64,000 nucleotides of DNA from Candidatus Thorarchaeota archaeon (GTDB lineage Archaea; Asgardarchaeota; Thorarchaeia; Thorarchaeales; Thorarchaeaceae): assembly GCA_048884965.1 (NCBI GenBank), contig JBHLQH010000007.1, positions 32,001 through 96,000 of the forward strand. The letters run 5' to 3'. The notes beneath the pieces were generated by a model. That model had not been told where the DNA came from. It was given only the letters and a program-made list of their open reading frames with translations, and ran no database searches. Position numbers and translations under genes: made by a program. This document shows, piece after piece, positions 1-64,000 of the stretch. Position 1 is the stretch's first letter, and each line of letters starts with the position of its first letter.

Positions 1-641
1 CTGGACGAGGACCGATGTTTGGACCAATGGTTGTATGTGGTGTTCTAGTAGATTTGGAATCATTGGATGTTCTCAAGAAGGCCGGAGTGAAAGACTCCAA
101 AGCCCTTCCGTCCAAACGCCGAGAAGAATATTCGAAGATGATACGGAAAATAGCATCAAAGATTATAGTGGAAAAAGTATCTGCGATTCAAATTGATACG
201 TCAAGACACAGAGGAACCAATCTGAATGAGACTGAGGTCAATATCTTCGGATCCATTGCGAAGAAGCTAAATCCTACAGAGCTCTACTTGGATGCTGCAG
301 ATGTCAAGGCTGAGCGTTTTGGAGCGAATGTTAGGAGAGTATCTGGGCTTAGAGAAAAGAGATGCAAGATTGTATCTGAGCATAGAGCAGATTCGAAATA
401 TGTGATCGTTTCAGCGGCATCGATAATCGCGAAAACCGAGCGTGATGCTGTAATCAAGAAACTGCATGGAAAGTATGGTGATTTCGGGTCGGGGTATCCC
501 ACAGACCCGAAATCCATTGCATTTCTGAAAGACTTGATCAGTAATGATGAAGAGCTTCCCTTTTTTGTAAGAAGATCATGGGAGTCTGTATCACGTGCTA
601 TCCGAGAAGGAAAAACTGTTCAAAAGAAGTTGAACATTTAG
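1..641 (+). CDS. rnhB: Ribonuclease HII (5' end outside window)
   Basis: In-frame GRGP precedes MFGPMVV (DEAGRGP motif cut by the window edge); GVKDSK, DAAD, VSAASIIAK, GSGYPTDP motifs. Confidence 0.95.
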   Translation, partial: GRGPMFGPMVVCGVLVDLESLDVLKKAGVKDSKALPSKRREEYSKMIRKIASKIIVEKVSAIQIDTSRHRGTNLNETEVNIFGSIAKKLNPTELYLDAADVKAERFGANVRRVSGLREKRCKIVSEHRADSKYVIVSAASIIAKTERDAVIKKLHGKYGDFGSGYPTDPKSIAFLKDLISNDEELPFFVRRSWESVSRAIREGKTVQKKLNI

Positions 642-1600
642 TTGCTTGACCTTTCGGAGATTATCTTCTTCAGCTCTCTCGGCTTGTCAATCTCATCAAG
701 TTCTAGCTGCCGAATCACAGGTAGATTCGAAACACTCTCTTCGACGGACCCTTCTTCAACGATTACAACTGCATCTGATTCGGTTACCTCTGAAACGCTC
801 TTGAGTATCTCCATTCGTTTCTGGAGTCCCCAGCTTTTGATCGAACCGATTCCGGAGAGCAGAGGGGGACCTTCTTCTTTCGCAGCTACATGGAAAGGAG
901 CCCTGTCACTCCATAGGACTTGCATGCCCAATCGTGCAAAGAACTCATTGACTCTCATTTGGATGTCTGATACTTCTTGTCCTTGCTTGCTATTTTGGGT
1001 CTGTATTGGGGTTTGCTTGTGTCGTAGCACATCTATTGGGATGACGAGATCTGTTTCTAGGACTTTTTCAAGACGGAACGCCACGTCACTGCTTACATCC
1101 ATCTCATCTTTTTCATAGGCAAGGATTGCCCTTGCAGAAACCTCCACACAGCTTGCAAGCTCTTCCTTGGTCATGTTTTGAGATAGTCGAACATCTTGAA
1201 GCTTGGAACCGTCAATAGCAACGAATCTTCCGCCTCTTTGGATGAATTCCCTTGGCATTTGTTGTTCTTCGATGATAGCTGACAAGCTCTTCGGAGCGAT
1301 AGTGGATACCCCATATCGCTTGTAGACGACTCCAGAATCAAGGTCGCCTCGTCTGGTCTTTACTCCAACAATCAATGGAGTGGCATCGAAGAAATGTGCG
1401 ACCATCTGAAGTGCTATCGCATCCTCTTCAGTTAGAGCATCGATGTTTGACAACACCTTGATGAGAATTAATTGTGAGTCTTTGCGTGCCACCAAATCAA
1501 AGCAGCTTGGTCGGACATCACAACGAGATGACAGATCAAACCCAGCATCCTCTAGAGAAGTAACCACCTGCTCTATCAGATTGCCGCGGGTTTTTGTCAT
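638..1600 (-). CDS. Archaeal HTH transcriptional regulator (COG1395-like)
   Basis: CFDLVARK/IKVLSNID N-terminal nuclease-like domain, RGG-linked XRE HTH (KEELASCVEVSARAILAYE). Confidence 0.8.
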   Translation of the reverse strand: MTKTRGNLIEQVVTSLEDAGFDLSSRCDVRPSCFDLVARKDSQLILIKVLSNIDALTEEDAIALQMVAHFFDATPLIVGVKTRRGDLDSGVVYKRYGVSTIAPKSLSAIIEEQQMPREFIQRGGRFVAIDGSKLQDVRLSQNMTKEELASCVEVSARAILAYEKDEMDVSSDVAFRLEKVLETDLVIPIDVLRHKQTPIQTQNSKQGQEVSDIQMRVNEFFARLGMQVLWSDRAPFHVAAKEEGPPLLSGIGSIKSWGLQKRMEILKSVSEVTESDAVVIVEEGSVEESVSNLPVIRQLELDEIDKPRELKKIISERSSN

Positions 1601-1656
1601 TCTAATTCACATTATTTGCTAGGTCATGTAGCCTTTTCAGCATAACTAATTGTGAA

Positions 1657-2118
1657 TTATGTCCGTTGAACATCATCACCGGAACTAATTGATGTAGTAA
1701 ATCCAAGACAGGTGGTAGAGGGTAGCTTTTTCCGAATGATCTGGACTTGCGGTCTTGCAAGTTTGTCGATAGGACGCCAGCTCCTGAGCTGAGTCCAGTC
1801 AATTGGATTTTGACCCAGCATTTTATGAACAAGGAAAAGCTCGGTTTTTGAACCTGCAATAGTGTATATTCCAATCCCCAAATCCATTCGACGCAGGATG
1901 ACGATTGGAAGCATGAACGAGGAGTGATGCTCCAAGGGAATTTCCTCTGCAAGGTGGGCTATTTCTTCCACCAAGAATCTAGAGTTCTCGCCCCCACGAG
2001 TTAGGTAGCTTGGTTTCTCCTCTTTGAGTAGAGTTGCCAGACATACCTTTTGAGTAGGGAGATGATCATTCGCAGTGTCTATGTCATTCTCAAGCATTTT
2101 CTCGATGAATCGGCTCAC
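1657..2118 (-). CDS. DUF61/UPF0216 family protein
   Basis: NDHLP...L..LL.E..P...R.G pattern, LPIVI motif; co-oriented after fibrillarin. Confidence 0.65.
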   Translation of the reverse strand: MSRFIEKMLENDIDTANDHLPTQKVCLATLLKEEKPSYLTRGGENSRFLVEEIAHLAEEIPLEHHSSFMLPIVILRRMDLGIGIYTIAGSKTELFLVHKMLGQNPIDWTQLRSWRPIDKLARPQVQIIRKKLPSTTCLGFTTSISSGDDVQRT

Positions 2119-2813
2119 CTGGGTTCCTCCGCGATTCTAACCACAACGAGTCGATGGTCTTTCTCTAATGGTTCGAGATTCACATTATCAATAATCTCCA
2201 TCCCATTAGAAGCGAGTTCTGCGATCTCCCGACTGTATACGTCATTAATATCTGAGGTCGAGTCGATGCTACGTGCTTTGATTGCTAGAATGCCATATGC
2301 CCCTAATGAGCAAAACGAGGCCAAGTTATCCAAGAATATCTTTGCCTGATTGGATTGGGCGACATCTTGGTAGACGACATCTATGGGTCCACCTATCAGT
2401 GCTGCATATCTTGATGGATGTCTTGCATCATTGATTATGGGAATGACATTGCTACGAGACTCTGCAAGCCAAATCAGTTTTCTTGCAACCTGTGGAGAGA
2501 ATTCTACCGCATAGACAAGTCCTTTGTTCCCAACGATATCGGAAACATGACTGACTGTTGTGCCTGATGATGCCCCGAGGTAAAGAACACGCGAACCGGG
2601 TTGAATAGGCATTTCTCGCAGCCCGTTCTTTATTCCAGCAGCCAGTTTTGATCGACGTGTGGACCAGAGTCGATAATCATTCCCCTCCACTCGAATGACC
2701 TTTTCGCCATAGACGCTTTGACGAGGTACCAATGAGCGCGTAGAGATTGTTGCTCTATCATCATCATGTATCATGTAAATGCCTGGAAATTTATGGTTCT
2801 TTGCAGAGGTCAT
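2115..2813 (-). CDS. flpA: Fibrillarin-like rRNA/tRNA 2'-O-methyltransferase
   Basis: RSKLAA, VLYLGASSGTTVSHVSD, DVAQ, IKARSID motifs. Confidence 0.96.
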   Translation of the reverse strand: MTSAKNHKFPGIYMIHDDDRATISTRSLVPRQSVYGEKVIRVEGNDYRLWSTRRSKLAAGIKNGLREMPIQPGSRVLYLGASSGTTVSHVSDIVGNKGLVYAVEFSPQVARKLIWLAESRSNVIPIINDARHPSRYAALIGGPIDVVYQDVAQSNQAKIFLDNLASFCSLGAYGILAIKARSIDSTSDINDVYSREIAELASNGMEIIDNVNLEPLEKDHRLVVVRIAEEPR

Positions 2814-4060
2814 CTTCTGCCGCCTCCTCTCTTTTTCTTACTTGGAGGTCCACGACTTGGTCTATGTCGTGGACGTTCAATCTTTTGAACGGGTTTGGGT
2901 GGTTTTGGTGGTGGAGCTTCTGGATTCTGACGCTGGATTTCAGCTAATCGAGATTCGAATTGCTCCCTTAGACCTGTTGGGGAGGGGGAGTCTGCGTATG
3001 CATCGATTCTTGCTGCGATAGACAGCTTTCCAGAGAGAGCTCGTGCGATTTTTCCGCGCTGCCAGTAAGGCGCAGAGTGAATATCCGATACTTGATAGAT
3101 AACACCGTGCTTTGGAGGATCAGCTCCAGTCTTGAGACTCCTAAAAAGGGCCTTCTCAGCACCAAGAATCTGCAAAGTACTTGATGGCTTTCTGGCTAAT
3201 TCCTTGAGAGAACCTGCTAGGCTTATGAGTCTAGCACCTACTAAAGGTCCTACAAGTGATGTGATATTCGGAGCTATTTTTCCCATAACCTTGGTTACAT
3301 ACTCTTCTAAATCCCTTCTTTGCTTGTACAGGTTCAGGACACTGGTAGATAGTGATTGAATGATATCCAGATCGGTTGGCGCCATACTTGCCCCAAGTGT
3401 ATCTGCTGAGTTCAGTATCTTCTCTTGTATGGATTCAGGTGCAATTGTCCTTGATAGATTCTCCTTGGTAAGATTCTTCCTATCACCACAAATGCTTACA
3501 ACACTTGCAAATTGTTCGTTGTCCTCAATTATATCATTCAGCATTGGAAAATGAAGAGAATACCATTCTCTTAGTCGCATTGCGATTACGTTGGTTGATT
3601 TGTCAACTTCCTCAACTCCATCTATTGCATGCTTCAATGACTGATCCTTTTCCTCACTAGCTTCGCTGACTGTGAAGCGTGCTAATGCCAATCCGACTTG
3701 CCTGCGAAAGTCATGGAGCTCTTCATTTGATTTGACAATACTTCTATCAATTAGTAGGCTATCATGAATGTTCAGAAACCATTTGATCACTGGTTCATTA
3801 TTTCGAAATTCAACTAGGACATTACTTGAAATGCCAGAGATAGCATCTCTTAGTTCCGGGTGTGCAGTCACGATTGTTGTGTCTTCTGTAAGATTCCCGA
3901 GTAATTCCCTTAGTTGATCAGTGGCAGTCCCTATATTCAGGTGCCTAGTATTCTGAACAGACTCTTCCAAATTAGGATAGGTAATCACTTCGTGGAGTAT
4001 TTTGCTCTCTGAATTTAGAAGAAATACTCCAAAGGTAGTGAATGTTCCAAAGACTTGCAT
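2810..4060 (-). CDS. nop5: C/D box sRNP protein Nop5 (Nop56/58)
   Basis: REWYSLHFP, PSSTLQILGAEKALFR, PKHGVIY, RGKIARAL; basic tail; 4-nt overlap with flpA. Confidence 0.95.
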   Translation of the reverse strand: MQVFGTFTTFGVFLLNSESKILHEVITYPNLEESVQNTRHLNIGTATDQLRELLGNLTEDTTIVTAHPELRDAISGISSNVLVEFRNNEPVIKWFLNIHDSLLIDRSIVKSNEELHDFRRQVGLALARFTVSEASEEKDQSLKHAIDGVEEVDKSTNVIAMRLREWYSLHFPMLNDIIEDNEQFASVVSICGDRKNLTKENLSRTIAPESIQEKILNSADTLGASMAPTDLDIIQSLSTSVLNLYKQRRDLEEYVTKVMGKIAPNITSLVGPLVGARLISLAGSLKELARKPSSTLQILGAEKALFRSLKTGADPPKHGVIYQVSDIHSAPYWQRGKIARALSGKLSIAARIDAYADSPSPTGLREQFESRLAEIQRQNPEAPPPKPPKPVQKIERPRHRPSRGPPSKKKRGGGRR

Positions 4061-4191
4061 TGCTGACCAACTCTAGCAATTGGACTTCGCAGCAATCGGA
4101 TAAGTTTGTCTATATTGCAATTAAAATCGAATTTGCTCATTGTCGTCGAGCTTATTACGAGTATAGTTCAGAGAACAAGTTAGGTGATTCC

Positions 4192-5064
4192 TTGGAAATA
4201 GATGGATACTGGCTCGCATCTGGAATCCTAGGAGTATCAGGCTCCGTGATGAAGAGGGTATACAATGCTGGCGCGGACGCAATTGTGACCAAGTCGATTG
4301 GACCTGTTCCAAGGAAAGGACACTCGGGACCTATAATGGCTACTTCACATGGTTCTCTAATTAACGCAGTGGGCCTTACAAATCCAGGAATAGATGGGTT
4401 TGCATCTGAAATGGCGGTCCTAAAGGAAGCAGGAGTACCTGTGGTGCTCAGTATCTTTGGATCAACTCTTGAGGAGATTGTCAGTGTAGCTCGGAAGGGC
4501 AGTGAATATGCACCCGAGGCGATCGAGCTCAATCTCTCCTGTCCACATGCAGAGATTGCACAAATATCACACAATCCCGAATTGACCTACAAGTATGTTC
4601 GTGCAGTGAAAGAGGTAGTGGATTGTAGTGTCTTTGCAAAGATTACTCCTAATGCATCAGACATCGTGTCGGTAGGAAAAGCTGCTGAAGAAGCAGGGGC
4701 TGATGCGATAGTAGCAATAAATACAGTAAGAGCGATGAAGATTGACATTTATCAGCAACGACCTGTGTTGGGCAATCTAGTTGGTGGGTTATCAGGACCA
4801 GCGATTTTCCCAATAGCTGTACGATGTATCTATGATCTCTATAATGCCCTTGATGTCCCAATTATAGGGGTTGGAGGTGTAAGCACATGGCAAGATGCCA
4901 TAGAGATGCATTTGGCAGGTGCCACTGCCATTCAGATTGGTACTGCTCTGCTAGGGGGTATGGATATCTTCGAAAGAATCAAAGTAGGTGTTAGCGAATA
5001 TCTCCAATCCATGAACTATCAGGATGTTTCTCAAATCATTGGATTAGCAGGGAGGGCACAATGA
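4192..5064 (+). CDS. pyrD: Dihydroorotate dehydrogenase family 1B catalytic subunit
   Basis: LASG, NAVGLTNPG, ELNLSCPH, KITPN, INT, GGLSG, GVGG; TTG start at 4192 after GGTGA preferred over 4042. Confidence 0.93.
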   Translation: MEIDGYWLASGILGVSGSVMKRVYNAGADAIVTKSIGPVPRKGHSGPIMATSHGSLINAVGLTNPGIDGFASEMAVLKEAGVPVVLSIFGSTLEEIVSVARKGSEYAPEAIELNLSCPHAEIAQISHNPELTYKYVRAVKEVVDCSVFAKITPNASDIVSVGKAAEEAGADAIVAINTVRAMKIDIYQQRPVLGNLVGGLSGPAIFPIAVRCIYDLYNALDVPIIGVGGVSTWQDAIEMHLAGATAIQIGTALLGGMDIFERIKVGVSEYLQSMNYQDVSQIIGLAGRAQ

Positions 5065-5885
5065 TGGAAATAGATAGGCTTGCAGGTTCAGCTCAGTCGG
5101 TTCGAATCGCTGCTATCAGAAGAGAAACTGATACAGCATTCACCTTGGAATTCGATTTCTCGTTTCGAGAGCGTGATATTCATGCTGGAGAGTTCCTGAT
5201 GATATGGATTCCAACAGTGGATGAGATTCCCATGAGTGTTTCGTCTTGGAATCCACCAATTGCAGGAATTACTGTGAAAGCAATTGGAGATGCGACATCA
5301 AAACTGACAAGGCTTGAAAAGGATGACTGGATTGGAATCAGAGGACCTTTTGGCAATCATTTCAAGCAGGATGCGAGAAACGCACTGGTGGTTGGTGGAG
5401 GGATAGGAATAGCACCTCTGCGACCCCTTGTCCTTGGACTTCTTGATGATAATAGAGATGTGCATCTAGTCGTAGGTGCTAGGACCGCTGCAGAGCTGAT
5501 ACTCTACGATTTTGAAGATCTTAGAGATGAAAAATTCCATCTTCTCATTTCAACTGACGACGGAACTGCAGGTCGAAAGGGGTTTGCTACTGATATTGCT
5601 CGGGAGCTGATTGAGCAGTATTCTTTTGACAAAGTCTATACTTGTGGACCAGAGGTAATGATGGCAAAACTTCACCAAATTGCCAAAAAGCAGAATATCC
5701 GATTCGAAGCCTCTCTCGAGCGATATATGAAATGTGGATGTGGTATCTGCGGAACTTGTGGAATGGATCCATGTGGTGAGTTGGTATGTATTGATGGACC
5801 AATCTTCTCAGGAGAGCAACTTGATAAAATGAGTGATTTTGGCCATTCTTATCGTGACTCGACGGGTCAAAAGATAGGATTCTGA
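5061..5885 (+). CDS. pyrK: Dihydroorotate dehydrogenase electron-transfer subunit
   Basis: RGPFG, GGGIGIAP, CGPEVM, CGCGICGTC...C [2Fe-2S] motif; overlaps pyrD stop. Confidence 0.93.
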   Translation: MMEIDRLAGSAQSVRIAAIRRETDTAFTLEFDFSFRERDIHAGEFLMIWIPTVDEIPMSVSSWNPPIAGITVKAIGDATSKLTRLEKDDWIGIRGPFGNHFKQDARNALVVGGGIGIAPLRPLVLGLLDDNRDVHLVVGARTAAELILYDFEDLRDEKFHLLISTDDGTAGRKGFATDIARELIEQYSFDKVYTCGPEVMMAKLHQIAKKQNIRFEASLERYMKCGCGICGTCGMDPCGELVCIDGPIFSGEQLDKMSDFGHSYRDSTGQKIGF

Positions 5886-5894
5886 AAGAATGGA

Positions 5895-6056
5895 TTATTT
5901 GCGAACCCCAATCTGCTGTCCCTTGACGAATCTTCGGACATAGTTCCTCTTGTTACGAATTCGAGGGATTGGAGTATGTCTTTCACGGCCTTTGACTTTT
6001 GGAGTAGATTCTCTAACTTTTCCAGCTTTTGTGAGTGAACCGTGTGAACCAGGCAT
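5895..6056 (-). CDS. rps30e: 30S ribosomal protein S30e (eS30)
   Basis: MPGSHGSLTKAGKVRESTPKV signature; start at the internal ATG 6056. Confidence 0.92.
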   Translation of the reverse strand: MPGSHGSLTKAGKVRESTPKVKGRERHTPIPRIRNKRNYVRRFVKGQQIGVRK

Positions 6057-6124
6057 CTTGATTTCCTCATATCGATTTTTCAGCTTGTCAATATAAGAGT
6101 ATCCAATTGACATTGATTTCTTGA

Positions 6125-8140
6125 TTACTTTCGTGTCCCACGATATTCTTCTACTATCTCGACTAGATGATCCTCGGTTCTTTTTCGAGCCTTTTCCTTG
6201 GTTTCACGAATAAAGGATTCGAGTTGCTTCTCAAACTTCTTTCTACTAATGAAAGCAAACTCATCGATTCGTTGTAGCTCAACCGATTCTGCTTCGATCA
6301 CAGGGATTGTTGCATCAGTCAGTGTATCAACTGAAAGATGAGATAGAGGTGTATCGAAAATAACCGCTCGAATCTCTCTCTCAACTAGAAGATTGGCCGT
6401 TTGTCGTCCTGCACCTGAGCCATCTTCAAAGAGAATGACATCACCAGCCTTCAGACCTACCTTTCTGGAATATTCTTCGATGCTTTCACGAGTAAAGTGA
6501 GGTATGGTCTTAATTGCAAGCATATCACCTCGCATCTCAAGACGCTTTACCCCGACTAACCGATTGAGTCGTTGCTGGAGCTTGTCAAGACTAGCCTGTA
6601 ACCTTTCGTTATCGTCCCTCAGAATCTTGATTTCACTCTGCTTCTTGGTAACTTCACGGTCTCTTTTTACGCGCCAATAGTTGTCACGATTCATTATTTT
6701 GATGCTGTATTCCAGTTCGTTCTCTCGAAAACGCAAATACTCAATATGACGACGAAGATCCTCCATTTGCTCCATGAGGGCCTCATGGTCCTGTTGAAGA
6801 TCATCATATTTCGTCCTCAAAGCAGCATACTTTTCAGGAGATAGGACTTCTTCTGGCTCTGGTTTTTCTGGGATTTCCTCGATGACTTCCGATTCTTCAC
6901 GAGTTAGGTTGGATATTGCCTCAACCATTGGCATTCCTTTTACTACTAATGCTTTCAAGTGGTTCCGATCCACTGAGAGCTGCTCTTCTCGTATTTTCCT
7001 GTCAATTTGCTGTAGTTTAGGTAGAACATACCTATATGCATACACAGCAGCAGTCAATGCGTCTCTTTCGTGTGCATTTCGAATCTTCATATCATCTGAA
7101 TACTCGCGTGCAAGTTCCTGCTTCTCAGCTACAGGAATGGGCTTATCAGGAGTGTATATTTCCGCGTTAATAGCTCGAGCTACCTTTTCCACCAGATTTG
7201 GAGCTTGAGGAACATCTGATGCTACAATTACTGGTATCCCTTCTTCATAGACCAGTCGGATGATATCTGCGCGTACTAATCCTTTCTTGCTTACCAGCTT
7301 GTGGATTTTTCCATTAAGTGTTAGCAAGCAAATTGCTGCTGTCGTTCCAGGATCAATGCCTAATATGAAGTACTTTGGTGATACTTGGGTCGGAACTGGC
7401 TTAGGTTCAAGTGGAAGGAATTCTGTTCGCTTTCGAACAGGGGATATGATGACATTAAAATCGCCACCACGCTTCGATTCAATAAGACCCTTGATTGCTG
7501 GAAGAGGTGCATATGCAATAAGACGAGCGCTGGCATAACCGAAGTCTGAATGACGAATATCCTCATCGTATTTGATTTCTGCTGATTTCAGTTCTCCTTC
7601 AATATGTCTTGTCATTTGCTGAATTAAGGAATGTAACTTTCGGCGATATCGATTCGCACTTTGTCCACCACGCCCCATTTTTCTTCCACGTGTTACTTTG
7701 ATTTCAGTTTGTTCACTGAAACATTCAATCGTGTATCCTACACCAATCGCAGCAAGCTGAGCTGCGATACGAGCAGAATCAAGTGGGGATGGCTTCCCAC
7801 GCAGATGGATCTTGTGTCGACGAGCAAGCGTCTTCAACGGTGTTTGTTGAGGGGGCACTCCAGTAACTTGGACGATTCTTGTTGAATTTGGTATTCGTTC
7901 TACCAATCTGAAAAGGGAGTTACTGTCTGGTACAATTTCGAAGATATTATCAGTGCATAGATATTTTGGCTCAATCTCCTTAGCAATCTTCAATAAAGCC
8001 CCGCGTGAGAGTTCTGGGTACTCATTGAGTACGATACCTTCTCTCATGATGATTGCAGCAAATTTCGGAGCTGACTTGGACCTAGGGCTGTGTGAAGGGA
8101 GGATGTCAAATCCCATGATGAAATCGTTTTCATCTGCCAT
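6125..8140 (-). CDS. DUF460 / COG2433 RNase H-fold (YqgF/RuvC-like) coiled-coil protein
   Basis: GRGGQSANRYRR, GIDPGTTAA, NAHERDALTAA, long C-terminal coiled coil. Confidence 0.85.
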   Translation of the reverse strand: MADENDFIMGFDILPSHSPRSKSAPKFAAIIMREGIVLNEYPELSRGALLKIAKEIEPKYLCTDNIFEIVPDSNSLFRLVERIPNSTRIVQVTGVPPQQTPLKTLARRHKIHLRGKPSPLDSARIAAQLAAIGVGYTIECFSEQTEIKVTRGRKMGRGGQSANRYRRKLHSLIQQMTRHIEGELKSAEIKYDEDIRHSDFGYASARLIAYAPLPAIKGLIESKRGGDFNVIISPVRKRTEFLPLEPKPVPTQVSPKYFILGIDPGTTAAICLLTLNGKIHKLVSKKGLVRADIIRLVYEEGIPVIVASDVPQAPNLVEKVARAINAEIYTPDKPIPVAEKQELAREYSDDMKIRNAHERDALTAAVYAYRYVLPKLQQIDRKIREEQLSVDRNHLKALVVKGMPMVEAISNLTREESEVIEEIPEKPEPEEVLSPEKYAALRTKYDDLQQDHEALMEQMEDLRRHIEYLRFRENELEYSIKIMNRDNYWRVKRDREVTKKQSEIKILRDDNERLQASLDKLQQRLNRLVGVKRLEMRGDMLAIKTIPHFTRESIEEYSRKVGLKAGDVILFEDGSGAGRQTANLLVEREIRAVIFDTPLSHLSVDTLTDATIPVIEAESVELQRIDEFAFISRKKFEKQLESFIRETKEKARKRTEDHLVEIVEEYRGTRK

Positions 8141-8315
8141 ATACTTGCACTCATTCAGAGATTCAGAGTTTCTCCTATAAGGATTAACATCAAGTAACTA
8201 TTGTATTATCGAAATTTAACCCTCTCTATAGCTTTCCTGTATTTTATTGGATTGTAAATTGATTTGTTTTCACTTACAGTAATCTTATTAAACCCCTGCT
8301 TGAACGAAACGCCAC

Positions 8316-8612
8316 TTGATGCGAGGTGTGACATTGTCAGAAACACTAGAAATCAACAACGACGAAGAGATTCTACGAATCGGCCGTGCTCTCTCTTCAG
8401 GCACTCGCCTTAAAATCCTAAAACTGCTCCTTGATGGAGAAAAAGATGTAACTAGGGTGGCAACGCACCTCGGTGGGACTGAGGCGAATGCTAGCGCTCA
8501 GATAAAGATACTATACGAGGCAGGTCTTCTGGATTATCGATATGAACCTGGACAACATGGTTTGAAGAAAATATCGAAAACCAAGATTAAGCGCATAGTA
8601 ATAGAATTCTGA
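8316..8612 (+). CDS. ArsR-family winged-helix regulator
   Basis: RALSSGTRLKILKLL...ANASAQIKILYEAGLL; start may be at a downstream GTG/TTG. Confidence 0.85.
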   Translation: MMRGVTLSETLEINNDEEILRIGRALSSGTRLKILKLLLDGEKDVTRVATHLGGTEANASAQIKILYEAGLLDYRYEPGQHGLKKISKTKIKRIVIEF

Positions 8613-8651
8613 TATATTTTGATATGCCCATCTGGTGATAGATTATATCTA

Positions 8652-9218
8652 TCACTTGCTAAGATGGGCTTTCCATCTCTTTATTCTTCGTAATATGTTG
8701 TCACGTTCTTCAGTGCGGATGCTGCGTCTTCCCCTTGCACGGAGGAACTTCAATACTACATCCATATCCCTAGCGACTTTGTCATTTTGGGACTCCTTGG
8801 ATATTAGCTCGTCTTTTGCGGCTTGAAGGTATTCAGCTATAACTTCCGCTGGAGAACTTCCGGTGCTCAATTCATGACTGATGGGATCTAGCAATCTCGA
8901 AACTCGGACATCTGGTTTTGTATCTGGTTCTGCTGTTTCTTTCTTGGGCGGGATGGATGAAGATGATTTGATTTGCGCTTCTTCGGATTCCATCGATATG
9001 TGTTTTGTAATGGGTTTGTCCTCAATCGAAGGCTTCTCCATTGATGAGGAAGAGCCGGAGGTTGAAGAAAGGACGAGATTCGAGGGCTTCTGACCTAGGC
9101 GCATTCGTAACTCTCGAAATTGGTCGAACAACTCAACTAACATTGCTTGCATATCATCTATGAGTTTTTGGATATCCTCCATGTCATTTTCTTCAGACAT
9201 TGGTTTAGTTAGCTCCAA
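8652..9218 (-). CDS. Hypothetical protein (N-terminal coiled coil, Ser/Glu-rich linker, C-terminal helical domain)
   Basis: Fills the gap downstream of herA in the same orientation; protein-like composition. Confidence 0.7.
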   Translation of the reverse strand: MELTKPMSEENDMEDIQKLIDDMQAMLVELFDQFRELRMRLGQKPSNLVLSSTSGSSSSMEKPSIEDKPITKHISMESEEAQIKSSSSIPPKKETAEPDTKPDVRVSRLLDPISHELSTGSSPAEVIAEYLQAAKDELISKESQNDKVARDMDVVLKFLRARGRRSIRTEERDNILRRIKRWKAHLSK

Positions 9219-9262
9219 TTATGATTGACCCAACTTTTGACTTATCAGATTATGGTTGATAG

Positions 9263-10831
9263 CTACCTCTGCTGTTTGCTCTCCGCCTTTCTTATTGCCT
9301 CAGAGAGATTTTTCGTTTGCTCTTGAGGCTCGAATAATCTCGGTCTTATTTTTACAAAAGTGGGAACTGACACAGTTTCGCCTACGAAAAGAGCCTCACC
9401 GACCTCTAATGTCGTTATCGCGTCTAATGACGAACGGTCTATGCCTTCACTCGACCTCCCAATGTGGTCCAAATCGTAGGGATTGGTACACCTGAGAATG
9501 GCTTGATTGCTGCACTGGCTTAAGACAGTCGTAGAGAGTTTGACAGGACGTTGTGTGATTAGACATAGAAGTGCAAAGAACTTTCTACCCTCGCGCGCAA
9601 TAGTTTCGATTCTAGCCTTCGGTAGAGCAAGCTCCTGCCGACTCTCTGGACAAAACTGATGGGATTCTTCTAATATGAGAAGAAACGGTGGAATGGCTCC
9701 CTGACGGCGGTGGTGTAAGAGTTCAGCTGCAAGATGAGAGACTATGATTTGCTTTTTCTTCAGACTGACAAAGTCACTCAAATCAATCAATGTAATCTTT
9801 CCGGGACGAATTGTATCTTTAAGATCTGGAACAGATTCTCTCCCGAAAAGGCCGGTATTCTCTAGGTTGAATAGCCAACCAATGAGCGCTTCTCGAGTGT
9901 TTTTACTTATCGTATCATCATCCTTGATGATTTGGATTAAATCGTTAAGATTGTACCCGTTTTTGAAACGATCTTGGATATCGGATATTGCTATTCGCAA
10001 GTCACGTCTCTGTACTTCAGACATGCCAGCTACAAAGGAACTCAGTGCATCTGCGCTTAGTGAACTTACTGGGATTTGAATGTGAGAGCCACGAATATGT
10101 TCGACGTCAAAACTGTCATCTGGTAAACCTAAATCACGAGGTTTGAGATCTTTCAAGTATGAATATTCTCCATGTACGTCGATTACAATGACACTCAACC
10201 GACCTTGCTTTTCAGATCGTTTTAGGAGTTCTTCTAGCATAACGGAAACAAAATAGCTCTTCCCTGCACCGGACATCGCAAGAATAGCCAGATGCTTTGA
10301 GAGAAGACGGTCTATGGAGGCTCGGAATTCTAATTCGTGATTGGCAACCTTTCCTAGATTCAGACCTTCTTTGGTGTCTAGTCGCAAAAAGCGAGCGAGA
10401 ATGTCCTCATCTGTTCTTCTAACGACTGCACCAGGTGACACTGTTGTATATGGTCTAACAGTACGACCATCAATCCAAAAACCAACGACCTTTGTTTGAG
10501 CTATCGTATATTGCCATCGATCTGTTGGAAAGATATAACGAAGTGGTTCGCCACGCGACTGATATTCTCTAACTGCTTCTGCATGTTGGAAGTATCTGTT
10601 AGTTCGTATCAAATCCTGAACTCTGGCAATGACTGTTCCAAACTCGGCTTCGACAGTCACAAATTCTCCTCTTCGGACTGTTGTTTCATTGAGTCCTCCT
10701 TCAAGTACGAAGGAAAACTCGGACACTTTCGGGTCCTCATTTGTACATATTACCGTCCCAAGTCTGTGACCTGATTGTTCTTCTACCAAGATTCTAACCT
10801 CCAAATGGGTTTCGAGACCTTCTTCTTTCAA
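9263..10831 (-). CDS. herA: HerA bipolar DNA helicase/translocase
   Basis: HAS barrel, HLAILAMSGAGKS, IDVHGEY, LEESH, AREGRKF, TQRP; adjacent to nurA. Confidence 0.92.
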   Translation of the reverse strand: MKEEGLETHLEVRILVEEQSGHRLGTVICTNEDPKVSEFSFVLEGGLNETTVRRGEFVTVEAEFGTVIARVQDLIRTNRYFQHAEAVREYQSRGEPLRYIFPTDRWQYTIAQTKVVGFWIDGRTVRPYTTVSPGAVVRRTDEDILARFLRLDTKEGLNLGKVANHELEFRASIDRLLSKHLAILAMSGAGKSYFVSVMLEELLKRSEKQGRLSVIVIDVHGEYSYLKDLKPRDLGLPDDSFDVEHIRGSHIQIPVSSLSADALSSFVAGMSEVQRRDLRIAISDIQDRFKNGYNLNDLIQIIKDDDTISKNTREALIGWLFNLENTGLFGRESVPDLKDTIRPGKITLIDLSDFVSLKKKQIIVSHLAAELLHHRRQGAIPPFLLILEESHQFCPESRQELALPKARIETIAREGRKFFALLCLITQRPVKLSTTVLSQCSNQAILRCTNPYDLDHIGRSSEGIDRSSLDAITTLEVGEALFVGETVSVPTFVKIRPRLFEPQEQTKNLSEAIRKAESKQQR

Positions 10832-11957
10832 GCGTAGAATAGGTAAGACCAGATAATGCCATCAGACGATCGATAACGAATCGGGCATCGTTATTGCTTA
10901 TTCTCGCTCTTGCATCGGCCTCTACAATCGGACTTGGCAATCCGTACTCGGGGTGTTGCCAAGATAGAGGAAGGATTGCTGAAAGAGTCCTGTTGAGTTG
11001 ATTAATCCCCTCTTCTCCATCGGATTTGACCATGACTTCGATTCGCAAGGGTAGATCATCTCTAGCTGTCTTAAGATATGTCACCCATATTGATGATGCC
11101 CATGGTGAGAGATCTGTTTGTAACGAGTTAGTGTTCTGTTGAAGCTCGCTTGTGTAGCGGAATGCAAACGTTCGCTCTCCCTCTTCAAGAAACGTATCCA
11201 GTAAATCACAATCTCGTGATATCTTAAACAGCCACCGATAATCTATTCCTTGCATCTTCTCGAAAATAGAAGGATTTCTCAATATATGTGGGAAAATATC
11301 ACCCAATGTATTGATGACTCTAGTTGATCTACTGTCCTTTACGATACCGACTAACATTGCTCTTTTTCTCGATATCTTATTGTAGAGCTGTCTATATAGA
11401 GCCAGAACTTCTTGGAATTTCTCATCTGCACCAGAACCTGTAGGAGGACGGTCTCGAGGATGATAGAATAAACTACCATCCATCAATACAATGTCCACAT
11501 GGAATTCATCAATGGCCGATAGTGTCACTCGCAGCTCTTCTGCGATTCGCTCTAAGGATGCTAGTTGGTCTAATTCTGGCCCTGACATTGATAGCATGAT
11601 TAGTTTGGCTTTTGGTTCGGGGAATGCATCAGGATAGAAATCGACTTGTGGACTACTATTTGATTTGAACCCAAAAACCACAGCGATGCCTCTCGTTAGC
11701 AATAAATCCATGGATTTGAAGCGTTTCCTAATAAGCCCACCATCGATTCCAGCTATCTTGAGCCCATCCAATCGAGCTGGATGGATTTTCGTTGTAAACT
11801 CTGTTTCAATACAATTGGCAGCTAAGGCAGGGTATTTTCCGAGATTGATTTCTTGTTTGATGTCTTTCATAACCCTACCAAATTGATGTTTTGTTTCCTC
11901 GACACGCTCAATCTCTTCAACTAGAAGTGATAGCATTTTGTCGAGATTCTTGTCCAC
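10794..11957 (-). CDS. nurA: NurA 5'-3' nuclease
   Basis: AGIDGG, LMDGSL, GIVKDS, YGLPSPIVEAD motifs. Confidence 0.9.
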   Translation of the reverse strand: MDKNLDKMLSLLVEEIERVEETKHQFGRVMKDIKQEINLGKYPALAANCIETEFTTKIHPARLDGLKIAGIDGGLIRKRFKSMDLLLTRGIAVVFGFKSNSSPQVDFYPDAFPEPKAKLIMLSMSGPELDQLASLERIAEELRVTLSAIDEFHVDIVLMDGSLFYHPRDRPPTGSGADEKFQEVLALYRQLYNKISRKRAMLVGIVKDSRSTRVINTLGDIFPHILRNPSIFEKMQGIDYRWLFKISRDCDLLDTFLEEGERTFAFRYTSELQQNTNSLQTDLSPWASSIWVTYLKTARDDLPLRIEVMVKSDGEEGINQLNRTLSAILPLSWQHPEYGLPSPIVEADARARISNNDARFVIDRLMALSGLTYSTLERRRSRNPFGG

Positions 11958-13630
11958 TACGGCTCCCTCTTCTTATAGTTTAGACAGGCCCTAATAAACC
12001 CAAGATATAATGGGTGCGGCATTCCTGGCTGTGATTTGAATTCTGGGTGGTATTGAACACCTATCCAAAATGGATGATTTGTTAGTTCAACAGCATTGAT
12101 GATTTTTCCAGACCGATCATGTGCTGCTGTTTGCATACCATGCTCCTTCATCCTACTAACATATCTATCAATTAGGTGATAGCGATGACGGAAACGTTCA
12201 CGAGCGTTGGAAGTGCCATATAGTTTTGAAAGGAGTGTGTTATCCTTAATGAAGACTTCATGTCCTCCCAAACGCATCGTCCCGCCCATGTCTTCCGTTA
12301 CCTTCTGTTCGTCCATCAAGCTCACAACGGGATACAGACTATTACTATCAACCTCAGTCGTATGAGCACCTTTCCATCCCATCACATGGCGTGAAAAAGC
12401 GACAACTCCGAGTTGAGCTCCATAGCATATCCCCAAGAACGGGATTTTTGATTCGAAGCTGACGATGGCTGCATTTATCATTCCCTCTACACCCCGTTCG
12501 CCAAATCCCGGAGTCAATAGAATTCCTTCTACTTCACCAAGATCTTCAATCAAACAGGATATATCACATCGTTCCTCAGTTTCAATCCACTTTATTTTCA
12601 CTTGTACCCCACAAGCAGCAGCAGCATGAGCTAGCGCCTCATTGATACTTTTGTAGGAGTCACTGAGAGTGGTATACTTCCCAGGCATTGCAATTGTGAT
12701 AGTTTTTGTGGGGTTTTTGAAAGACTCTACGATACTTGCCCATTTGGCAGTTTCCGCTGTGCGGTCTTCAAGGCCTAGATGCGTAGTGATGATTGTGCCT
12801 AATTCTTGTTCCTCAAATGATAATGGAAGCTGGTAGATGACAGGTATATCTGGGTTCGAGATTACTCTATCCTCCGGAACATTACAGAATAAAGCAATCT
12901 TACGCTCAGCAGACTCAGTAAGCTCTTTCTCTGCACGACAAACAACAATGTCTGGCTGTAAACCCAGACCTTGGAGTGTTCTGACACTGTGCTGTGTTGG
13001 TTTGGTCTTGAACTCTCCAACAGATGGCATATAAGGAACTAAAGTGACATGAACGAACGCTACCTGATTGCGCCCTACTTCTCGTGCTAATTGTCGTACT
13101 GATTCCAAGAAAGGCATGGCTTCGATATCACCCACGGTCCCTCCAATTTCGACAAGGACTACATCTGGTATTGGTTCTTGGGCAGCGACATCCCAGATTC
13201 TGCGTTTAATTCGATCTGTGATATGAGGTATAATCTGGACAGTTCGACCTAAGTAAATCCCTTTGCGCTCACTGAGAATAACAGACAAATAGATTTGTCC
13301 GGATGTGATGTTTTGGGATGGATGTACTTCAATTCCTGTGAATCGCTCATAAGTTCCAAAGTCCAAATCAATTTCAGATATGTTGAAGTCTACACCTTCT
13401 ACCGGTTTGAAAGTCCATGTTTTCTCAGTCACAAAGACTTCTCCGTGCTCAATCGGATTCATCGTCCCAGGATCAATATTTAGATACGGATCGATTTTGA
13501 GAATTCTGACTCCATATCCTCTGAACTGCAGCAATTTTGCTATCGATGCAGTTGTAACACCTTTCCCAATGCCAGAAAGGACGCCACCAGTTATGAAGAT
13601 GAATCTCGTATTATTTTTCAAAGAATCCAA
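11957..13630 (-). CDS. pyrG: CTP synthase
   Basis: FITGGVLSGIGKG, DPYLNIDPGTM, KTKPTQHSV, GICYGAQ, RHRY, QYHPEF. Confidence 0.98.
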   Translation of the reverse strand: MDSLKNNTRFIFITGGVLSGIGKGVTTASIAKLLQFRGYGVRILKIDPYLNIDPGTMNPIEHGEVFVTEKTWTFKPVEGVDFNISEIDLDFGTYERFTGIEVHPSQNITSGQIYLSVILSERKGIYLGRTVQIIPHITDRIKRRIWDVAAQEPIPDVVLVEIGGTVGDIEAMPFLESVRQLAREVGRNQVAFVHVTLVPYMPSVGEFKTKPTQHSVRTLQGLGLQPDIVVCRAEKELTESAERKIALFCNVPEDRVISNPDIPVIYQLPLSFEEQELGTIITTHLGLEDRTAETAKWASIVESFKNPTKTITIAMPGKYTTLSDSYKSINEALAHAAAACGVQVKIKWIETEERCDISCLIEDLGEVEGILLTPGFGERGVEGMINAAIVSFESKIPFLGICYGAQLGVVAFSRHVMGWKGAHTTEVDSNSLYPVVSLMDEQKVTEDMGGTMRLGGHEVFIKDNTLLSKLYGTSNARERFRHRYHLIDRYVSRMKEHGMQTAAHDRSGKIINAVELTNHPFWIGVQYHPEFKSQPGMPHPLYLGFIRACLNYKKREP

Positions 13631-13726
13631 GTATAATACCTCAGAAATTTCCCCTCACGATTGGGGGTCAACACGAGTTTGCTTCAGGACCATTTCGTAT
13701 AAAGTAATCGCTGGGTTGGTACCATC

Positions 13727-14308
13727 TTATTGTACTGGCTGGGTCATAGCACTTGATCGCATCGCATCATGGAATAGTATTTCGAATGCTTCTAATACGT
13801 TTAGACCATTCATCGCGACACTTCTAATGACAGGTATGGCTGATGGAAGTTTGAGATGGTTTCTAAGTCGATTTTCATCAACTGCATTCGGTAAATCCTG
13901 CTTATTTAGGCAAACGACAATTGGAAGTGGTCGCTCTTCATCAGAAATCAATGTCATTAGTTCGTTCCAACTAGCAAGGTTCTCATCTATGAGATTTTCT
14001 TGGGAATCTGCGACAAATATGACACCGTCAGCACCAACAAGTACAACCTCTCGAGTCGAGCGATAGAAGTCCTGTCCGGTTGCAGACCAGATGTGAGCGT
14101 TAATTGTCCAGCTGTCACCAAGTGCGAATGGAATGGTGCCGAAGTCACAGAACATTGTACGCCCAACGGTATTCTCAATTGAAGTTAGCCGATCTGCACA
14201 ATCAAGACTTTTGAAGAGCCATTGAATAGAAGTGGTTTTTCCACTCATAGCTGGTCCAAAGAATACTATCTTCAATCCTACAGTTCTGTTTCCGTAATCT
14301 ACTATCAC
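13727..14308 (-). CDS. MglA-type small Ras-superfamily GTPase
   Basis: G1 GPAMSGKT, MglA-like G2 GRTMFCDF (intrinsic Arg), G3 ATGQ without Asp, ADGVIFVADS, G4 NKQD. Confidence 0.88.
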   Translation of the reverse strand: MIVDYGNRTVGLKIVFFGPAMSGKTTSIQWLFKSLDCADRLTSIENTVGRTMFCDFGTIPFALGDSWTINAHIWSATGQDFYRSTREVVLVGADGVIFVADSQENLIDENLASWNELMTLISDEERPLPIVVCLNKQDLPNAVDENRLRNHLKLPSAIPVIRSVAMNGLNVLEAFEILFHDAMRSSAMTQPVQ

Positions 14309-14322
14309 TAAGCGTTACCCTC

Positions 14323-15243
14323 CTATGCGCCCCACATACTGTCAACCCATGCTCCCAAACCGGATAGAGTTCCTAGCTTTACACAGTCTGAGAAATCTTC
14401 ATGCCATTCAGCGTGGATAAACCTGATTAAATCTTCAAGGTCGCCTCCGTCCCACCCAATAGCTTCGTATAGATTACGTTCAGTCAGTACTGTAGAGGTG
14501 CCTAATTCTCTTGCTAGGCGGATACGGGAGAGAAGTGTTACTGCTCTGCGTGCGGCATGTACGAAATTGTTGATTTCTTCCTCGAACATGTCTTGGGTGA
14601 TTTTTTCGGATTCGTCATCGAGTTTGAGTACTGCATTGATTATCCCGTCAGATACTTTTGCACCTCTCAAGGATTTGCTCAATAGCCTGCGGATTCGTTC
14701 TAGAGATTGTGTCTTTCTTGTAAGAATTTTGTTTACGATTCGTTTTTCTACTTCAAGATTGCTTTCAATTGCGTTGACTAATTCGAAGTTCATGGATGAG
14801 GGAGATACCAACTCAAGAATTCCACATGATCTTGATGTCTGTGTGATATGTGTGATGACTTCGTCTAATTGAGACTTACTAACGTAGATTCCTTTCGATT
14901 CATTTGAAAGGGGAACGCCAATGATCCATCCTGAGAAGTGCTTGATTCTTTCTAGGGCTAATCTAAGATTTGGAGCAAGGCTACAAACGACGGTTCGATT
15001 GACCTCGTAGTTATGTTTCTCCTCTTCCCACACTGAGAGAATTTCATCTTCAGAGGTAAAGTCTCTCCAAAAGACCATCTTATGACGATGGGAGCTCAAA
15101 GAAGCGATGCTTTCGACTAGATCGTCTATGAGTTCGATATCAATCCCTGTAACAAGGATTGGAATGCGTTTCATAACTGAATTCAGTAGTAGGGAAAAGT
15201 CACTTTCCAATAGTTCAGTAAGTCGTAGTATGGAATAACTCAT
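14323..15243 (-). CDS. Hypothetical protein with possible DENN-like (cDENN) domain
   Basis: LLLNSVMKRIPILVTG-helix...WIIGV resembles the cDENN pattern by eye; coupled to the Roadblock gene by a 4-nt overlap. Confidence 0.55.
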   Translation of the reverse strand: MSYSILRLTELLESDFSLLLNSVMKRIPILVTGIDIELIDDLVESIASLSSHRHKMVFWRDFTSEDEILSVWEEEKHNYEVNRTVVCSLAPNLRLALERIKHFSGWIIGVPLSNESKGIYVSKSQLDEVITHITQTSRSCGILELVSPSSMNFELVNAIESNLEVEKRIVNKILTRKTQSLERIRRLLSKSLRGAKVSDGIINAVLKLDDESEKITQDMFEEEINNFVHAARRAVTLLSRIRLARELGTSTVLTERNLYEAIGWDGGDLEDLIRFIHAEWHEDFSDCVKLGTLSGLGAWVDSMWGA

Positions 15244-16253
15244 GTGTTTCGCCTCGCTAGAAGAAGGTCCTTCTTTGGCCTTTCGGATAATATCAATTCT
15301 CGCAAATCTTGAGGAAGTCCAGGTTTCGCAACTGTAGCAGAACTCAGCACTCGTTGTGTTTCTGTAATGTAATGCTTGAGCAAGAGTCTCATAAGACCCA
15401 GTTTTTGAGAATCGCGTTTCACCCAGAGACTGAAAACACCATTGGGTACAGCATAGATGAAATGGCGGGTTTTCTCAGTTTCACATAGAACGGTGTGTAG
15501 AGAGCTATTCCTCAAGGTTCTTACTACCCGTTCTGATGCATCATGTAGCGCGAAGGACATAGCAGCCAATCGATCATTTGTGAATCCCTCCAAAGATACC
15601 CTTACTCCTCCACTTAGAGAGAGGAACACCGATTCTATATTGGGAATACTATCATGTATCTGACGCAAAATAGAACGAAGGGCAAGAGCTTGAGAACGAT
15701 CAAGTGATAGCATCGAACGCGATGTGGAATACGTTGGAACGTTGCCATCGACAACTGCGAATCCGCGTAGTACCTGTTGAGTTTCTTCTGAGCTATAAGA
15801 TCGGAGAGGTGGTAGTCTTCCGTCTACATGTTGACGCAATAGATAGGAAACACGTGCCATACTCTCACGCATCTCAATGAAAAGCGCAGCTAAATTCACC
15901 CTAGGAGCTGTTGTTATCGTTAGAAAGTATTCAGGATTATTTGGAAGAGATGCAAGGAAAACCTTTGATGTTTCTGATTCCATCAGTAGGTAATTGAAAT
16001 CACCATGAATTAACCTTGCAACACCAAAGATAGCACACGTTGAAGATGCTACAGCAAATACCTCTTCTTTGCTAAACCAAACACCAGCACTTGCAACAGG
16101 TAGTCCATCCTTCTGGATTAAGACCACATTCTCAACTCCAGTGATGGTCTTTATGTTCTGCAAGGCTTCATTAAGATCGTCCGTCAAAGACTCAGCTCCG
16201 AATCTGAATTGATTCAAAGATAAATCCCGGAATTGAGTATATAATCTCCCCAA
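15240..16253 (-). CDS. Tandem Roadblock/LC7 (MglB-like) domain protein
   Basis: Two repeats: GVENVVLIQKDGLPVAS...VNLAALF and NIESVFLSLSGG...LAAMSFAL...KLGLMRL. Confidence 0.85.
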   Translation of the reverse strand: MGRLYTQFRDLSLNQFRFGAESLTDDLNEALQNIKTITGVENVVLIQKDGLPVASAGVWFSKEEVFAVASSTCAIFGVARLIHGDFNYLLMESETSKVFLASLPNNPEYFLTITTAPRVNLAALFIEMRESMARVSYLLRQHVDGRLPPLRSYSSEETQQVLRGFAVVDGNVPTYSTSRSMLSLDRSQALALRSILRQIHDSIPNIESVFLSLSGGVRVSLEGFTNDRLAAMSFALHDASERVVRTLRNSSLHTVLCETEKTRHFIYAVPNGVFSLWVKRDSQKLGLMRLLLKHYITETQRVLSSATVAKPGLPQDLRELILSERPKKDLLLARRNT

Positions 16254-16290
16254 TCTTTGAAGTGAGATGCAAAACTGGGAAAACTCGAAC

Positions 16291-17586
16291 CTACATATGT
16301 ATCAAAGCTGCATCAGGAACTTCTTGAAAGATTTCTCTAGCGGCGCGTCCAACTTTTGCTCTATGACGGTCATAGGTATACACCCTAATCACATCCAGAT
16401 ACACTTTCATCATTTGGGCAATGTTTGAGAACTCGGATAGATTTCGCTGAACTCTTTTGCCCTCAATCACCTCAAAGATACTAATTTCCATTGGATCAAT
16501 TTGATGAGGATTATATGGAACTGAAGGAAGAGTTGGTACATCAACAATTACCTCATCTGCGGGTACCTTAGCGATAGATGCTATCTCATCTTGAATGCTC
16601 TCACGGACTCGTTTCTTCGTAAGAACCTTGGACACAAAGCGGTCTTCGGTATGCAATACTTTCTCAAAGGCAGATTTGTAAAGAACTCTAGAATCGAGCA
16701 TATTCATCATTGTTGACGCTTCTCTTGCATCATCAGATTCAGTGGGGTCTATCCTTCGAATTCGCGAAACCAATGACATATCATCCAGAGCTAGAAACTC
16801 CTCGGGAGTGGAAAAAGCTGTCAAATTAAGAACTCTATCGGCTGCAGAAATTAGCTTGATTAACATCACTTCAACACTGCGAACTGTTTTATGATAATAC
16901 ACATTCAAAAACATCTCATATCGTGCAACAAGAAATGACTCTAAAGCGCCTCTTGCCGCTAGATCAAAGTGCATTTCATAATCCTTTGAAATTTCGATAC
17001 TTGCTATTAGACGGTGAATATCTACAAGTCCATAGTTGACACCACAGTAAAAGGAATCTCGTATCAAATAATCCATTTTGTCAGAATCTACTTGTCCGGC
17101 AACAATACCACTAACGACACTATCCTTTTCTTTTTTCCTCCGGCCTCGCACCAAATCTGCAATTCTGTTTTTATCAATCCCACCGTCTTCTATTATTTCC
17201 CCTACAATGCTCTCCTTGATTATCCATTCTGTAACGTCTTCGTGATTCTTACCTTGTCGTTCAATCAAAGGTTCCTCAAAGACATGGCTGAATGGCCCGT
17301 GGCCCAAATCGTGAAGTAGACCTGCCAGTCTTACTTCTTGCAATACATCTTCTCCGAAACCAATCTGTCCAAGAAGCCTTCTTCCAACTAAGCCAGCTAA
17401 ATACATGGCACCGATACAGTGCCCAAAGCGGGTATGCTCTGCAGTAGGATAGACATAGTGTGCTCCAGATAGTTGCTTGATTCTTCTCAATCGTTGGTAT
17501 GGCTCAGAATTGATTATCTTTGCTTCCAAATCCGTCAAACCGATGAAACCGTGTACAGGGTCGTTTATTTCCATATTAAAGTCCAC
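16291..17586 (-). CDS. HD-domain dNTP triphosphohydrolase (SAMHD1/YdhJ-like)
   Basis: DPVHG, QRLRRIKQL, HTRFGH, LLHDLGHGPFSH, DKMDYLIRD, VYYHKT. Confidence 0.9.
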   Translation of the reverse strand: MDFNMEINDPVHGFIGLTDLEAKIINSEPYQRLRRIKQLSGAHYVYPTAEHTRFGHCIGAMYLAGLVGRRLLGQIGFGEDVLQEVRLAGLLHDLGHGPFSHVFEEPLIERQGKNHEDVTEWIIKESIVGEIIEDGGIDKNRIADLVRGRRKKEKDSVVSGIVAGQVDSDKMDYLIRDSFYCGVNYGLVDIHRLIASIEISKDYEMHFDLAARGALESFLVARYEMFLNVYYHKTVRSVEVMLIKLISAADRVLNLTAFSTPEEFLALDDMSLVSRIRRIDPTESDDAREASTMMNMLDSRVLYKSAFEKVLHTEDRFVSKVLTKKRVRESIQDEIASIAKVPADEVIVDVPTLPSVPYNPHQIDPMEISIFEVIEGKRVQRNLSEFSNIAQMMKVYLDVIRVYTYDRHRAKVGRAAREIFQEVPDAALIHM

Positions 17587-17608
17587 TTTGATTCACCAAT
17601 ACCAATTC

Positions 17609-18349
17609 TTATGGAGGGTCGAATGTTCTTAGCTCCTTTATTAGCTCATTAGGATTTTGTATACTCGAAACGCACAAAGGAATATGGATACTATCTGCGA
17701 TTTTAACAGCTAAGGGGTCCAATTCGTTCACACCCTGTAGGATTACAACAGCAGGCTTTACTGCTACAGATGTGCCTATCTGACTCGCCTTTATCGCAAC
17801 CATAGGAGACCTTCCTGTGGTAACATTGGTCAAGATAGCAGCTCTTTGAGTTGTACCTCCATATAGTCTAAGCAATTGTTGAGGAGTGAGAGTTACGATT
17901 GCCTTCACACTATCTAATGCTGTATATCCGTAAATATCTCGATCCAACAGACTTTTGTGAGTTAATACCTTGCAATCCAGTTTTTCGACTAGAAATCGTG
18001 CAGGAATAGGAACACCAAATTCACGGCTATCCAAAATGGCCTCTGAAGCAATCTCGGGAGTGACGAGCTTCTCCAATGCCATTGCAATCCTCCCACCATT
18101 TGCTGCATCCATTTCAATAAGACCCTCTACAAAACGTTTGATGGTTTCCACCCGTGGAGATTTGCGTCTGCCACTCTCATAGTCGCTTATCACTGAGGGC
18201 GATACATCAAGATGCTTTGCCAAATCCTTCTGGGAAATTTGAAAGCGCTCACGCCAACGTTTCATCACAGCGCCAGGATCATTCTCCGAAAGGCAAATTT
18301 CCCCAGCCATATTCTCTGCTAGTCTTTGGATTGCCTCACTTTGGTCCAT
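17609..18349 (-). CDS. XRE-HTH transcriptional regulator (COG1709-like)
   Basis: AGEICLS, SPSVISDYESGRRKSP, GRSPMVAIK. Confidence 0.88.
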   Translation of the reverse strand: MDQSEAIQRLAENMAGEICLSENDPGAVMKRWRERFQISQKDLAKHLDVSPSVISDYESGRRKSPRVETIKRFVEGLIEMDAANGGRIAMALEKLVTPEIASEAILDSREFGVPIPARFLVEKLDCKVLTHKSLLDRDIYGYTALDSVKAIVTLTPQQLLRLYGGTTQRAAILTNVTTGRSPMVAIKASQIGTSVAVKPAVVILQGVNELDPLAVKIADSIHIPLCVSSIQNPNELIKELRTFDPP

Positions 18350-18477
18350 GGGATGAAAATTCTCTGTTTACTGATAAGACTTGTTGCAATACCGTCATCA
18401 TAATTCGTCAAGTGACGAAAATATGCTTTGCTGGATGTACCAAAGAACTCAAAGCGCATCGTATTCTCTTTTTCTCT

Positions 18478-19242
18478 ATGTTCTTCATGTTCGTTGTTGG
18501 TACTGCAGGTTCTGGAAAATCCCTTCTTACATCATCTTTGGAGGAATGGCTGGTTTCTTCTGAGATCAGTGTTTCAGTGGTCAATCTTGATCCAGGTGTA
18601 GAATCGCCTCCGTATACCTCTGATGTGGATATTCGAAGCTATGTTGATTATGGAGAAATTATGCAGCAATTTAGTCTTGGCCCAAATGGTGCCTTGGTTG
18701 CGTCACTTGATATGGCGGTAGGGCATGTTAATGATATCCGAGAAGAGATAAATGATCTTGGACGTGATTATGTCATTGTCGACTGCCCAGGTCAAATGGA
18801 ACTCTTTGCGTACCGCAATTCGGGGCCCCTAATGGTTTCTGGACTGAGAGGGAAAAATTCAGCATTGTCGCTATACTTACTCGATTCTAATATTGCAAGA
18901 GTGCCTTCGGGATATCTTTCTTCTTTGCTACTAGGAATGTCTATCAATATTCGCTTTGGGTTGCCTCAACTCAATTTGTTAAGTAAGACAGATATCCTAT
19001 CTGAAGATGAGGTTGAGGAGATAATAGATTGGTCAACTGACCCCTATCTTTTAGAAGAAGCGCTAGATGCTTCCTCAAGTGGGCTTGTCCGAGAGTTTTC
19101 TTCATCGATTCTAAGAATGCTAGAGGACATTGGTGACGGCCCAAGTGTCATTCCGATTTCAGGAAAACAAGTCACAGGCTTTGAAACACTCTATGGTGAA
19201 TTTCAACGAATCTTTCTAGGTGGAGATAATCTATACGAGTGA
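18478..19242 (+). CDS. GPN-loop GTPase
   Basis: GTAGSGKS, NLDP, LGPNGAL, DCPGQMELF, SKTD; ATG 18478 chosen because the longer ORF overlaps the divergent gene. Confidence 0.92.
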   Translation: MFFMFVVGTAGSGKSLLTSSLEEWLVSSEISVSVVNLDPGVESPPYTSDVDIRSYVDYGEIMQQFSLGPNGALVASLDMAVGHVNDIREEINDLGRDYVIVDCPGQMELFAYRNSGPLMVSGLRGKNSALSLYLLDSNIARVPSGYLSSLLLGMSINIRFGLPQLNLLSKTDILSEDEVEEIIDWSTDPYLLEEALDASSSGLVREFSSSILRMLEDIGDGPSVIPISGKQVTGFETLYGEFQRIFLGGDNLYE

Positions 19243-20278
19243 TGATTTGTTGCCATACTTCTGTGTATTTCTACTTGGAGATAATATTCCTCTTGCAATG
19301 GCAGAAATAGAGTCACTCGTGAATCTAGTAGATGAATCTAATTTCATTAGATGGAAAGGTCGTTTTGGTATTATAAGTTGCAACAAGGACCCAGCTTCCT
19401 TGTTGGTCGATAGAGCAGTACTGCTAAGAGAAACGGGTAAGCTTCTTATTTCGAGTGAGAATGTTTCTACACTTGAAGAGGAATTAGAAGACATTGAGAT
19501 TTCTGGTGCGACTTCAAACTCAGCAGAAACACGATTTGCAGTCAAAGTACAGGATATGGATTCGACCCTGAAATCTGGTGAAAAGGACCTGTTAGCATCA
19601 ATTATTGGGAAACGGATTGTCGATATGACAAAATGGAGCGTTTCGCTGAAACACCCTAATCGCGTCTTCACTCTCTTTGTTGGAAAAAACTCATGCTACC
19701 TTTCTGAGTCATCTTCTTCCCGATTATTCAAGGATCTGGAACAAACAGGTAGAAACAAGAGGTCTTTCTTTCACCCAAGTATGATGAATGCAGTTCTTGC
19801 TAGAGTCATGTGTAATATTGCTGGAACCCTTCCATCACATACTTTGCTCGATCCGTTTTGTGGAGCAGGAGGGATTCTTGTAGAAGGGGGTAAGATTGGA
19901 CTAAAACTCATAGGAATTGACACAAGTTGGCAGCTTCTTAATGGGGCTAGACAAAATCTCCAATCCATCTCCTGTTCCGATTTCAATCTGATTCAAGGTG
20001 ATTCTCAGAATCCTCCATTGTCTAGTATTGACTACATTGTGACTGATCCACCATACGGACGCACCAGTTCCACTCATGGAACTGAAACAGCCGAGTTGGT
20101 AGGTAGTTTCATATCACATCTGATCGATTGGGAACCCACTCCCGTCATCTGTATTTGCGGGGATGCAAAAATGAAGCTTGGCTCTCTATTCACTCATCAA
20201 GGAGGGCATATTCAATATCAGATACCTATTCCCGTTCATCGAAGTTTAACAAGAGAGGTCATTCGAGTTGTTTTCTAG
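19220..20278 (+). CDS. THUMP-domain tRNA guanine-N2 methyltransferase (Trm11/TrmG10-like)
   Basis: FFHPS, LDPFCGAGGIL, TDPPYG, VHRSLTR. Confidence 0.85.
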   Translation: MEIIYTSDDLLPYFCVFLLGDNIPLAMAEIESLVNLVDESNFIRWKGRFGIISCNKDPASLLVDRAVLLRETGKLLISSENVSTLEEELEDIEISGATSNSAETRFAVKVQDMDSTLKSGEKDLLASIIGKRIVDMTKWSVSLKHPNRVFTLFVGKNSCYLSESSSSRLFKDLEQTGRNKRSFFHPSMMNAVLARVMCNIAGTLPSHTLLDPFCGAGGILVEGGKIGLKLIGIDTSWQLLNGARQNLQSISCSDFNLIQGDSQNPPLSSIDYIVTDPPYGRTSSTHGTETAELVGSFISHLIDWEPTPVICICGDAKMKLGSLFTHQGGHIQYQIPIPVHRSLTREVIRVVF

Positions 20279-20697
20279 TTCCGAACTATCTTTCCATCCT
20301 TTGTAGGTGGAGTAAACCATCTGAGGAAAGATTCGTAGATTTCATCAGATTCACAGAAAGCTGATATTTCAATATATCCAAGGGGCGGATTGTCAGATTC
20401 ATCTACCAAGTTAACCTTGCCTCTGATTGCAGCCTGTTTATCTAATCTGAATATGAACATAGTACCAGTCCAGCTTGATGCTATGACTTTTCTTGTAGCA
20501 TCAATTATCCTAGATTCGTGAATGAATGATCGCACTGCTTCAAGTGAATTGGCTTCTGAGAACTTGGTTTCAGCCCATCGTTCTCTTTCTTCATCTATCA
20601 GGGTAAAAGATAAGCTCGGAAAATAGGTATGCAATGACTTTAGAATCAACTCTGAGTTTTCAGTTGGGAAAATAGGACATCTTATAGAAAATTTCAT
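20275..20697 (-). CDS. UPF0201/DUF54 family protein
   Basis: PTE, LDKQAA..G.V, PLG.I, P.T.DGK. Confidence 0.8.
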   Translation of the reverse strand: MKFSIRCPIFPTENSELILKSLHTYFPSLSFTLIDEERERWAETKFSEANSLEAVRSFIHESRIIDATRKVIASSWTGTMFIFRLDKQAAIRGKVNLVDESDNPPLGYIEISAFCESDEIYESFLRWFTPPTKDGKIVRN

Positions 20698-21237
20698 TCA
20701 AAGAAACCTCTCCACAATCTCTTTAGATTTCACTTGCATTTCTTCAATACTTGACTCATTTATAATCATAATATCACTTAGAGCAATTACTCCTCCCAAA
20801 CCCACGGATATCTCTCTGATGTCCCGTTCTCGGAATACATTCCATTCAGGAGGTGCGTCTTTTCGAGCTCTATCTTTCAATCGTTGAAATCTTAGAGAGG
20901 GTGAAGCGTGTACACCAATTATGGTAGTCCTTTTGGCGTAATCATCGAAGACATCAATCTCTGCAATACTTCTACATCCTTCAATGACTATTGTAGGCGA
21001 TAAAACCGTCCTTAGCTCTTGGACGCAACGTAATGCTACTGCTCCAGGTCCATCTATTTCTCTGAGTTCGAGCATGACCTTCTTTGTATTTGTTGGGTTA
21101 GGTTCCAGACCTCTTTGCTGTGTTTCGGTTCTTATAACATCACCCATGACAATTACTGGTATTCCAGCTTCTCGAAATGCGTCTGCCAACACTCCTTTAC
21201 CTGCGCCAGGCATACCGGTAATTATTACCAAATTCAT
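20698..21237 (-). CDS. UPF0200 P-loop nucleotide kinase (dephospho-CoA kinase-like)
   Basis: ITGMPGAGK, MGDVIR, RF.RL..R.R.D, RD.RE. Confidence 0.82.
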   Translation of the reverse strand: MNLVIITGMPGAGKGVLADAFREAGIPVIVMGDVIRTETQQRGLEPNPTNTKKVMLELREIDGPGAVALRCVQELRTVLSPTIVIEGCRSIAEIDVFDDYAKRTTIIGVHASPSLRFQRLKDRARKDAPPEWNVFRERDIREISVGLGGVIALSDIMIINESSIEEMQVKSKEIVERFL

Positions 21238-21272
21238 TTTCTTGCATCCCTTTACAAAGTAGTCCCTTTCTA

Positions 21273-22400
21273 TTACACTGTGTAATCGGGTGCCTTTCTT
21301 GTTCCTATGGCTTCTATTATCTTTACCACGTCACTGAGAGAAATTCTGGATTTATCTTCAGATATAGCATTATGCAATGCCTCCTTAAGGACCCTATCCC
21401 TCAGATCGCGACCAGAAAATCCATCAGTGATCGCAACCAAATCTTGGAGTTTGAAATCTATGGGCAAAGGCAGTCTTTTTGTGTAGAGATCGAGTATCTT
21501 CTGGCGTTCATCTGCTGTGGGTAGCAAGAATTGGAATGAAGAGTCAAATCTGCTTCGTATTGCTGCATCAATTAGTAAAAGGGCGTTTGTTGCGCCGATT
21601 ACAACTACACCAGAGCTTTCGTCGGTTCGATCCAATTCAGCTAGAAGTGCAGTGACTACTTCGGAAACATCGCCTCGAATTGATTGAAACGACCGTGCTA
21701 ATCCGATTGCGTCTAGCTCATCTATAAAGACAATAGAAGGCGCAATTTTCCTTGCTTCTTCAAATAATGCACTGATTCGACGTCCCCCATCGCCAACATG
21801 GGTTCCAATCAAATCTGAAGCCTTGGTAGAAATGATTTGTGCATCGGCCTCATGAGCAAGTGCTTTGGCCATCAATGTTTTACCAGTGCCAGGAGGACCA
21901 AAGAATAATACAGCGCGTGGCGCCCATTCCCCAAATTTCGATGGGTCGCCAAGATATTTCAAAATAACCCTGCATTTTCTTTTCACTGATTCGTGCCCAA
22001 TAACATCATCAAGTCCGAGCACGGGACCTGGAATCTCTGAGCTATGTGATGTCGATTGTAGGATAATCTCAGTATTTCGCGTAATTACGGATTCGGGAGG
22101 GTCTATCTCTACGACTTGAAAAGCAAAATCAGGCATAACGTATCTGTCAAAGAGATACATATCTTTACGTATGACACTACCTGCCCATTGCTCTTTAGCA
22201 TAGTCTGCAAAGAGCTCCTCATTGTCAATCTCCAGACCAGCAGGCTTCGGATCTCCTTTAATCCTAAAGGGATATCCTATATCTCGAATTAGAACCGTTC
22301 TTGCCTCGGGAACCTCAATGCTACGTTTCCTCTCAGATTTTTGACTAGTTTCTCGAGAGGTGACAGGTAAGTCCAGTCCCGAGTCCTTACGCTTCTTCAA
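21273..22400 (-). CDS. Archaeal AAA+ ATPase (COG1223-like)
   Basis: YAKEQW N-domain, FGEWAPR, GPPGTGKT, FIDELD, ATN, SGRD. Confidence 0.87.
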   Translation of the reverse strand: MKKRKDSGLDLPVTSRETSQKSERKRSIEVPEARTVLIRDIGYPFRIKGDPKPAGLEIDNEELFADYAKEQWAGSVIRKDMYLFDRYVMPDFAFQVVEIDPPESVITRNTEIILQSTSHSSEIPGPVLGLDDVIGHESVKRKCRVILKYLGDPSKFGEWAPRAVLFFGPPGTGKTLMAKALAHEADAQIISTKASDLIGTHVGDGGRRISALFEEARKIAPSIVFIDELDAIGLARSFQSIRGDVSEVVTALLAELDRTDESSGVVVIGATNALLLIDAAIRSRFDSSFQFLLPTADERQKILDLYTKRLPLPIDFKLQDLVAITDGFSGRDLRDRVLKEALHNAISEDKSRISLSDVVKIIEAIGTRKAPDYTV

Positions 22401-22500
22401 CTGATGTATTTCACCACTTCGACCTTTTCTGAAAACGCTTTAAGACTTATCTTAGAGCAAAGCCTAATTTGGATATCAATGATACCATGTTTTTGGAGAG

Positions 22501-23076
22501 ATGCTAATAGTGAGTGATGTTCTTCGAGTCTTCCTCAGTATCGATATCGATGATAAAACATTGCTTTCTAAAGTAAAGGAGATTCAGTCCAAATTAGACA
22601 GAGATTCTGCAAAAATGAAACTAGTAGAGGAGGAGAATATCCATTTCACATGGAGATTCTTTGGAGATACTCCATCTAGGAAGATAGATTCGATTTATTC
22701 TGAGATGTCTAAATTGGAGCACTCATCATTTGACATACAAATTCAAGGCGTTGGAGCATTTCCAAACATCCGACACCCACGAGTTATTTGGATTGGAGTC
22801 ACTGATAATGAACAGCAAATGCAGCAATTAAAGTCTGAAACCGATCTATTGCTATCTAATGTTGGATACAATATCGAGAAACAGAAATTCACACCTCATG
22901 CTACTATTGCTCGAGTGCGTTTTGTGAAGGATAAGGACAGGTTATTTCGTTGCTTGGAAGCACTTGAACCCGAAAGGATCGGTTCCATGAAAGTAGATAC
23001 AATTCGACTAACAAAGAGTACGTTGACTTCATCTGGACCTATCTACGAAACATTATGGGAAATTCCACTTGAATGA
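22501..23076 (+). CDS. thpR: RNA 2',3'-cyclic phosphodiesterase (2H family, 2'-5' RNA ligase)
   Basis: Two HxT motifs (NIHFT, PHATIAR), GAFP..PRVIW, GPIYE. Confidence 0.92.
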   Translation: MLIVSDVLRVFLSIDIDDKTLLSKVKEIQSKLDRDSAKMKLVEEENIHFTWRFFGDTPSRKIDSIYSEMSKLEHSSFDIQIQGVGAFPNIRHPRVIWIGVTDNEQQMQQLKSETDLLLSNVGYNIEKQKFTPHATIARVRFVKDKDRLFRCLEALEPERIGSMKVDTIRLTKSTLTSSGPIYETLWEIPLE

Positions 23077-23092
23077 AGCATGGTGAAGAAAA

Positions 23093-23201
23093 TGGTGGGC
23101 AAGGGGAGATTTGAACTCCCGATCTCTTGCAGATTGTCACTTGAGGTGTAATGCCTTAAGCAGCCCCAAGCAAGAATCATACCAATCTAGACTACCTGCC
23201 C
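23093..23201 (-). tRNA. tRNA-Pro(GGG) with 32-nt intron at 37/38 (intron 23132-23163); CCA encoded
   Basis: Acceptor GGGCAGG/CTTGCCC, anticodon stem CTTGC/GCAAG, T-arm GGGAG-TTCAAAT-CTCCC; relaxed BHB. Confidence 0.9.
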
Positions 23202-23293
23202 GTGTCGGAGCTTGTACTGATTGTACAGGCAAGAAGTTGCCTGTTATGATTTGAAGATAAACGTTACCACATAACAGCAAAATGAATCCAAAT

Positions 23294-23310
23294 TAGAACA
23301 CGTGTTCCAA
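23294..23310. promoter_or_regulatory. Palindromic site TAGAACACGTGTTCCAA
   Basis: Identical 17-mer also at 57634 and 57890; lies upstream of the deacetylase gene. Confidence 0.6.
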
Positions 23311-23381
23311 ATATAGAGGGTTTATGTGTTCCTTTTTCTGTAGATTCTCCATAGCCTGTCAAATGTTCGGGTACGATAAAG

Positions 23382-24437
23382 ATGAATACAGAGATAATTT
23401 TTCACGAGCTCTTTACGAAGCATGTGCTTTCACCAGGTCATCCGGAAAGTCCTGAACGTCTTGTGGTAGCTCTTAATCAAATTAGAGAAGCAGGGATTAT
23501 TGATGGACAACAAGTAGATATTGTCAGTACTGAACCAGCCGACCTAGATGAAATTGTTCCTTTGCATGATAGGAGCTACATCGAACAGATTCGACAAAAA
23601 TCTGAGAAAGGAGGAGGGTATTTTACCTTGGATACGTCTGTGAACTCCTATACCTATGATGCTGCATTATTTGCTGCAGGTGCGGGGATTACAGCAGTTG
23701 ATCATGTGGTAAAAGGTGAGTCAAAAAATGCCTTTGTCTTATGTAGACCTCCTGGGCATCATGCTGAAAGAGATCGTGCCTTTGGTTTTTGTTTTATTAA
23801 CAATATAGCCGTTGCTGCCCAGCACCTCATTGCAAAATATGGTATTCATAGAATATTGATAGTAGATTATGATGCACATCATGGAAATGGAACGCAGAAT
23901 GCTTTCTATGATCGATCGGACGTATTGTACATCGGATTGCACCAAGATGGTCGAACACTATTTCCAGGTTCTGGTTTCCCAAATGAGATAGGATCAGGGA
24001 CAGGAGTGGGCTATAATATCAATCTCTCGATGTATCCTGGAGCTGGCGATGTTTCATTCACAATGGCATTCGATGATGTTGTCATTCCTGTTGCAGAATC
24101 ATTCAAACCTGAGTTCATCCTTGTATCCTCCGGCTTTGATGCACACTATATTGATCCTTTGACAAATCTGGGGCTAACGACATCTGGTTATGCAATGATG
24201 AATGCTAGACTTCGGGAGATTGCAGAAAGATATGCAAAAGGACATTTGGTTTACTTTCTGGAGGGCGGATATGATTTGGATGTCATGAAAATGACCTCTC
24301 AGAATCTAGTGGAAGAGCTGTCTGGAAATCCGGTCACAAGCTTTGGAGATTCGCACACGGAAAGTAGTATTTGTACTAATTATACGAAAGAGCTGATTAG
24401 TGTATTGAGAGATACTCTAGAAGGCATTCATTTCTGA
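23382..24437 (+). CDS. Zn-dependent histone deacetylase-family protein
   Basis: HPESPERL, RPPGHHA, GFCFINN, DYDAHHGNGTQ, GFDAH..D, LEGGY. Confidence 0.94.
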   Translation: MNTEIIFHELFTKHVLSPGHPESPERLVVALNQIREAGIIDGQQVDIVSTEPADLDEIVPLHDRSYIEQIRQKSEKGGGYFTLDTSVNSYTYDAALFAAGAGITAVDHVVKGESKNAFVLCRPPGHHAERDRAFGFCFINNIAVAAQHLIAKYGIHRILIVDYDAHHGNGTQNAFYDRSDVLYIGLHQDGRTLFPGSGFPNEIGSGTGVGYNINLSMYPGAGDVSFTMAFDDVVIPVAESFKPEFILVSSGFDAHYIDPLTNLGLTTSGYAMMNARLREIAERYAKGHLVYFLEGGYDLDVMKMTSQNLVEELSGNPVTSFGDSHTESSICTNYTKELISVLRDTLEGIHF

Positions 24438-24441
24438 GAAT

Positions 24442-26667
24442 CTAGAAATCCTCTAGAAGTGCCTGAAATGTAGTGGAATTTTCATCCTTTTCGGAGGATA
24501 CTATTTCTTCGGACGCTTCGTGATCTATATCTACACCTACTTGTTGCTTTATTGACTTGGCAATTGTGGTTCCAATTGTTGGTATTCTTGCAAGCTCTAC
24601 AAGAGGAATGTTGTATAAATCAACCAAGTTCCTTACATCATGACTAAATAGCATTCTAGCTCGAACACGTCCAATTCCTCTGAGTGTGACAAGCTCAAGA
24701 AGTTCCTTTCTCACACCGTATTTGACACGAGAACGAAGGTTTTGTAGACTAGGAAGGAACTCAGCAAGATTCAATACTCGTGCAATTTCTGCGGAGGAGT
24801 AGAGTAGCCATTCAGCAGACTGTACATAACGATGAATGTCGCCCATTCCTACATTGAATCTGTCTGTAAGTGTGTTCTCGGTTGCTTCGTTTATCCAATC
24901 AAGTAGTACATTAGTAGTCTTAGCTTCGGATAGGAATCGAGAATATCCTTCAGGGTCTTCCCAGCTATCTGGAATTGGTACAAGAAAATGATCTTCACTT
25001 GAGTCTATGAAAGCCATATTCTCTTCAACCTCACCTTTCGTTACATATGATAATGGCTGATCAATGCTATGGCAAAGCAAGTGAAGGATGCCTATGTCTG
25101 AGATTGAATCAGTGCTCTTCAGAGCATCCCTAAAGAGAATAGCTGTTGAAGGATCAATGTATAGCTTGGAGGCTCTTTGACCTAATGATGTAGCATAGTA
25201 TTGTCCAGTACTATCTGTTTCGATTAGTTCGCCATGTTCTAAAAAGTCAAGAGCAGATGTCACATGATGATCAATTTCCCATCTCTCCGATTGGTATGAG
25301 TAAAATGTTCCATCAATGAGAGAATCTATTTCAGCACGGTTTCTAGTCATTTCGGTTGCAATTGCAGAAAGTAGATGTGATTGTAGGGCTTGTTGTGATG
25401 CGAGCTTGGAAGAAATCGGCTCAGTATCAGATTGTAGGTAATAGTCTAACAAGAACTCCTGCTCTTGTTCAGTCCTAGAGAACAAAACTGCTTCTCCATA
25501 GTGGTCGTACTTGGGACGACCCGCCCTACCAGCCATTTGCTTGTATTCAAGTATAGGAATTGGATAACTACCCCTACCCTGTTCGAACCGACGATAGTCT
25601 CTGATGATTACTCTTCGTGCAGGAAGATTGACACCAGCTGCCAATGTGGGCGTTGCGACTATCACCTTTAGTAGATTCTCTTTGAAGCTGTTCTCAACAA
25701 GTAGTCGCTCCGAATTTGAAAGCCCTGCATGATGAAAAGCAACTCCTTTACTAATCAAATCCGAAAGGGTTTTTGTGGTTGATGGTACAGAAGGACCACT
25801 GTCTAACTTTTTTGAGGTTTCTGAAAGCTTGGCTAGCTCTTCTTTTCCCAGGTATGGACGTATGGATGAGGCAATGTTCTTACATACAGATATCGTAGAA
25901 CGACGAGATGAAACAAAAATCAACACTTGTCCATCTTCTTCCAGAATATCACAGGCTAGGTCAGCCAGCTCCTCCTTTCTCTTTCGTGGTACTCTTCGTT
26001 CAGTAAAGTCCTCAAACTTGATGGAACCATCCAAATAGATTCCCTCTTTGAGTTCAACTGGACGCCAAGTACTACGGACGATGTTTCCATTAAGCCATCC
26101 AGCAATATCATCAGCATTTGATATGGTTGCACTTAGAGCGACAAATTGCACCTCTGGTAGAATCTGCCTTAGCTTTGCAGTAACCATTTCTAGAGTTGGT
26201 CCTCGTGTTTGATCATTCACTAAATGTACTTCATCGATTATTATTATGCCAATATCATGAATCCACTCTGCCTGGTGGCGAATTATCGAATCTGCACGTT
26301 CGGTTGTTAGGACAATAATATCAGCTTTGCTCAAATTTGTACCTTGAGAATCAAAATCTCCCATTGATAATGCTGTTTTGATGCCAAGTGTTTCATATTT
26401 TTTGAACTCATGATATTTCTCTTGAGCCAGAGACCTTAGAGGTACAAGATACAGTGCTTTACCTTTTCCTTCGGATATCGCTTTCAGCATGCATATCTCT
26501 GCAACAAGCGTTTTTCCTGAGCTTGTGGGAATTGCCAATACAAGGTTCTTCCCATTTAGTACATCAGTCATAAGCGCTTCAGCTTGGGGCGGAAAAAGCG
26601 TAGAAATTCCAAATTCCTTTAGTAGAGTAATTATCCTTTGATTCAGGGGGATCTCTTCAATATTCGT
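24442..26667 (-). CDS. hel308: Ski2-like DNA helicase Hel308/Hjm
   Basis: PTSSGKT, DEVH, LSAT, AFHHAGL, QMAGRAGRP, HhH tail; frame is open 32 codons above ATG 26571 and includes Q-motif LFPPQAEA. Confidence 0.93.
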   Translation of the reverse strand, partial: TNIEEIPLNQRIITLLKEFGISTLFPPQAEALMTDVLNGKNLVLAIPTSSGKTLVAEICMLKAISEGKGKALYLVPLRSLAQEKYHEFKKYETLGIKTALSMGDFDSQGTNLSKADIIVLTTERADSIIRHQAEWIHDIGIIIIDEVHLVNDQTRGPTLEMVTAKLRQILPEVQFVALSATISNADDIAGWLNGNIVRSTWRPVELKEGIYLDGSIKFEDFTERRVPRKRKEELADLACDILEEDGQVLIFVSSRRSTISVCKNIASSIRPYLGKEELAKLSETSKKLDSGPSVPSTTKTLSDLISKGVAFHHAGLSNSERLLVENSFKENLLKVIVATPTLAAGVNLPARRVIIRDYRRFEQGRGSYPIPILEYKQMAGRAGRPKYDHYGEAVLFSRTEQEQEFLLDYYLQSDTEPISSKLASQQALQSHLLSAIATEMTRNRAEIDSLIDGTFYSYQSERWEIDHHVTSALDFLEHGELIETDSTGQYYATSLGQRASKLYIDPSTAILFRDALKSTDSISDIGILHLLCHSIDQPLSYVTKGEVEENMAFIDSSEDHFLVPIPDSWEDPEGYSRFLSEAKTTNVLLDWINEATENTLTDRFNVGMGDIHRYVQSAEWLLYSSAEIARVLNLAEFLPSLQNLRSRVKYGVRKELLELVTLRGIGRVRARMLFSHDVRNLVDLYNIPLVELARIPTIGTTIAKSIKQQVGVDIDHEASEEIVSSEKDENSTTFQALLEDF

Positions 26668-26699
26668 TTCTTTTCCGCTCCAAATCGATGATTTCTATG

Positions 26700-28790
26700 C
26701 TAGCTCTGAGCTCTCTTTAGCTTCCCGTGAGTGGGATTGAACAAGATTCCTTCTGCAAGTAGCTTCTTGATTACCTCTTCCGCCCGTTCCCGGGCCAAAC
26801 CCATTGTTTCCGCACGGGTAATCAGTTCTTCTTCACTTACAATTGAAGTGCCTTCAGATTCTATATCCTTCATTGCTTTGAGAATTACATCAGATGAACT
26901 TCGTTGTGAAGAGCTCATTGTTGATACTAGTCGGTCGATGTCAATTTTTCCAGTGACACGATCAAGTGCTACCATACGAAGCGATTCTTCCATTAGTCTG
27001 ATAGCGGCCGTTGCATCTTCTTTCGTTACCTTTGAACGAAGCGCCATTTTTGCTCGTGCTTCAGATAATCGGACTAAGGCCTCAAGTTGACGAGCGGTGA
27101 TTGGAACCGGTGCTGCTCCTCCCTCAGCACTTTTGCGAAGGTTGACATAGAAATTCTCGATTTCTTCTGCGGCTTCTGAGCTTAGCTGAGGAATTACGTA
27201 TCGATTGGCATATCCGATATACTTCTTCAAAAATTCTGGAGTTATCGGTGGTGTTGATGGTTGATGAGGGGTCTTCTGCATCCGATGCATACCAAGAATG
27301 AATTGTGCCAGTTCCCTATCTTTCTCAGCTTCGACAGTATCAACGAGAATCCAAAGAAGGTCAAAACGTGATAGAATTGTGAATGGAAGTCTGATATTAT
27401 CTTGAACTGAAAGCGAATCTTCGTATCGGCCGAGAGTCGGATTTGCCGCTGCCAAGATAGAAGTTCGCGCATTCAATGTGGCTACAATTCCTGCCTTAGC
27501 TATACTGACTGTATGTTGTTCCATCGCCTCATGGATAGCAGTCCTATCGTTGGGATCCATCTTATCGAATTCATCTATGCATGCTATACCTTGATCAGCT
27601 AAAACTAATGCACCTGCTTCAAGAGTCATTGATCCGGTTTCAGAATCGTGCATCACTGCTGCAGTAAGACCTGCTGCTGATGTCCCTTTTCCAGATGTGT
27701 ATATACTTCGAGCGACTAATTTCGATACGAACTTCAAAATCTGGCTTTTCCCGGTACCAGGGTCTCCAATCATTAGAATATTCGATCGTCCTCTCAATCT
27801 TGTGCCATCAGGAAGTGTTTTTCCAACTCCTCCGAATAGAAGTAATGCTATGGATTCTTTGATGTGTTCATGACCTTGAATTGAAGGAGCTATTGATGCG
27901 AAAATGCGTTCGTGGATATACGGGTCTTCGGCCATCTTCCGAATCTCCTTTTCATCCTCTTCGGACAACTCTATCTGGTCGTACTCCTTCTCCCCAATTT
28001 CTACACCATTTGCTTGGATGAAAATGTTGAATGTAGCTAGCTTGCCTCCTCGTCTTGAGAAATCCGGAGATGTCAAGAGGGTTCCTGTTATTTTTACAAG
28101 GTCACCAGGTCTTGAGATGTCTACAATATCGCCTTCAAGGACCACATCAATAGACCGAGGCATCTGCCCAGGAGGAAGTTCTTCAGGGGATTCTTGAATT
28201 CGTACCTTCTGCCAATCTCTGAAAGATGATTTCTCAGGTATTAGCCGCACAGGGGTCTTCTTCCCACATACTGTACATTGATCAGGTTCCATATATCGTC
28301 CATCTTCCTGAGGCTGATATAGCTCCTCGCCACATCTGCGGCATTTGAATGTCGCATCGACCAACAATGGTTTAACCTCGCTGGCGCGCATCATCACTCC
28401 GCTAATTGTGATAATAGTGCCAATGTGTCGAGATCTGATGGCTCTTAATGAAACATAGTTTGGATAGTTGATGATTCTGACTTTTATCAAGCGTTCATCA
28501 ACACTTTCGACATAGTCCGGATCTTCTGTTCGAAGAACTGATCGTAGAACCGTGTCAAGAGTCTGCAAGAATTGCATAGGATTGTCCTTTGCCAACGTAC
28601 TAAACACTACATTATCAAAGGTCATTAAATCTTGGAAATCTACCCTGAGGGAAGTTGCCTCATCGATTGAAAATCGTTGAATTTTTGTCCAATATGATAG
28701 TATACCTTGTTCATCCTTGTAAGTCCGCAGGAACTCCTCGAATCGTTCCTGAGGGCCTCCCTCATAGCCTGACATGGATATCTGCCTCAA
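26700..28790 (-). CDS. mcm: Replicative MCM helicase
   Basis: Zn finger, QESPEELPPGQMPR, GDPGTGKSQ, IDEFDKM, SRFD, TARQLE; no intein. Confidence 0.98.
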   Translation of the reverse strand: MRQISMSGYEGGPQERFEEFLRTYKDEQGILSYWTKIQRFSIDEATSLRVDFQDLMTFDNVVFSTLAKDNPMQFLQTLDTVLRSVLRTEDPDYVESVDERLIKVRIINYPNYVSLRAIRSRHIGTIITISGVMMRASEVKPLLVDATFKCRRCGEELYQPQEDGRYMEPDQCTVCGKKTPVRLIPEKSSFRDWQKVRIQESPEELPPGQMPRSIDVVLEGDIVDISRPGDLVKITGTLLTSPDFSRRGGKLATFNIFIQANGVEIGEKEYDQIELSEEDEKEIRKMAEDPYIHERIFASIAPSIQGHEHIKESIALLLFGGVGKTLPDGTRLRGRSNILMIGDPGTGKSQILKFVSKLVARSIYTSGKGTSAAGLTAAVMHDSETGSMTLEAGALVLADQGIACIDEFDKMDPNDRTAIHEAMEQHTVSIAKAGIVATLNARTSILAAANPTLGRYEDSLSVQDNIRLPFTILSRFDLLWILVDTVEAEKDRELAQFILGMHRMQKTPHQPSTPPITPEFLKKYIGYANRYVIPQLSSEAAEEIENFYVNLRKSAEGGAAPVPITARQLEALVRLSEARAKMALRSKVTKEDATAAIRLMEESLRMVALDRVTGKIDIDRLVSTMSSSQRSSSDVILKAMKDIESEGTSIVSEEELITRAETMGLARERAEEVIKKLLAEGILFNPTHGKLKRAQS

Positions 28791-28879
28791 GACTCGTTCG
28801 GTTTAATATTGCAGTCGGCCGAACATCTACATGTATTTCATTAGTTAATCCTGTCATTGATATTTAAGCTCCTGTATGA

Positions 28880-29449
28880 CTACATGAAGAGAGTATTCTT
28901 CCAATCGGATGCTAAAACACCCAGTTCTTCACAAAGCCAGCGTTCTTCTATTGTCATATCTTTGCGTTTATCTTGATATGCTCCCGATATCGCAACTCGT
29001 AGTATTTTCGATAGCCGCTTCTGGGATATTATTCCTATTAGACGGCGTAATTTTTCGATTTCATCATACTGCTTTGGATCCAGAGATGCTCTTTCACTGC
29101 GTATTTCGATTAGCTTCTTATTGATAGCTGAATACAACAAAGGATGAATAGATTGTAATCCCTTGTGAGGGCTGTCATCTTCTGCCCTATACACGTTCTG
29201 GATATGCTGTATTGATGCATAATCCTCATTCGGATCTATCTCGATGTAGCCGTGATTTACCAAAGTGTCGATCACCCAATTCGGAAGGGCGATTTGTGAA
29301 GGAGGTGAAATTGGACCAATCTTCTTTCCCGCGATTATCATCGCGGGTATTTCTTGGATAACCGAACAAAGCCTTGTGTCGTTTGAGAATTCCATTTGTG
29401 CTCGCTCAATAATATCTCTGATAGTGCTTCTTAGATGAATCATGGTCAC
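28880..29449 (-). CDS. GINS subunit (Gins23-like)
   Basis: N-terminal B-domain (IGP...LP.W....L...G), R..KI.R.A, MT.EE; immediately upstream of mcm. Confidence 0.75.
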   Translation of the reverse strand: MTMIHLRSTIRDIIERAQMEFSNDTRLCSVIQEIPAMIIAGKKIGPISPPSQIALPNWVIDTLVNHGYIEIDPNEDYASIQHIQNVYRAEDDSPHKGLQSIHPLLYSAINKKLIEIRSERASLDPKQYDEIEKLRRLIGIISQKRLSKILRVAISGAYQDKRKDMTIEERWLCEELGVLASDWKNTLFM

Positions 29450-29606
29450 ACAAGTCTATGTGGTTTCGTCTATTGATAAAGACCTTACTATAGACAAAAT
29501 CAATTGAATGCCGTAATTTCAGACAAGCTTTTTAGATTATGTAATGTCCAAACATCAGAAGAGATATCCGGACGTATCTGAGATATGCTGTTGGTGGAAG
29601 AAGTAA

Positions 29607-30563
29607 ATGGAAATCGATCTATGGACAGAAAAACATAGGCCTAGCACTCTCAAAGACATTATTGGGCAAGAAGCTATCATTAGTCGTTTATCGAAGTTTG
29701 TTGAGAACAGAACTTTGCCACATTGTTTGTTTGCAGGACCTCCTGGAACTGCAAAGACTACTGCTGGAATGGCATTAGCAAAAGACCTGTTTGGAAGCTC
29801 TTTTGATAGGAATTTCATGGAGCTTAATGCAAGCGATGAGAGAGGAATAGATGTGGTCAGAAACCAAATCAAGGTGTTTGCTCGTTCTTTGCCTGCTGGA
29901 GATGCACCTTTCAAAATCCTTGTCCTTGATGAAGCAGACCACCTTACAAGCGATGCACAACATGCTCTTCGAAGAACCATGGAATCATATGCATCATCAT
30001 GTAGGATGATTCTTATTTGCAATTATTCAAGTCGCATTATCCCCCCAATCCAATCACGATGTGCCATCTTCAAATTCACTCGTTTGAAAGATGAGAATAT
30101 TGCGAGTAGACTAGATTATGTTGCAGAGAGGGAGGGTGTCAAGCTGAATGCAAAAGGGAAAGATGCGATTCTCTATTTGTCTGATGGCGATATGCGAAGC
30201 GCAATCAATCTATTGCAAGCTGCTGCTTCTACTGGACCGGTAACTGACAAAACCGTATTTGCCATATCTGGCAGAGCGGATCCAGTAAAAATCAAGGGAC
30301 TCTTAGAATCTGCATATAATGGAAAATACGATGATTCTCTTGAACATCTAAGAAATATGATATCACAAGATGGCATTTCTCCAGTTGATCTTGCAAGACA
30401 GATACATAGAGAGCTTCAACAAATGGATATTTCATCTGATTTGAAACGTGCTTCACTTGAACGTACGGCAGAAGCTGAATTCCGAATAGCAGAGGGAGCT
30501 AACGGTGAAGTTCAGCTTTCGGCTCTTCTTGCTTTTATATCGTTTAGGAAAGAAGTACAATGA
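29607..30563 (+). CDS. rfcS: Replication factor C small subunit
   Basis: WTEKHRP, GPPGTAKT, ELNASDERG, LDEAD, QSRC. Confidence 0.97.
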   Translation: MEIDLWTEKHRPSTLKDIIGQEAIISRLSKFVENRTLPHCLFAGPPGTAKTTAGMALAKDLFGSSFDRNFMELNASDERGIDVVRNQIKVFARSLPAGDAPFKILVLDEADHLTSDAQHALRRTMESYASSCRMILICNYSSRIIPPIQSRCAIFKFTRLKDENIASRLDYVAEREGVKLNAKGKDAILYLSDGDMRSAINLLQAAASTGPVTDKTVFAISGRADPVKIKGLLESAYNGKYDDSLEHLRNMISQDGISPVDLARQIHRELQQMDISSDLKRASLERTAEAEFRIAEGANGEVQLSALLAFISFRKEVQ

Positions 30564-31759
30564 AGGAAGGAAGGTTACCTTGGACTGAAAGATATCGTCC
30601 ATCTACCCGGAGTGAATTGGTAGGAAATCCCGAAAGCATTGACTCCTTTCTTGATTGGATTATATCTTGGAAAAAAGGGATACCCAAAAAACGAGCAGCA
30701 TTGCTTGTAGGTCCACCAGGAACAGGGAAGACATCCTCAGTAGGAGCAATAGCTAGAGACCTCGATTATGAGATTGTTGAGTTTAATGCAAGCGATAAGC
30801 GTAACAAGGATAGTATTGAAACATTTGTATCAAGATCTGCCCTTCAGCAAACACTTACTGGCAACCCTCGTATCATTCTGCTTGATGAGGTAGATGGGCT
30901 TTCTGGCACGAGTGACAGAGGAGGGGTTAGTGCCATATTGAAGATAATCGATCAATCGGTCCACCCAATTGTTATGACTGCAAATGATCCCGACCACCCA
31001 CGCTTGAAGGATTTAGTCAAAAGTTGCCTTCTTGTCCAATTTTCTGCTCTGGATAAAGAAACCATAATTCAAGTCCTTTCAAAATTGGCACGAGAGAATT
31101 CAATCACGATATCTGAAGAAACAATTCAGATAATTGCAAGTAAATCAGCAGGGGACCTACGAGCAGCTATATCTGACTTTGAATCGATTGTCGAAGGGAA
31201 TATTTCTAGTGAGGAATTGGGAACTAGAGATGTTAGGACATCTATCGAGCAAACTCTTCGAAGATTGTTTATGACAACTGAGCCATCTGTTGCGAAGATG
31301 ATAATAAATCAGGCAGATATTGACCATGATAGCCTAGTGTTGTGGTTGGAAGAAAATTTACACCTTCATCTAGGTACTCCAACAGAGTTGAATCGGGGTC
31401 TTGATTCTCTGTCTGTTGCGGATTTGTACCTCGGGAGAATTATGCGTCAACAAAACTGGAAGCTCCTTGCTTATGTTTATGACTTTCTCTCGTCTTTTAT
31501 TGCATCAAGTAGGACGAAATCTCCATTTAGGCGTGTTGAATATTCTGAGCCTCTTTGGCCGTTGCTAATCTGGAAAGGTAGAAGAAAAAGAGACAAGAGT
31601 GATGAATTATCATCGCATTTGGCGAAAGTTGCTGGAATATCTAAAGAACGAGTGTTTGATGAATATGTGAGGACTTTAGAACGTCTTGTTGAAGAGGATC
31701 CTAAACAAAAAGAAAGAATAGTTCAATGGCTAGAAATTAAGAAAACATCTTTCCGATAG
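30560..31759 (+). CDS. rfcL: Replication factor C large subunit
   Basis: WTERYRP, GPPGTGKT, EFNASDKR, LDEVDG, GDLRAAI, WLEEN. Confidence 0.95.
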   Translation: MKEGRLPWTERYRPSTRSELVGNPESIDSFLDWIISWKKGIPKKRAALLVGPPGTGKTSSVGAIARDLDYEIVEFNASDKRNKDSIETFVSRSALQQTLTGNPRIILLDEVDGLSGTSDRGGVSAILKIIDQSVHPIVMTANDPDHPRLKDLVKSCLLVQFSALDKETIIQVLSKLARENSITISEETIQIIASKSAGDLRAAISDFESIVEGNISSEELGTRDVRTSIEQTLRRLFMTTEPSVAKMIINQADIDHDSLVLWLEENLHLHLGTPTELNRGLDSLSVADLYLGRIMRQQNWKLLAYVYDFLSSFIASSRTKSPFRRVEYSEPLWPLLIWKGRRKRDKSDELSSHLAKVAGISKERVFDEYVRTLERLVEEDPKQKERIVQWLEIKKTSFR

Positions 31760-32567
31760 AGAAGGGGATTTCTGCTAGACCATCAAGCATCGTGAGGGTC
31801 CTATTGTGAAAAGATGTTTCCATTGCAATCTTCTTTCTCATCTGTGCGATGGCATTCTTACTTGGTTTTAGCCTAAATGGAATGATAGCTTCCATAAAGA
31901 CAAGTCCTTCAGGTGGAGCAGGTTCGATTCCGCCAGTAATTACATCTTCCCCGTCCAATATCTTGAGAATGCTTTCAGGCGAATAATGGCCAGCTCCAAT
32001 CGTTACAAGAAGGGTTACTATCTTTCTCACAAGTTTCCAGAGAAAACTAACCCCATACACATCAATTATCAAGTTGGATCTATGGTCTGTTATGGATATA
32101 TTGAGTATTGTTGCAATTGTGTTACGACCATTGTCTGGCTTTGATAACAGCCTGTAGTTATGTGTCCCAATAAGATAGCTCCCAGCCTTTCTTATATCAT
32201 CATGATTCAAAACAAGTCCTACGGTACTCAAATAGTACCTATAATGTCTAGACAGAACTCCAAAACGAGGACTAAATTCTGAAGGTGCTTCGGCAAAAGC
32301 CCACAAGATTATATCATCGGGCAGATAGGAATTTATTTTGTCGAGATTTGGTGGTTTTTCTGATTCTAGATATATTATTTGACCAATGCTGCTGACTCCC
32401 TTATCTGTTCTTCCGGAGAAAGAAATCATATCTAGGGAGTATTGTTTTCCACTCCATTTTGACAATGCATCAATTAGTTCTCCTTGTATGGTTTGAACAG
32501 TAGGTTGCCATTGAGAGCCATAGTAATTTCTACCAAGATAGAATACTCTGATGATGTAAGATTTCAA
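31737..32567 (-). CDS. truA: tRNA pseudouridine(38-40) synthase TruA
   Basis: GSQWQP..TIQG, SGRTDKGV, RHYRY, FLWKLVR, PAPPEGL; TTG 32567 after AGGAG. Confidence 0.9.
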   Translation of the reverse strand: MKSYIIRVFYLGRNYYGSQWQPTVQTIQGELIDALSKWSGKQYSLDMISFSGRTDKGVSSIGQIIYLESEKPPNLDKINSYLPDDIILWAFAEAPSEFSPRFGVLSRHYRYYLSTVGLVLNHDDIRKAGSYLIGTHNYRLLSKPDNGRNTIATILNISITDHRSNLIIDVYGVSFLWKLVRKIVTLLVTIGAGHYSPESILKILDGEDVITGGIEPAPPEGLVFMEAIIPFRLKPSKNAIAQMRKKIAMETSFHNRTLTMLDGLAEIPFSIGKMFS

Positions 32568-32583
32568 AGGAAATTCTCCTTGG

Positions 32584-32868
32584 TCAAGAATGCCATAGCT
32601 CAAAGAAATTCTTAAGCGAACGAGCCCGCAAGTCTTCCACACGATATCTGTATATCTTTATCCTTCCAAATGTCTTCTCCTCGACCAAGCCAGATTCGAC
32701 TAGAGCTTTCAAGTGTGATTTTGTTGTATTGTGATTTAGTCCTACTCGTCTACATAGCTCTGATATATTCAATTCGCTTGATTCAGCCAATTCTTTCAGA
32801 ACCTTTACTCTACCTCTTGAAGAGAAGAGATCCTCTATTGGGATTCTTTGGTTGATATCGTTATTCAT
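32584..32868 (-). CDS. ArsR-like winged-helix protein downstream of cdc6
   Basis: LFSSRGRVKVL, LNISELCRRVGLN, EEKTFGRIKIY. Confidence 0.85.
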   Translation of the reverse strand: MNNDINQRIPIEDLFSSRGRVKVLKELAESSELNISELCRRVGLNHNTTKSHLKALVESGLVEEKTFGRIKIYRYRVEDLRARSLKNFFELWHS

Positions 32869-32871
32869 TAA

Positions 32872-34083
32872 TTATGGCCTTCTTTTATTCAGTGCATTGA
32901 GCAAGTATTGTTCCAGAAGCTCAGCTGGTACATCAGATATGCCTATCAAAGTGGTTTGACCTCTTTGACCAATACTTGAGCGTTTCGTATCGATAACACC
33001 ATGTGCATTCAAATCTTGAACCCATTCCCATACCTGAGTATGAGCCCGAGATTCAGATTCATATTCTTCACATACCGAATGATACATCTCTTCTACTTCT
33101 CCAATGGTCACATATGCGCTGCGTACTTCCTTTAGCTTTCGGGCCGTAGCTAGAAGCAGAAGCTGGTTTTGTTTTGATAGTTTATCTAGGATTTCAACTC
33201 TTAGCTCAGGATGCGTATCAGCTTTTGCTTTCCGAGCAAAATCGGGAATTATTACCTTAGATCTCAAGCTATCAGCCTGTTTCCCAGCTCTCCAGAGCAA
33301 TTCGATAGCATATCTTGCGTCCCCACGATCTGAAGCCATTTCGCATATCATCTGCAATGTTTCATTCATCACTGCACCATCCTCAAAAGCCATCTTGATA
33401 CGTTCATTCAGAATGTCTTCAAGTTGGGAGGCAGTATATGGCTCAAAACGTAGTATATTTCTCTGTAGGGTGCTAAGAGTGCTTGAGTCGAAGAGATTGT
33501 CATCAAGTGGTATTCTACGCCCAACTCCAATAATCGAAAGTCTTTGTTGTGCATTAAGTTGATCATCCATTAGTCGTGTGAGATTGTAAAGGATGTCACC
33601 ACCTTTCTGTCTGATGAAATAATCAAGTTCATCCAAGATTAGTAGAAGATACCGATCTTCTGATTCTAATACCTCTACTATCATTTGAAGTAATTCTTCA
33701 GGGGAATGACCTCGTCTGGGAAATTCAGGCTTGAATTTACGAAGAATTTTCAAATATACCAAATAGGAGCTTTTGTTGACTCTGCAATTGATATGTAATT
33801 TTTCAAATCGGAGATTTCGACCAGGTCTCCTTGCAGCAAGCTCCATTTGTTCTGCAAACCTTTTTGCAACAGCGGTCTTCCCTGTTCCCACAGGACCTTC
33901 AATAATGAATTTTTGGCTTGTTCGACCAGGAGAAGCTATAAGGGATTTGAAATTCTGTGCAAGTATTCGCAGCTCAGCTTCTCTATGAGGGAGACTCTCA
34001 GGTACATAATCGATAGAAAGATAGTGTTCGGACTTGAAGACGCTTTTTCTACTGAGTTCATCTTCTATATAATCCCGTGGCAT
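32872..34083 (-). CDS. cdc6: Cdc6/Orc1 replication initiator
   Basis: YVPESLPHRE, GPVGTGKT, HINC, LDELD, GDARYAI, C-terminal wHTH with GQRGQT wing. Confidence 0.96.
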   Translation of the reverse strand: MPRDYIEDELSRKSVFKSEHYLSIDYVPESLPHREAELRILAQNFKSLIASPGRTSQKFIIEGPVGTGKTAVAKRFAEQMELAARRPGRNLRFEKLHINCRVNKSSYLVYLKILRKFKPEFPRRGHSPEELLQMIVEVLESEDRYLLLILDELDYFIRQKGGDILYNLTRLMDDQLNAQQRLSIIGVGRRIPLDDNLFDSSTLSTLQRNILRFEPYTASQLEDILNERIKMAFEDGAVMNETLQMICEMASDRGDARYAIELLWRAGKQADSLRSKVIIPDFARKAKADTHPELRVEILDKLSKQNQLLLLATARKLKEVRSAYVTIGEVEEMYHSVCEEYESESRAHTQVWEWVQDLNAHGVIDTKRSSIGQRGQTTLIGISDVPAELLEQYLLNALNKRRP

Positions 34084-34297
34084 TCCAGACCAAAAGAAAT
34101 AGCACTTACGCGACTTAAAAGGATTTTGTGAGTTGTACGATTAATAATACATTTACGAGTAGAGGTGACCGAAAGTAATAGAGGCGAGCTCGTAACTCAA
34201 GATCCAAGTCATCGTCAATTTGACTCATCGGGGTCATGACATTCATCGCTCGCCAAAGATAAGATAAAATGCTATCTTAAATGTGCTGGGATGAATT

Positions 34298-34401
34298 TGG
34301 TGCGGCCACCGGGATTCGAATTCCCGCGAGATGCAATGCAACCTCGTCCCGGGTCGGAAGCTTGGGAAGCTCCCGTCCTAACCAAACTAGACTATGGCCG
34401 C
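34298..34401 (-). tRNA. tRNA-Gly(CCC) with 27-nt non-canonical intron at 53/54 (intron 34321-34347); CCA encoded
   Basis: Acceptor GCGGCCA/TGGCCGC, anticodon arm GGAGC-TTCCCAA-GCTTC; removing the insert restores CCGGG-TTCGAAT-CCCGG; BHB helix CCCG/CGGG. Confidence 0.92.
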
Positions 34402-34513
34402 TGTTTCAAAACGAATTATGCGATTGATAAAAGACTATCTATTTGTTTGTGGCTAGAAGTGCTGAATCTCAAATTTTATCTTGGAGATAGATAGCTCCGC
34501 AAACGATTATCAT

Positions 34514-35644
34514 ATGACCTCTTCAAAAAATGTGGAAGCACATTATTGGCAAGGAAACCAAGCCTGCGCAGAAGGTGCACTTGCAGCTGGATGCAGGTTT
34601 TTCGCTGGTTATCCAATTACTCCCGCATCTGAAATTGCTGAAATAATGTCGCAAGCACTTCCCAGAATTGGTGGAACTTATTTACAAATGGAAGATGAAA
34701 TTGCAGCTATATCAGCAATAATTGGTGCCTCATGGGGAGGCAAGCTCTCCATGACCGCAACATCAGGTCCTGGTTTTAGCTTAATGCAAGAAAACATTGG
34801 ATATGCAATTATGACTGAAACGCCTTGCGTAATTGTAGATGTTCAACGTGCAGGACCCAGTACAGGACAAGCAACAAAAGTAGCGCAAGGGGATTTCATG
34901 CAAGCAAAGTGGGGTACACATGGAGATCATGAAAGTGTTGTATTTGCACCCTATTCAGCTCAAGAAACTTACGAGCTTACTATCAAGGCCTTTGAAATCT
35001 CGGAGAGGTTAAGACATCCGGTCGTTATACTGTCCGATGAGATTGTTGCACATTCGAGAGAACGGGTGATTGTAGAAAGAACTCCAGATGCTCTTGTCAC
35101 TCGATCTTTTTCGAAAATTGGAGATCCTCCATATGGAGGCATAGACTCTGAAGGAAAGTCCTTAATGCCCAAATTCGGAGAAGGACACAACCTTTTGGTA
35201 ACAGGTTCTACCCATAATGAACAAGGGTTCAGAAAGACTTCGGACGCTACGACTCATGATAGTCTTATCAGAAGACTAAGTGCCAAAGTTCTCAATCAGA
35301 TTGATCTCCTTACAGATGTAGTGGTCAATGGACCTGATACTTCAGAATGGGGAGTGGTATCTTTTGGGAGTACTTCAAGATCTGTAGAGGAAGCCATGAT
35401 AGAGAGTAATACTTCTTTCAGATCTCTGAGATTACGAACTCTTTGGCCATTTCCTGATAAAGTCGTGAAAGATTTCTCCAAAACGGTTGATAAGTTACTT
35501 GTACCAGAGCTAAATCTGGGACAGCTTATCAATGAAGTATCTCGTGTTTCTTGCGATTCTGTTGAAGTTGTCCCATTGAATAAAATTGGTGGAGGATTGC
35601 TAATCGACCCTGAAGAGATAACTGGAATACTTGACAATAAATGA
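34514..35644 (+). CDS. 2-oxoacid:ferredoxin oxidoreductase alpha subunit (KorA-like)
   Basis: GNQACAEGA, AGYPITPASE, QMEDE, TATSGPG, QRAGPSTG, ELNLGQ. Confidence 0.93.
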   Translation: MTSSKNVEAHYWQGNQACAEGALAAGCRFFAGYPITPASEIAEIMSQALPRIGGTYLQMEDEIAAISAIIGASWGGKLSMTATSGPGFSLMQENIGYAIMTETPCVIVDVQRAGPSTGQATKVAQGDFMQAKWGTHGDHESVVFAPYSAQETYELTIKAFEISERLRHPVVILSDEIVAHSRERVIVERTPDALVTRSFSKIGDPPYGGIDSEGKSLMPKFGEGHNLLVTGSTHNEQGFRKTSDATTHDSLIRRLSAKVLNQIDLLTDVVVNGPDTSEWGVVSFGSTSRSVEEAMIESNTSFRSLRLRTLWPFPDKVVKDFSKTVDKLLVPELNLGQLINEVSRVSCDSVEVVPLNKIGGGLLIDPEEITGILDNK

Positions 35645-37926
35645 TGCGTTTCCAAGGCTGTCTGCACAATCATCTCACCATCAAGTTCGGTATTGATTGT
35701 TATCTGAAGTGATGTTCTAATCCAAATCATCAAACTGATTTCTATTCGATAGGATGTTGTATAGTTACCAGTTATGTCAATGTAAATCGCGTGCATTCCT
35801 GGTAGAAGCCATTCAGGAAGGATAATTGATTGAGGTAAACTAAGATTTGGAATATCCAAATCAGATACAAGGGAAGCGCTTACATTATCGAAAATCTGAA
35901 TATATGCAGAAGAAAGAGGTTGAAAAGTGTCATCATACACAGTTAACTCGAATAGGAATTGATTGCTGTAGAACGCTTGCGGATTATTGATTTCTGAGGT
36001 TATTGGAACAAGAATAGTAGTTTCGATTGCGAATGAGTGAACGAGTGTATAGTTCTCGTGTAGAATTTCTATCTCAATCGGATAGATTCCTTTTGGAACA
36101 CTGGAAGAAATATACAATGAGAGATTGTTCAATGTACCTACTAAAAGAGATGCTTGATCTAATATTTCCCCTGTGCTAAGCAGAAAATTGACAGTAATCA
36201 TATCGCTTATCCCTAGTTCAGACTCAATTGTAAGAGAAACATCCGAGTAGTTGCCTCGAACAAATACCCAACTAGAATTAGATGATGTGATCCAGAGTGG
36301 GTATTTAACATATACTTGGAATTGATCAGAAACCTCAGCAACAAAACATGTGTTTGGTTGTATCCTTATTGTGAGATTATTGTACCCTATAGGGGTGTCA
36401 TTTCCCACTGTCCATTCAATGAAAAGGAATCCAAATGAATCGGTACTGCCAATAGCTAATGTGTTGCCTTCTGAATCTTGAACTAAGACCGAGATGTTTG
36501 TGATTCGCAAGCCAGAAGGATCTTCAATTGAAATATTCAGGTATGATTGGTAGGCTCTTACAAATTCTGAGTAGTCATGAATTAGAATAGTTGGTTCAAA
36601 AACAATATCGATAGGAATGACTGAATTTGCATAAGAATAGAATGTAGAAGATTCAGCTGAGATTGAAACTGTTCCTGTTCCCCATTTGTCTTCTGGGATT
36701 TGAATACTACAGGATACCTGACCTGTCGAATTGGTCATTGCATAAAGAGAAAACTGCCATTCATTCAAGAAAATAGTGATGTTGATCGGGATGGAATCTA
36801 TCGGCTCTGCTTCTATCCAATCCTTAGCATTCACGTCAATTTTGAGCGAATAAGAGGGTAAAATTTGTTTCATACTTGCGGATATATTGAGTGTACGTGG
36901 TAGTACATCAACTACAAATGATTCCATGGCATCTTGGTATCCGTAATGTGAGGCTGTTACATTGACTTGATATTGTCCGGGAGTCGTTTGAAATGGAATG
37001 ATTCCTTCGTATTGTCCCACGATTGATTGTGCCAATATCCCATTACCGAAGGATGTCACCCAAGTTATATTACTGTCACTTATAGGTGCCATACTGCTAT
37101 CATTATGCTGAAATACTACATGAGCGTCTTCGTAAAACAAACCACTTGGCGTTTGACAGTAGAGATTCTCTACTGTATCGATTCTCGTTAATGTTGAGGG
37201 TTCTGAGTTGACCAGTAAGGGGAAGGTTTCTGAAAATGGAAGAAAAGCGTTGCTCCCGTTTCCACTAACCTGAATTGAATAGTCACCAGGTAGAAACGGG
37301 GTTTGATTCCAATGTTGAACTAAATTGCCACTAGGAGTTGTCGTGGTGATATTGGAAAAAACAAGATCATTTGTTGAGTTAAAAATCTCTATCAAAGAAG
37401 GCTCACTGGCTAGGGGAATGCTTTGATTGTACATGCTTGTGACTATAAAATCCAATGTTGCATTAGCATTCGTTTGAATAGAAAGTGGTCCGTTGGATTG
37501 GACCTGTAAATGGCCTCTAGTGATATTGACTTCAATTATCTCATTTATTCCCTGATAGTATTTATCGAAAATTTCGACATTCAACGATATTTGCGCAACA
37601 ACTGGGTCGGGATATGGAGAGGTATGTTCTGGGAGTATCGTATATTTCGAAGTAATAAGCCGAGTGTTTGGCGAAGGTGAGATAAAGAAACTGTCATCAT
37701 ATACTAACCCTTGATCCGTTGCAACCAAAAAGGAAACATGGCACCATCCTTCCTCGCTAAAATCTGCTACCAATTCTGTAACCATATTGATAGTTTCTCC
37801 AACCTCATATGTCATTTGATCCGTTTCGAAATATGAGAAATCAAAATACAATGCGGATACAGGTAGTGCGAAACCTAGGAATATTACGAATGACAATGTG
37901 ATAACTATTGATAGCCTTGGTTGCAT
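35296..37926 (-). CDS. Secreted/surface protein with multiple Ig-like beta repeats
   Basis: N-terminal signal peptide, repeated T..G / PG.Y.I.V beta motifs, many NxS/T sequons; last 349 nt overlap korA antisense. Confidence 0.8.
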   Translation of the reverse strand: MQPRLSIVITLSFVIFLGFALPVSALYFDFSYFETDQMTYEVGETINMVTELVADFSEEGWCHVSFLVATDQGLVYDDSFFISPSPNTRLITSKYTILPEHTSPYPDPVVAQISLNVEIFDKYYQGINEIIEVNITRGHLQVQSNGPLSIQTNANATLDFIVTSMYNQSIPLASEPSLIEIFNSTNDLVFSNITTTTPSGNLVQHWNQTPFLPGDYSIQVSGNGSNAFLPFSETFPLLVNSEPSTLTRIDTVENLYCQTPSGLFYEDAHVVFQHNDSSMAPISDSNITWVTSFGNGILAQSIVGQYEGIIPFQTTPGQYQVNVTASHYGYQDAMESFVVDVLPRTLNISASMKQILPSYSLKIDVNAKDWIEAEPIDSIPINITIFLNEWQFSLYAMTNSTGQVSCSIQIPEDKWGTGTVSISAESSTFYSYANSVIPIDIVFEPTILIHDYSEFVRAYQSYLNISIEDPSGLRITNISVLVQDSEGNTLAIGSTDSFGFLFIEWTVGNDTPIGYNNLTIRIQPNTCFVAEVSDQFQVYVKYPLWITSSNSSWVFVRGNYSDVSLTIESELGISDMITVNFLLSTGEILDQASLLVGTLNNLSLYISSSVPKGIYPIEIEILHENYTLVHSFAIETTILVPITSEINNPQAFYSNQFLFELTVYDDTFQPLSSAYIQIFDNVSASLVSDLDIPNLSLPQSIILPEWLLPGMHAIYIDITGNYTTSYRIEISLMIWIRTSLQITINTELDGEMIVQTALETHHLLSSIPVISSGSISNPPPILFNGTTSTESQETRDTSLISCPRFSSGTSNLSTVLEKSFTTLSGNGQRVRNLRDLKEVLLSIMASSTDLEVLPKDTTPHSEVSGPLTTTSVRRSI

Positions 37927-38033
37927 ATGCCCACCAGAAAGTTGTATTTACAGTGCCTAAAAAACACCCACGACTTTATCGACAGATTTAATTCAGCCGA
38001 CATTGGCACCTTGTAATAGGAGAAATTGAAAGA

Positions 38034-38402
38034 ATGCCTCTGCGTATCAAAGATGCTACGATAACTTCTATTGAAGATACTGAAACAAAGAAACTCAAGA
38101 TATTAAAAGCTGTATCAAAAGAAGAAGGAGTCACGCTCTCACTTGAAATGCCAGAAGCCCTTTGTGATCCCTTTCATGTAAAAGATACAATAGAGATTGT
38201 AATCGATTCTGAAGAGATTGTAAAAGGGGACAAAGCAAAGCTATACGCGGAAGGTACAGTTTTCAAAATGGATGATTCCTCCTCAAACCTATCAGTAGTT
38301 GCTGCTTTTGGAGGACTAAGATTGGTTTTGGAAATTGCATCACCAAAACCTGCGCAGAGAAAGATATTTGATTCACAGAAAGTTTTCTTGACTTTAGGCT
38401 AA
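38034..38402 (+). CDS. rpo8: RNA polymerase subunit Rpo8/RPB8
   Basis: OB-fold pattern, Y..G.VFK, FGGL.L signature; 122 aa. Confidence 0.78.
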   Translation: MPLRIKDATITSIEDTETKKLKILKAVSKEEGVTLSLEMPEALCDPFHVKDTIEIVIDSEEIVKGDKAKLYAEGTVFKMDDSSSNLSVVAAFGGLRLVLEIASPKPAQRKIFDSQKVFLTLG

Positions 38403-38564
38403 AGTTCGAAAATCAATGAATACTTTCGGCCATCTCACTATCTCACCATGCCCCATGTGACCCTATAGTAGACGTTATTGTTCATTGAGTGATACTGTGC
38501 AGTAGGTTTAGCATACATTTGGCTTCTGAAATCTAGTTAGGTGAAAATGTAATAGAATTACTGG

Positions 38565-39602
38565 GTGTGGTCATTGGTCGATGTATCAGTTCAACGAGAT
38601 TCATCTTCATTTTTGTGCCCGGAATGTTCGGGCAGTGTTGTAGCTAGCAGAGGATTTGTCGTCTGCTCAGAATGTGGAAATGTGGTAACAATAGAGTATG
38701 TTTCTCCAACTTATCAGATGGGCGAGGAGCATACTGAAGGTTCCCCAGAGGCAAGTGTTTACGGGTCCCTTGGAAATCGAATGCACATTGTTGATGGACT
38801 TGGCAGTTATATTGGCTTTCACAAGGATCGCTTCTTCAGAGATGCTAATGGACAGTCTCTTTCGGGTCCAATGCAGAAGAAGTTCAAGAGATTGAAAGGA
38901 GTATATAGTACAAGAGTGCGCATTGGAAAAGATGAAGCAAAGTATAGAGCATTGCGGACTCTTAACCATGTTTCGAAGCTGCTGATGCTAAATGAACAAG
39001 TAAGAGATCGGACGGCTTATCTCTATAAGAAAATTACAACCGAAACTCCAAACAAAGTGACAAATAATATACTCCTGATTGCCGTATGTCTTTTGATGGC
39101 AGTAAGGGAATTCAAGGAGGAAGCTCCAATAACTCTTGAGGAAATAGCTACTGTTTTTGAAAAGTGCGGACACCGTGTAAATGTGCGAGCTATTGTTAGA
39201 GAAGCACTTGAGCTAAGAGCCGTAACGGGTTATTCGCCTAAAATGAGAAAGCCTGAGGACTACGTGCCAAGGGTTCTTTCAATGCTAATGAATAGCTCAA
39301 AAGTCGTAAAGAAAGTCAAATCGCGAGGCTGGGCACCCCGAGATTATGAAAACGCACTCAGAAACAAAATCCTGTATGTTCTTGGTCTCATTCCTTCATC
39401 GAAACGGGGAGGTCGTAATCCTTTCATCTTTACTGTTTCTGCAGCATATGCAAGTGATCGCCTTCTGGCATCTGAACAGGGAAAGCGAGCGGTCTTGACA
39501 CAAAAACTTGCTTCGCAAGCAACAGAAGTTGCGGAATATAGTATTCGCGATCATTTTGGCATGATTAAAAATACGATTGAGCTGACAGTATCTACGCTAT
39601 GA
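38565..39602 (+). CDS. Divergent TFB/TFIIB-family transcription factor
   Basis: Zn ribbon CPEC...CSECG, GLGSYIG linker, two cyclin-like repeats (GRNP...LTQK.....VAEYSIRDH). Confidence 0.82.
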   Translation: MWSLVDVSVQRDSSSFLCPECSGSVVASRGFVVCSECGNVVTIEYVSPTYQMGEEHTEGSPEASVYGSLGNRMHIVDGLGSYIGFHKDRFFRDANGQSLSGPMQKKFKRLKGVYSTRVRIGKDEAKYRALRTLNHVSKLLMLNEQVRDRTAYLYKKITTETPNKVTNNILLIAVCLLMAVREFKEEAPITLEEIATVFEKCGHRVNVRAIVREALELRAVTGYSPKMRKPEDYVPRVLSMLMNSSKVVKKVKSRGWAPRDYENALRNKILYVLGLIPSSKRGGRNPFIFTVSAAYASDRLLASEQGKRAVLTQKLASQATEVAEYSIRDHFGMIKNTIELTVSTL

Positions 39603-39615
39603 ACAGGCAAATGAG

Positions 39616-41289
39616 TTGAAAGAATTGATTGGTGCCGAACCAAATGGAACAAGACCTCATGTGATAGTGTGCCCAGACAATGAATGCAATGATTGTAAGG
39701 GAAATTTGGTTCCAGAGAGATGTGGAAAAGTTCGATTGGAATCAGATAGAAAGATGATTATCATTGAGCCTATGAAGAAGATGATTCATCTTAGGCATGC
39801 TTTACTGGATTGTGATGGTATTGAGTCAAAGTCTAAGATGATTGAGTCTGTATTCATTGAAGAGTTTGACCAAGTAGAAAGCTGGAAAGATCTTGTTGAA
39901 GCTTATGCTATTGGTTCGTATCTTTCGCTCTATTTCAAAGGCAGAAGGGATAATTCTATACAACACATTTCCTTTCCACGTGTGCGAACCTCTCTCGAGT
40001 ATTCTTTAATCGAAGAGATGAACAATCAATACCTCAAATCCTTCAAGAATGGTAACTTGAGAAGAACAACCTTTCAAGGTAGATTGGAAACAAGTAGTAA
40101 CTGGATTGCTCAAGAAATCTCTAATTCGTTGCCAGAACTGAATTCGACTACAATACGTGTGATTGCTGATTTTGTTACCCACAAAAATACTCCAATTAGT
40201 GGAATGTTTCCATTGATTCTTGATGAATGTGTAGAAGAAATTTATCTGGATCGACCTGGAGAACAAGTATACTTCGATCATTCGAAATTTGGCAGAGTTC
40301 AAACCAATTTCCAGATGAATGATGATGAAGTTTTGAAGTTGACTACCTTGCTACGCGCTGAAAGTAACTTGCATCTAGATAGGAAAAATCCATCTTTGAA
40401 AACAGATTTGGTTCTTTATGATGTTCCACTTAGATTTTCAACTAGTATGCCCCCTCTATCACCTGATGGAATGAATTTAGAAATAAGAAGGGCGAGGGTG
40501 AAACCGTTTACGATTTTTGATTTAGTTCAAAACGGGACTTTAAGCTATAAGGCAGCTGCCCTTCTCATTCTTTCAATAAACTCAAGGCTAAATATTACAA
40601 TCACAGGAGAGCCGGGAACAGGAAAAACTACTCTTATGAATGCGTTGGACTTCACAACTCCAGAAATATGGAGAAAAATCTACATTGAAGATGTTCTTGA
40701 AAGTAGAATGATTGAAGGTAATCACCAAGTGAGATTTAGAGTGACTCCACTAGATGAGAATACAAGTATGTTGGATAAATCAACTGAGATTATCAAATGT
40801 CTTCATCGATCACCAGACTATCTGATTCTAGGGGAGATTCAAACTATTGAACACAGTCGTGCATTATTCCAGTCTATTGTTGCAGGACTTCGTTCAATAC
40901 AAACATGTCACAGTAGTTCACCCTCTAGTCTTGTCACCCGTTGGGTGGTTGAACATCATGTCAGCACATCAAGTCTTGCATTGATGGACCTCATAGTTTC
41001 ATTGAAAAAACCAAATCCTGGAGCTTCAGAAAGGTTCGTAGATAGAATCGCAGAGGTGTGCAGAAAAGAAGAATCAGGGCTAACAGAGTTCACAGGCTTG
41101 AATGTCATCTATGATTCTAATAATCCTGAAGAATTAGGAGAGCCAGCAACTAACGGAATGTTTCAATCTTTGGAATTCAAAGAAACAATCAATAGTATAG
41201 TTGGGAAACTCAAGTCATTTGAATACTCAAGTGAAAACAGTATGAATTGGATGGAACTAGATGATACTTCAATGTCTCCCTTCGTTTGA
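39616..41289 (+). CDS. Type II/IV secretion ATPase (TadA/CpaF/VirB11 family)
   Basis: EEIYLD, GEPGTGKTT, IEDVLE, LHRSPDYLILGEI, TCHS; Cys-rich N-terminus. Confidence 0.88.
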   Translation: MKELIGAEPNGTRPHVIVCPDNECNDCKGNLVPERCGKVRLESDRKMIIIEPMKKMIHLRHALLDCDGIESKSKMIESVFIEEFDQVESWKDLVEAYAIGSYLSLYFKGRRDNSIQHISFPRVRTSLEYSLIEEMNNQYLKSFKNGNLRRTTFQGRLETSSNWIAQEISNSLPELNSTTIRVIADFVTHKNTPISGMFPLILDECVEEIYLDRPGEQVYFDHSKFGRVQTNFQMNDDEVLKLTTLLRAESNLHLDRKNPSLKTDLVLYDVPLRFSTSMPPLSPDGMNLEIRRARVKPFTIFDLVQNGTLSYKAAALLILSINSRLNITITGEPGTGKTTLMNALDFTTPEIWRKIYIEDVLESRMIEGNHQVRFRVTPLDENTSMLDKSTEIIKCLHRSPDYLILGEIQTIEHSRALFQSIVAGLRSIQTCHSSSPSSLVTRWVVEHHVSTSSLALMDLIVSLKKPNPGASERFVDRIAEVCRKEESGLTEFTGLNVIYDSNNPEELGEPATNGMFQSLEFKETINSIVGKLKSFEYSSENSMNWMELDDTSMSPFV

Positions 41290-41377
41290 TGGTTCAAAGA
41301 TACCAGAAATCTTGAGAACGGATATCCTGTGGGGGCTTAAATACTCTGAATAGAATCTTAATACAAGGTGTGGTATA

Positions 41378-41581
41378 GTGACTGAATTCCCTTCGATTGT
41401 AAAAGATGAAAATGGAGGCCCACTTGTTGAAGAGAGCCTATTATTAGGACTTGCAGTGGTTACGATTTCCATTGTAATTGCAGTTATACTTCAAGCAACT
41501 GGGTGGGCTCAGGAAGTCATTGCAGGGCTGCTTCAGATTTTGGAAGATAGTTGGAGTGGATTGACAAATCTATTTCCATAG
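41378..41581 (+). CDS. Flp/type IV-like pilin
   Basis: Class III signal DENG|GPLVEE followed by a hydrophobic helix; 67 aa; follows the ATPase. Confidence 0.7.
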   Translation: MTEFPSIVKDENGGPLVEESLLLGLAVVTISIVIAVILQATGWAQEVIAGLLQILEDSWSGLTNLFP

Positions 41582-41691
41582 GATTTTGCTTCAATTACTG
41601 GCAGTCTATTTTTGATCTATCGTAGTACTGTGGGAAAACCTTATTTGTCAACTCAAATGGTGCTGTGATGCTCCGGACTGGTTCACAATTC

Positions 41692-41799
41692 GCTCCGGTA
41701 GATACTTGATGGATTTCCTCAAGTAACCGAGTGTAGTCCGGCCCAGCATGGGGGACTCTCGATCCCCCGACCCGGGTTCGAATCCCGGCCGGAGCACCA
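41692..41799 (+). tRNA. tRNA-Glu(CTC) with 30-nt non-canonical intron at 10/11 (intron 41702-41731); CCA encoded
   Basis: Acceptor GCTCCGG/CCGGAGC, anticodon arm GGGGA-CTCTCGA-TCCCC, T-arm CCGGG-TTCGAAT-CCCGG; BHB helix CGGT/ACCG. Confidence 0.9.
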
Positions 41800-41807
41800 T
41801 TAACTTT

Positions 41808-43805
41808 CTATTTTGTGACAGATTTCCGTTTGAGCACGGGAACAATTGGTATCCCAAGCGAGCTGCCTAATCCAAGAATTAGTGGGTACATTCCTACCCC
41901 TTCTGTCGAGTTCATATCTATCGGTGTGATAATGATATGAAAAATGCACGAGTATGACTCAATGCCATTTGTCGCTGGTATGTGACAAAAGAGAGAATGA
42001 AGCCCTGAGAGTTCAGGCAAAGGTAGTTCCATCTGTACTATTCCATCAACTCCTGCTATTGCGGAAAAGTTCTTGGAATTCCAAAGGAAATGTGTCAAAA
42101 TACCACCAAGATTTGTTCCATTAAGACCCTGAACCTGCAATCTTACATGAATTGACCCAAAAACATGATCAACATCATAACTAAAATGACTAATGTGAAC
42201 CGGAATTTTATTGCTAACCACAATGGAGAAGGATTGAGAAGCTGATAGCTCGAAAAAGTATTTGCTTCCGTCATAATATATATGAATTCTATAAATGCCT
42301 TCCATATCTGGAACCGTAATTTCGAAGGTGGCAACTCCAAATTGATTGGTTGTGAGTGATGAATTTCCAAACATAGTTGGCATCGAATAGGAAACCATCC
42401 TATCTGTCAAATTTCCAAACTGATTTGACAATTGCAGCTGGATGCGTACCACTTGATTTGGAGATGCGAATCCTAAAATGTTTGATGAGATGATTTGGAT
42501 TCTGGAAGCACTCCAAACTCCAACAATCAAAGTGGTATTCTTCCCAGAAGATATGTAGTCATTCTCAGCAATAATCTGAATTGTTCTATTCCCGATATCA
42601 CCAATAATTGGAAAAGATAGGGAAATCTCGGTTTCCCAGAAAGTTTCCACAAAGGTCGAATAGTTACTCTCCTTATCGATAACATACACAGTTGTATATG
42701 GTATCGGTCGTGAGAAAAGATCATAGAGAATAACGGTAACAGACATGGTGGTATTAATGGTCACCATTGTTGGAACTTGGGCTTCAAGAAACGCAACTGT
42801 TTCGATAACGAATTCTGATTCCAAACGCGTTTCTTGATATCTTTGGGTTCCAAAATACTGAATTTCGAGTGTATGTAATCCTATTGAATGAGATTCATTG
42901 AAGTGAATCTTGTATTCTGCAAAACCTGTAGAATTTGTGAATGTGGTATAGCAAAGGTTGCCATCTATCAAAAGGTCAAGTCGAACATTAGATAGAGCTC
43001 CTTCTTCTGAAACAGCTTTGACTGAGAAAGAAGCTGTTTGGTTAAGTGAGATTGTATCAATTATCTCAGTAGCTGGAGAGATGGAAGTTGAAAGTTTCTG
43101 GACTTCTATGATGAAGGAATTGCTGCTACCTCGATGAAAAAGAGTTACATTTCCTTCGTAGATGACTTCTATTGTGTGAGCACCAATACCAATAGAAGCA
43201 TTTTCGATGTTGACAACGATTGTTGCATAACCTGTGGAATTTGTAGTTGTACTAGTTAGTAATGATGAATCACAGAATATCTTGAGTGAAGCATTCTCAA
43301 TAGGATTCTGAATATCATCAGACAAACGAATTGAAAATACAAGATTGTCATCTGGAGCTAAATTGGTTTGTACAGGCAGTAGTTCCAGGTAACTAAATGA
43401 AGTTACAAGAAAGGAAATCCATTGACAGGAGGGAGCTAATGAAAGAGTTTCATTTCCTCTATATGTAACATTGACTAATGTATAGCCTAAAGGATGTGTT
43501 ATTGGGAATTCGTACTCAATGGAGGCAATTCCAAGTTCATTTGTAATTGCTGTTCCTATGAACACATCATATGTTTGATCGAAGAACTCTATTATCTGGT
43601 ACTGTACAGGTTCTCCAAAAGTCCCATTTGCGAGAAGTGTGGCTGCTATTTGAAAGGACTCTCCTCTGGATACTGTTATCTCAGCAGCAGCACCCACTGG
43701 ATATGAAAAGAATACAATGAAAAGACAAATCCCAAGCGCACCAAAAGCAATATGTTTGAATCTATGTTGCTTTGCGATTTGCGTCATTCTCGAATTTGGC
43801 AACAT
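41808..43805 (-). CDS. Membrane-anchored surface protein with Ig-like (Big-type) repeats
   Basis: Signal peptide, repeats of TNxxG.A...G.HTI...Y.G, C-terminal hydrophobic segment plus basic tail. Confidence 0.85.
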   Translation of the reverse strand: MLPNSRMTQIAKQHRFKHIAFGALGICLFIVFFSYPVGAAAEITVSRGESFQIAATLLANGTFGEPVQYQIIEFFDQTYDVFIGTAITNELGIASIEYEFPITHPLGYTLVNVTYRGNETLSLAPSCQWISFLVTSFSYLELLPVQTNLAPDDNLVFSIRLSDDIQNPIENASLKIFCDSSLLTSTTTNSTGYATIVVNIENASIGIGAHTIEVIYEGNVTLFHRGSSNSFIIEVQKLSTSISPATEIIDTISLNQTASFSVKAVSEEGALSNVRLDLLIDGNLCYTTFTNSTGFAEYKIHFNESHSIGLHTLEIQYFGTQRYQETRLESEFVIETVAFLEAQVPTMVTINTTMSVTVILYDLFSRPIPYTTVYVIDKESNYSTFVETFWETEISLSFPIIGDIGNRTIQIIAENDYISSGKNTTLIVGVWSASRIQIISSNILGFASPNQVVRIQLQLSNQFGNLTDRMVSYSMPTMFGNSSLTTNQFGVATFEITVPDMEGIYRIHIYYDGSKYFFELSASQSFSIVVSNKIPVHISHFSYDVDHVFGSIHVRLQVQGLNGTNLGGILTHFLWNSKNFSAIAGVDGIVQMELPLPELSGLHSLFCHIPATNGIESYSCIFHIIITPIDMNSTEGVGMYPLILGLGSSLGIPIVPVLKRKSVTK

Positions 43806-44006
43806 ATTGACCTCTCAACCTTTGGATGACCAGAAAGGAAAATGATATTCTATTCTGACTATGCATGAATGTTAATTTGTTTGGCTTTTAATCTCCTATA
43901 GACTGGAGTGCAAGAAACATGGGTAGTTCTTATGCAATAATAATAGATGAATAGATACAGGGCAAAGTAGCCTTGGAATCCAACTCTGGCAAGAGGGAGA
44001 TCATGA

Positions 44007-47000
44007 ATGGTAAAGGATGATTCAGGATTCAGATTCTCAGTACACCTGCACTCTAGAAACTTGACTAGAGTAATTTGGGTTATGACCCTTTTGCTTTGCA
44101 GTGCCTATATCTTGGGTGTGTATATTTTGCCTTTCTTTGGACTTGTCAGGTCTGAGATTATATCAAATAGATTCCTAATCGAACTTGTTGTTTGCTCGCT
44201 CCCGGTACTTTCGGGAGCTGTTCTGACCTACATACAAATGGATGAAGTGTCACCATCGGTCATAATGGATGATGAGTTCATGATCTTGTCTTTAGAGGGA
44301 AGGCATGTTGGAACTATTTGTCTAAAGATTACATCTGTTTCTGGATCTTTATTGTGGAATGATGAAGCAATACGATATAATACAGCACCCCTATTAGCGA
44401 TACGAGCAGGAATAAAAGAAGGCGTTGATTACGCGTTTCAATATGGTGTTCAATCTGGAGAACCTTTCCTTCATGTATTCATATCAATGTCATCTACCAA
44501 TGTGACCTCTATGAAGGAGATACTGAAGAGAGAAGCAACAAGAGCTGAGGCAATACTACTATCTTCTTTAGAAAATGTCAGTGTTCGTCTATTACAAAAA
44601 GATGAACTTGTGTCAAGTGTCAATCTATCGGATATAATCCAAGTTAGAGAAGATGGAAAGATAGCTATAGATAAGGATAGCACAGGTACTCTTTTGATTA
44701 TCAATGGCATCCCAAAAGTCACACCAACTGAGACTTCCTCTCAGGTTGGGACGTTCATATCAACATCACTGCGACAAGGCTATTCTCTGTCCCTAACTTG
44801 TGTTTTTTCCAAAACCAATCCGGGAAAAGAAAAAAGAAGGTTGGAACGCAAATGGAGAAGGATAAAATCGAAAGAGAAACGAAATGAAGACTCCCTTTCT
44901 GATCAAGCAATGAAAAGGACATTGCTTAGCGAGTTTGAAGAGATAAACACGAATTCTGCTTGGTTTGAGTCATCGGTATATGTAGTCATCAATCATGATA
45001 CTCCAGTCGAGGGAGTAAAAGGCTTGATACACTCAATTTGGAGTGGAGATGACAGTCTATCGATAAAAGAAACTCAACTAAGTCAGTTAGTTAAATACCG
45101 ACTTGTCATGAAAAGACATCTGAAGGGACAAAGAATACATGTGAATAGACTAGTTGCATATGTTAATACCCCAGTTCAGCACTTGCCAGTTGTTAGTGCA
45201 ATGGGAATACCGGAATTTCAAATTCCATCCACCGATATTGTTGAAAATGAGTTGGAGATTGGTTGGGCAGTATACGGAAATCGGCGTTTAAGCAAAGTGG
45301 GATTGAAACCCGAGTGGCTAAGAGAGCATATGGCGGTCTTAGGAGCTACTGGTACCGGAAAAACAACCTTGGTAAAGAAATTGATGTCAGAAATCACAAT
45401 AAAGACTGCTGTCCCTTGGTGGATATTTGATGTCAAGGGATCGGAGTACTCTGATTTGTCCAAATTCGATGATATTGTTGTTCTACGACCCGGTCTTGAC
45501 CCTACATTTGTTATAGATTTAATCGAAAGGAGGAATTTCGACAATAACCGAGCCCACTCTACATTTTCATTGCTGCGAGAATTGATTCAAGAGAACAGCA
45601 CTTCTGAATTATCTCCTGCAATGGAGAAGCTTCTTCGAGAAGCCGTTCTCTCGCTGGCGAATGAAAATGATATGGGATATGGAGCTAGTGCACTTGTTGA
45701 TAGAATTCAAGAGATTTCAGGAAATGACCGAGTCAGTCAGATGACAAGAGATGCACTGCTGAACCGACTTGAAATCCTGACTAGGGAACCTCTTGGATCC
45801 ATTTTAGCTGGAGGTGCCGATTCGTTCAGGATTTCAGAGCTGCTTAGTTCAAGGGTGGTATTCGATTTGAGGTATGTTTCGCAAATCGGAGGGATGGATG
45901 CCGCTCGACTTCTTTACAACCTTGTAGCAAAACGAATCTTCGATGCCTCTATGCGAAGAGGAATCTCCTCTGGCTTGCATCATCTTGTCGTGTTAGAAGA
46001 AGCCAGCAATCTTGTGCCCGAAAGCTACACTAGGCACTCTGCTGCTGATGTTACGACTGGTGAATCTATGGTCATGCTCCAACGTGCTACTGGTCAGGGT
46101 GTTATTGTGATTTCAACTAGACCAAATATATCTTCGAATATTCTAGCCAATACCTCAACAAAAGCCACCTTCAGACTTCCGTATGATAGCACCGTTGGAG
46201 GTAGATTCATGTCTGTTGATGCAAACCAGGAGCAGTACCTGCGTACTATGCAGGTAGGAAGAGCTTTGATTTTATTACCCAATGTCAATACATTTGAAAT
46301 CGAAACGGAACCCTTCGATATATCTGAATATTTACCATCAAGAACATCTTCACATACTAAAGGAAGTGCTGAAGAAACAGAAATAAAAGATGCATCAGTA
46401 GATAGCAAAAGTGAGATATCAACTGAAGAAATCAAAGACCCTTCATCGAGTCATCTAAGTCCAGTTTTTGATAGAATCGGTGAACTAGCAAATCACATTA
46501 TAGCTCTATTAGCATCTAGAGAGATTACTACCCATGAAGATATTCGTGAATTTTTGCTAAGCCTTGATGCCAGATTGACTGATGATGATGTGAATGATAT
46601 TCTCAGAGATTTGGTTTCGTTATCGTCCATCCAGAGAGAAGCCATTCCTCTTGTTGCTGGAGGTTTTATCTACTCACCTGTAGGTAAAGGCTTGCAGGCA
46701 GTTAAGAGAGTGATTATTGATTATCTTGTAGATAGATTGGAGAACGTGGACCAAATGAATGGCGAGAATGAATTAGGTCCCGATTTATTTGTCAATGAAA
46801 CTGCGATTATTATCATTCCGGAGATGCTTAAGGCATCCACTTTTGAAGGGATTATCGAGAGGATAAGACATCAGATGAACGTCCTGCGAAATGGAGTATC
46901 GAATCTTATTGTGATTGTAAGAGGGAGTGTTGCTGCAGCAAAACTGCGTGAAATAGTCGATGGATCTGAAGAGTTTGATGCAGTTTCTGTAGTATCAGCC

Positions 47001-47723
47001 TTTCCAAGTTCATTGTCTAAACTTGTTGAAGGATTGGCAAAATATAGAGCGAAAACAGAAAAGCTTGGATTATCAGCTGGAGACCCTGAAGCTGTTCAAG
47101 CTAGCTTGCTCGAGGCTGTTCATGATATTGGATCAGCTTCTAGCAGAGCTGTTCAAATGCGACTATGGTTTGGTTTGATTCAAGACTTTGTAGACCTGTC
47201 GAAAGGGTGTGTTTCATGGGAATCCATCCTTGAGTTTATTGATACAACCGCTATCCAATCAAAGAAAGGGAGAAGCGCACCTCTTAATGTAGAAGAAGGA
47301 AAAAGAGCACTTACAGAATTGTTGGCTGATGAGATGTTGGTTGCTGTACGAATTGGCTCTAAAGATAGTCTTGTGGAATTGGAAGAGGGATTGTGGATAG
47401 TAAACGCAATAGTTCTTGATGACTTGAAGGCCAAGGCCATTAGTCAACTGAAAAGCGAACTGGAAAAACGGTACGATGTTGTGTTTCAAGGTCATGGATA
47501 CTACGATATTTGTGCTGATAAGAGATCTTATGTTGTTTTTCCAACTCAACAAGAACTGAGCACATTGATTCGATTACATAGTGACGTTGCATGTAGGAAC
47601 TGCGAATCGAATGAAGTAATCTGTATTCTAACGGCTGCCGAATACTTAGAGGATTCGATAGTTACACCTTCAAATCTGATAATGCGAACGATGGATGAAG
47701 GACTTACATCAGTTTTTATCTAA
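44007..47723 (+). CDS. Large membrane-anchored HerA/FtsK/VirB4-superfamily ATPase (DUF87-like)
   Basis: Two N-terminal TM segments, HMAVLGATGTGKT, IFDVKGSEY, VVLEEA, ILANTST; long C-terminal extension. Confidence 0.82.
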   Translation: MVKDDSGFRFSVHLHSRNLTRVIWVMTLLLCSAYILGVYILPFFGLVRSEIISNRFLIELVVCSLPVLSGAVLTYIQMDEVSPSVIMDDEFMILSLEGRHVGTICLKITSVSGSLLWNDEAIRYNTAPLLAIRAGIKEGVDYAFQYGVQSGEPFLHVFISMSSTNVTSMKEILKREATRAEAILLSSLENVSVRLLQKDELVSSVNLSDIIQVREDGKIAIDKDSTGTLLIINGIPKVTPTETSSQVGTFISTSLRQGYSLSLTCVFSKTNPGKEKRRLERKWRRIKSKEKRNEDSLSDQAMKRTLLSEFEEINTNSAWFESSVYVVINHDTPVEGVKGLIHSIWSGDDSLSIKETQLSQLVKYRLVMKRHLKGQRIHVNRLVAYVNTPVQHLPVVSAMGIPEFQIPSTDIVENELEIGWAVYGNRRLSKVGLKPEWLREHMAVLGATGTGKTTLVKKLMSEITIKTAVPWWIFDVKGSEYSDLSKFDDIVVLRPGLDPTFVIDLIERRNFDNNRAHSTFSLLRELIQENSTSELSPAMEKLLREAVLSLANENDMGYGASALVDRIQEISGNDRVSQMTRDALLNRLEILTREPLGSILAGGADSFRISELLSSRVVFDLRYVSQIGGMDAARLLYNLVAKRIFDASMRRGISSGLHHLVVLEEASNLVPESYTRHSAADVTTGESMVMLQRATGQGVIVISTRPNISSNILANTSTKATFRLPYDSTVGGRFMSVDANQEQYLRTMQVGRALILLPNVNTFEIETEPFDISEYLPSRTSSHTKGSAEETEIKDASVDSKSEISTEEIKDPSSSHLSPVFDRIGELANHIIALLASREITTHEDIREFLLSLDARLTDDDVNDILRDLVSLSSIQREAIPLVAGGFIYSPVGKGLQAVKRVIIDYLVDRLENVDQMNGENELGPDLFVNETAIIIIPEMLKASTFEGIIERIRHQMNVLRNGVSNLIVIVRGSVAAAKLREIVDGSEEFDAVSVVSAFPSSLSKLVEGLAKYRAKTEKLGLSAGDPEAVQASLLEAVHDIGSASSRAVQMRLWFGLIQDFVDLSKGCVSWESILEFIDTTAIQSKKGRSAPLNVEEGKRALTELLADEMLVAVRIGSKDSLVELEEGLWIVNAIVLDDLKAKAISQLKSELEKRYDVVFQGHGYYDICADKRSYVVFPTQQELSTLIRLHSDVACRNCESNEVICILTAAEYLEDSIVTPSNLIMRTMDEGLTSVFI

Positions 47724-48565
47724 GGAGCAATCTTCGTACAGAGTACTGATTCTCCTTTTAGTAAATCCTCTAGTCGACCAGGAATATTCAGATTGAATAT
47801 TGTTGTTTCAGTTCCTAAACCCGACAAGGCTAGTAGGTCAATAACCTTCTTTGCCATTCCACCTGTGACATCAGTTGCACTTGATGGTCCTACTGCTTTG
47901 AGAACCGATTCCTTGTTTAGTTGGTTAATCACTGGAATTACTCTGGCGTGTGGATTGATACTTGGATTGCTATCCAGTACTCCATCTACATCGGTCCCTA
48001 TTAGAATCTCCTTGATTTTCAATTCTTTTGCTAGATAAGCCATAATCGTATCGCCACTTAGAATTGCTGCACCAAAATGACTGTCGAAACATACGTCACC
48101 ATGTGTTATTACATTGTGACCTGAATCTATCGTTCTTTGTATTGATTCAAGGGAAAACGATGCGATTTGCTTATTCTCCAGAAACGAAATGGAAAAGGGT
48201 GAGATAACGACTGATGACAGACCCTCCTGATTGAAGAGGGTTTCAATACCAAATGCTAATTCATTCATGTTATGTCTGATTTTTGGAATACCCGCAAGTA
48301 GTCTATTGATTGGAGTATCTGATTCTCCATATCCATAGCTGTATGCTGCTTGGTGACCATGGGCGCCACCTCCAAGAACAATGATCAATGGAGAAGTAGC
48401 GATTTGTAGCTCTTTTGCAATTCTGTTTACTGTATCATTATTTATCCGAGGAGGCGTTTCATGCTTATTGGTAATGACCGACCCTCCGAGTTTGAGAAGA
48501 ATTATATCTTTCACATCGCACACCCTTCTTACTTGTGAATTCGGTTTACTTATGGAAGTTATCAT
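47720..48565 (-). CDS. ipk: Isopentenyl phosphate kinase
   Basis: LKLGGSVITNK, GGGAHGH, HGD, ILSGD, DVTGGM..K. Confidence 0.9.
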   Translation of the reverse strand: MITSISKPNSQVRRVCDVKDIILLKLGGSVITNKHETPPRINNDTVNRIAKELQIATSPLIIVLGGGAHGHQAAYSYGYGESDTPINRLLAGIPKIRHNMNELAFGIETLFNQEGLSSVVISPFSISFLENKQIASFSLESIQRTIDSGHNVITHGDVCFDSHFGAAILSGDTIMAYLAKELKIKEILIGTDVDGVLDSNPSINPHARVIPVINQLNKESVLKAVGPSSATDVTGGMAKKVIDLLALSGLGTETTIFNLNIPGRLEDLLKGESVLCTKIAP

Positions 48566-48655
48566 GATATGAAAATGTCACACATAAGACAAGCTTTTTA
48601 TCGGAACCACATTCCGTTGAGATGAACACCTGCCAAACCGGAGCGGGATATCGAT

Positions 48656-48967
48656 ATGACTCAAAGAGCAAGAATCAGACTATCAAGCACTAGTACCGAA
48701 CATCTAGATGGAGTCTGTAATCAAATTAGGCGAATCACTCGAAAGACAGGTGTGAGAATGTCGGGACCGATTCCGCTTCCTACAAGAAGAATGGTAATTC
48801 CTACTCGTAAAACTCCTTGTGGACAAGGATCAGAGTCTTGGGATAAATGGGAGATGAGGGTCCATAAGCGCCTCATTGATATCGATGCGGATGAAAGAGC
48901 TATTAGACAGATAATGCGAGTCAGAATTCCTGATTCGGTCTATATCGAGATTGAGCTAACTGGATAA
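48656..48967 (+). CDS. rps10: 30S ribosomal protein S10 (uS10)
   Basis: [33 protein letters not shown]. Confidence 0.98.
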
Positions 48968-49042
48968 TCCGCAACAAAAACTCTTTCTTGATAGAGTTCT
49001 TCTGTAATTCCAATGTATCAGTGATTATGAGGAGCAATCTCT

Positions 49043-50866
49043 ATGTGTGGAATTATTGGCGTTGTGCAGGAAAGAGGAGAGGTCGCTTCCTTTATTCATC
49101 AAGCACTGAAACGTTTGGAATATAGAGGGTATGATTCTGTAGGAATCACAACAATCAAATCAGATCAGCTATTCACAAAGAAAGACAAAGGAAAAATCGA
49201 TGAAGTTCATCAAATGCTAAATTTGGATGATCTTCCAGGGAGTATTGGAATTGGTCATACTCGCTGGGCAACTCATGGTATCCCTTCAATGTATAACTCT
49301 CATCCTCATTTCGACTGCAAAAACGAAATTGCGGTTGTTCACAATGGAGTAATCGATAATTTCCTTGAATTACGTGAAATTCTTACTAAAAAAGGTCATA
49401 GCTTCGAGTCTGACACAGATACTGAAATACTACCACACCTTATTGAGGATTTCATGAATGAAGGGCAATCATTGAAAGATGCTCTGAAACAAGCTGCAAC
49501 ACTGATTGAAGGCACTTATGCAGTTGTAGCCATGAGCACACGCGAACCAGACAAGATGGTTGTTACCCGCGATGGAAACCCCTTAGTTATCGGCAGACAG
49601 GGAAATACAAGCTATGTTTCATCAGATATTCCTGCTTTCTTGCCAGTCACCAACAATATGATTCTTCTTCTTGATGGAGAGATTGCAACTCTCACTGTTG
49701 ATGGGATTTCAATAGAACGGCTTTCAGATGGAGAACAGGTCAATCGCGAAACAATCAAAATTAGTTGGACTGCAGACCAAGCTCAAAAGGCTGGATTTCC
49801 TCATTTCATGTTGAAGGAGATACATGAGCAACCAGAGGCTATCAGAAATACACTCAGACTACGACCGGAGATTTTACTTGAGGCTGCGAATATTCTTTCT
49901 GAATCGAATAATATCTTCTTCTTGGCAATGGGTACTTCTGGTCATGCTGCAATGGCAGGAAGACACATGTTCGCATCACTTGGGGGTGTACTTCCATCTT
50001 TTGAGTTAGCCAGTGATTTTCAGGATAGTGTCTATGATGTTATTTCAGAGGGGGATCTTGTTCTCACAATTACGCAATCTGGCGAAACGACTGATACTAT
50101 AGTTGCTGCAAAATATGCAAAGAAAAGAGGCGCAAAAATTCTAGCTATTACAAATGTTGTTGGAAGCTCAATAACTAGATTGGCTGATCATACAGTTATT
50201 ACTCAAGCGGGTCCTGAAATAGGAGTAGCAGCTACTAAGACATTTATGGTCCAGCTTACTTCATTGGCGCAAATAGCACTAGCTCTTGGGGATGTAAGGT
50301 CATTCAAGGATCCTGAAATCTTGGCTGAAAAGAGAAATGCACTTGAAGGTATACCAAGTATTGTTTCGAAGGTGATTGCCACAGAGGAGGAGTATGCAAG
50401 GCAAATTGCAGGAGTATACCATGCAAGTCCAAGTATGTTGTTTCTGGGTAGAGGGATTTCAATGGCTACAGCATATGAGGGTGCTCTAAAGCTGAAAGAA
50501 ATTGCATACAATCATGCAGAAGGGTATTCCGCTGGCGAATCGAAACATGGTCCAATCGCTCTGGTACAGGAAAATTATCCTGTAGTCTTTGTTGCACCAA
50601 GTGATGATACTCGAGCAAGGTTGATTGGGAATATCATGGAAATGAAAGCCAGAGGAGCATCAATCATCTCTGTTCTTGAGGAAAGTGACCAAGAAATACG
50701 ATCTCTTTCAAATCGGATATTCTCTATTCCAGATGGTGTTGAACCGGAATTCTCGGTCATGCCCTATATTGTACCATTGCAGCTGTTTAGTTATTATATG
50801 GCAACAAGGAAAGGATATGATCCCGACAAGCCTCGTAATCTTGCCAAGTCAGTTACAGTTCTTTGA
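49043..50866 (+). CDS. glmS: Glutamine-fructose-6-phosphate transaminase
   Basis: MCGIIG, LEYRGYDS, GHTRWATHG, QSGET, PRNLAKSVTV. Confidence 0.98.
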   Translation: MCGIIGVVQERGEVASFIHQALKRLEYRGYDSVGITTIKSDQLFTKKDKGKIDEVHQMLNLDDLPGSIGIGHTRWATHGIPSMYNSHPHFDCKNEIAVVHNGVIDNFLELREILTKKGHSFESDTDTEILPHLIEDFMNEGQSLKDALKQAATLIEGTYAVVAMSTREPDKMVVTRDGNPLVIGRQGNTSYVSSDIPAFLPVTNNMILLLDGEIATLTVDGISIERLSDGEQVNRETIKISWTADQAQKAGFPHFMLKEIHEQPEAIRNTLRLRPEILLEAANILSESNNIFFLAMGTSGHAAMAGRHMFASLGGVLPSFELASDFQDSVYDVISEGDLVLTITQSGETTDTIVAAKYAKKRGAKILAITNVVGSSITRLADHTVITQAGPEIGVAATKTFMVQLTSLAQIALALGDVRSFKDPEILAEKRNALEGIPSIVSKVIATEEEYARQIAGVYHASPSMLFLGRGISMATAYEGALKLKEIAYNHAEGYSAGESKHGPIALVQENYPVVFVAPSDDTRARLIGNIMEMKARGASIISVLEESDQEIRSLSNRIFSIPDGVEPEFSVMPYIVPLQLFSYYMATRKGYDPDKPRNLAKSVTVL

Positions 50867-50902
50867 GGGGCTTAAATTGGACATTAACTAACTAGTCAAT
50901 GT

Positions 50903-51163
50903 GTGAAACCAATGTTGCCATATATGCTTCAATCGCCATTGACGGATTTTGCTAACCTAATAGCTGGATACTTTGCGGAAATTTGGGAGTTCCTCGTCTT
51001 CATCGCAAGAATCTCTGCTGTAATAGTTGTATTAGTGGGAGCTATCCTATGGTTTACGGAAGTGAACTCCAAAAGAGGTAAGGGTCTCGTTTTCAGTGGA
51101 ATAATGCTAGCAATCGTAGTACAGTATTTTGTAATGTATCCACCAACGTTCATTCTCAGTTGA
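50903..51163 (+). CDS. Small two-TM protein, TrbC/VirB2 pilin-like pattern
   Basis: Amphipathic helix, TM (AVIVVLVGAILWF), basic loop KRGK, second TM. Confidence 0.55.
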   Translation: MKPMLPYMLQSPLTDFANLIAGYFAEIWEFLVFIARISAVIVVLVGAILWFTEVNSKRGKGLVFSGIMLAIVVQYFVMYPPTFILS

Positions 51164-51166
51164 GTA

Positions 51167-52378
51167 TCAAAGTAGATCTTTGCTAATCGTTCCTAATGTA
51201 TCAAATAGCAAATCAATCTCTTCTACAGAATTGTACAAGCCATATGATGTTTGAATGATTCCTTCGAAAGATGCTCTCTTCACAAGGGGGTGAGCACATA
51301 GTAGACCACTTCTTGTTGCAATATGCGATTCATCAAGAAAAAGTGAGATATCATGGCAGCTTATCATAGCGTCATCTCCTAGATTGAATCCGAATATGGT
51401 GGATAATTCATCAGGATGACCAAAAAGATTCAGATTCTCTATTTCATTCGCTCTTCTGAGCGTATGGACTGCGAGTTCTTTGAAGTGTGATTGAATTTTC
51501 GTCATGTCAATGCTTGATAGATAGGCAATTGCAGCACTGAGACCTGCAATTGCAGGAACGTTCAGAACATCCGATTCGAATTTATCGGGTTGTAATGCGA
51601 TTTCATACTCTGTTAGACTCACATTGGAAACACTGGATCCTCCAAGAATACCGGGAATATGTTGGGCTCCAAGTGATTCTTCTATCCATTGAATAGCTAA
51701 TCCTGGAGGAGCCATGAAGGACGTGTTCGCAGAAGTAACAATCAAGTCAGGTCCTGATTTGACTAGGGAACGAATGTCATAACCGAATGATCGACTCACA
51801 TCTGAGAGTAGCATTCCATCATACTCATGTACTTGGTTAGATATGGCACGAAGAGGATTTCTAATTCCCCAACCAATGGTAGTTGATCCAACAGCAACAA
51901 TCCCTACTCTTTTGGTTAGTAGGTTTTCAAGAGAACCAAGGTCTAAGACACCTTGATCGTCAATGGGAATAGGTTTTATTTCCAAATTGAGTAGTTGTGA
52001 TACTCTTTGTAGTGCTACCAAGATAGAATGTTCCTCACTTGCAGCAACAAGAATAGTATCTTTTCCTTTCTTTTTCCAATCATAACCGAGGGCGAATGAT
52101 GCAACTGAAGATGTGATAGATTTTTGAAAGGAAATCTGGGGATGATCTACAGACATGAATCCAGCTAGCTTTTTTCTGGTTTCTTCAACAATGGATCCGC
52201 CTCGAATAGCTAGCATATGCGCACCCCTCCGAGAAGAAGAAACTGTTTCTGAGAGAAATTCCATTACTGCATCAATTGCTACTTGGGGAATCAAAGTAGT
52301 ACTGGCAGAGTCAAAGTATACCAAGCTTGGATTCTTTGTGAGAACTGGAAAGTGAGAGCGCAATTTCAAGGCTGACAT
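51167..52378 (-). CDS. SufS/class V aminotransferase-like protein (degenerate PLP site)
   Basis: FPVL...VYFDSASTT, EEHS, GG, FE, RSGLLCAHP; SGHK replaced by SANT. Confidence 0.8.
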   Translation of the reverse strand: MSALKLRSHFPVLTKNPSLVYFDSASTTLIPQVAIDAVMEFLSETVSSSRRGAHMLAIRGGSIVEETRKKLAGFMSVDHPQISFQKSITSSVASFALGYDWKKKGKDTILVAASEEHSILVALQRVSQLLNLEIKPIPIDDQGVLDLGSLENLLTKRVGIVAVGSTTIGWGIRNPLRAISNQVHEYDGMLLSDVSRSFGYDIRSLVKSGPDLIVTSANTSFMAPPGLAIQWIEESLGAQHIPGILGGSSVSNVSLTEYEIALQPDKFESDVLNVPAIAGLSAAIAYLSSIDMTKIQSHFKELAVHTLRRANEIENLNLFGHPDELSTIFGFNLGDDAMISCHDISLFLDESHIATRSGLLCAHPLVKRASFEGIIQTSYGLYNSVEEIDLLFDTLGTISKDLL

Positions 52379-52412
52379 ATTTCTTTTTGGTCAATGAAGG
52401 CCTTTAATTGTA

Positions 52413-53441
52413 GTGTTGTCACTAAGGAATCTAATGGATTCAGTTTGTGAAGGTTACTTCTTGGTAACAGAAGAAGGCCTAATCTTTGAAATAAAGGGTA
52501 GTGTACATCCTGATGATCGATACATAGCATACCTAAGGTATGTGCCAGACAAGCGTGGAACAAGAAAATCCGACGCTGACAAGGGATACACAAAAATCTA
52601 CGACATTGAGAAACGAAGAATATTTCTCAGAAGGAATTTCCCGCAATACCTTTGGTTTGATCAATATAGCAATCGACAGATGCAAGCTGTGCCTCATGAG
52701 AAGATTGACTTTATTCTGAATCCAGTGGATGCCCTCAGACATATGCGTGATAAGGGTAAACATGTCCTTGACCTGGAAAAAAGCACGACTAGCTTGGTTG
52801 ATGCTCTATTGGATGTATCTAAAATTCAAGAATCATGCATTGGTGTGACTGGTTCTCAGCTTGTAGGACTTTCTGGTCCGACTTCTGATATCGATTTAGT
52901 GGTATATGGAGAGAAAAGTTGTAAGCAACTGTATCATTCATTGGAGAGAGATTGGGAATCGATCTCGGGACTGAGAAGGTATGAGAACCATCTCTTGGAA
53001 AAGCATGTAAGGTTCAGGTGGGGAACGGATAATCGCTCTTTTGCCTGGCTTCAAAAAAGGGAACAATCAAAACTCCTACAAGGATTGTATGAGAACTTTG
53101 AATTCTTCATAAGATTGGTCAAGTATCCACACGAAGTCGGATGGAAGTACGGTGAACGTACTCACTCTTTTATCAAAAAAGAAATCGTCGTTGAGGGAAT
53201 CATTACTGATGATTCACAAGGAATTTTTACGCCATGTGAATACACTATCTCTTGTGAAGAGCACCCGAGCTTGAAAAGAGTAATCAGCTTCAGAGGTCGC
53301 TTTACAGAACATGTAGACAAGGGAATGCTAGTTCGAGCACATGGAAGATTGGAATCTGTAAGCAGCGTGAAGGAAGGCATAACATCTCAATATCTTATTC
53401 TGGGGGAGAGCGCGAAAGACTTTCTTATTCCAGTTGAATGA
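52413..53441 (+). CDS. Pol-beta-superfamily nucleotidyltransferase (COG1665-like)
   Basis: VHP...AYLRYVP, GVTGS.L.G....SDIDLVVYG, SFRGRF. Confidence 0.8.
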   Translation: MLSLRNLMDSVCEGYFLVTEEGLIFEIKGSVHPDDRYIAYLRYVPDKRGTRKSDADKGYTKIYDIEKRRIFLRRNFPQYLWFDQYSNRQMQAVPHEKIDFILNPVDALRHMRDKGKHVLDLEKSTTSLVDALLDVSKIQESCIGVTGSQLVGLSGPTSDIDLVVYGEKSCKQLYHSLERDWESISGLRRYENHLLEKHVRFRWGTDNRSFAWLQKREQSKLLQGLYENFEFFIRLVKYPHEVGWKYGERTHSFIKKEIVVEGIITDDSQGIFTPCEYTISCEEHPSLKRVISFRGRFTEHVDKGMLVRAHGRLESVSSVKEGITSQYLILGESAKDFLIPVE

Positions 53442-53482
53442 TGTGATTCGATCTTGTTCACATGAGATACATATCAACACAC

Positions 53483-53897
53483 ATTCACAGTACAGATTGT
53501 GAATGGCGCCTTTTTTGTGAATGCCAATATCAAATAAGCGATGATAGCACTCTTTTTCTAATCAATCAGTTTTCATATACTCGCTATTGCTTGTGAATAA
53601 GGACACCCCTTCGTTTCCACTGGAAAGCAGTAACTAGGGTTTTGATGGGTTGAGGAATGTATTCACAATTACCATAGTTTAGTGAATATTGAAGTAAATG
53701 GACAAAACGCTTAAATCTTCAAAATAAGCATTCATAAGTCCGATAAACGACGGCAGCTTCCTCACATAGTCTCAACACAGAATATCCAGTACGGATGAGT
53801 CCGGAATAGCTATGTACGCAATATCTTCCACTTACTGGGATATGTGTGATTCACATACTCACACTTATTTGGATTGCAGAGGAATACTGCTGTGAAT
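53483..53897. repeat. Cluster of seven TGTGAAT/ATTCACA heptamers
   Basis: Copies at 53483, 53498, 53516, 53592, 53661, 53849, 53891 in both orientations, plus a variant at 53681. Confidence 0.6.
53606..53625 (-). promoter_or_regulatory. Origin recognition box (ORB) TTCCAGTGGAAACGAAGGGG
   Basis: Matches the archaeal ORB pattern with G-string; 19/20 identical to 57714-57733. Confidence 0.8.
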
Positions 53898-53916
53898 GGA
53901 TAATCTATTGGAATGA

Positions 53917-54552
53917 ATGATCATGTCTGAGAATGGAAGAACAAATTACCTGTACGGATTTACGTACAACTCATCTCCAAAGACCAAGGAGATTTTCCAA
54001 TGTAGATATGTTCTTCCTGATGAGGCTTTGAAACGTTTCAGAAAGATGCTTTCACTGGCCGAGTCACCTTTTGATTTTAAAATAATAGTTTCTGATGAGG
54101 TCACTGGCGAGGAATCAAGCTTTCAAGTTAAAGGTAGCAGCATTGAAGAAATGTTTGAGAAGTTCAAAGTCTTCCTTGAGGCAAGTACGGGTTATACATT
54201 TGCAACAAAAACTATGGATACTCCTGAACATGAAGTTGAGGACTCAAACTATGAGTCAATGAGTAACTATGAGAAACTCCAGATGATTATCTATGCATCA
54301 TTCAAACATGGAAAGTTCTCCTCTCTTGATGTGACAGAGATCTATCAAGATACATTTGAGGAAGACCTACCAAAAAGCACAGCCTCAACCTATCTTGCCA
54401 GAATGTGGAACGATGGAAAGGGACATCTTGAAAGACTTGGAAATCGCTCAGGGTATATGTATCGCCTCAAGACTGAGATTGAAGAAGTTCAAAAAGAAAT
54501 AGAACGTGCCGAGAACGTCCTTTCATCAATCCAAGTCAGAGTTGGCAAATGA
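53917..54552 (+). CDS. Winged-helix domain protein of unknown function
   Basis: C-terminal FSS.DV..IY......L..ST.STYLARM...L.R.G.....YRL wHTH pattern. Confidence 0.7.
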   Translation: MIMSENGRTNYLYGFTYNSSPKTKEIFQCRYVLPDEALKRFRKMLSLAESPFDFKIIVSDEVTGEESSFQVKGSSIEEMFEKFKVFLEASTGYTFATKTMDTPEHEVEDSNYESMSNYEKLQMIIYASFKHGKFSSLDVTEIYQDTFEEDLPKSTASTYLARMWNDGKGHLERLGNRSGYMYRLKTEIEEVQKEIERAENVLSSIQVRVGK

Positions 54553-54576
54553 TCAGAGTTTCTCGGCAGATAGATC

Positions 54577-55905
54577 CTATAGTAGAGTCACACCTTCGTC
54601 AAGAGATATGCCAAGAGTTTCTAGCTCCTCTAGAATAGGATTATAGATTTCAGGGATAATTGGACGGTGTACACCTACAAGGTTGATTGTTCCATCAAGT
54701 ATCATCCTACTTGCAATAGCAACTGGAAGCGCCACAGTACGAGACATCGAACTATCTTCATGTGGAATACCATAGTCTACCAGAGTTGACGTGGTCTTTT
54801 CTTTTCTGTCAGGGTATTTTGCGATGAATTCATGATGCATAACAATCATATCACGCTCTCCAGGAGCATACTGGAGCTTCTCCTCGAATAAGTGACATAG
54901 TGCATCTAGATAAGTGGTGATATCCTTTGGAATTCCTCTCTCTGAGAAGAGGCCTAGCCATTCAAAACGGCCGATTATTGGACTACTTTGGTCGAGCCCA
55001 AGATGTGTGGCAACTGCCCTCATTATATCTTCATCACTGGATGAGATGAGATTTCGCAATATTTGTGCAAATGTCACACCGGTCAAATCACGTTCTTCAA
55101 TATCCAGTAGACCAAGCTCGGCTATCTTCTTCATCGTTCCACACCAACCTATGTTTCGGAACGTTCCACGAAGCATGGTCTTAGTTTCTTTGATGTTATA
55201 GATATCAATGTAAGAAAGACTATCACGATTTGGGTATCCCTCGAACTTGCCCATCCCTGGAACTTCCATAATCTCACAATTATCAAATAGAACGGCGCCA
55301 GGAATAGTGATCTGCTTTCCGTCTCTAAGAAATTGAGCGTCATTTCTGCCAGCTAAAAGAACTCCACGAGGGCTCCAAGATAGTTTGTAGCCAAAGGGAT
55401 TGTTGTTTGCATCAGGAGCAGGTAGTCCTCCTGTGAAAGATGTGAAACTAACAAGCTCGCCACCTTCATTATGGATGTGATCAATGATTTTCATGGCACT
55501 CATATGGTCAATGCCTGGATCAACACCACATTCATTCAAAATCAGAATTCCTGCCTCCTTTGCATCTTTGTCCAGAGCTTGCATTTCCTTCGAAATATAG
55601 GAAGTCGTACAGAAATGCTTCTTGTGTCTAATAGCTACCTTAGCAGCTTTAACATGAAAGGTGTAAGGAAGTAAAGAGCAAATGAGATCGACATTCTCTG
55701 TTAGCTCTTCGAGCAATTGGTCGTCTTTTGCTATATTGAAAGCTATCGCTTCAGCATTTTCGCAACCTTCGATAAGATGTTCGGCCTTCTGTTTTGTTCG
55801 ACTAGCCACTATGACATGGAAGCCGTGTTTGCATAGGTATTGGATGTAGGGACGAGCGACAAGACCCGCACCTAGACATAGCACTTTCTTCATTGTTGGT
55901 TTCAC
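54577..55905 (-). CDS. Saccharopine dehydrogenase (glutamate-forming, Lys9/AASS-SDH-like)
   Basis: LGAGLV, SLLPY, TTSY, NECGVDPGIDHM, GGLP, YKLSWSPRG, YPNRDS; probable start ATG 55893. Confidence 0.93.
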   Translation of the reverse strand: MKPTMKKVLCLGAGLVARPYIQYLCKHGFHVIVASRTKQKAEHLIEGCENAEAIAFNIAKDDQLLEELTENVDLICSLLPYTFHVKAAKVAIRHKKHFCTTSYISKEMQALDKDAKEAGILILNECGVDPGIDHMSAMKIIDHIHNEGGELVSFTSFTGGLPAPDANNNPFGYKLSWSPRGVLLAGRNDAQFLRDGKQITIPGAVLFDNCEIMEVPGMGKFEGYPNRDSLSYIDIYNIKETKTMLRGTFRNIGWCGTMKKIAELGLLDIEERDLTGVTFAQILRNLISSSDEDIMRAVATHLGLDQSSPIIGRFEWLGLFSERGIPKDITTYLDALCHLFEEKLQYAPGERDMIVMHHEFIAKYPDRKEKTTSTLVDYGIPHEDSSMSRTVALPVAIASRMILDGTINLVGVHRPIIPEIYNPILEELETLGISLDEGVTLL

Positions 55906-57225
55906 CTACATAGATAGAAATTCTTGAAGATACTCGTAGCTCTTCGTAAGTTTTCCTTGGTATACAATTATGGCATCTAACAGTTCACGGGGCAGATTCA
56001 GATTCTCAAATGGCACTTCAAAATCGGCTTTGGCCAAGGATGGAATGAAGCTTCGTAATGTTTCGCTGAATGATGAAGATGCTTCTCTTGGTAGCTCGCA
56101 TGGGAGATTATCAACAGCCATTATCACTGGACCATCGCCTGTGACGCCTAGCTCTGCAGAGTCATGTTCGATAATATAGGTAAATGCTGGATTATCGGGC
56201 TTTGTACATTTTAGTGTGAATTCAATAGATCCCTCGATATCACAAGAGATATCGCCAATTGCACGAAGTCTGCGATTCTCACTACTCCAGTGACGTTTCA
56301 TGAAGTCTTTTGTTATTAGGCGTGGATACTTCTTCGTCCAATAGATACAGTTCATAATAATTGTGAGGTAAGGAATGTATCGCTCAAAGTCACTTTTGTA
56401 TTTCTTCGATCCATTAGCATAATAATCTTGCAAATCGAAAGTATGCTCAGTATCGATGGGCTTTACCATATGTTCTTCCTTGAATATGCATTTGTAGATT
56501 ACATTGTTCTTCGAAGGCAGATCATGAAGATGCTCTGGTTCAACTGTTTCATGAGGCAGAATATCAAAGAGTTCTTGAGCACCCTTTGAAACATTACCAT
56601 ATCCTGCAAAACCGACAACCAATGGAGATAGCTCATCAGGCAAGCCTTGAGAGCTAATTCGCTCTCCTAACGCTCGAATTTCCTCTTTCAGTTCCTCAAG
56701 AGTCTTTATCTCAAGTGTGGATCGCATCCCCTCAAATGGGTTTGGTGAAATGCCTTCATGTGTGAGCCTTTCACCAAAGACACGCAATGTGTCAGACATG
56801 CCCGCGAGACCGGCCCAATTTCCAAAGTAGATCAATCTGCGTCCCTTTTCATCGACTACTTTCTCATAGTCAATCAGAGTGGCACCAGTATCCATTATTC
56901 TTTTCAGCATAGGCATGTTATACTTCTGACCTTTGACGGTATGGCTGAAAAAGACGTAGACCTTTGAGGGCTCAAAGAAATCGATTGGCATCTCCTTGAT
57001 ACCTAGAACTACTTTTGCGTCACTTCCTTTGAGTGGAAAGACTTCTGCCTTCGATGGTTTATACTCATCTGGTGAAAAGGCGCGTTGATTGCTAGGCTCA
57101 ACAATGAACTTAATTCCGTGTTCCTGATTTAGAACAACAGCATGATCGGGTGTTATGGCAACACGAGTTTCAAAGGCTTTCTCCTCTTTGCGAAGTCCAA
57201 TTTTATTCATAGGGAGCTCCTCCAA
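55906..57225 (-). CDS. Lysine-ketoglutarate reductase (AASS-LKR-like, AlaDH/PNT fold)
   Basis: E.R....P, GIKE, FFSHTVKGQ.YNM, LIDYE, G.GNVSKGA, DISCD, AVDNLP.ELPRE. Confidence 0.9.
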   Translation of the reverse strand: MEELPMNKIGLRKEEKAFETRVAITPDHAVVLNQEHGIKFIVEPSNQRAFSPDEYKPSKAEVFPLKGSDAKVVLGIKEMPIDFFEPSKVYVFFSHTVKGQKYNMPMLKRIMDTGATLIDYEKVVDEKGRRLIYFGNWAGLAGMSDTLRVFGERLTHEGISPNPFEGMRSTLEIKTLEELKEEIRALGERISSQGLPDELSPLVVGFAGYGNVSKGAQELFDILPHETVEPEHLHDLPSKNNVIYKCIFKEEHMVKPIDTEHTFDLQDYYANGSKKYKSDFERYIPYLTIIMNCIYWTKKYPRLITKDFMKRHWSSENRRLRAIGDISCDIEGSIEFTLKCTKPDNPAFTYIIEHDSAELGVTGDGPVIMAVDNLPCELPREASSSFSETLRSFIPSLAKADFEVPFENLNLPRELLDAIIVYQGKLTKSYEYLQEFLSM

Positions 57226-57339
57226 GACCTGTTCAGGGACGAGCCGAGAGCAAATCTACCTACGCTTTAAGCTTTCCATTGTGACCCTCTGTATTACACA
57301 TAGTAAAATTCGGAACATGTGTTCTACCATACGATTACT

Positions 57340-57636
57340 ATGTCGATAATTCTATACCTGTATGATTTTCGACAAGCTCGTCAATCCAATGCCAGACGGG
57401 TGTCATTCACCAAAGAGCTTTATGGGTTCACTTACAGCTGGAAAACGAAATCAGGAGTGAAGCAAAAAAGAAAACCAGGTATTCTAGAGGAATGCCCAGG
57501 TACAGAGGCAGTAGCAGATTCAGCAATTCTGGTCCCTGTGGATCACAAAGGAATATTTGACATGTTATTCAAAGAATACGAGGATATTATGAATCTTCGA
57601 ATCTTTGAGATTGAAAAAGAGATAGATGATATTTAG
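57340..57636 (+). CDS. Small hypothetical protein, possible Cas2/VapD-like ferredoxin fold
   Basis: ILYLYD...RR..F...LYG...DSAILV pattern; ATG 57340. Confidence 0.6.
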   Translation: MSIILYLYDFRQARQSNARRVSFTKELYGFTYSWKTKSGVKQKRKPGILEECPGTEAVADSAILVPVDHKGIFDMLFKEYEDIMNLRIFEIEKEIDDI

Positions 57637-57906
57637 AACACGTGTTCCAATTTGCACTTTCTAAATGCATAAAGTAGACAGAACTAAGACCACGTGTTCT
57701 AAAATATGACAAACCCCTTCATTTCCACTGGAAGATCGGCAAAATCTTGTTTACTAAATTATGCAAAAGTATTTATATAGATTTATGAAGCCTGTCTTTA
57801 TCTCCATTTTTATTATTATTATAGATAGACGCCCGATCACACACCATTTTTCTAAGTTCCAGTGGAAATAATGGGGGGGTATTATCACCTAGAACACGTG
57901 TTCCAA
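57634..57906. other. Candidate chromosomal replication origin (oriC)
   Basis: Inverted ORBs at 57714-57733 (-) and 57856-57879 (+) flank a 122-bp AT-rich spacer; GAACACGTGTTC-type palindromes at 57634, 57688, 57890. Confidence 0.82.
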
Positions 57907-58039
57907 CAGATACGTAACGTATGGCATGGTAATACAACTATTACTATTGGGATTAAGAATTTGTTACAACCACAAGACTGATAGTCTATATTATTGCTCG
58001 ACGAGCTTGTCAGATAATGGCGCTAAGGAGGATCTTCGC

Positions 58040-59929
58040 TTGACAAAACCAAAAGAACTGCTTGAAGATGCACCTGGCAAGAATGTACTTCTTCTTGCTA
58101 ATGAGGCAATAGCAAGAGGCGTTCTAGAAGCGGGTGTACGCCTAGTCGCACTCTATCCTGGAACCCCAAGTAGCGAGATTGGCAATAATCTTACTTTTAT
58201 GGCACCTGAGATTCCAAATTTCTATTTTGAATTTAGTACGAATGAGAAGGTTGCACTTGAAGTAGCTGGGGCGGCAGCAGTTGCTGGCGTTCGTTCAATG
58301 ATGGTATGCAAAGGTCCTGGATTGAATGTCGCAGCGGATCCTTTCTTCTCTTTGGCCTATGTAGGTGTGAGAGGAGGTATGGTTATCGTAGTTGCTGATG
58401 ATCCAAGTATGTGGAGCTCCCAGAACGAGAATGATAGTCGTTACTACGCACTCATGGGTAATATGCCAATGATGGAACCAGCAGATCCTGCAGAAGCCAA
58501 AGCTATGTTGCTGGAAGCATTCGAGTTCTCTGAAAAAATCGAGCTTCCTGTCCTCTTCAGAACTACGACAAGAGTAAACCATACAAGAGCTCCTGTAGAG
58601 TTTGGACCGATCAAAGAACGACCTGATAAAATAGTGTTCGAAAAGGACCCATTCAGATTCGTGCCTATCCCCTCAGTTGCTAGAAAACGTCATCCCTTGC
58701 TACTTGAGCAGATCGAAAAGGCGCGTGCTCTTTCTGAGAACAGTCCTCTCAATTTCACTGAAGGGAAAGGCGATATGGGTATCATCACGAGCGGTGTATC
58801 ATACAACTATGTCGTCGAAGCAGTAAATCACCTTGAAATGAATGCAGAGCTCCTCAAGCTAGGCATTACTCATCCTCTACCTGAAAAAATGATTATTGAC
58901 TTTCTTAATCGGCATAAACAGGTAGTCATTGTAGAGGAATTGGAACCCTTCCTCGAAACACATGCGAGACGGTTAGCACAGCTTCATGGAATCCAAGTCG
59001 AGATTCTTGGAAAGGAGCAAGGTTTCTTCTCAAAGACCCTCGAGTACAGTCCAAGAATTGTAGTTGAGGCATTGTGCAAGATTAATAATCGTAATACATG
59101 TATCAACTGGGATGAAATTGATGAACGCAAGAATAGCCTTCTAGAGCTTCCCCCGAGACCTCCTTTACTCTGCGCCGGATGTCCTCACAGAGCAAGCTAC
59201 TTCGCAATAAGAACGGCAACACGTGGAAAAGCAATCTATCCCTCTGATATTGGTTGTTACACATTGAGCATTGCTCCACCCCTTGAAACGGCAGACATCC
59301 TCTTCGATATGGGATCCTCGATTACTACTGCATGTGGCCTTGCTCAAGTCACTGACCAAGATGTTGTAGCATCAGTTGGTGATAGCACCTTCTTTGCATC
59401 CGCACTTCCAGGATTGGTAAATGCTGTATACAATAGACACCCCGTATCGCTTGTTGTACTAGACAATCGTACTACAGCTATGACTGGACATCAACCTCAC
59501 CCCGGTACAGGCATTACGGGAATGCAGGAGCAAGTACCACCACTGGATATCGAGGAAGTGTCCCGTGGACTTGGTGTCAAGTATGTAAAGACAATAAATC
59601 CATTTGATTCAATCGCAGGACTTGTGACCGAAGTTCGAGAGATGGTCAAGTGGGCCAAGGAGAACAAAGCACCGGCAGTACTAGTATCAAAAGCTCCATG
59701 TGCACTTCTTACTGCTGCTGATCGTCATCGAAGCGGTGACTTTCCTCCAAAATATTATGTTGATTCTGAAGTATGCAATGCATGCAAGCGTTGTCTGAAC
59801 AAGTTATCCTGTCCAGCTATGTATGAGGATCCAGATACTGGGAAAGCTGTGATTGATGAAACACTTTGTAATCTATGTGGTACTTGTGTTTCAGTTTGTC
59901 CCCAAGGTGCAATCAAACAGGAGGAATGA
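58040..59929 (+). CDS. iorA: Indolepyruvate:ferredoxin oxidoreductase alpha subunit
   Basis: NEAIARG, YPGTPSSE, NEKVALE, LCAGCPHR, DIGCY, GDSTF, AMTGHQPHP, ferredoxin tail; TTG 58040 after AGGAGG. Confidence 0.96.
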   Translation: MTKPKELLEDAPGKNVLLLANEAIARGVLEAGVRLVALYPGTPSSEIGNNLTFMAPEIPNFYFEFSTNEKVALEVAGAAAVAGVRSMMVCKGPGLNVAADPFFSLAYVGVRGGMVIVVADDPSMWSSQNENDSRYYALMGNMPMMEPADPAEAKAMLLEAFEFSEKIELPVLFRTTTRVNHTRAPVEFGPIKERPDKIVFEKDPFRFVPIPSVARKRHPLLLEQIEKARALSENSPLNFTEGKGDMGIITSGVSYNYVVEAVNHLEMNAELLKLGITHPLPEKMIIDFLNRHKQVVIVEELEPFLETHARRLAQLHGIQVEILGKEQGFFSKTLEYSPRIVVEALCKINNRNTCINWDEIDERKNSLLELPPRPPLLCAGCPHRASYFAIRTATRGKAIYPSDIGCYTLSIAPPLETADILFDMGSSITTACGLAQVTDQDVVASVGDSTFFASALPGLVNAVYNRHPVSLVVLDNRTTAMTGHQPHPGTGITGMQEQVPPLDIEEVSRGLGVKYVKTINPFDSIAGLVTEVREMVKWAKENKAPAVLVSKAPCALLTAADRHRSGDFPPKYYVDSEVCNACKRCLNKLSCPAMYEDPDTGKAVIDETLCNLCGTCVSVCPQGAIKQEE

Positions 59930-59932
59930 GGA

Positions 59933-60550
59933 ATGGATAGTATTACAAATAATACAGACATCACTAACATCGTGATATCAGGTGTTGGAGGTCAGGGCGT
60001 TCTCACCCTTGCAGAGATCCTTGCTAAGGCAGCCCTAGCCGAGTCACTTAATGTACGCGTTGGCGAGATTCATGGTATGGCACAACGCGGGGGACATGTG
60101 GTGTGTACAGTACGAATCGGAGATGGCGTAAAAGGACCAATAATCGATGAAGGAGATGCGCAGCTGGTAGTAGGGTTTGAACCGATTGAAACCTTGAGAG
60201 AAGTGCAATTTATCCGGACCAATGGTATGATCATAATGAACAGCCATGTGCAATATCCAGTTGCTGTTTCAATGGGAAAGGCTGAATATCCAGAACATAG
60301 TGAAATTCTCGAAGGACTGAAGAAGTTCACCTCTAACATCGTCGAGTTCGATGCCAGAAAGTTTGCTATGCAAGCAGGCAGTAGTAGATCAATGAATATA
60401 GTTATGTTAGGGGCTATCATTGGCAGTGGACTAGTACCTATCAAGAAGGATACGGCAATAGAAGTCGTACGAAATGCATTTCCAGGAAAGTTCGCCGATG
60501 CAAACATCAAGGCATTCGAACTTGGATATGAAGCTGCGAAAGCCAACTAG
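59933..60550 (+). CDS. iorB: Indolepyruvate:ferredoxin oxidoreductase beta subunit
   Basis: GVGGQG, EIHGMAQRGG, N..AF..G; follows iorA. Confidence 0.95.
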   Translation: MDSITNNTDITNIVISGVGGQGVLTLAEILAKAALAESLNVRVGEIHGMAQRGGHVVCTVRIGDGVKGPIIDEGDAQLVVGFEPIETLREVQFIRTNGMIIMNSHVQYPVAVSMGKAEYPEHSEILEGLKKFTSNIVEFDARKFAMQAGSSRSMNIVMLGAIIGSGLVPIKKDTAIEVVRNAFPGKFADANIKAFELGYEAAKAN

Positions 60551-60574
60551 ATTGTATTACTACTATTACAGTAT

Positions 60575-62947
60575 CTAGATACCAGTTACCAAGTGAGACG
60601 CTCCTACCATCACTTGACCAATAGACACTCCTCCATCTCCCGGAGGTATCCGACGATGGACTAATGGAGTCAATGCTGCAGACTTAATACTTGATACTAT
60701 TGCTTCTGTAATAATATGATTTAGAGCTACGCCTCCTGAGAATCCAATGTATCCTATGCCCTCTTGTTCGGCAACCTCTATCGCGAGACTTGCAAAACTA
60801 TGGCCGAGAAACCATTGAGCAGCATATGCCAATTGAGACACAGGCATGCCTTGATTCATATAATGGATCAAAGTTTGAATTGAGTCTGCTGTATCTATCA
60901 CTCGACGATTCCCGTCACGTAGAAAATGAGGTTCAATACGAAAATCTGTCTTCTTCGCTATTGCCTCAAGCTTCATTGGGCATTCTCCATCGTATGTATT
61001 GCTATCACAGACCCCTAGAACCGTAGCCACAGCATCAAGAAACCTACCAGCGCTTGAAGTCGTTATGGTATTGATCCCCTTGTCTATTATGCCAAGCAAT
61101 CTTGGAAGCATAGCCTCATTCAACACTACATTATCAGAAACCATATGCCCTTTTACTAGTGACACAATTTCATTCTCATCGAAGCTATCTTTTATCATCC
61201 CTATGAGTGGTCTAACTCCATACTTGGCAGAAAGATCTCCGCCAGGATATACATAGGACCGCAATCCTGCTTTATTCTCGAAACTCATACTATCTCCTAG
61301 AAGAATTTCTCCTCCCCATCCTGTTTTGTCCGCTCCATATCCATATCCATCTGCTGTAATACAGATAATACTTGTATCAGGCTTGAGATTGTGGTCGGCT
61401 AAGATGGAGGCAAGATGTGCATGATGATGTTGAACACGATAGAGAGGTACTTTCCAATCGGCACTAATCCTCTCTGCATGAAGTGTACTTAGAAATTCAG
61501 GATGCAAATCACAAGCAACCGCGTCAAACTTCTGCAATCCAATTAGATCAGCTAGATGGCGGTATGCATTTTCTAGGAACTCGATATTCTCTACATTATC
61601 AGTATCACCGATATATTGAGTGGGATAAAGAATACCTGATTTCAAGATAGTCGCCATAGCTTTTTCCTCAGGGCCAACCCCAAGAACCCGTAGTGATTTA
61701 TCAAATCCATCTATCAAGATGGGTTCTGGAGTATATCCTCTGGCGCGTCTGATGAAGAGTGGACTTTCCGCGTCGATGAATTTTATGACCGAATCGTCTG
61801 CTCTCTGGTGTATTCTCCTATTATGTAGTAGAAAATGATCAGCAATCCCTGAAAGTGCATGGACTATTACACTCGGATCTATATACATAGGAACTCCTGT
61901 GTGATTAGCACTTGTCATGACCAATGCTGGTTCTTTCAAGTATCTGAAGAGAAGGTGATGAACAGGTGCATACGGCAGCATCACACCTACGGTGTCTAGT
62001 CCAGGAGCAATCTCATCTAACACATCATGTTGTAATACAGATAATACACTCTCTGATGAGATTGAGTCTAGCATTCTCTTTCGTACTAGAACGATTGGTC
62101 TTTTCCAAGAAATGAGTAGCTTGCGTTCAGCTTCAGATAAGATGAAGTTCCTTTCCAGAGTTTCCAAATCTCTTACCATTATCGCAAATGGTCTTTGGAG
62201 TCTTTGCTTCCTTTGCCTTAGCTTTGTGATTGGATCAACACTGGACGTGATTGTTACTAGATGAGTTCCTGAAATCCCTTGGACTGCAAGCACTTCCCCT
62301 TGCTTGAGATATTCAGCTGAAGTCAAGATAGGATTAGGTGTGACTACATTGTTTCCTTTTCCATCCCTCAAATGATATGTAGGACCACATATCGCACAGG
62401 CTGTAGTTTGAGCATGATATCGTCTATCCATGGGATTTGTATAACCTGTATTACATGTATCACATAATGGAAAATCCTTCATTGTAGTATTCGGTCTGTC
62501 ATATGGAAGATCTGTAATAGTTGAGAACCGAGGTCCACATGCAGCACAAGAAGTGAATGGGTAATCCTTCCATCGAGATGATTGACTAGAAAGATCATCC
62601 TCACAACACTCACACATTGCAATATCAGGAGGTATAACCGGCTCTGACTCTTCGCTTTTCGTGATAGATGATTTCTCGATGACGAAATCATCATACTGTC
62701 CTTGGGTATCCTCCCAATCCAACTTAAACGAGTCAATACGTGCAATTGATGGAGGATCAGTCTTCAGGATATCAAGAAACTCTTGGATAGCTTCTCTTTT
62801 TCCTTCAACAACAATTCGCACACCCGCATCACCTAGGTTTAGGACATACCCTGTGAGAGAGAATTCCTTTGCGATTCTATATACAAAGGGCCTGAATCCT
62901 ACTCCTTGGACTATACCATTGATCTGAATTGTAGCTCGTATATTCAA
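60575..62947 (-). CDS. hypF: Hydrogenase maturation carbamoyltransferase HypF
   Basis: GIVQGVGFRPFVY, CxxC fingers, YDR..T.M, RYHAQ, QHHHAH, DG.GYG, PPGDGG. Confidence 0.97.
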   Translation of the reverse strand: MNIRATIQINGIVQGVGFRPFVYRIAKEFSLTGYVLNLGDAGVRIVVEGKREAIQEFLDILKTDPPSIARIDSFKLDWEDTQGQYDDFVIEKSSITKSEESEPVIPPDIAMCECCEDDLSSQSSRWKDYPFTSCAACGPRFSTITDLPYDRPNTTMKDFPLCDTCNTGYTNPMDRRYHAQTTACAICGPTYHLRDGKGNNVVTPNPILTSAEYLKQGEVLAVQGISGTHLVTITSSVDPITKLRQRKQRLQRPFAIMVRDLETLERNFILSEAERKLLISWKRPIVLVRKRMLDSISSESVLSVLQHDVLDEIAPGLDTVGVMLPYAPVHHLLFRYLKEPALVMTSANHTGVPMYIDPSVIVHALSGIADHFLLHNRRIHQRADDSVIKFIDAESPLFIRRARGYTPEPILIDGFDKSLRVLGVGPEEKAMATILKSGILYPTQYIGDTDNVENIEFLENAYRHLADLIGLQKFDAVACDLHPEFLSTLHAERISADWKVPLYRVQHHHAHLASILADHNLKPDTSIICITADGYGYGADKTGWGGEILLGDSMSFENKAGLRSYVYPGGDLSAKYGVRPLIGMIKDSFDENEIVSLVKGHMVSDNVVLNEAMLPRLLGIIDKGINTITTSSAGRFLDAVATVLGVCDSNTYDGECPMKLEAIAKKTDFRIEPHFLRDGNRRVIDTADSIQTLIHYMNQGMPVSQLAYAAQWFLGHSFASLAIEVAEQEGIGYIGFSGGVALNHIITEAIVSSIKSAALTPLVHRRIPPGDGGVSIGQVMVGASHLVTGI

Positions 62948-63119
62948 CCGGAAGGAACCTCTATATCTGGCATAATCTGTCAGAGATATTAATCCAGTGA
63001 AGTGGCAATTTCCCTTTATACATGTATTACAAGAATTACAAACTTTGTAGGTGCTCTTAAAGCTCTCTAAGCACTATAATATGATTGAAGTGCGGTCGAC
63101 ATCGGATAGGACGGGACCT

Positions 63120-63503
63120 ATGTTCATTGAACCTGAAACAACTCCCTCCATACTAGCCAATATTCCCGAGTGCCTGAGAAGAGTTCTCAAAGAAACCTCT
63201 GAAGCAAGCACGAAAAAGAAAAGAGCTACATTAATCTCCAGTAATAGCTTGGCAAACAGATTTATTCTGGAACGATGGGGGATTCGTCCCTCACAAAGAA
63301 GACGGTTCAAGAATCTATTTGCATCAGTGCGAAAGCAATGTAGGAACATCTTTCAACATCTACTATCCAGGGGGAGACTGGAATGGAATATCGGCACAAC
63401 TAGATTCGTGTATGGAGTTTACAAATTCGATGAGATTCGTGGAAACCTGATCTTGGGCTTTGTTGACGTTCCGCCTGAAGAGGAGTGGACTCTTCCTATC
63501 TAA
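63120..63503 (+). CDS. Hypothetical basic protein
   Basis: Unopposed ORF; ATG at 63120 preferred. Confidence 0.6.
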   Translation: MFIEPETTPSILANIPECLRRVLKETSEASTKKKRATLISSNSLANRFILERWGIRPSQRRRFKNLFASVRKQCRNIFQHLLSRGRLEWNIGTTRFVYGVYKFDEIRGNLILGFVDVPPEEEWTLPI

Positions 63504-63691
63504 TGAAACACACGTATTATCTGTATTACAATAGCAATAGTGAACCTTAAGAGATAGCAGATTCTACTTGTATACAATGTTGTATCCGCTCAAACAACAA
63601 TTAGAAACGTTTGTTAGACCACTCCTAGAGCAGCAAATTTCAATGTTTCTGACGATTTCAAGAAATCTTCCTAATCCAATGAGGTGCTGAA

Positions 63692-64000
63692 TTGAACGAA
63701 AGAAAACCCGAAACGCCGAATCAGGAAATTAGATCTGCAGCACAAAAGGCAAGACGAGCTCTTCGCGAACCCATGTTGAAAATTCTATTGGAGAGGTCCC
63801 TTCTTACCGATATACAGATGGAAACTCTACTAATCGATCTTGCGATAGAAGATCAAGTAGGAGATCATATCCCTTATGAAGACAAAGCCAGCATTCGCAG
63901 AAAATCAACAAGTAAATCGTCAGGTGTTTCTCGAGGCGCATTCAACCGAAGTCTAAGTCAGGCTCGTCGGAATGTCACACGGTGCCTCTATACCATGTTA
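63692..64000 (+). CDS. Partial hypothetical HTH-like protein (runs off the window)
   Basis: TTG after GAGGTG; open frame MNERKPE...SLLTDIQME...VSRGAFNRSLSQARRNV...YTML; absent from the ORF track because it has no stop in the window. Confidence 0.65.
   Translation, partial: MNERKPETPNQEIRSAAQKARRALREPMLKILLERSLLTDIQMETLLIDLAIEDQVGDHIPYEDKASIRRKSTSKSSGVSRGAFNRSLSQARRNVTRCLYTML

Follow-up and report, generated by a model that had tools for sequence, protein, structure and literature searches.

Two resident gene modules, rather than a single machine, are probably what is encoded in some 16 kb of the 64,000-nt window analysed here (Candidatus Thorarchaeota archaeon, assembly GCA_048884965.1, contig JBHLQH010000007.1, positions 32,001-96,000 of the forward strand). 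Module A, formed by a divergent TFIIB-family paralog, a TadA/CpaF/FlaI-type secretion ATPase and a 67-aa Flp-like prepilin, would be a type IV filament system, minimal and Tad/Flp-like, with its own TFB. Module B, formed by a 1238-aa membrane ATPase, an anchored 665-aa Ig-like glycoprotein and, probably, an 86-aa two-TM hairpin protein, would be a stand-alone membrane machine. The earlier note on this DNA had joined them in one pilus and DNA-transfer system, a claim that the analysis of co-occurrence and synteny did not support: each module was found without the other and the linkage between them was loose, and therefore two modules are the better reading.

All the genes listed in that note were confirmed as ORFs, and their positions proved right (Table 1). 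The 16-kb locus is resident on the chromosome and not mobile, as had been proposed, with no integrase-like or relaxase-like domain detected among the scanned ORFs. It holds four housekeeping genes, coding for RpoG/Rpo8, isopentenyl-phosphate kinase, ribosomal protein S10 and GlmS, three of which lie between the 1238-aa ATPase and hairpin genes, and Orc1/Cdc6 and RFC genes just upstream characterize an origin-type neighbourhood. About 20 kb of this neighbourhood, including the housekeeping genes, was collinear in most of the 16 Thorarchaeota genera sampled, and therefore synteny within the family proves nothing. Both large surface proteins had been described as carrying Ig repeats, which held for the 665-aa glycoprotein but not for the 876-aa protein, whose label lacks sequence support since its Pfam search gave no match. 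The latter is probably a surface glycoprotein; it was syntenic within Thorarchaeota, its HMM matched Ig-like proteins elsewhere weakly, and its membership in module A or B is unproven.

Table 1. Features of the locus, with positions in the 64,000-nt window.
Feature	Module	Position	Strand	Length	Description
Exported, sequon-rich protein		35296..37926	-	876 aa	N-terminal signal/TM only
RpoG/Rpo8, RNA polymerase subunit		38034..38402	+	122 aa	Pfam RpbG 4.5e-5; directly upstream of TFB paralog
Divergent TFIIB/TFB-family paralog	A	38565..39602	+	345 aa	Pfam, NCBIfam, AF2/Foldseek
TadA/CpaF/FlaI-type secretion ATPase	A	39616..41289	+	557 aa	Pfam T2SSE 1.7e-15; NCBIfam TadA 4.5e-24, FlaI 3.8e-22
Putative BRE/TATA-like promoter element		41331..41343	+		GGGGGCTTAAATA; about 40 nt upstream of prepilin gene
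Flp-like prepilin	A	41378..41581	+	67 aa	One TM; 88 nt past ATPase
Ig-like surface glycoprotein	B	41808..43805	-	665 aa	N-terminal signal/TM, C-terminal TM anchor; Big_3_5 7e-11
Membrane-anchored HerA/FtsK-superfamily ATPase	B	44007..47723	+	1238 aa	DUF87/HerA domain 5.6e-17
Two-TM hairpin protein	B (probable)	50903..51163	+	86 aa	Basic loop NSKRGKG; directly after glmS

The TFB paralog was recognized by Pfam (TFIIB, 1.3e-5; Zn_Ribbon_TF, 7e-4) and by the NCBIfam TFB model (8.8e-16, far under its cut-off), and five canonical TFBs were encoded elsewhere in the genome. The family alignment and the AF2 model (pLDDT 77) indicated that a Zn ribbon is joined to two cyclin folds and that the linker motif SLGNRxHIVDGLGSYIG is conserved, and the best Foldseek matches of this model were TFIIB in Pol II PICs (1.6e-9) and the P. 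woesei TFB core (1AIS_B, TMt 0.77). In Sulfolobales, TFB3 is truncated and acts together with TFB1. The analogy with TFB3 drawn in the earlier note did not extend to architecture: both are TFB-family paralogs tied to type IV pilus genes, but for the thorarchaeal protein the prediction is a full-length one, with Zn ribbon, two cyclin folds and its own linker motif, and its gene is an integral part of the pilus locus. It would most likely be a dedicated partner of the pilus machine, acting as an alternative initiation factor through which the module promoters are activated. GGGG-n-TTAAATA boxes with spacing like that of the element upstream of the prepilin gene were present in most thorarchaeal orthologous loci; no special motif common to the promoters of the pilin, HerA-like and TFB genes was found. 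The adjacency of Rpo8 to the TFB paralog was observed in 18 of 20 thorarchaeal loci sampled and also in family f3 (locus L069, Pfam 3.8e-8), and was absent in f16 and f19. This adjacency in Thorarchaeota, f3 and Thermoproteales (PMC4858521), together with the tight TFB coupling, would suit a role linked to transcription no less than one in a pilus.

The 13 nt reported between the TFB paralog and the ATPase proved exact, counted from stop to start codon, and the linkage of TFB, ATPase and Flp-like pilin recurred across about 12 Asgard families, in several gene orders. The ATPase presented an N-terminal Cys cluster (CPDNECNDC, aa 19-27), a Walker A (GEPGTGKTT, 331-339), a Walker B (DYLILGEIQ, 401-409) and a His box that is degenerate and contains only one His (GLRSIQTCHS). 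Its nearest solved structures were A. fulgidus GspE2 (2OAP, 1.2e-25), FlaI (2.6e-17) and CpaF (1.1e-14), and one main match per genome was found in 80 of the 87 genomes of the class. The prepilin gene, sole copy in the genome, encodes a variable leader, then G/GPLVEESLLLGL, invariant in the alignment, and then a single hydrophobic helix. Similarly, HMM matches to prepilins of 60-70 aa with the motif K[DN]K[AG]/[SG]PL[VI]EEG[LI]LIGL (the slash marks the putative cleavage site) were obtained in 10 of 18 non-thorarchaeal loci. The sequence matched no family in Pfam, Flp_Fap included, or in the PDB, and therefore the term Flp-like comes from the motif, the small size and the genes around it.

In the 18 loci from about 12 non-thorarchaeal Asgard families, the TFB paralog and the ATPase were 0-4 kb apart in 16, in co-directional, divergent or convergent orientation and in several gene orders. 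T2SSF-like platform genes were placed beside or after the ATPase in 15 of these loci, usually as a pair encoding about 280 and 235 aa (for example, Pfam T2SSF 3.2e-7 in L069 of f3). The earlier note saw neither a TadB/TadC platform nor a prepilin peptidase in the window; elsewhere in the genome, a 507-aa fused T2SSF gene on another contig, collinear with both split platform genes (1e-35 and 1e-16), and one A24 peptidase were found. Within f9, the A24 peptidase was present in 7/8 module-positive versus 0/3 module-negative genomes. Moreover, TFB-paralog orthologues were absent from the six ATPase-negative genomes tested (three f9, two f12, one f2), with no match at 1e-25 in five and a best value of 5.7e-23 in G001; in positive-control genomes the values were 1e-120 or better for orthologues, as against about 1e-21 for canonical TFBs. 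T2SSF likewise had no match in the five ATPase-negative f9 and f12 genomes. The TFB paralog, ATPase and platform were thus absent together where the ATPase was not found. Since platform and peptidase are unlinked from the ATPase in Thorarchaeota, their partnership is deduced from orthology and from co-variation in a small, related sample.

According to the proposed mechanism, the prepilin would insert into the membrane and its variable leader would be cut after the conserved G/A by the single A24 (FlaK/PibD-type) peptidase. A hexameric TadA/CpaF-type ATPase would then power a TadB/TadC-type platform, supplied in Thorarchaeota by the fused gene, and the mature pilin of about 53 aa would be lifted into a thin fibre. 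The bacterial Flp cleavage pattern is G/XXXXEY. Module A resembles the bacterial Tad/Flp system (type IVc: CpaF/TadA, TadB/TadC, Flp, TadV/CpaA peptidase) in the ATPase family, in the two-gene platform of most Asgard families, in the very small pilin, whose leader ends in G before SPLIEEG (with E at +5, G at +7), and in a ParA/MinD-type gene in the f3 locus, like the bacterial TadZ. It differs in having neither secretin nor outer-membrane parts, in the TFIIB-type factor built into the locus, and in a pilin without a Pfam match. The comparison with the bacterial system was made on these traits.

In module B, the 1238-aa ATPase comprises two TM helices at the N-terminus, an N-domain resembling VirB4, a motor domain with its Walker A at 446-454 and, at the C-terminus, an extension of about 440 aa without an assigned fold. 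The VirB4/HerA-like character ascribed to it was borne out by the predicted structure, which aligned lengthwise with full-length TrwK/VirB4 (5e-20 over about 800 columns); full-length VirB4 alone also matched along the N-terminal domain, and the motor domain matched DndH, VirB4, TrwB and HerA alike (Z 27-29). The best named NCBIfam match was CedD (1.3e-12), followed by CedB (1.5e-5), both far under cut-off, and the G001 orthologue matched CedD at 1e-27. The ATPase gene is divergent from that of the 665-aa glycoprotein, and the same pair was found in G001 without module A (L099, HMM 8e-56). In other lineages the neighbours of the HerA-like gene were housekeeping genes. The hairpin protein had no match in Pfam or PDB by sequence; its homologues were placed immediately upstream of a VirB4-like ATPase in f15 (L100, HMM 4e-18), beside the TFB paralog in f16 and, in f27, upstream of HerA-Mre11-Rad50, with a second f27 copy beside an Exo5-type nuclease. 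Module B might be a nucleic-acid translocator like the Ced/Ted DNA-import systems of Thermoproteota (CedA/A1/A2/B/D; TedA/B/C/D; PMC9905601, PMC11823120). Both are chromosomal and domesticated, with a membrane-anchored HerA/FtsK-superfamily ATPase and a small two-TM hairpin that looks unprocessed and carries a basic loop, like CedA1/TedC/VirB2. However, module B scored far under the family cut-offs (47 versus 600 bits; 24 versus 700), its hairpin showed no sequence resemblance to any solved pilin, its ATPase carries the C-terminal extension, and, as the earlier note had observed, no VirB6/CedA-like channel gene adjoins it.

An integrated cell-contact/DNA-exchange system that would be the Asgard counterpart of the Ups pili and Ced importer, and in which the TFB paralog would co-induce pilus, VirB4-like ATPase, VirB2-like hairpin and Ig-like adhesins, is unlikely. 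TFB3 activation of ups and ced after UV (PMC6101591) offers a precedent, and the VirB4-like fold and CedD kinship of the ATPase would fit, as would the hairpin genes upstream of VirB4-like and HerA-Mre11-Rad50 genes, given that Ted loci also carry Rad50 and HerA-like genes (PMC9905601). The components lie within about 16-30 kb in f1, f16 and f27, the only three families, distant from one another, where A is near B (modules, Orc1/Cdc6 and sm86-like genes within about 20-30 kb); in f16, moreover, the HerA-like gene has a second Flp-like gene beside it and the TFB paralog is flanked by the hairpin gene. Nevertheless, HerA-like matches, present in 15 of 18 sampled genomes, were at most 10 kb from the secretion ATPase only in f16 and f27, and in six families the modules were 54-740 kb apart or on separate contigs. 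The HerA-like ATPase was not found in the sampled genomes of f3, f12 and f18, all with module A, and was present in three of the six genomes without module A (G001, G189 and G116). Unlinked phyletic patterns of this kind are what the earlier note had given as grounds for rejecting its own claim. The lack of a polytopic channel gene adjoining it in any lineage examined, the low CedB and CedD scores, the absence of a common promoter motif and the TFB architecture also weigh against a single Ups/Ced-like system, which is weakly supported, although some functional tie is possible given the clustering in f1, f16 and f27 and the gene neighbours seen in f16.

Module A is not new as a kind, its closest published case being subclade 4D of Thermoproteales (Pyrobaculum/Thermoproteus), which combines an ATPase with a Cys-rich N-terminus, a TFIIB homologue, a membrane protein and Rpb8 (Makarova, Koonin & Albers 2016, PMC4858521; PMC13705601). 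The comparison, including that with arCOG05558 and arCOG05559, was made by description and not by sequence orthology. Both are chromosomal, lack an assigned function and share the small Cys-rich domain, the same-operon TFIIB-family gene, the membrane partner and adjacent Rpb8/Rpo8. A transcription-related role was proposed for 4D, and module A could likewise be a repurposed pair of T4P-like ATPase and membrane protein that, together with the TFIIB paralog and Rpo8, would serve signalling or a pathway related to transcription, with no pilus. The abutting Rpo8 in Thorarchaeota and f3, the degenerate His box and a TFB paralog that co-varies with the ATPase in the manner of a structural component are in its favour. 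We consider it improbable, since in many Asgard families the ATPase is accompanied by a Flp-like prepilin whose class-III-type site is conserved, the membrane partners are recognizable T2SSF platform proteins (two genes in most Asgard families, a single relocated fusion in Thorarchaeota), module and A24 peptidase co-vary in f9, and f16 and f19 lack the Rpo8 adjacency. As described, 4D also differs in having no pilin and a factor with one cyclin fold, against the two predicted for the thorarchaeal paralog. Less probable still is that the arrangement is functionally meaningless and reflects only family-wide synteny. The collinear 20-kb neighbourhood would agree with this, but the linkage of TFB paralog, ATPase, platform and pilin outlasts rearrangements in about 12 families, and these components are also absent together, so for module A it is largely refuted. 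For the juxtaposition of the two modules it is possible, and we propose that their closeness in Thorarchaeota reflects a shared neighbourhood rather than an obligate partnership.

Every gene that the earlier note had named in the 16-kb stretch was confirmed by the ORF map and domain scans. RFC subunits and Orc1/Cdc6 were found upstream by domain scan, so that the region is one of housekeeping DNA with an origin-type setting, and the domain scans revealed no marks of mobile elements within it. In 20 thorarchaeotal loci from 16 genera the whole 20 kb was mostly collinear, including the genes for ribosomal protein S10, GlmS and isopentenyl-phosphate kinase (IPK). Since these housekeeping genes are just as syntenic, gene order in Thorarchaeota is uninformative on function, and synteny within the family was rejected as functional evidence. 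Among three rearranged thorarchaeotal genomes, which are somewhat informative, G011 kept the pilin, ATPase, TFB and RpoG genes together and, separately, those for the anchored 665-aa Ig-like protein (Ig665) and the HerA-like ATPase; TFB and ATPase genes were still together in G013 and split in G005. The 876-aa ORF and the pyruvate:ferredoxin oxidoreductase (POR) gene overlap tail to tail, an arrangement kept in Thorarchaeota, so the last ~115 residues of the 876-aa protein may be non-coding, or else the overlap is an unusually long convergent one; spurious matches to this protein in other families arise from the antisense frame of POR.

Coordinates and setting of the features discussed (unprefixed positions refer to the window; G, genomes, with G000 that of the window; C, contigs; L, loci; f, Asgard families, with f1 Thorarchaeota)
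Feature	Location	Strand	Evidence or context
POR gene	34481-35644	+	
Overlap of POR gene and 876-aa ORF	35296-35644		349 nt
876-aa exported protein (Ig876)	35296-37926	-	N-terminal signal/TM, no Pfam match
RpoG/Rpo8	38034-38402	+	Pfam RpbG 4.5e-5; 162 nt upstream of TFB paralog
CTGAAATCTAGTTAGG element	38526-38541		~25 nt upstream of the GTG start of the TFB paralog
Divergent TFB	38565-39602	+	Pfam TFIIB 1.3e-5; NCBIfam TFB 57.9 bits vs 384 cut-off
Secretion ATPase	39616-41289	+	13 nt downstream of TFB; T2SSE 1.7e-15; TadA 4.5e-24; FlaI 3.8e-22
67-aa one-TM ORF (Flp-like prepilin)	41378-41581	+	88 nt past ATPase
665-aa Ig-like protein (Ig665)	41808-43805	-	C-terminal TM anchor; Big_3_5 7e-11
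1238-aa ATPase	44007-47723	+	two N-terminal TM helices; DUF87 5.6e-17; CedD 1.3e-12; CedB 1.5e-5
IPK, ribosomal protein S10, GlmS	47720-50866	mixed	domain scans
86-aa two-TM protein	50903-51163	+	ORF map
Isoprenoid/lipid genes beside 1238-aa ATPase or orthologues	47720-48565; L099:5554-6510; L102:7478-8488		
T2SSF platform gene	G000:C71:8961-10127		Pfam 1.2e-8; cut by contig end
A24 prepilin peptidase	G000:C35:13721-14029		Pfam 8.4e-10; FlaK 1.2e-6
7-TM protein after T2SSF	G000:C71:8215-8904; L096:7573-8226; L097:8463-9122		
Nre gene near T2SSF	L096:10577-11836; L097:12229-13491		Pfam Nre_N 3e-91
ParA/MinD-type ATPase gene	L069:12223-12888		1.4-Mb genome G087
Hairpin gene, f1 and f2			after glmS
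Hairpin gene, f12			among Ig-like proteins; genome without HerA-like match
Hairpin gene, f15			immediately upstream of VirB4-like ATPase, same strand, ~60 nt gap
Hairpin gene, f16			abuts TFB paralog
Hairpin gene, f27			one copy heads HerA-Mre11-Rad50 operon; another faces Exo5-type nuclease
Hairpin homologue upstream of HerA-Mre11-Rad50	L197:2-5241 (G268); L198:1923-8288 (G304)		canonical HerA (HAS barrel + DUF87)
Second hairpin copy, same genus	L193; L194		faces Exo5/PD-(D/E)XK nuclease gene

The secretion ATPase has both the Walker A (GEPGTGKTT, residues 331-339) and Walker B (DYLILGEIQ, residues 401-409) motifs of the PilB/TadA/FlaI family, a His box that holds a single His and an N-terminal Cys cluster (CPDNECNDC...C, with CPDNECNDC at residues 19-27). 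Its nearest solved relatives were A. fulgidus GspE2 (2OAP, 1.2e-25), FlaI (2.6e-17) and the Tad motor CpaF (1.1e-14). The ORF that follows it is a candidate prepilin with a putative class III signal peptide, present in the genome as a single-copy Flp-like gene with its own conserved GGGG-n-TTAAATA box ~40 nt upstream. Flp pilins carry G or A at position -1, E at +5 and G at +7, and at the motif level the same layout was recognized in the Asgard candidate, whose core ([GA]/[SG]PL[VI]EE[GS][LI]L[LIV]G[LI]) was invariant across families and led into a hydrophobic helix, and whose leader was variable, often basic or acidic. Within Thorarchaeota the leader varies freely and the protein is nearly invariant from GGPLVEE onward, which is the pattern expected if the leader is removed. 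The candidate prepilin gave no family or meaningful match against Pfam and PDB chain sequences, and the term Flp-like therefore stays at the level of motif and topology.

The earlier note had reported neither a platform nor a prepilin peptidase in view; this held for T2SSF in the window, and the genome nevertheless encodes exactly one T2SSF match and one A24 peptidase on other contigs. In better-assembled Thorarchaeota the T2SSF gene encodes 507-509 aa and lies beside an Nre gene, with no ATPase gene adjacent. In other Asgard families, its N-terminal half has its counterpart in a ~280-aa platform gene (alignments down to 1e-35) and its C-terminal half in a ~235-aa one (down to 1e-16); the gene as a whole is collinear with, and orthologous to, this split pair, which lies next to the ATPase in those families. 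Since both halves align, the platform genes were fused and moved in Thorarchaeota, with no loss. The only other T2SSE-type ATPase of the window's genome adjoins a tRNA-splicing endonuclease gene and has no platform or pilin gene beside it. The fused T2SSF gene of Thorarchaeota is invariably followed by one for a conserved 217-229-aa protein with seven predicted TM helices, which matched no Pfam or NCBIfam family and may be a pilus component so far overlooked. The archaeal Nre gene lies a gene or two upstream of the relocated T2SSF.

The organization of these genes in other Asgard archaea was more compact. Of 87 genomes of the class, 80 had a single main match to the secretion ATPase; in the wider Asgard sample a match was present in 270 of 301 genomes, and paralogs may account for some of the weaker ones. 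In 18 loci from ~12 families other than Thorarchaeota, a TFB paralog (HMM 1e-75 to 1e-115) was placed 0-4 kb from the ATPase in 16, in co-directional, divergent or convergent layouts; membrane proteins followed the ATPase in 15, usually as two genes (~280 aa with 4-5 TM and ~235 aa with 2-3 TM, one of which reaches Pfam T2SSF alone, 3.2e-7); and a 60-70-aa homologue of the 67-aa protein was found in 10. Most Asgard families sampled thus have a compact ordered locus composed of TFB paralog, ATPase, two platform genes and a tiny Flp-like pilin, of which the thorarchaeotal arrangement is a dispersed derivative.

Moreover, a presence/absence cross-tabulation of ~30 genomes revealed that these components go missing together. 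The ATPase match was absent in six genomes, namely three of f9 (93-98% complete), two of f12 (81-83%) and G001 of f2 (96%), and all six lacked the TFB-paralog orthologue: five had no match at 1e-25 and the best in G001 was 5.7e-23, compared with 1e-120 or better for orthologues and ~1e-21 for canonical TFBs in positive-control genomes. No T2SSF match was found in the five f9 and f12 genomes, and in f9 the A24 peptidase was present in 7 of 8 module-positive and 0 of 3 module-negative genomes. ATPase, platform, TFB paralog and, in f9, peptidase are therefore absent together, a pattern drawn from a small sample of related genomes. Altogether, there is good support for a conserved unit in which an Flp-like pilus module carries a TFB of its own.

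Two individual loci deserve description. The complete Asgard genome G123 carries two full TFB-ATPase-platform copies (L064 = G123:C7 and L065 = G123:C3), both with a gene similar to that of the 86-aa protein nearby and one with a 976-aa large Ig-like protein inside the ATPase operon. In G087, a ParA/MinD-type ATPase gene is inserted between the TFB paralog and the Tad-type ATPase, which recalls TadZ/CpaE of bacterial Tad loci.

The window's genome encodes five canonical two-cyclin TFBs elsewhere, and the sixth, in the window, scored below the NCBIfam cut-off and is accordingly a divergent paralog. An alignment of 23 sequences from ~12 families presented an invariant CxxC...CxxCG Zn ribbon, a strongly conserved SLGNRxHIVDGLGSYIG segment where TFB has its B-reader and linker, and the further motifs RGGRNPFIF and VAEYSIRDH. 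An AF2 model (pLDDT 77) comprised the Zn ribbon and a helical core; Foldseek matched it to TFIIB in Pol II initiation complexes (1.6e-9), and the core superposed on P. woesei TFB (1AIS_B) with a TMt of 0.77 and an rmsd of 3.6 Å. The paralog is thus, as modelled, a complete TFIIB-type protein with a Zn ribbon and two cyclin folds, and a TFB3-like truncation was rejected on the basis of this full-length prediction.

Searching two motifs of the TFB paralog in 185,579 species genomes retrieved 275 relatives. The 80 listed comprised Asgard archaea (Thor-, Jord-, Frey- and other Promethearchaeota), untyped archaeal MAGs and a single exception, a 2-kb contig labelled Thermoplasmatota. The best 120 matches of a profile search were from Thorarchaeota only, every named cluster among the best 150 of a representative-protein search (down to 1e-39) was Asgard, and the ESM Atlas provided only a lead to a Thermoproteota TFIIB cluster. 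Rpo8 abuts the paralog in 18 of 20 thorarchaeotal loci and in f3. Pfam RpbG detected Rpo8 in 5 of 17 non-thorarchaeotal genomes, adjacent in one (f3) and not in four, and adjacency was not observed in f16 and f19. Inspection by eye of 20 orthologous upstream regions revealed no special promoter motif common to the TFB, pilin and HerA-like genes, each of which has its own conserved upstream box. The CTGAAATCTAGTTAGG element upstream of the TFB paralog is strongly conserved in most Thorarchaeota and unlike the GGGG-TTAAATA boxes found upstream of the pilin; it may serve as a promoter of unusual type or as the site of a regulator.

The closest published arrangement is the Thermoproteales 'subclade 4D' of Makarova, Koonin and Albers (2016), in which a single operon combines Rpb8, a TFIIB homologue (arCOG05559), a protein of 4-5 TM helices and an ATPase (arCOG05558) whose short N-terminal domain is rich in Cys; these authors found no pilin, proposed a role related to transcription and also noted that TFIIB homologues are the commonest regulators in archaeal type IV pilus loci (PMC4858521). 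The thorarchaeotal locus resembles 4D in the Cys-rich N-terminus of the ATPase, the TFIIB homologue in the operon and the adjacent Rpb8. However, 4D has a single-cyclin TFIIB, no pilin and an adjacent 4-5-TM partner, whereas the thorarchaeotal locus has two predicted cyclin folds, a candidate Flp-like prepilin and no multi-TM partner. A census of archaeal type IV filaments (PLoS Genet, October 2026) restates 4D, considers an ordered locus rare in Asgard archaea and leaves open what the scattered genes produce (PMC13705601). No published description of an Asgard TFB-ATPase-platform-Flp locus was found. The locus is a concrete candidate source of the thin filaments on Asgard cell surfaces and suggests that 'pilin-less' 4D systems might hold missed mini-pilins; it also provides a tractable example of a membrane machine to which a paralog of a general transcription factor is hard-wired.

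The 1238-aa ATPase is of a different kind. It begins with two TM helices and a predicted VirB4-like domain and ends in a ~440-aa C-terminal extension. The AF2 model of residues 80-1238 (pLDDT 78) matched first, in Foldseek, the full-length TrwK/VirB4 of plasmid R388 (5e-20, ~800 columns including the N-terminal domain), followed by HerA (1e-13) and by the VirB4 C-domain and TrwB (~1e-11). When the motor domain was re-aligned, DndH, VirB4, TrwB and HerA were equally close (Z 27-29), so only the match of the N-domain is specific to VirB4; the predicted architecture is VirB4-like. An FtsK label was discarded, since FtsK motor domains scored lower (Z 17-18), and so was a HerA helicase of double-strand-break repair: the protein has no HAS-barrel match and no NurA/Mre11/Rad50 context, its neighbours being IPK and an Ig-like protein. 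In PDB sequences its profile matched only P-loop regions of HerA type. The best named sequence relative was CedD, at 1.3e-12 for the protein of the window and 1e-27 for its orthologue in G001, and both scores fell far short of the cut-off; NCBIfam scores were 47 bits against 600 for CedD and 24 against 700 for CedB. CedD is a VirD4-like HerA/FtsK ATPase required for Sulfolobus DNA import (PMC11823120), and the Ced and Ted papers cited here place these systems in Thermoproteota only, in Sulfolobales, A. pernix and Thermoproteales (PMC9905601, PMC11823120), Asgard archaea being unmentioned in the 2023 Ced/Ted paper. Orthologues elsewhere lie among housekeeping genes (PGK, UbiA, aconitase, OTCase, GHMP kinase), with no T4SS accessory genes beside them in the lineages inspected. 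There, likewise, no VirB6-like polytopic channel (CedA/TedA) was found beside the ATPase or the 86-aa gene, the multi-TM neighbours scanned being UbiA, GT87 and PlsY-type enzymes.

In topology the 86-aa protein is a hairpin of two TM helices joined by a basic loop. No pilin was listed when its profile was compared with PDB chain sequences and Pfam gave no match, so that the label VirB2-like also stays at the level of motif and topology. Its family was found in f1, f2, f12, f15, f16 and f27, in heterogeneous contexts that tend to suggest a part in DNA transactions and a link with the large ATPase. Published Ted loci carry Rad50 and HerA-like genes (PMC9905601), of which the f27 arrangement is reminiscent. 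In one Asgard genus (G268 and G304), a homologue precedes a canonical HerA-Mre11-Rad50 set and a second copy faces a nuclease gene.

The earlier note had joined the pilus and DNA transfer in one Ups/Ced-like system, a proposal that failed the note's own phyletic test because the two gene sets occur apart across genomes. The HerA-like gene was found in 15 of 18 non-thorarchaeotal genomes. Distances of no more than 10 kb to the Tad-type ATPase were confined to f27 and to one of the two f16 copies; in f5, f7, f9, f13, f15 and f19 the two genes were separated by 54-740 kb or stood on different contigs. No HerA-like gene was found in the f3, f12 and f18 genomes that have the pilus module, and, conversely, G001, G189 and G116 have the gene and lack that module. 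In G001 it is divergently paired with an Ig665 homologue (8e-56), a pairing without the pilus genes that assigns Ig665 to the large ATPase and not to the pilus. What stood of the earlier interpretation was the Flp-like pilus module with its own TFB; DNA transfer by the neighbouring module is reasonably kept as a separate hypothesis. It is improbable, in our judgement, that an ancient ordered Asgard Flp/Tad locus, with a TFIIB factor as a working part, cooperates in some lineages with a third, undescribed T4SS-derived importer (VirB4-like ATPase and VirB2-like hairpin) in cell-cell DNA exchange. In such a scheme, the TFIIB-family factor could, for example, be bound to the Cys-rich N-domain of the motor and set free depending on the state of assembly, so that contact at the surface would be coupled to transcription; if true, DNA exchange would occur among the closest prokaryotic relatives of eukaryotes. 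Separately from that scheme, the VirB4/CedD-like ATPase and its putative hairpin partner are a tentative candidate for nucleic-acid transport outside Thermoproteota. New here are the ordered locus in most Asgard families sampled, the fused and relocated thorarchaeotal platform, the joint absence of ATPase, platform, TFB paralog and (f9) peptidase, the predicted VirB4-like architecture and the adjacency of hairpin and ATPase genes in f15.

The surroundings of the VirB4/CedD-like ATPase presented two recurrent associations, which may be due to chance. An isoprenoid or lipid gene adjoins it in three lineages, as isopentenyl-phosphate kinase in Thorarchaeota, as a UbiA prenyltransferase in Frey/Jordarchaeia and, in G001, as a GHMP kinase of mevalonate type. 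The PGK gene follows it in two families.
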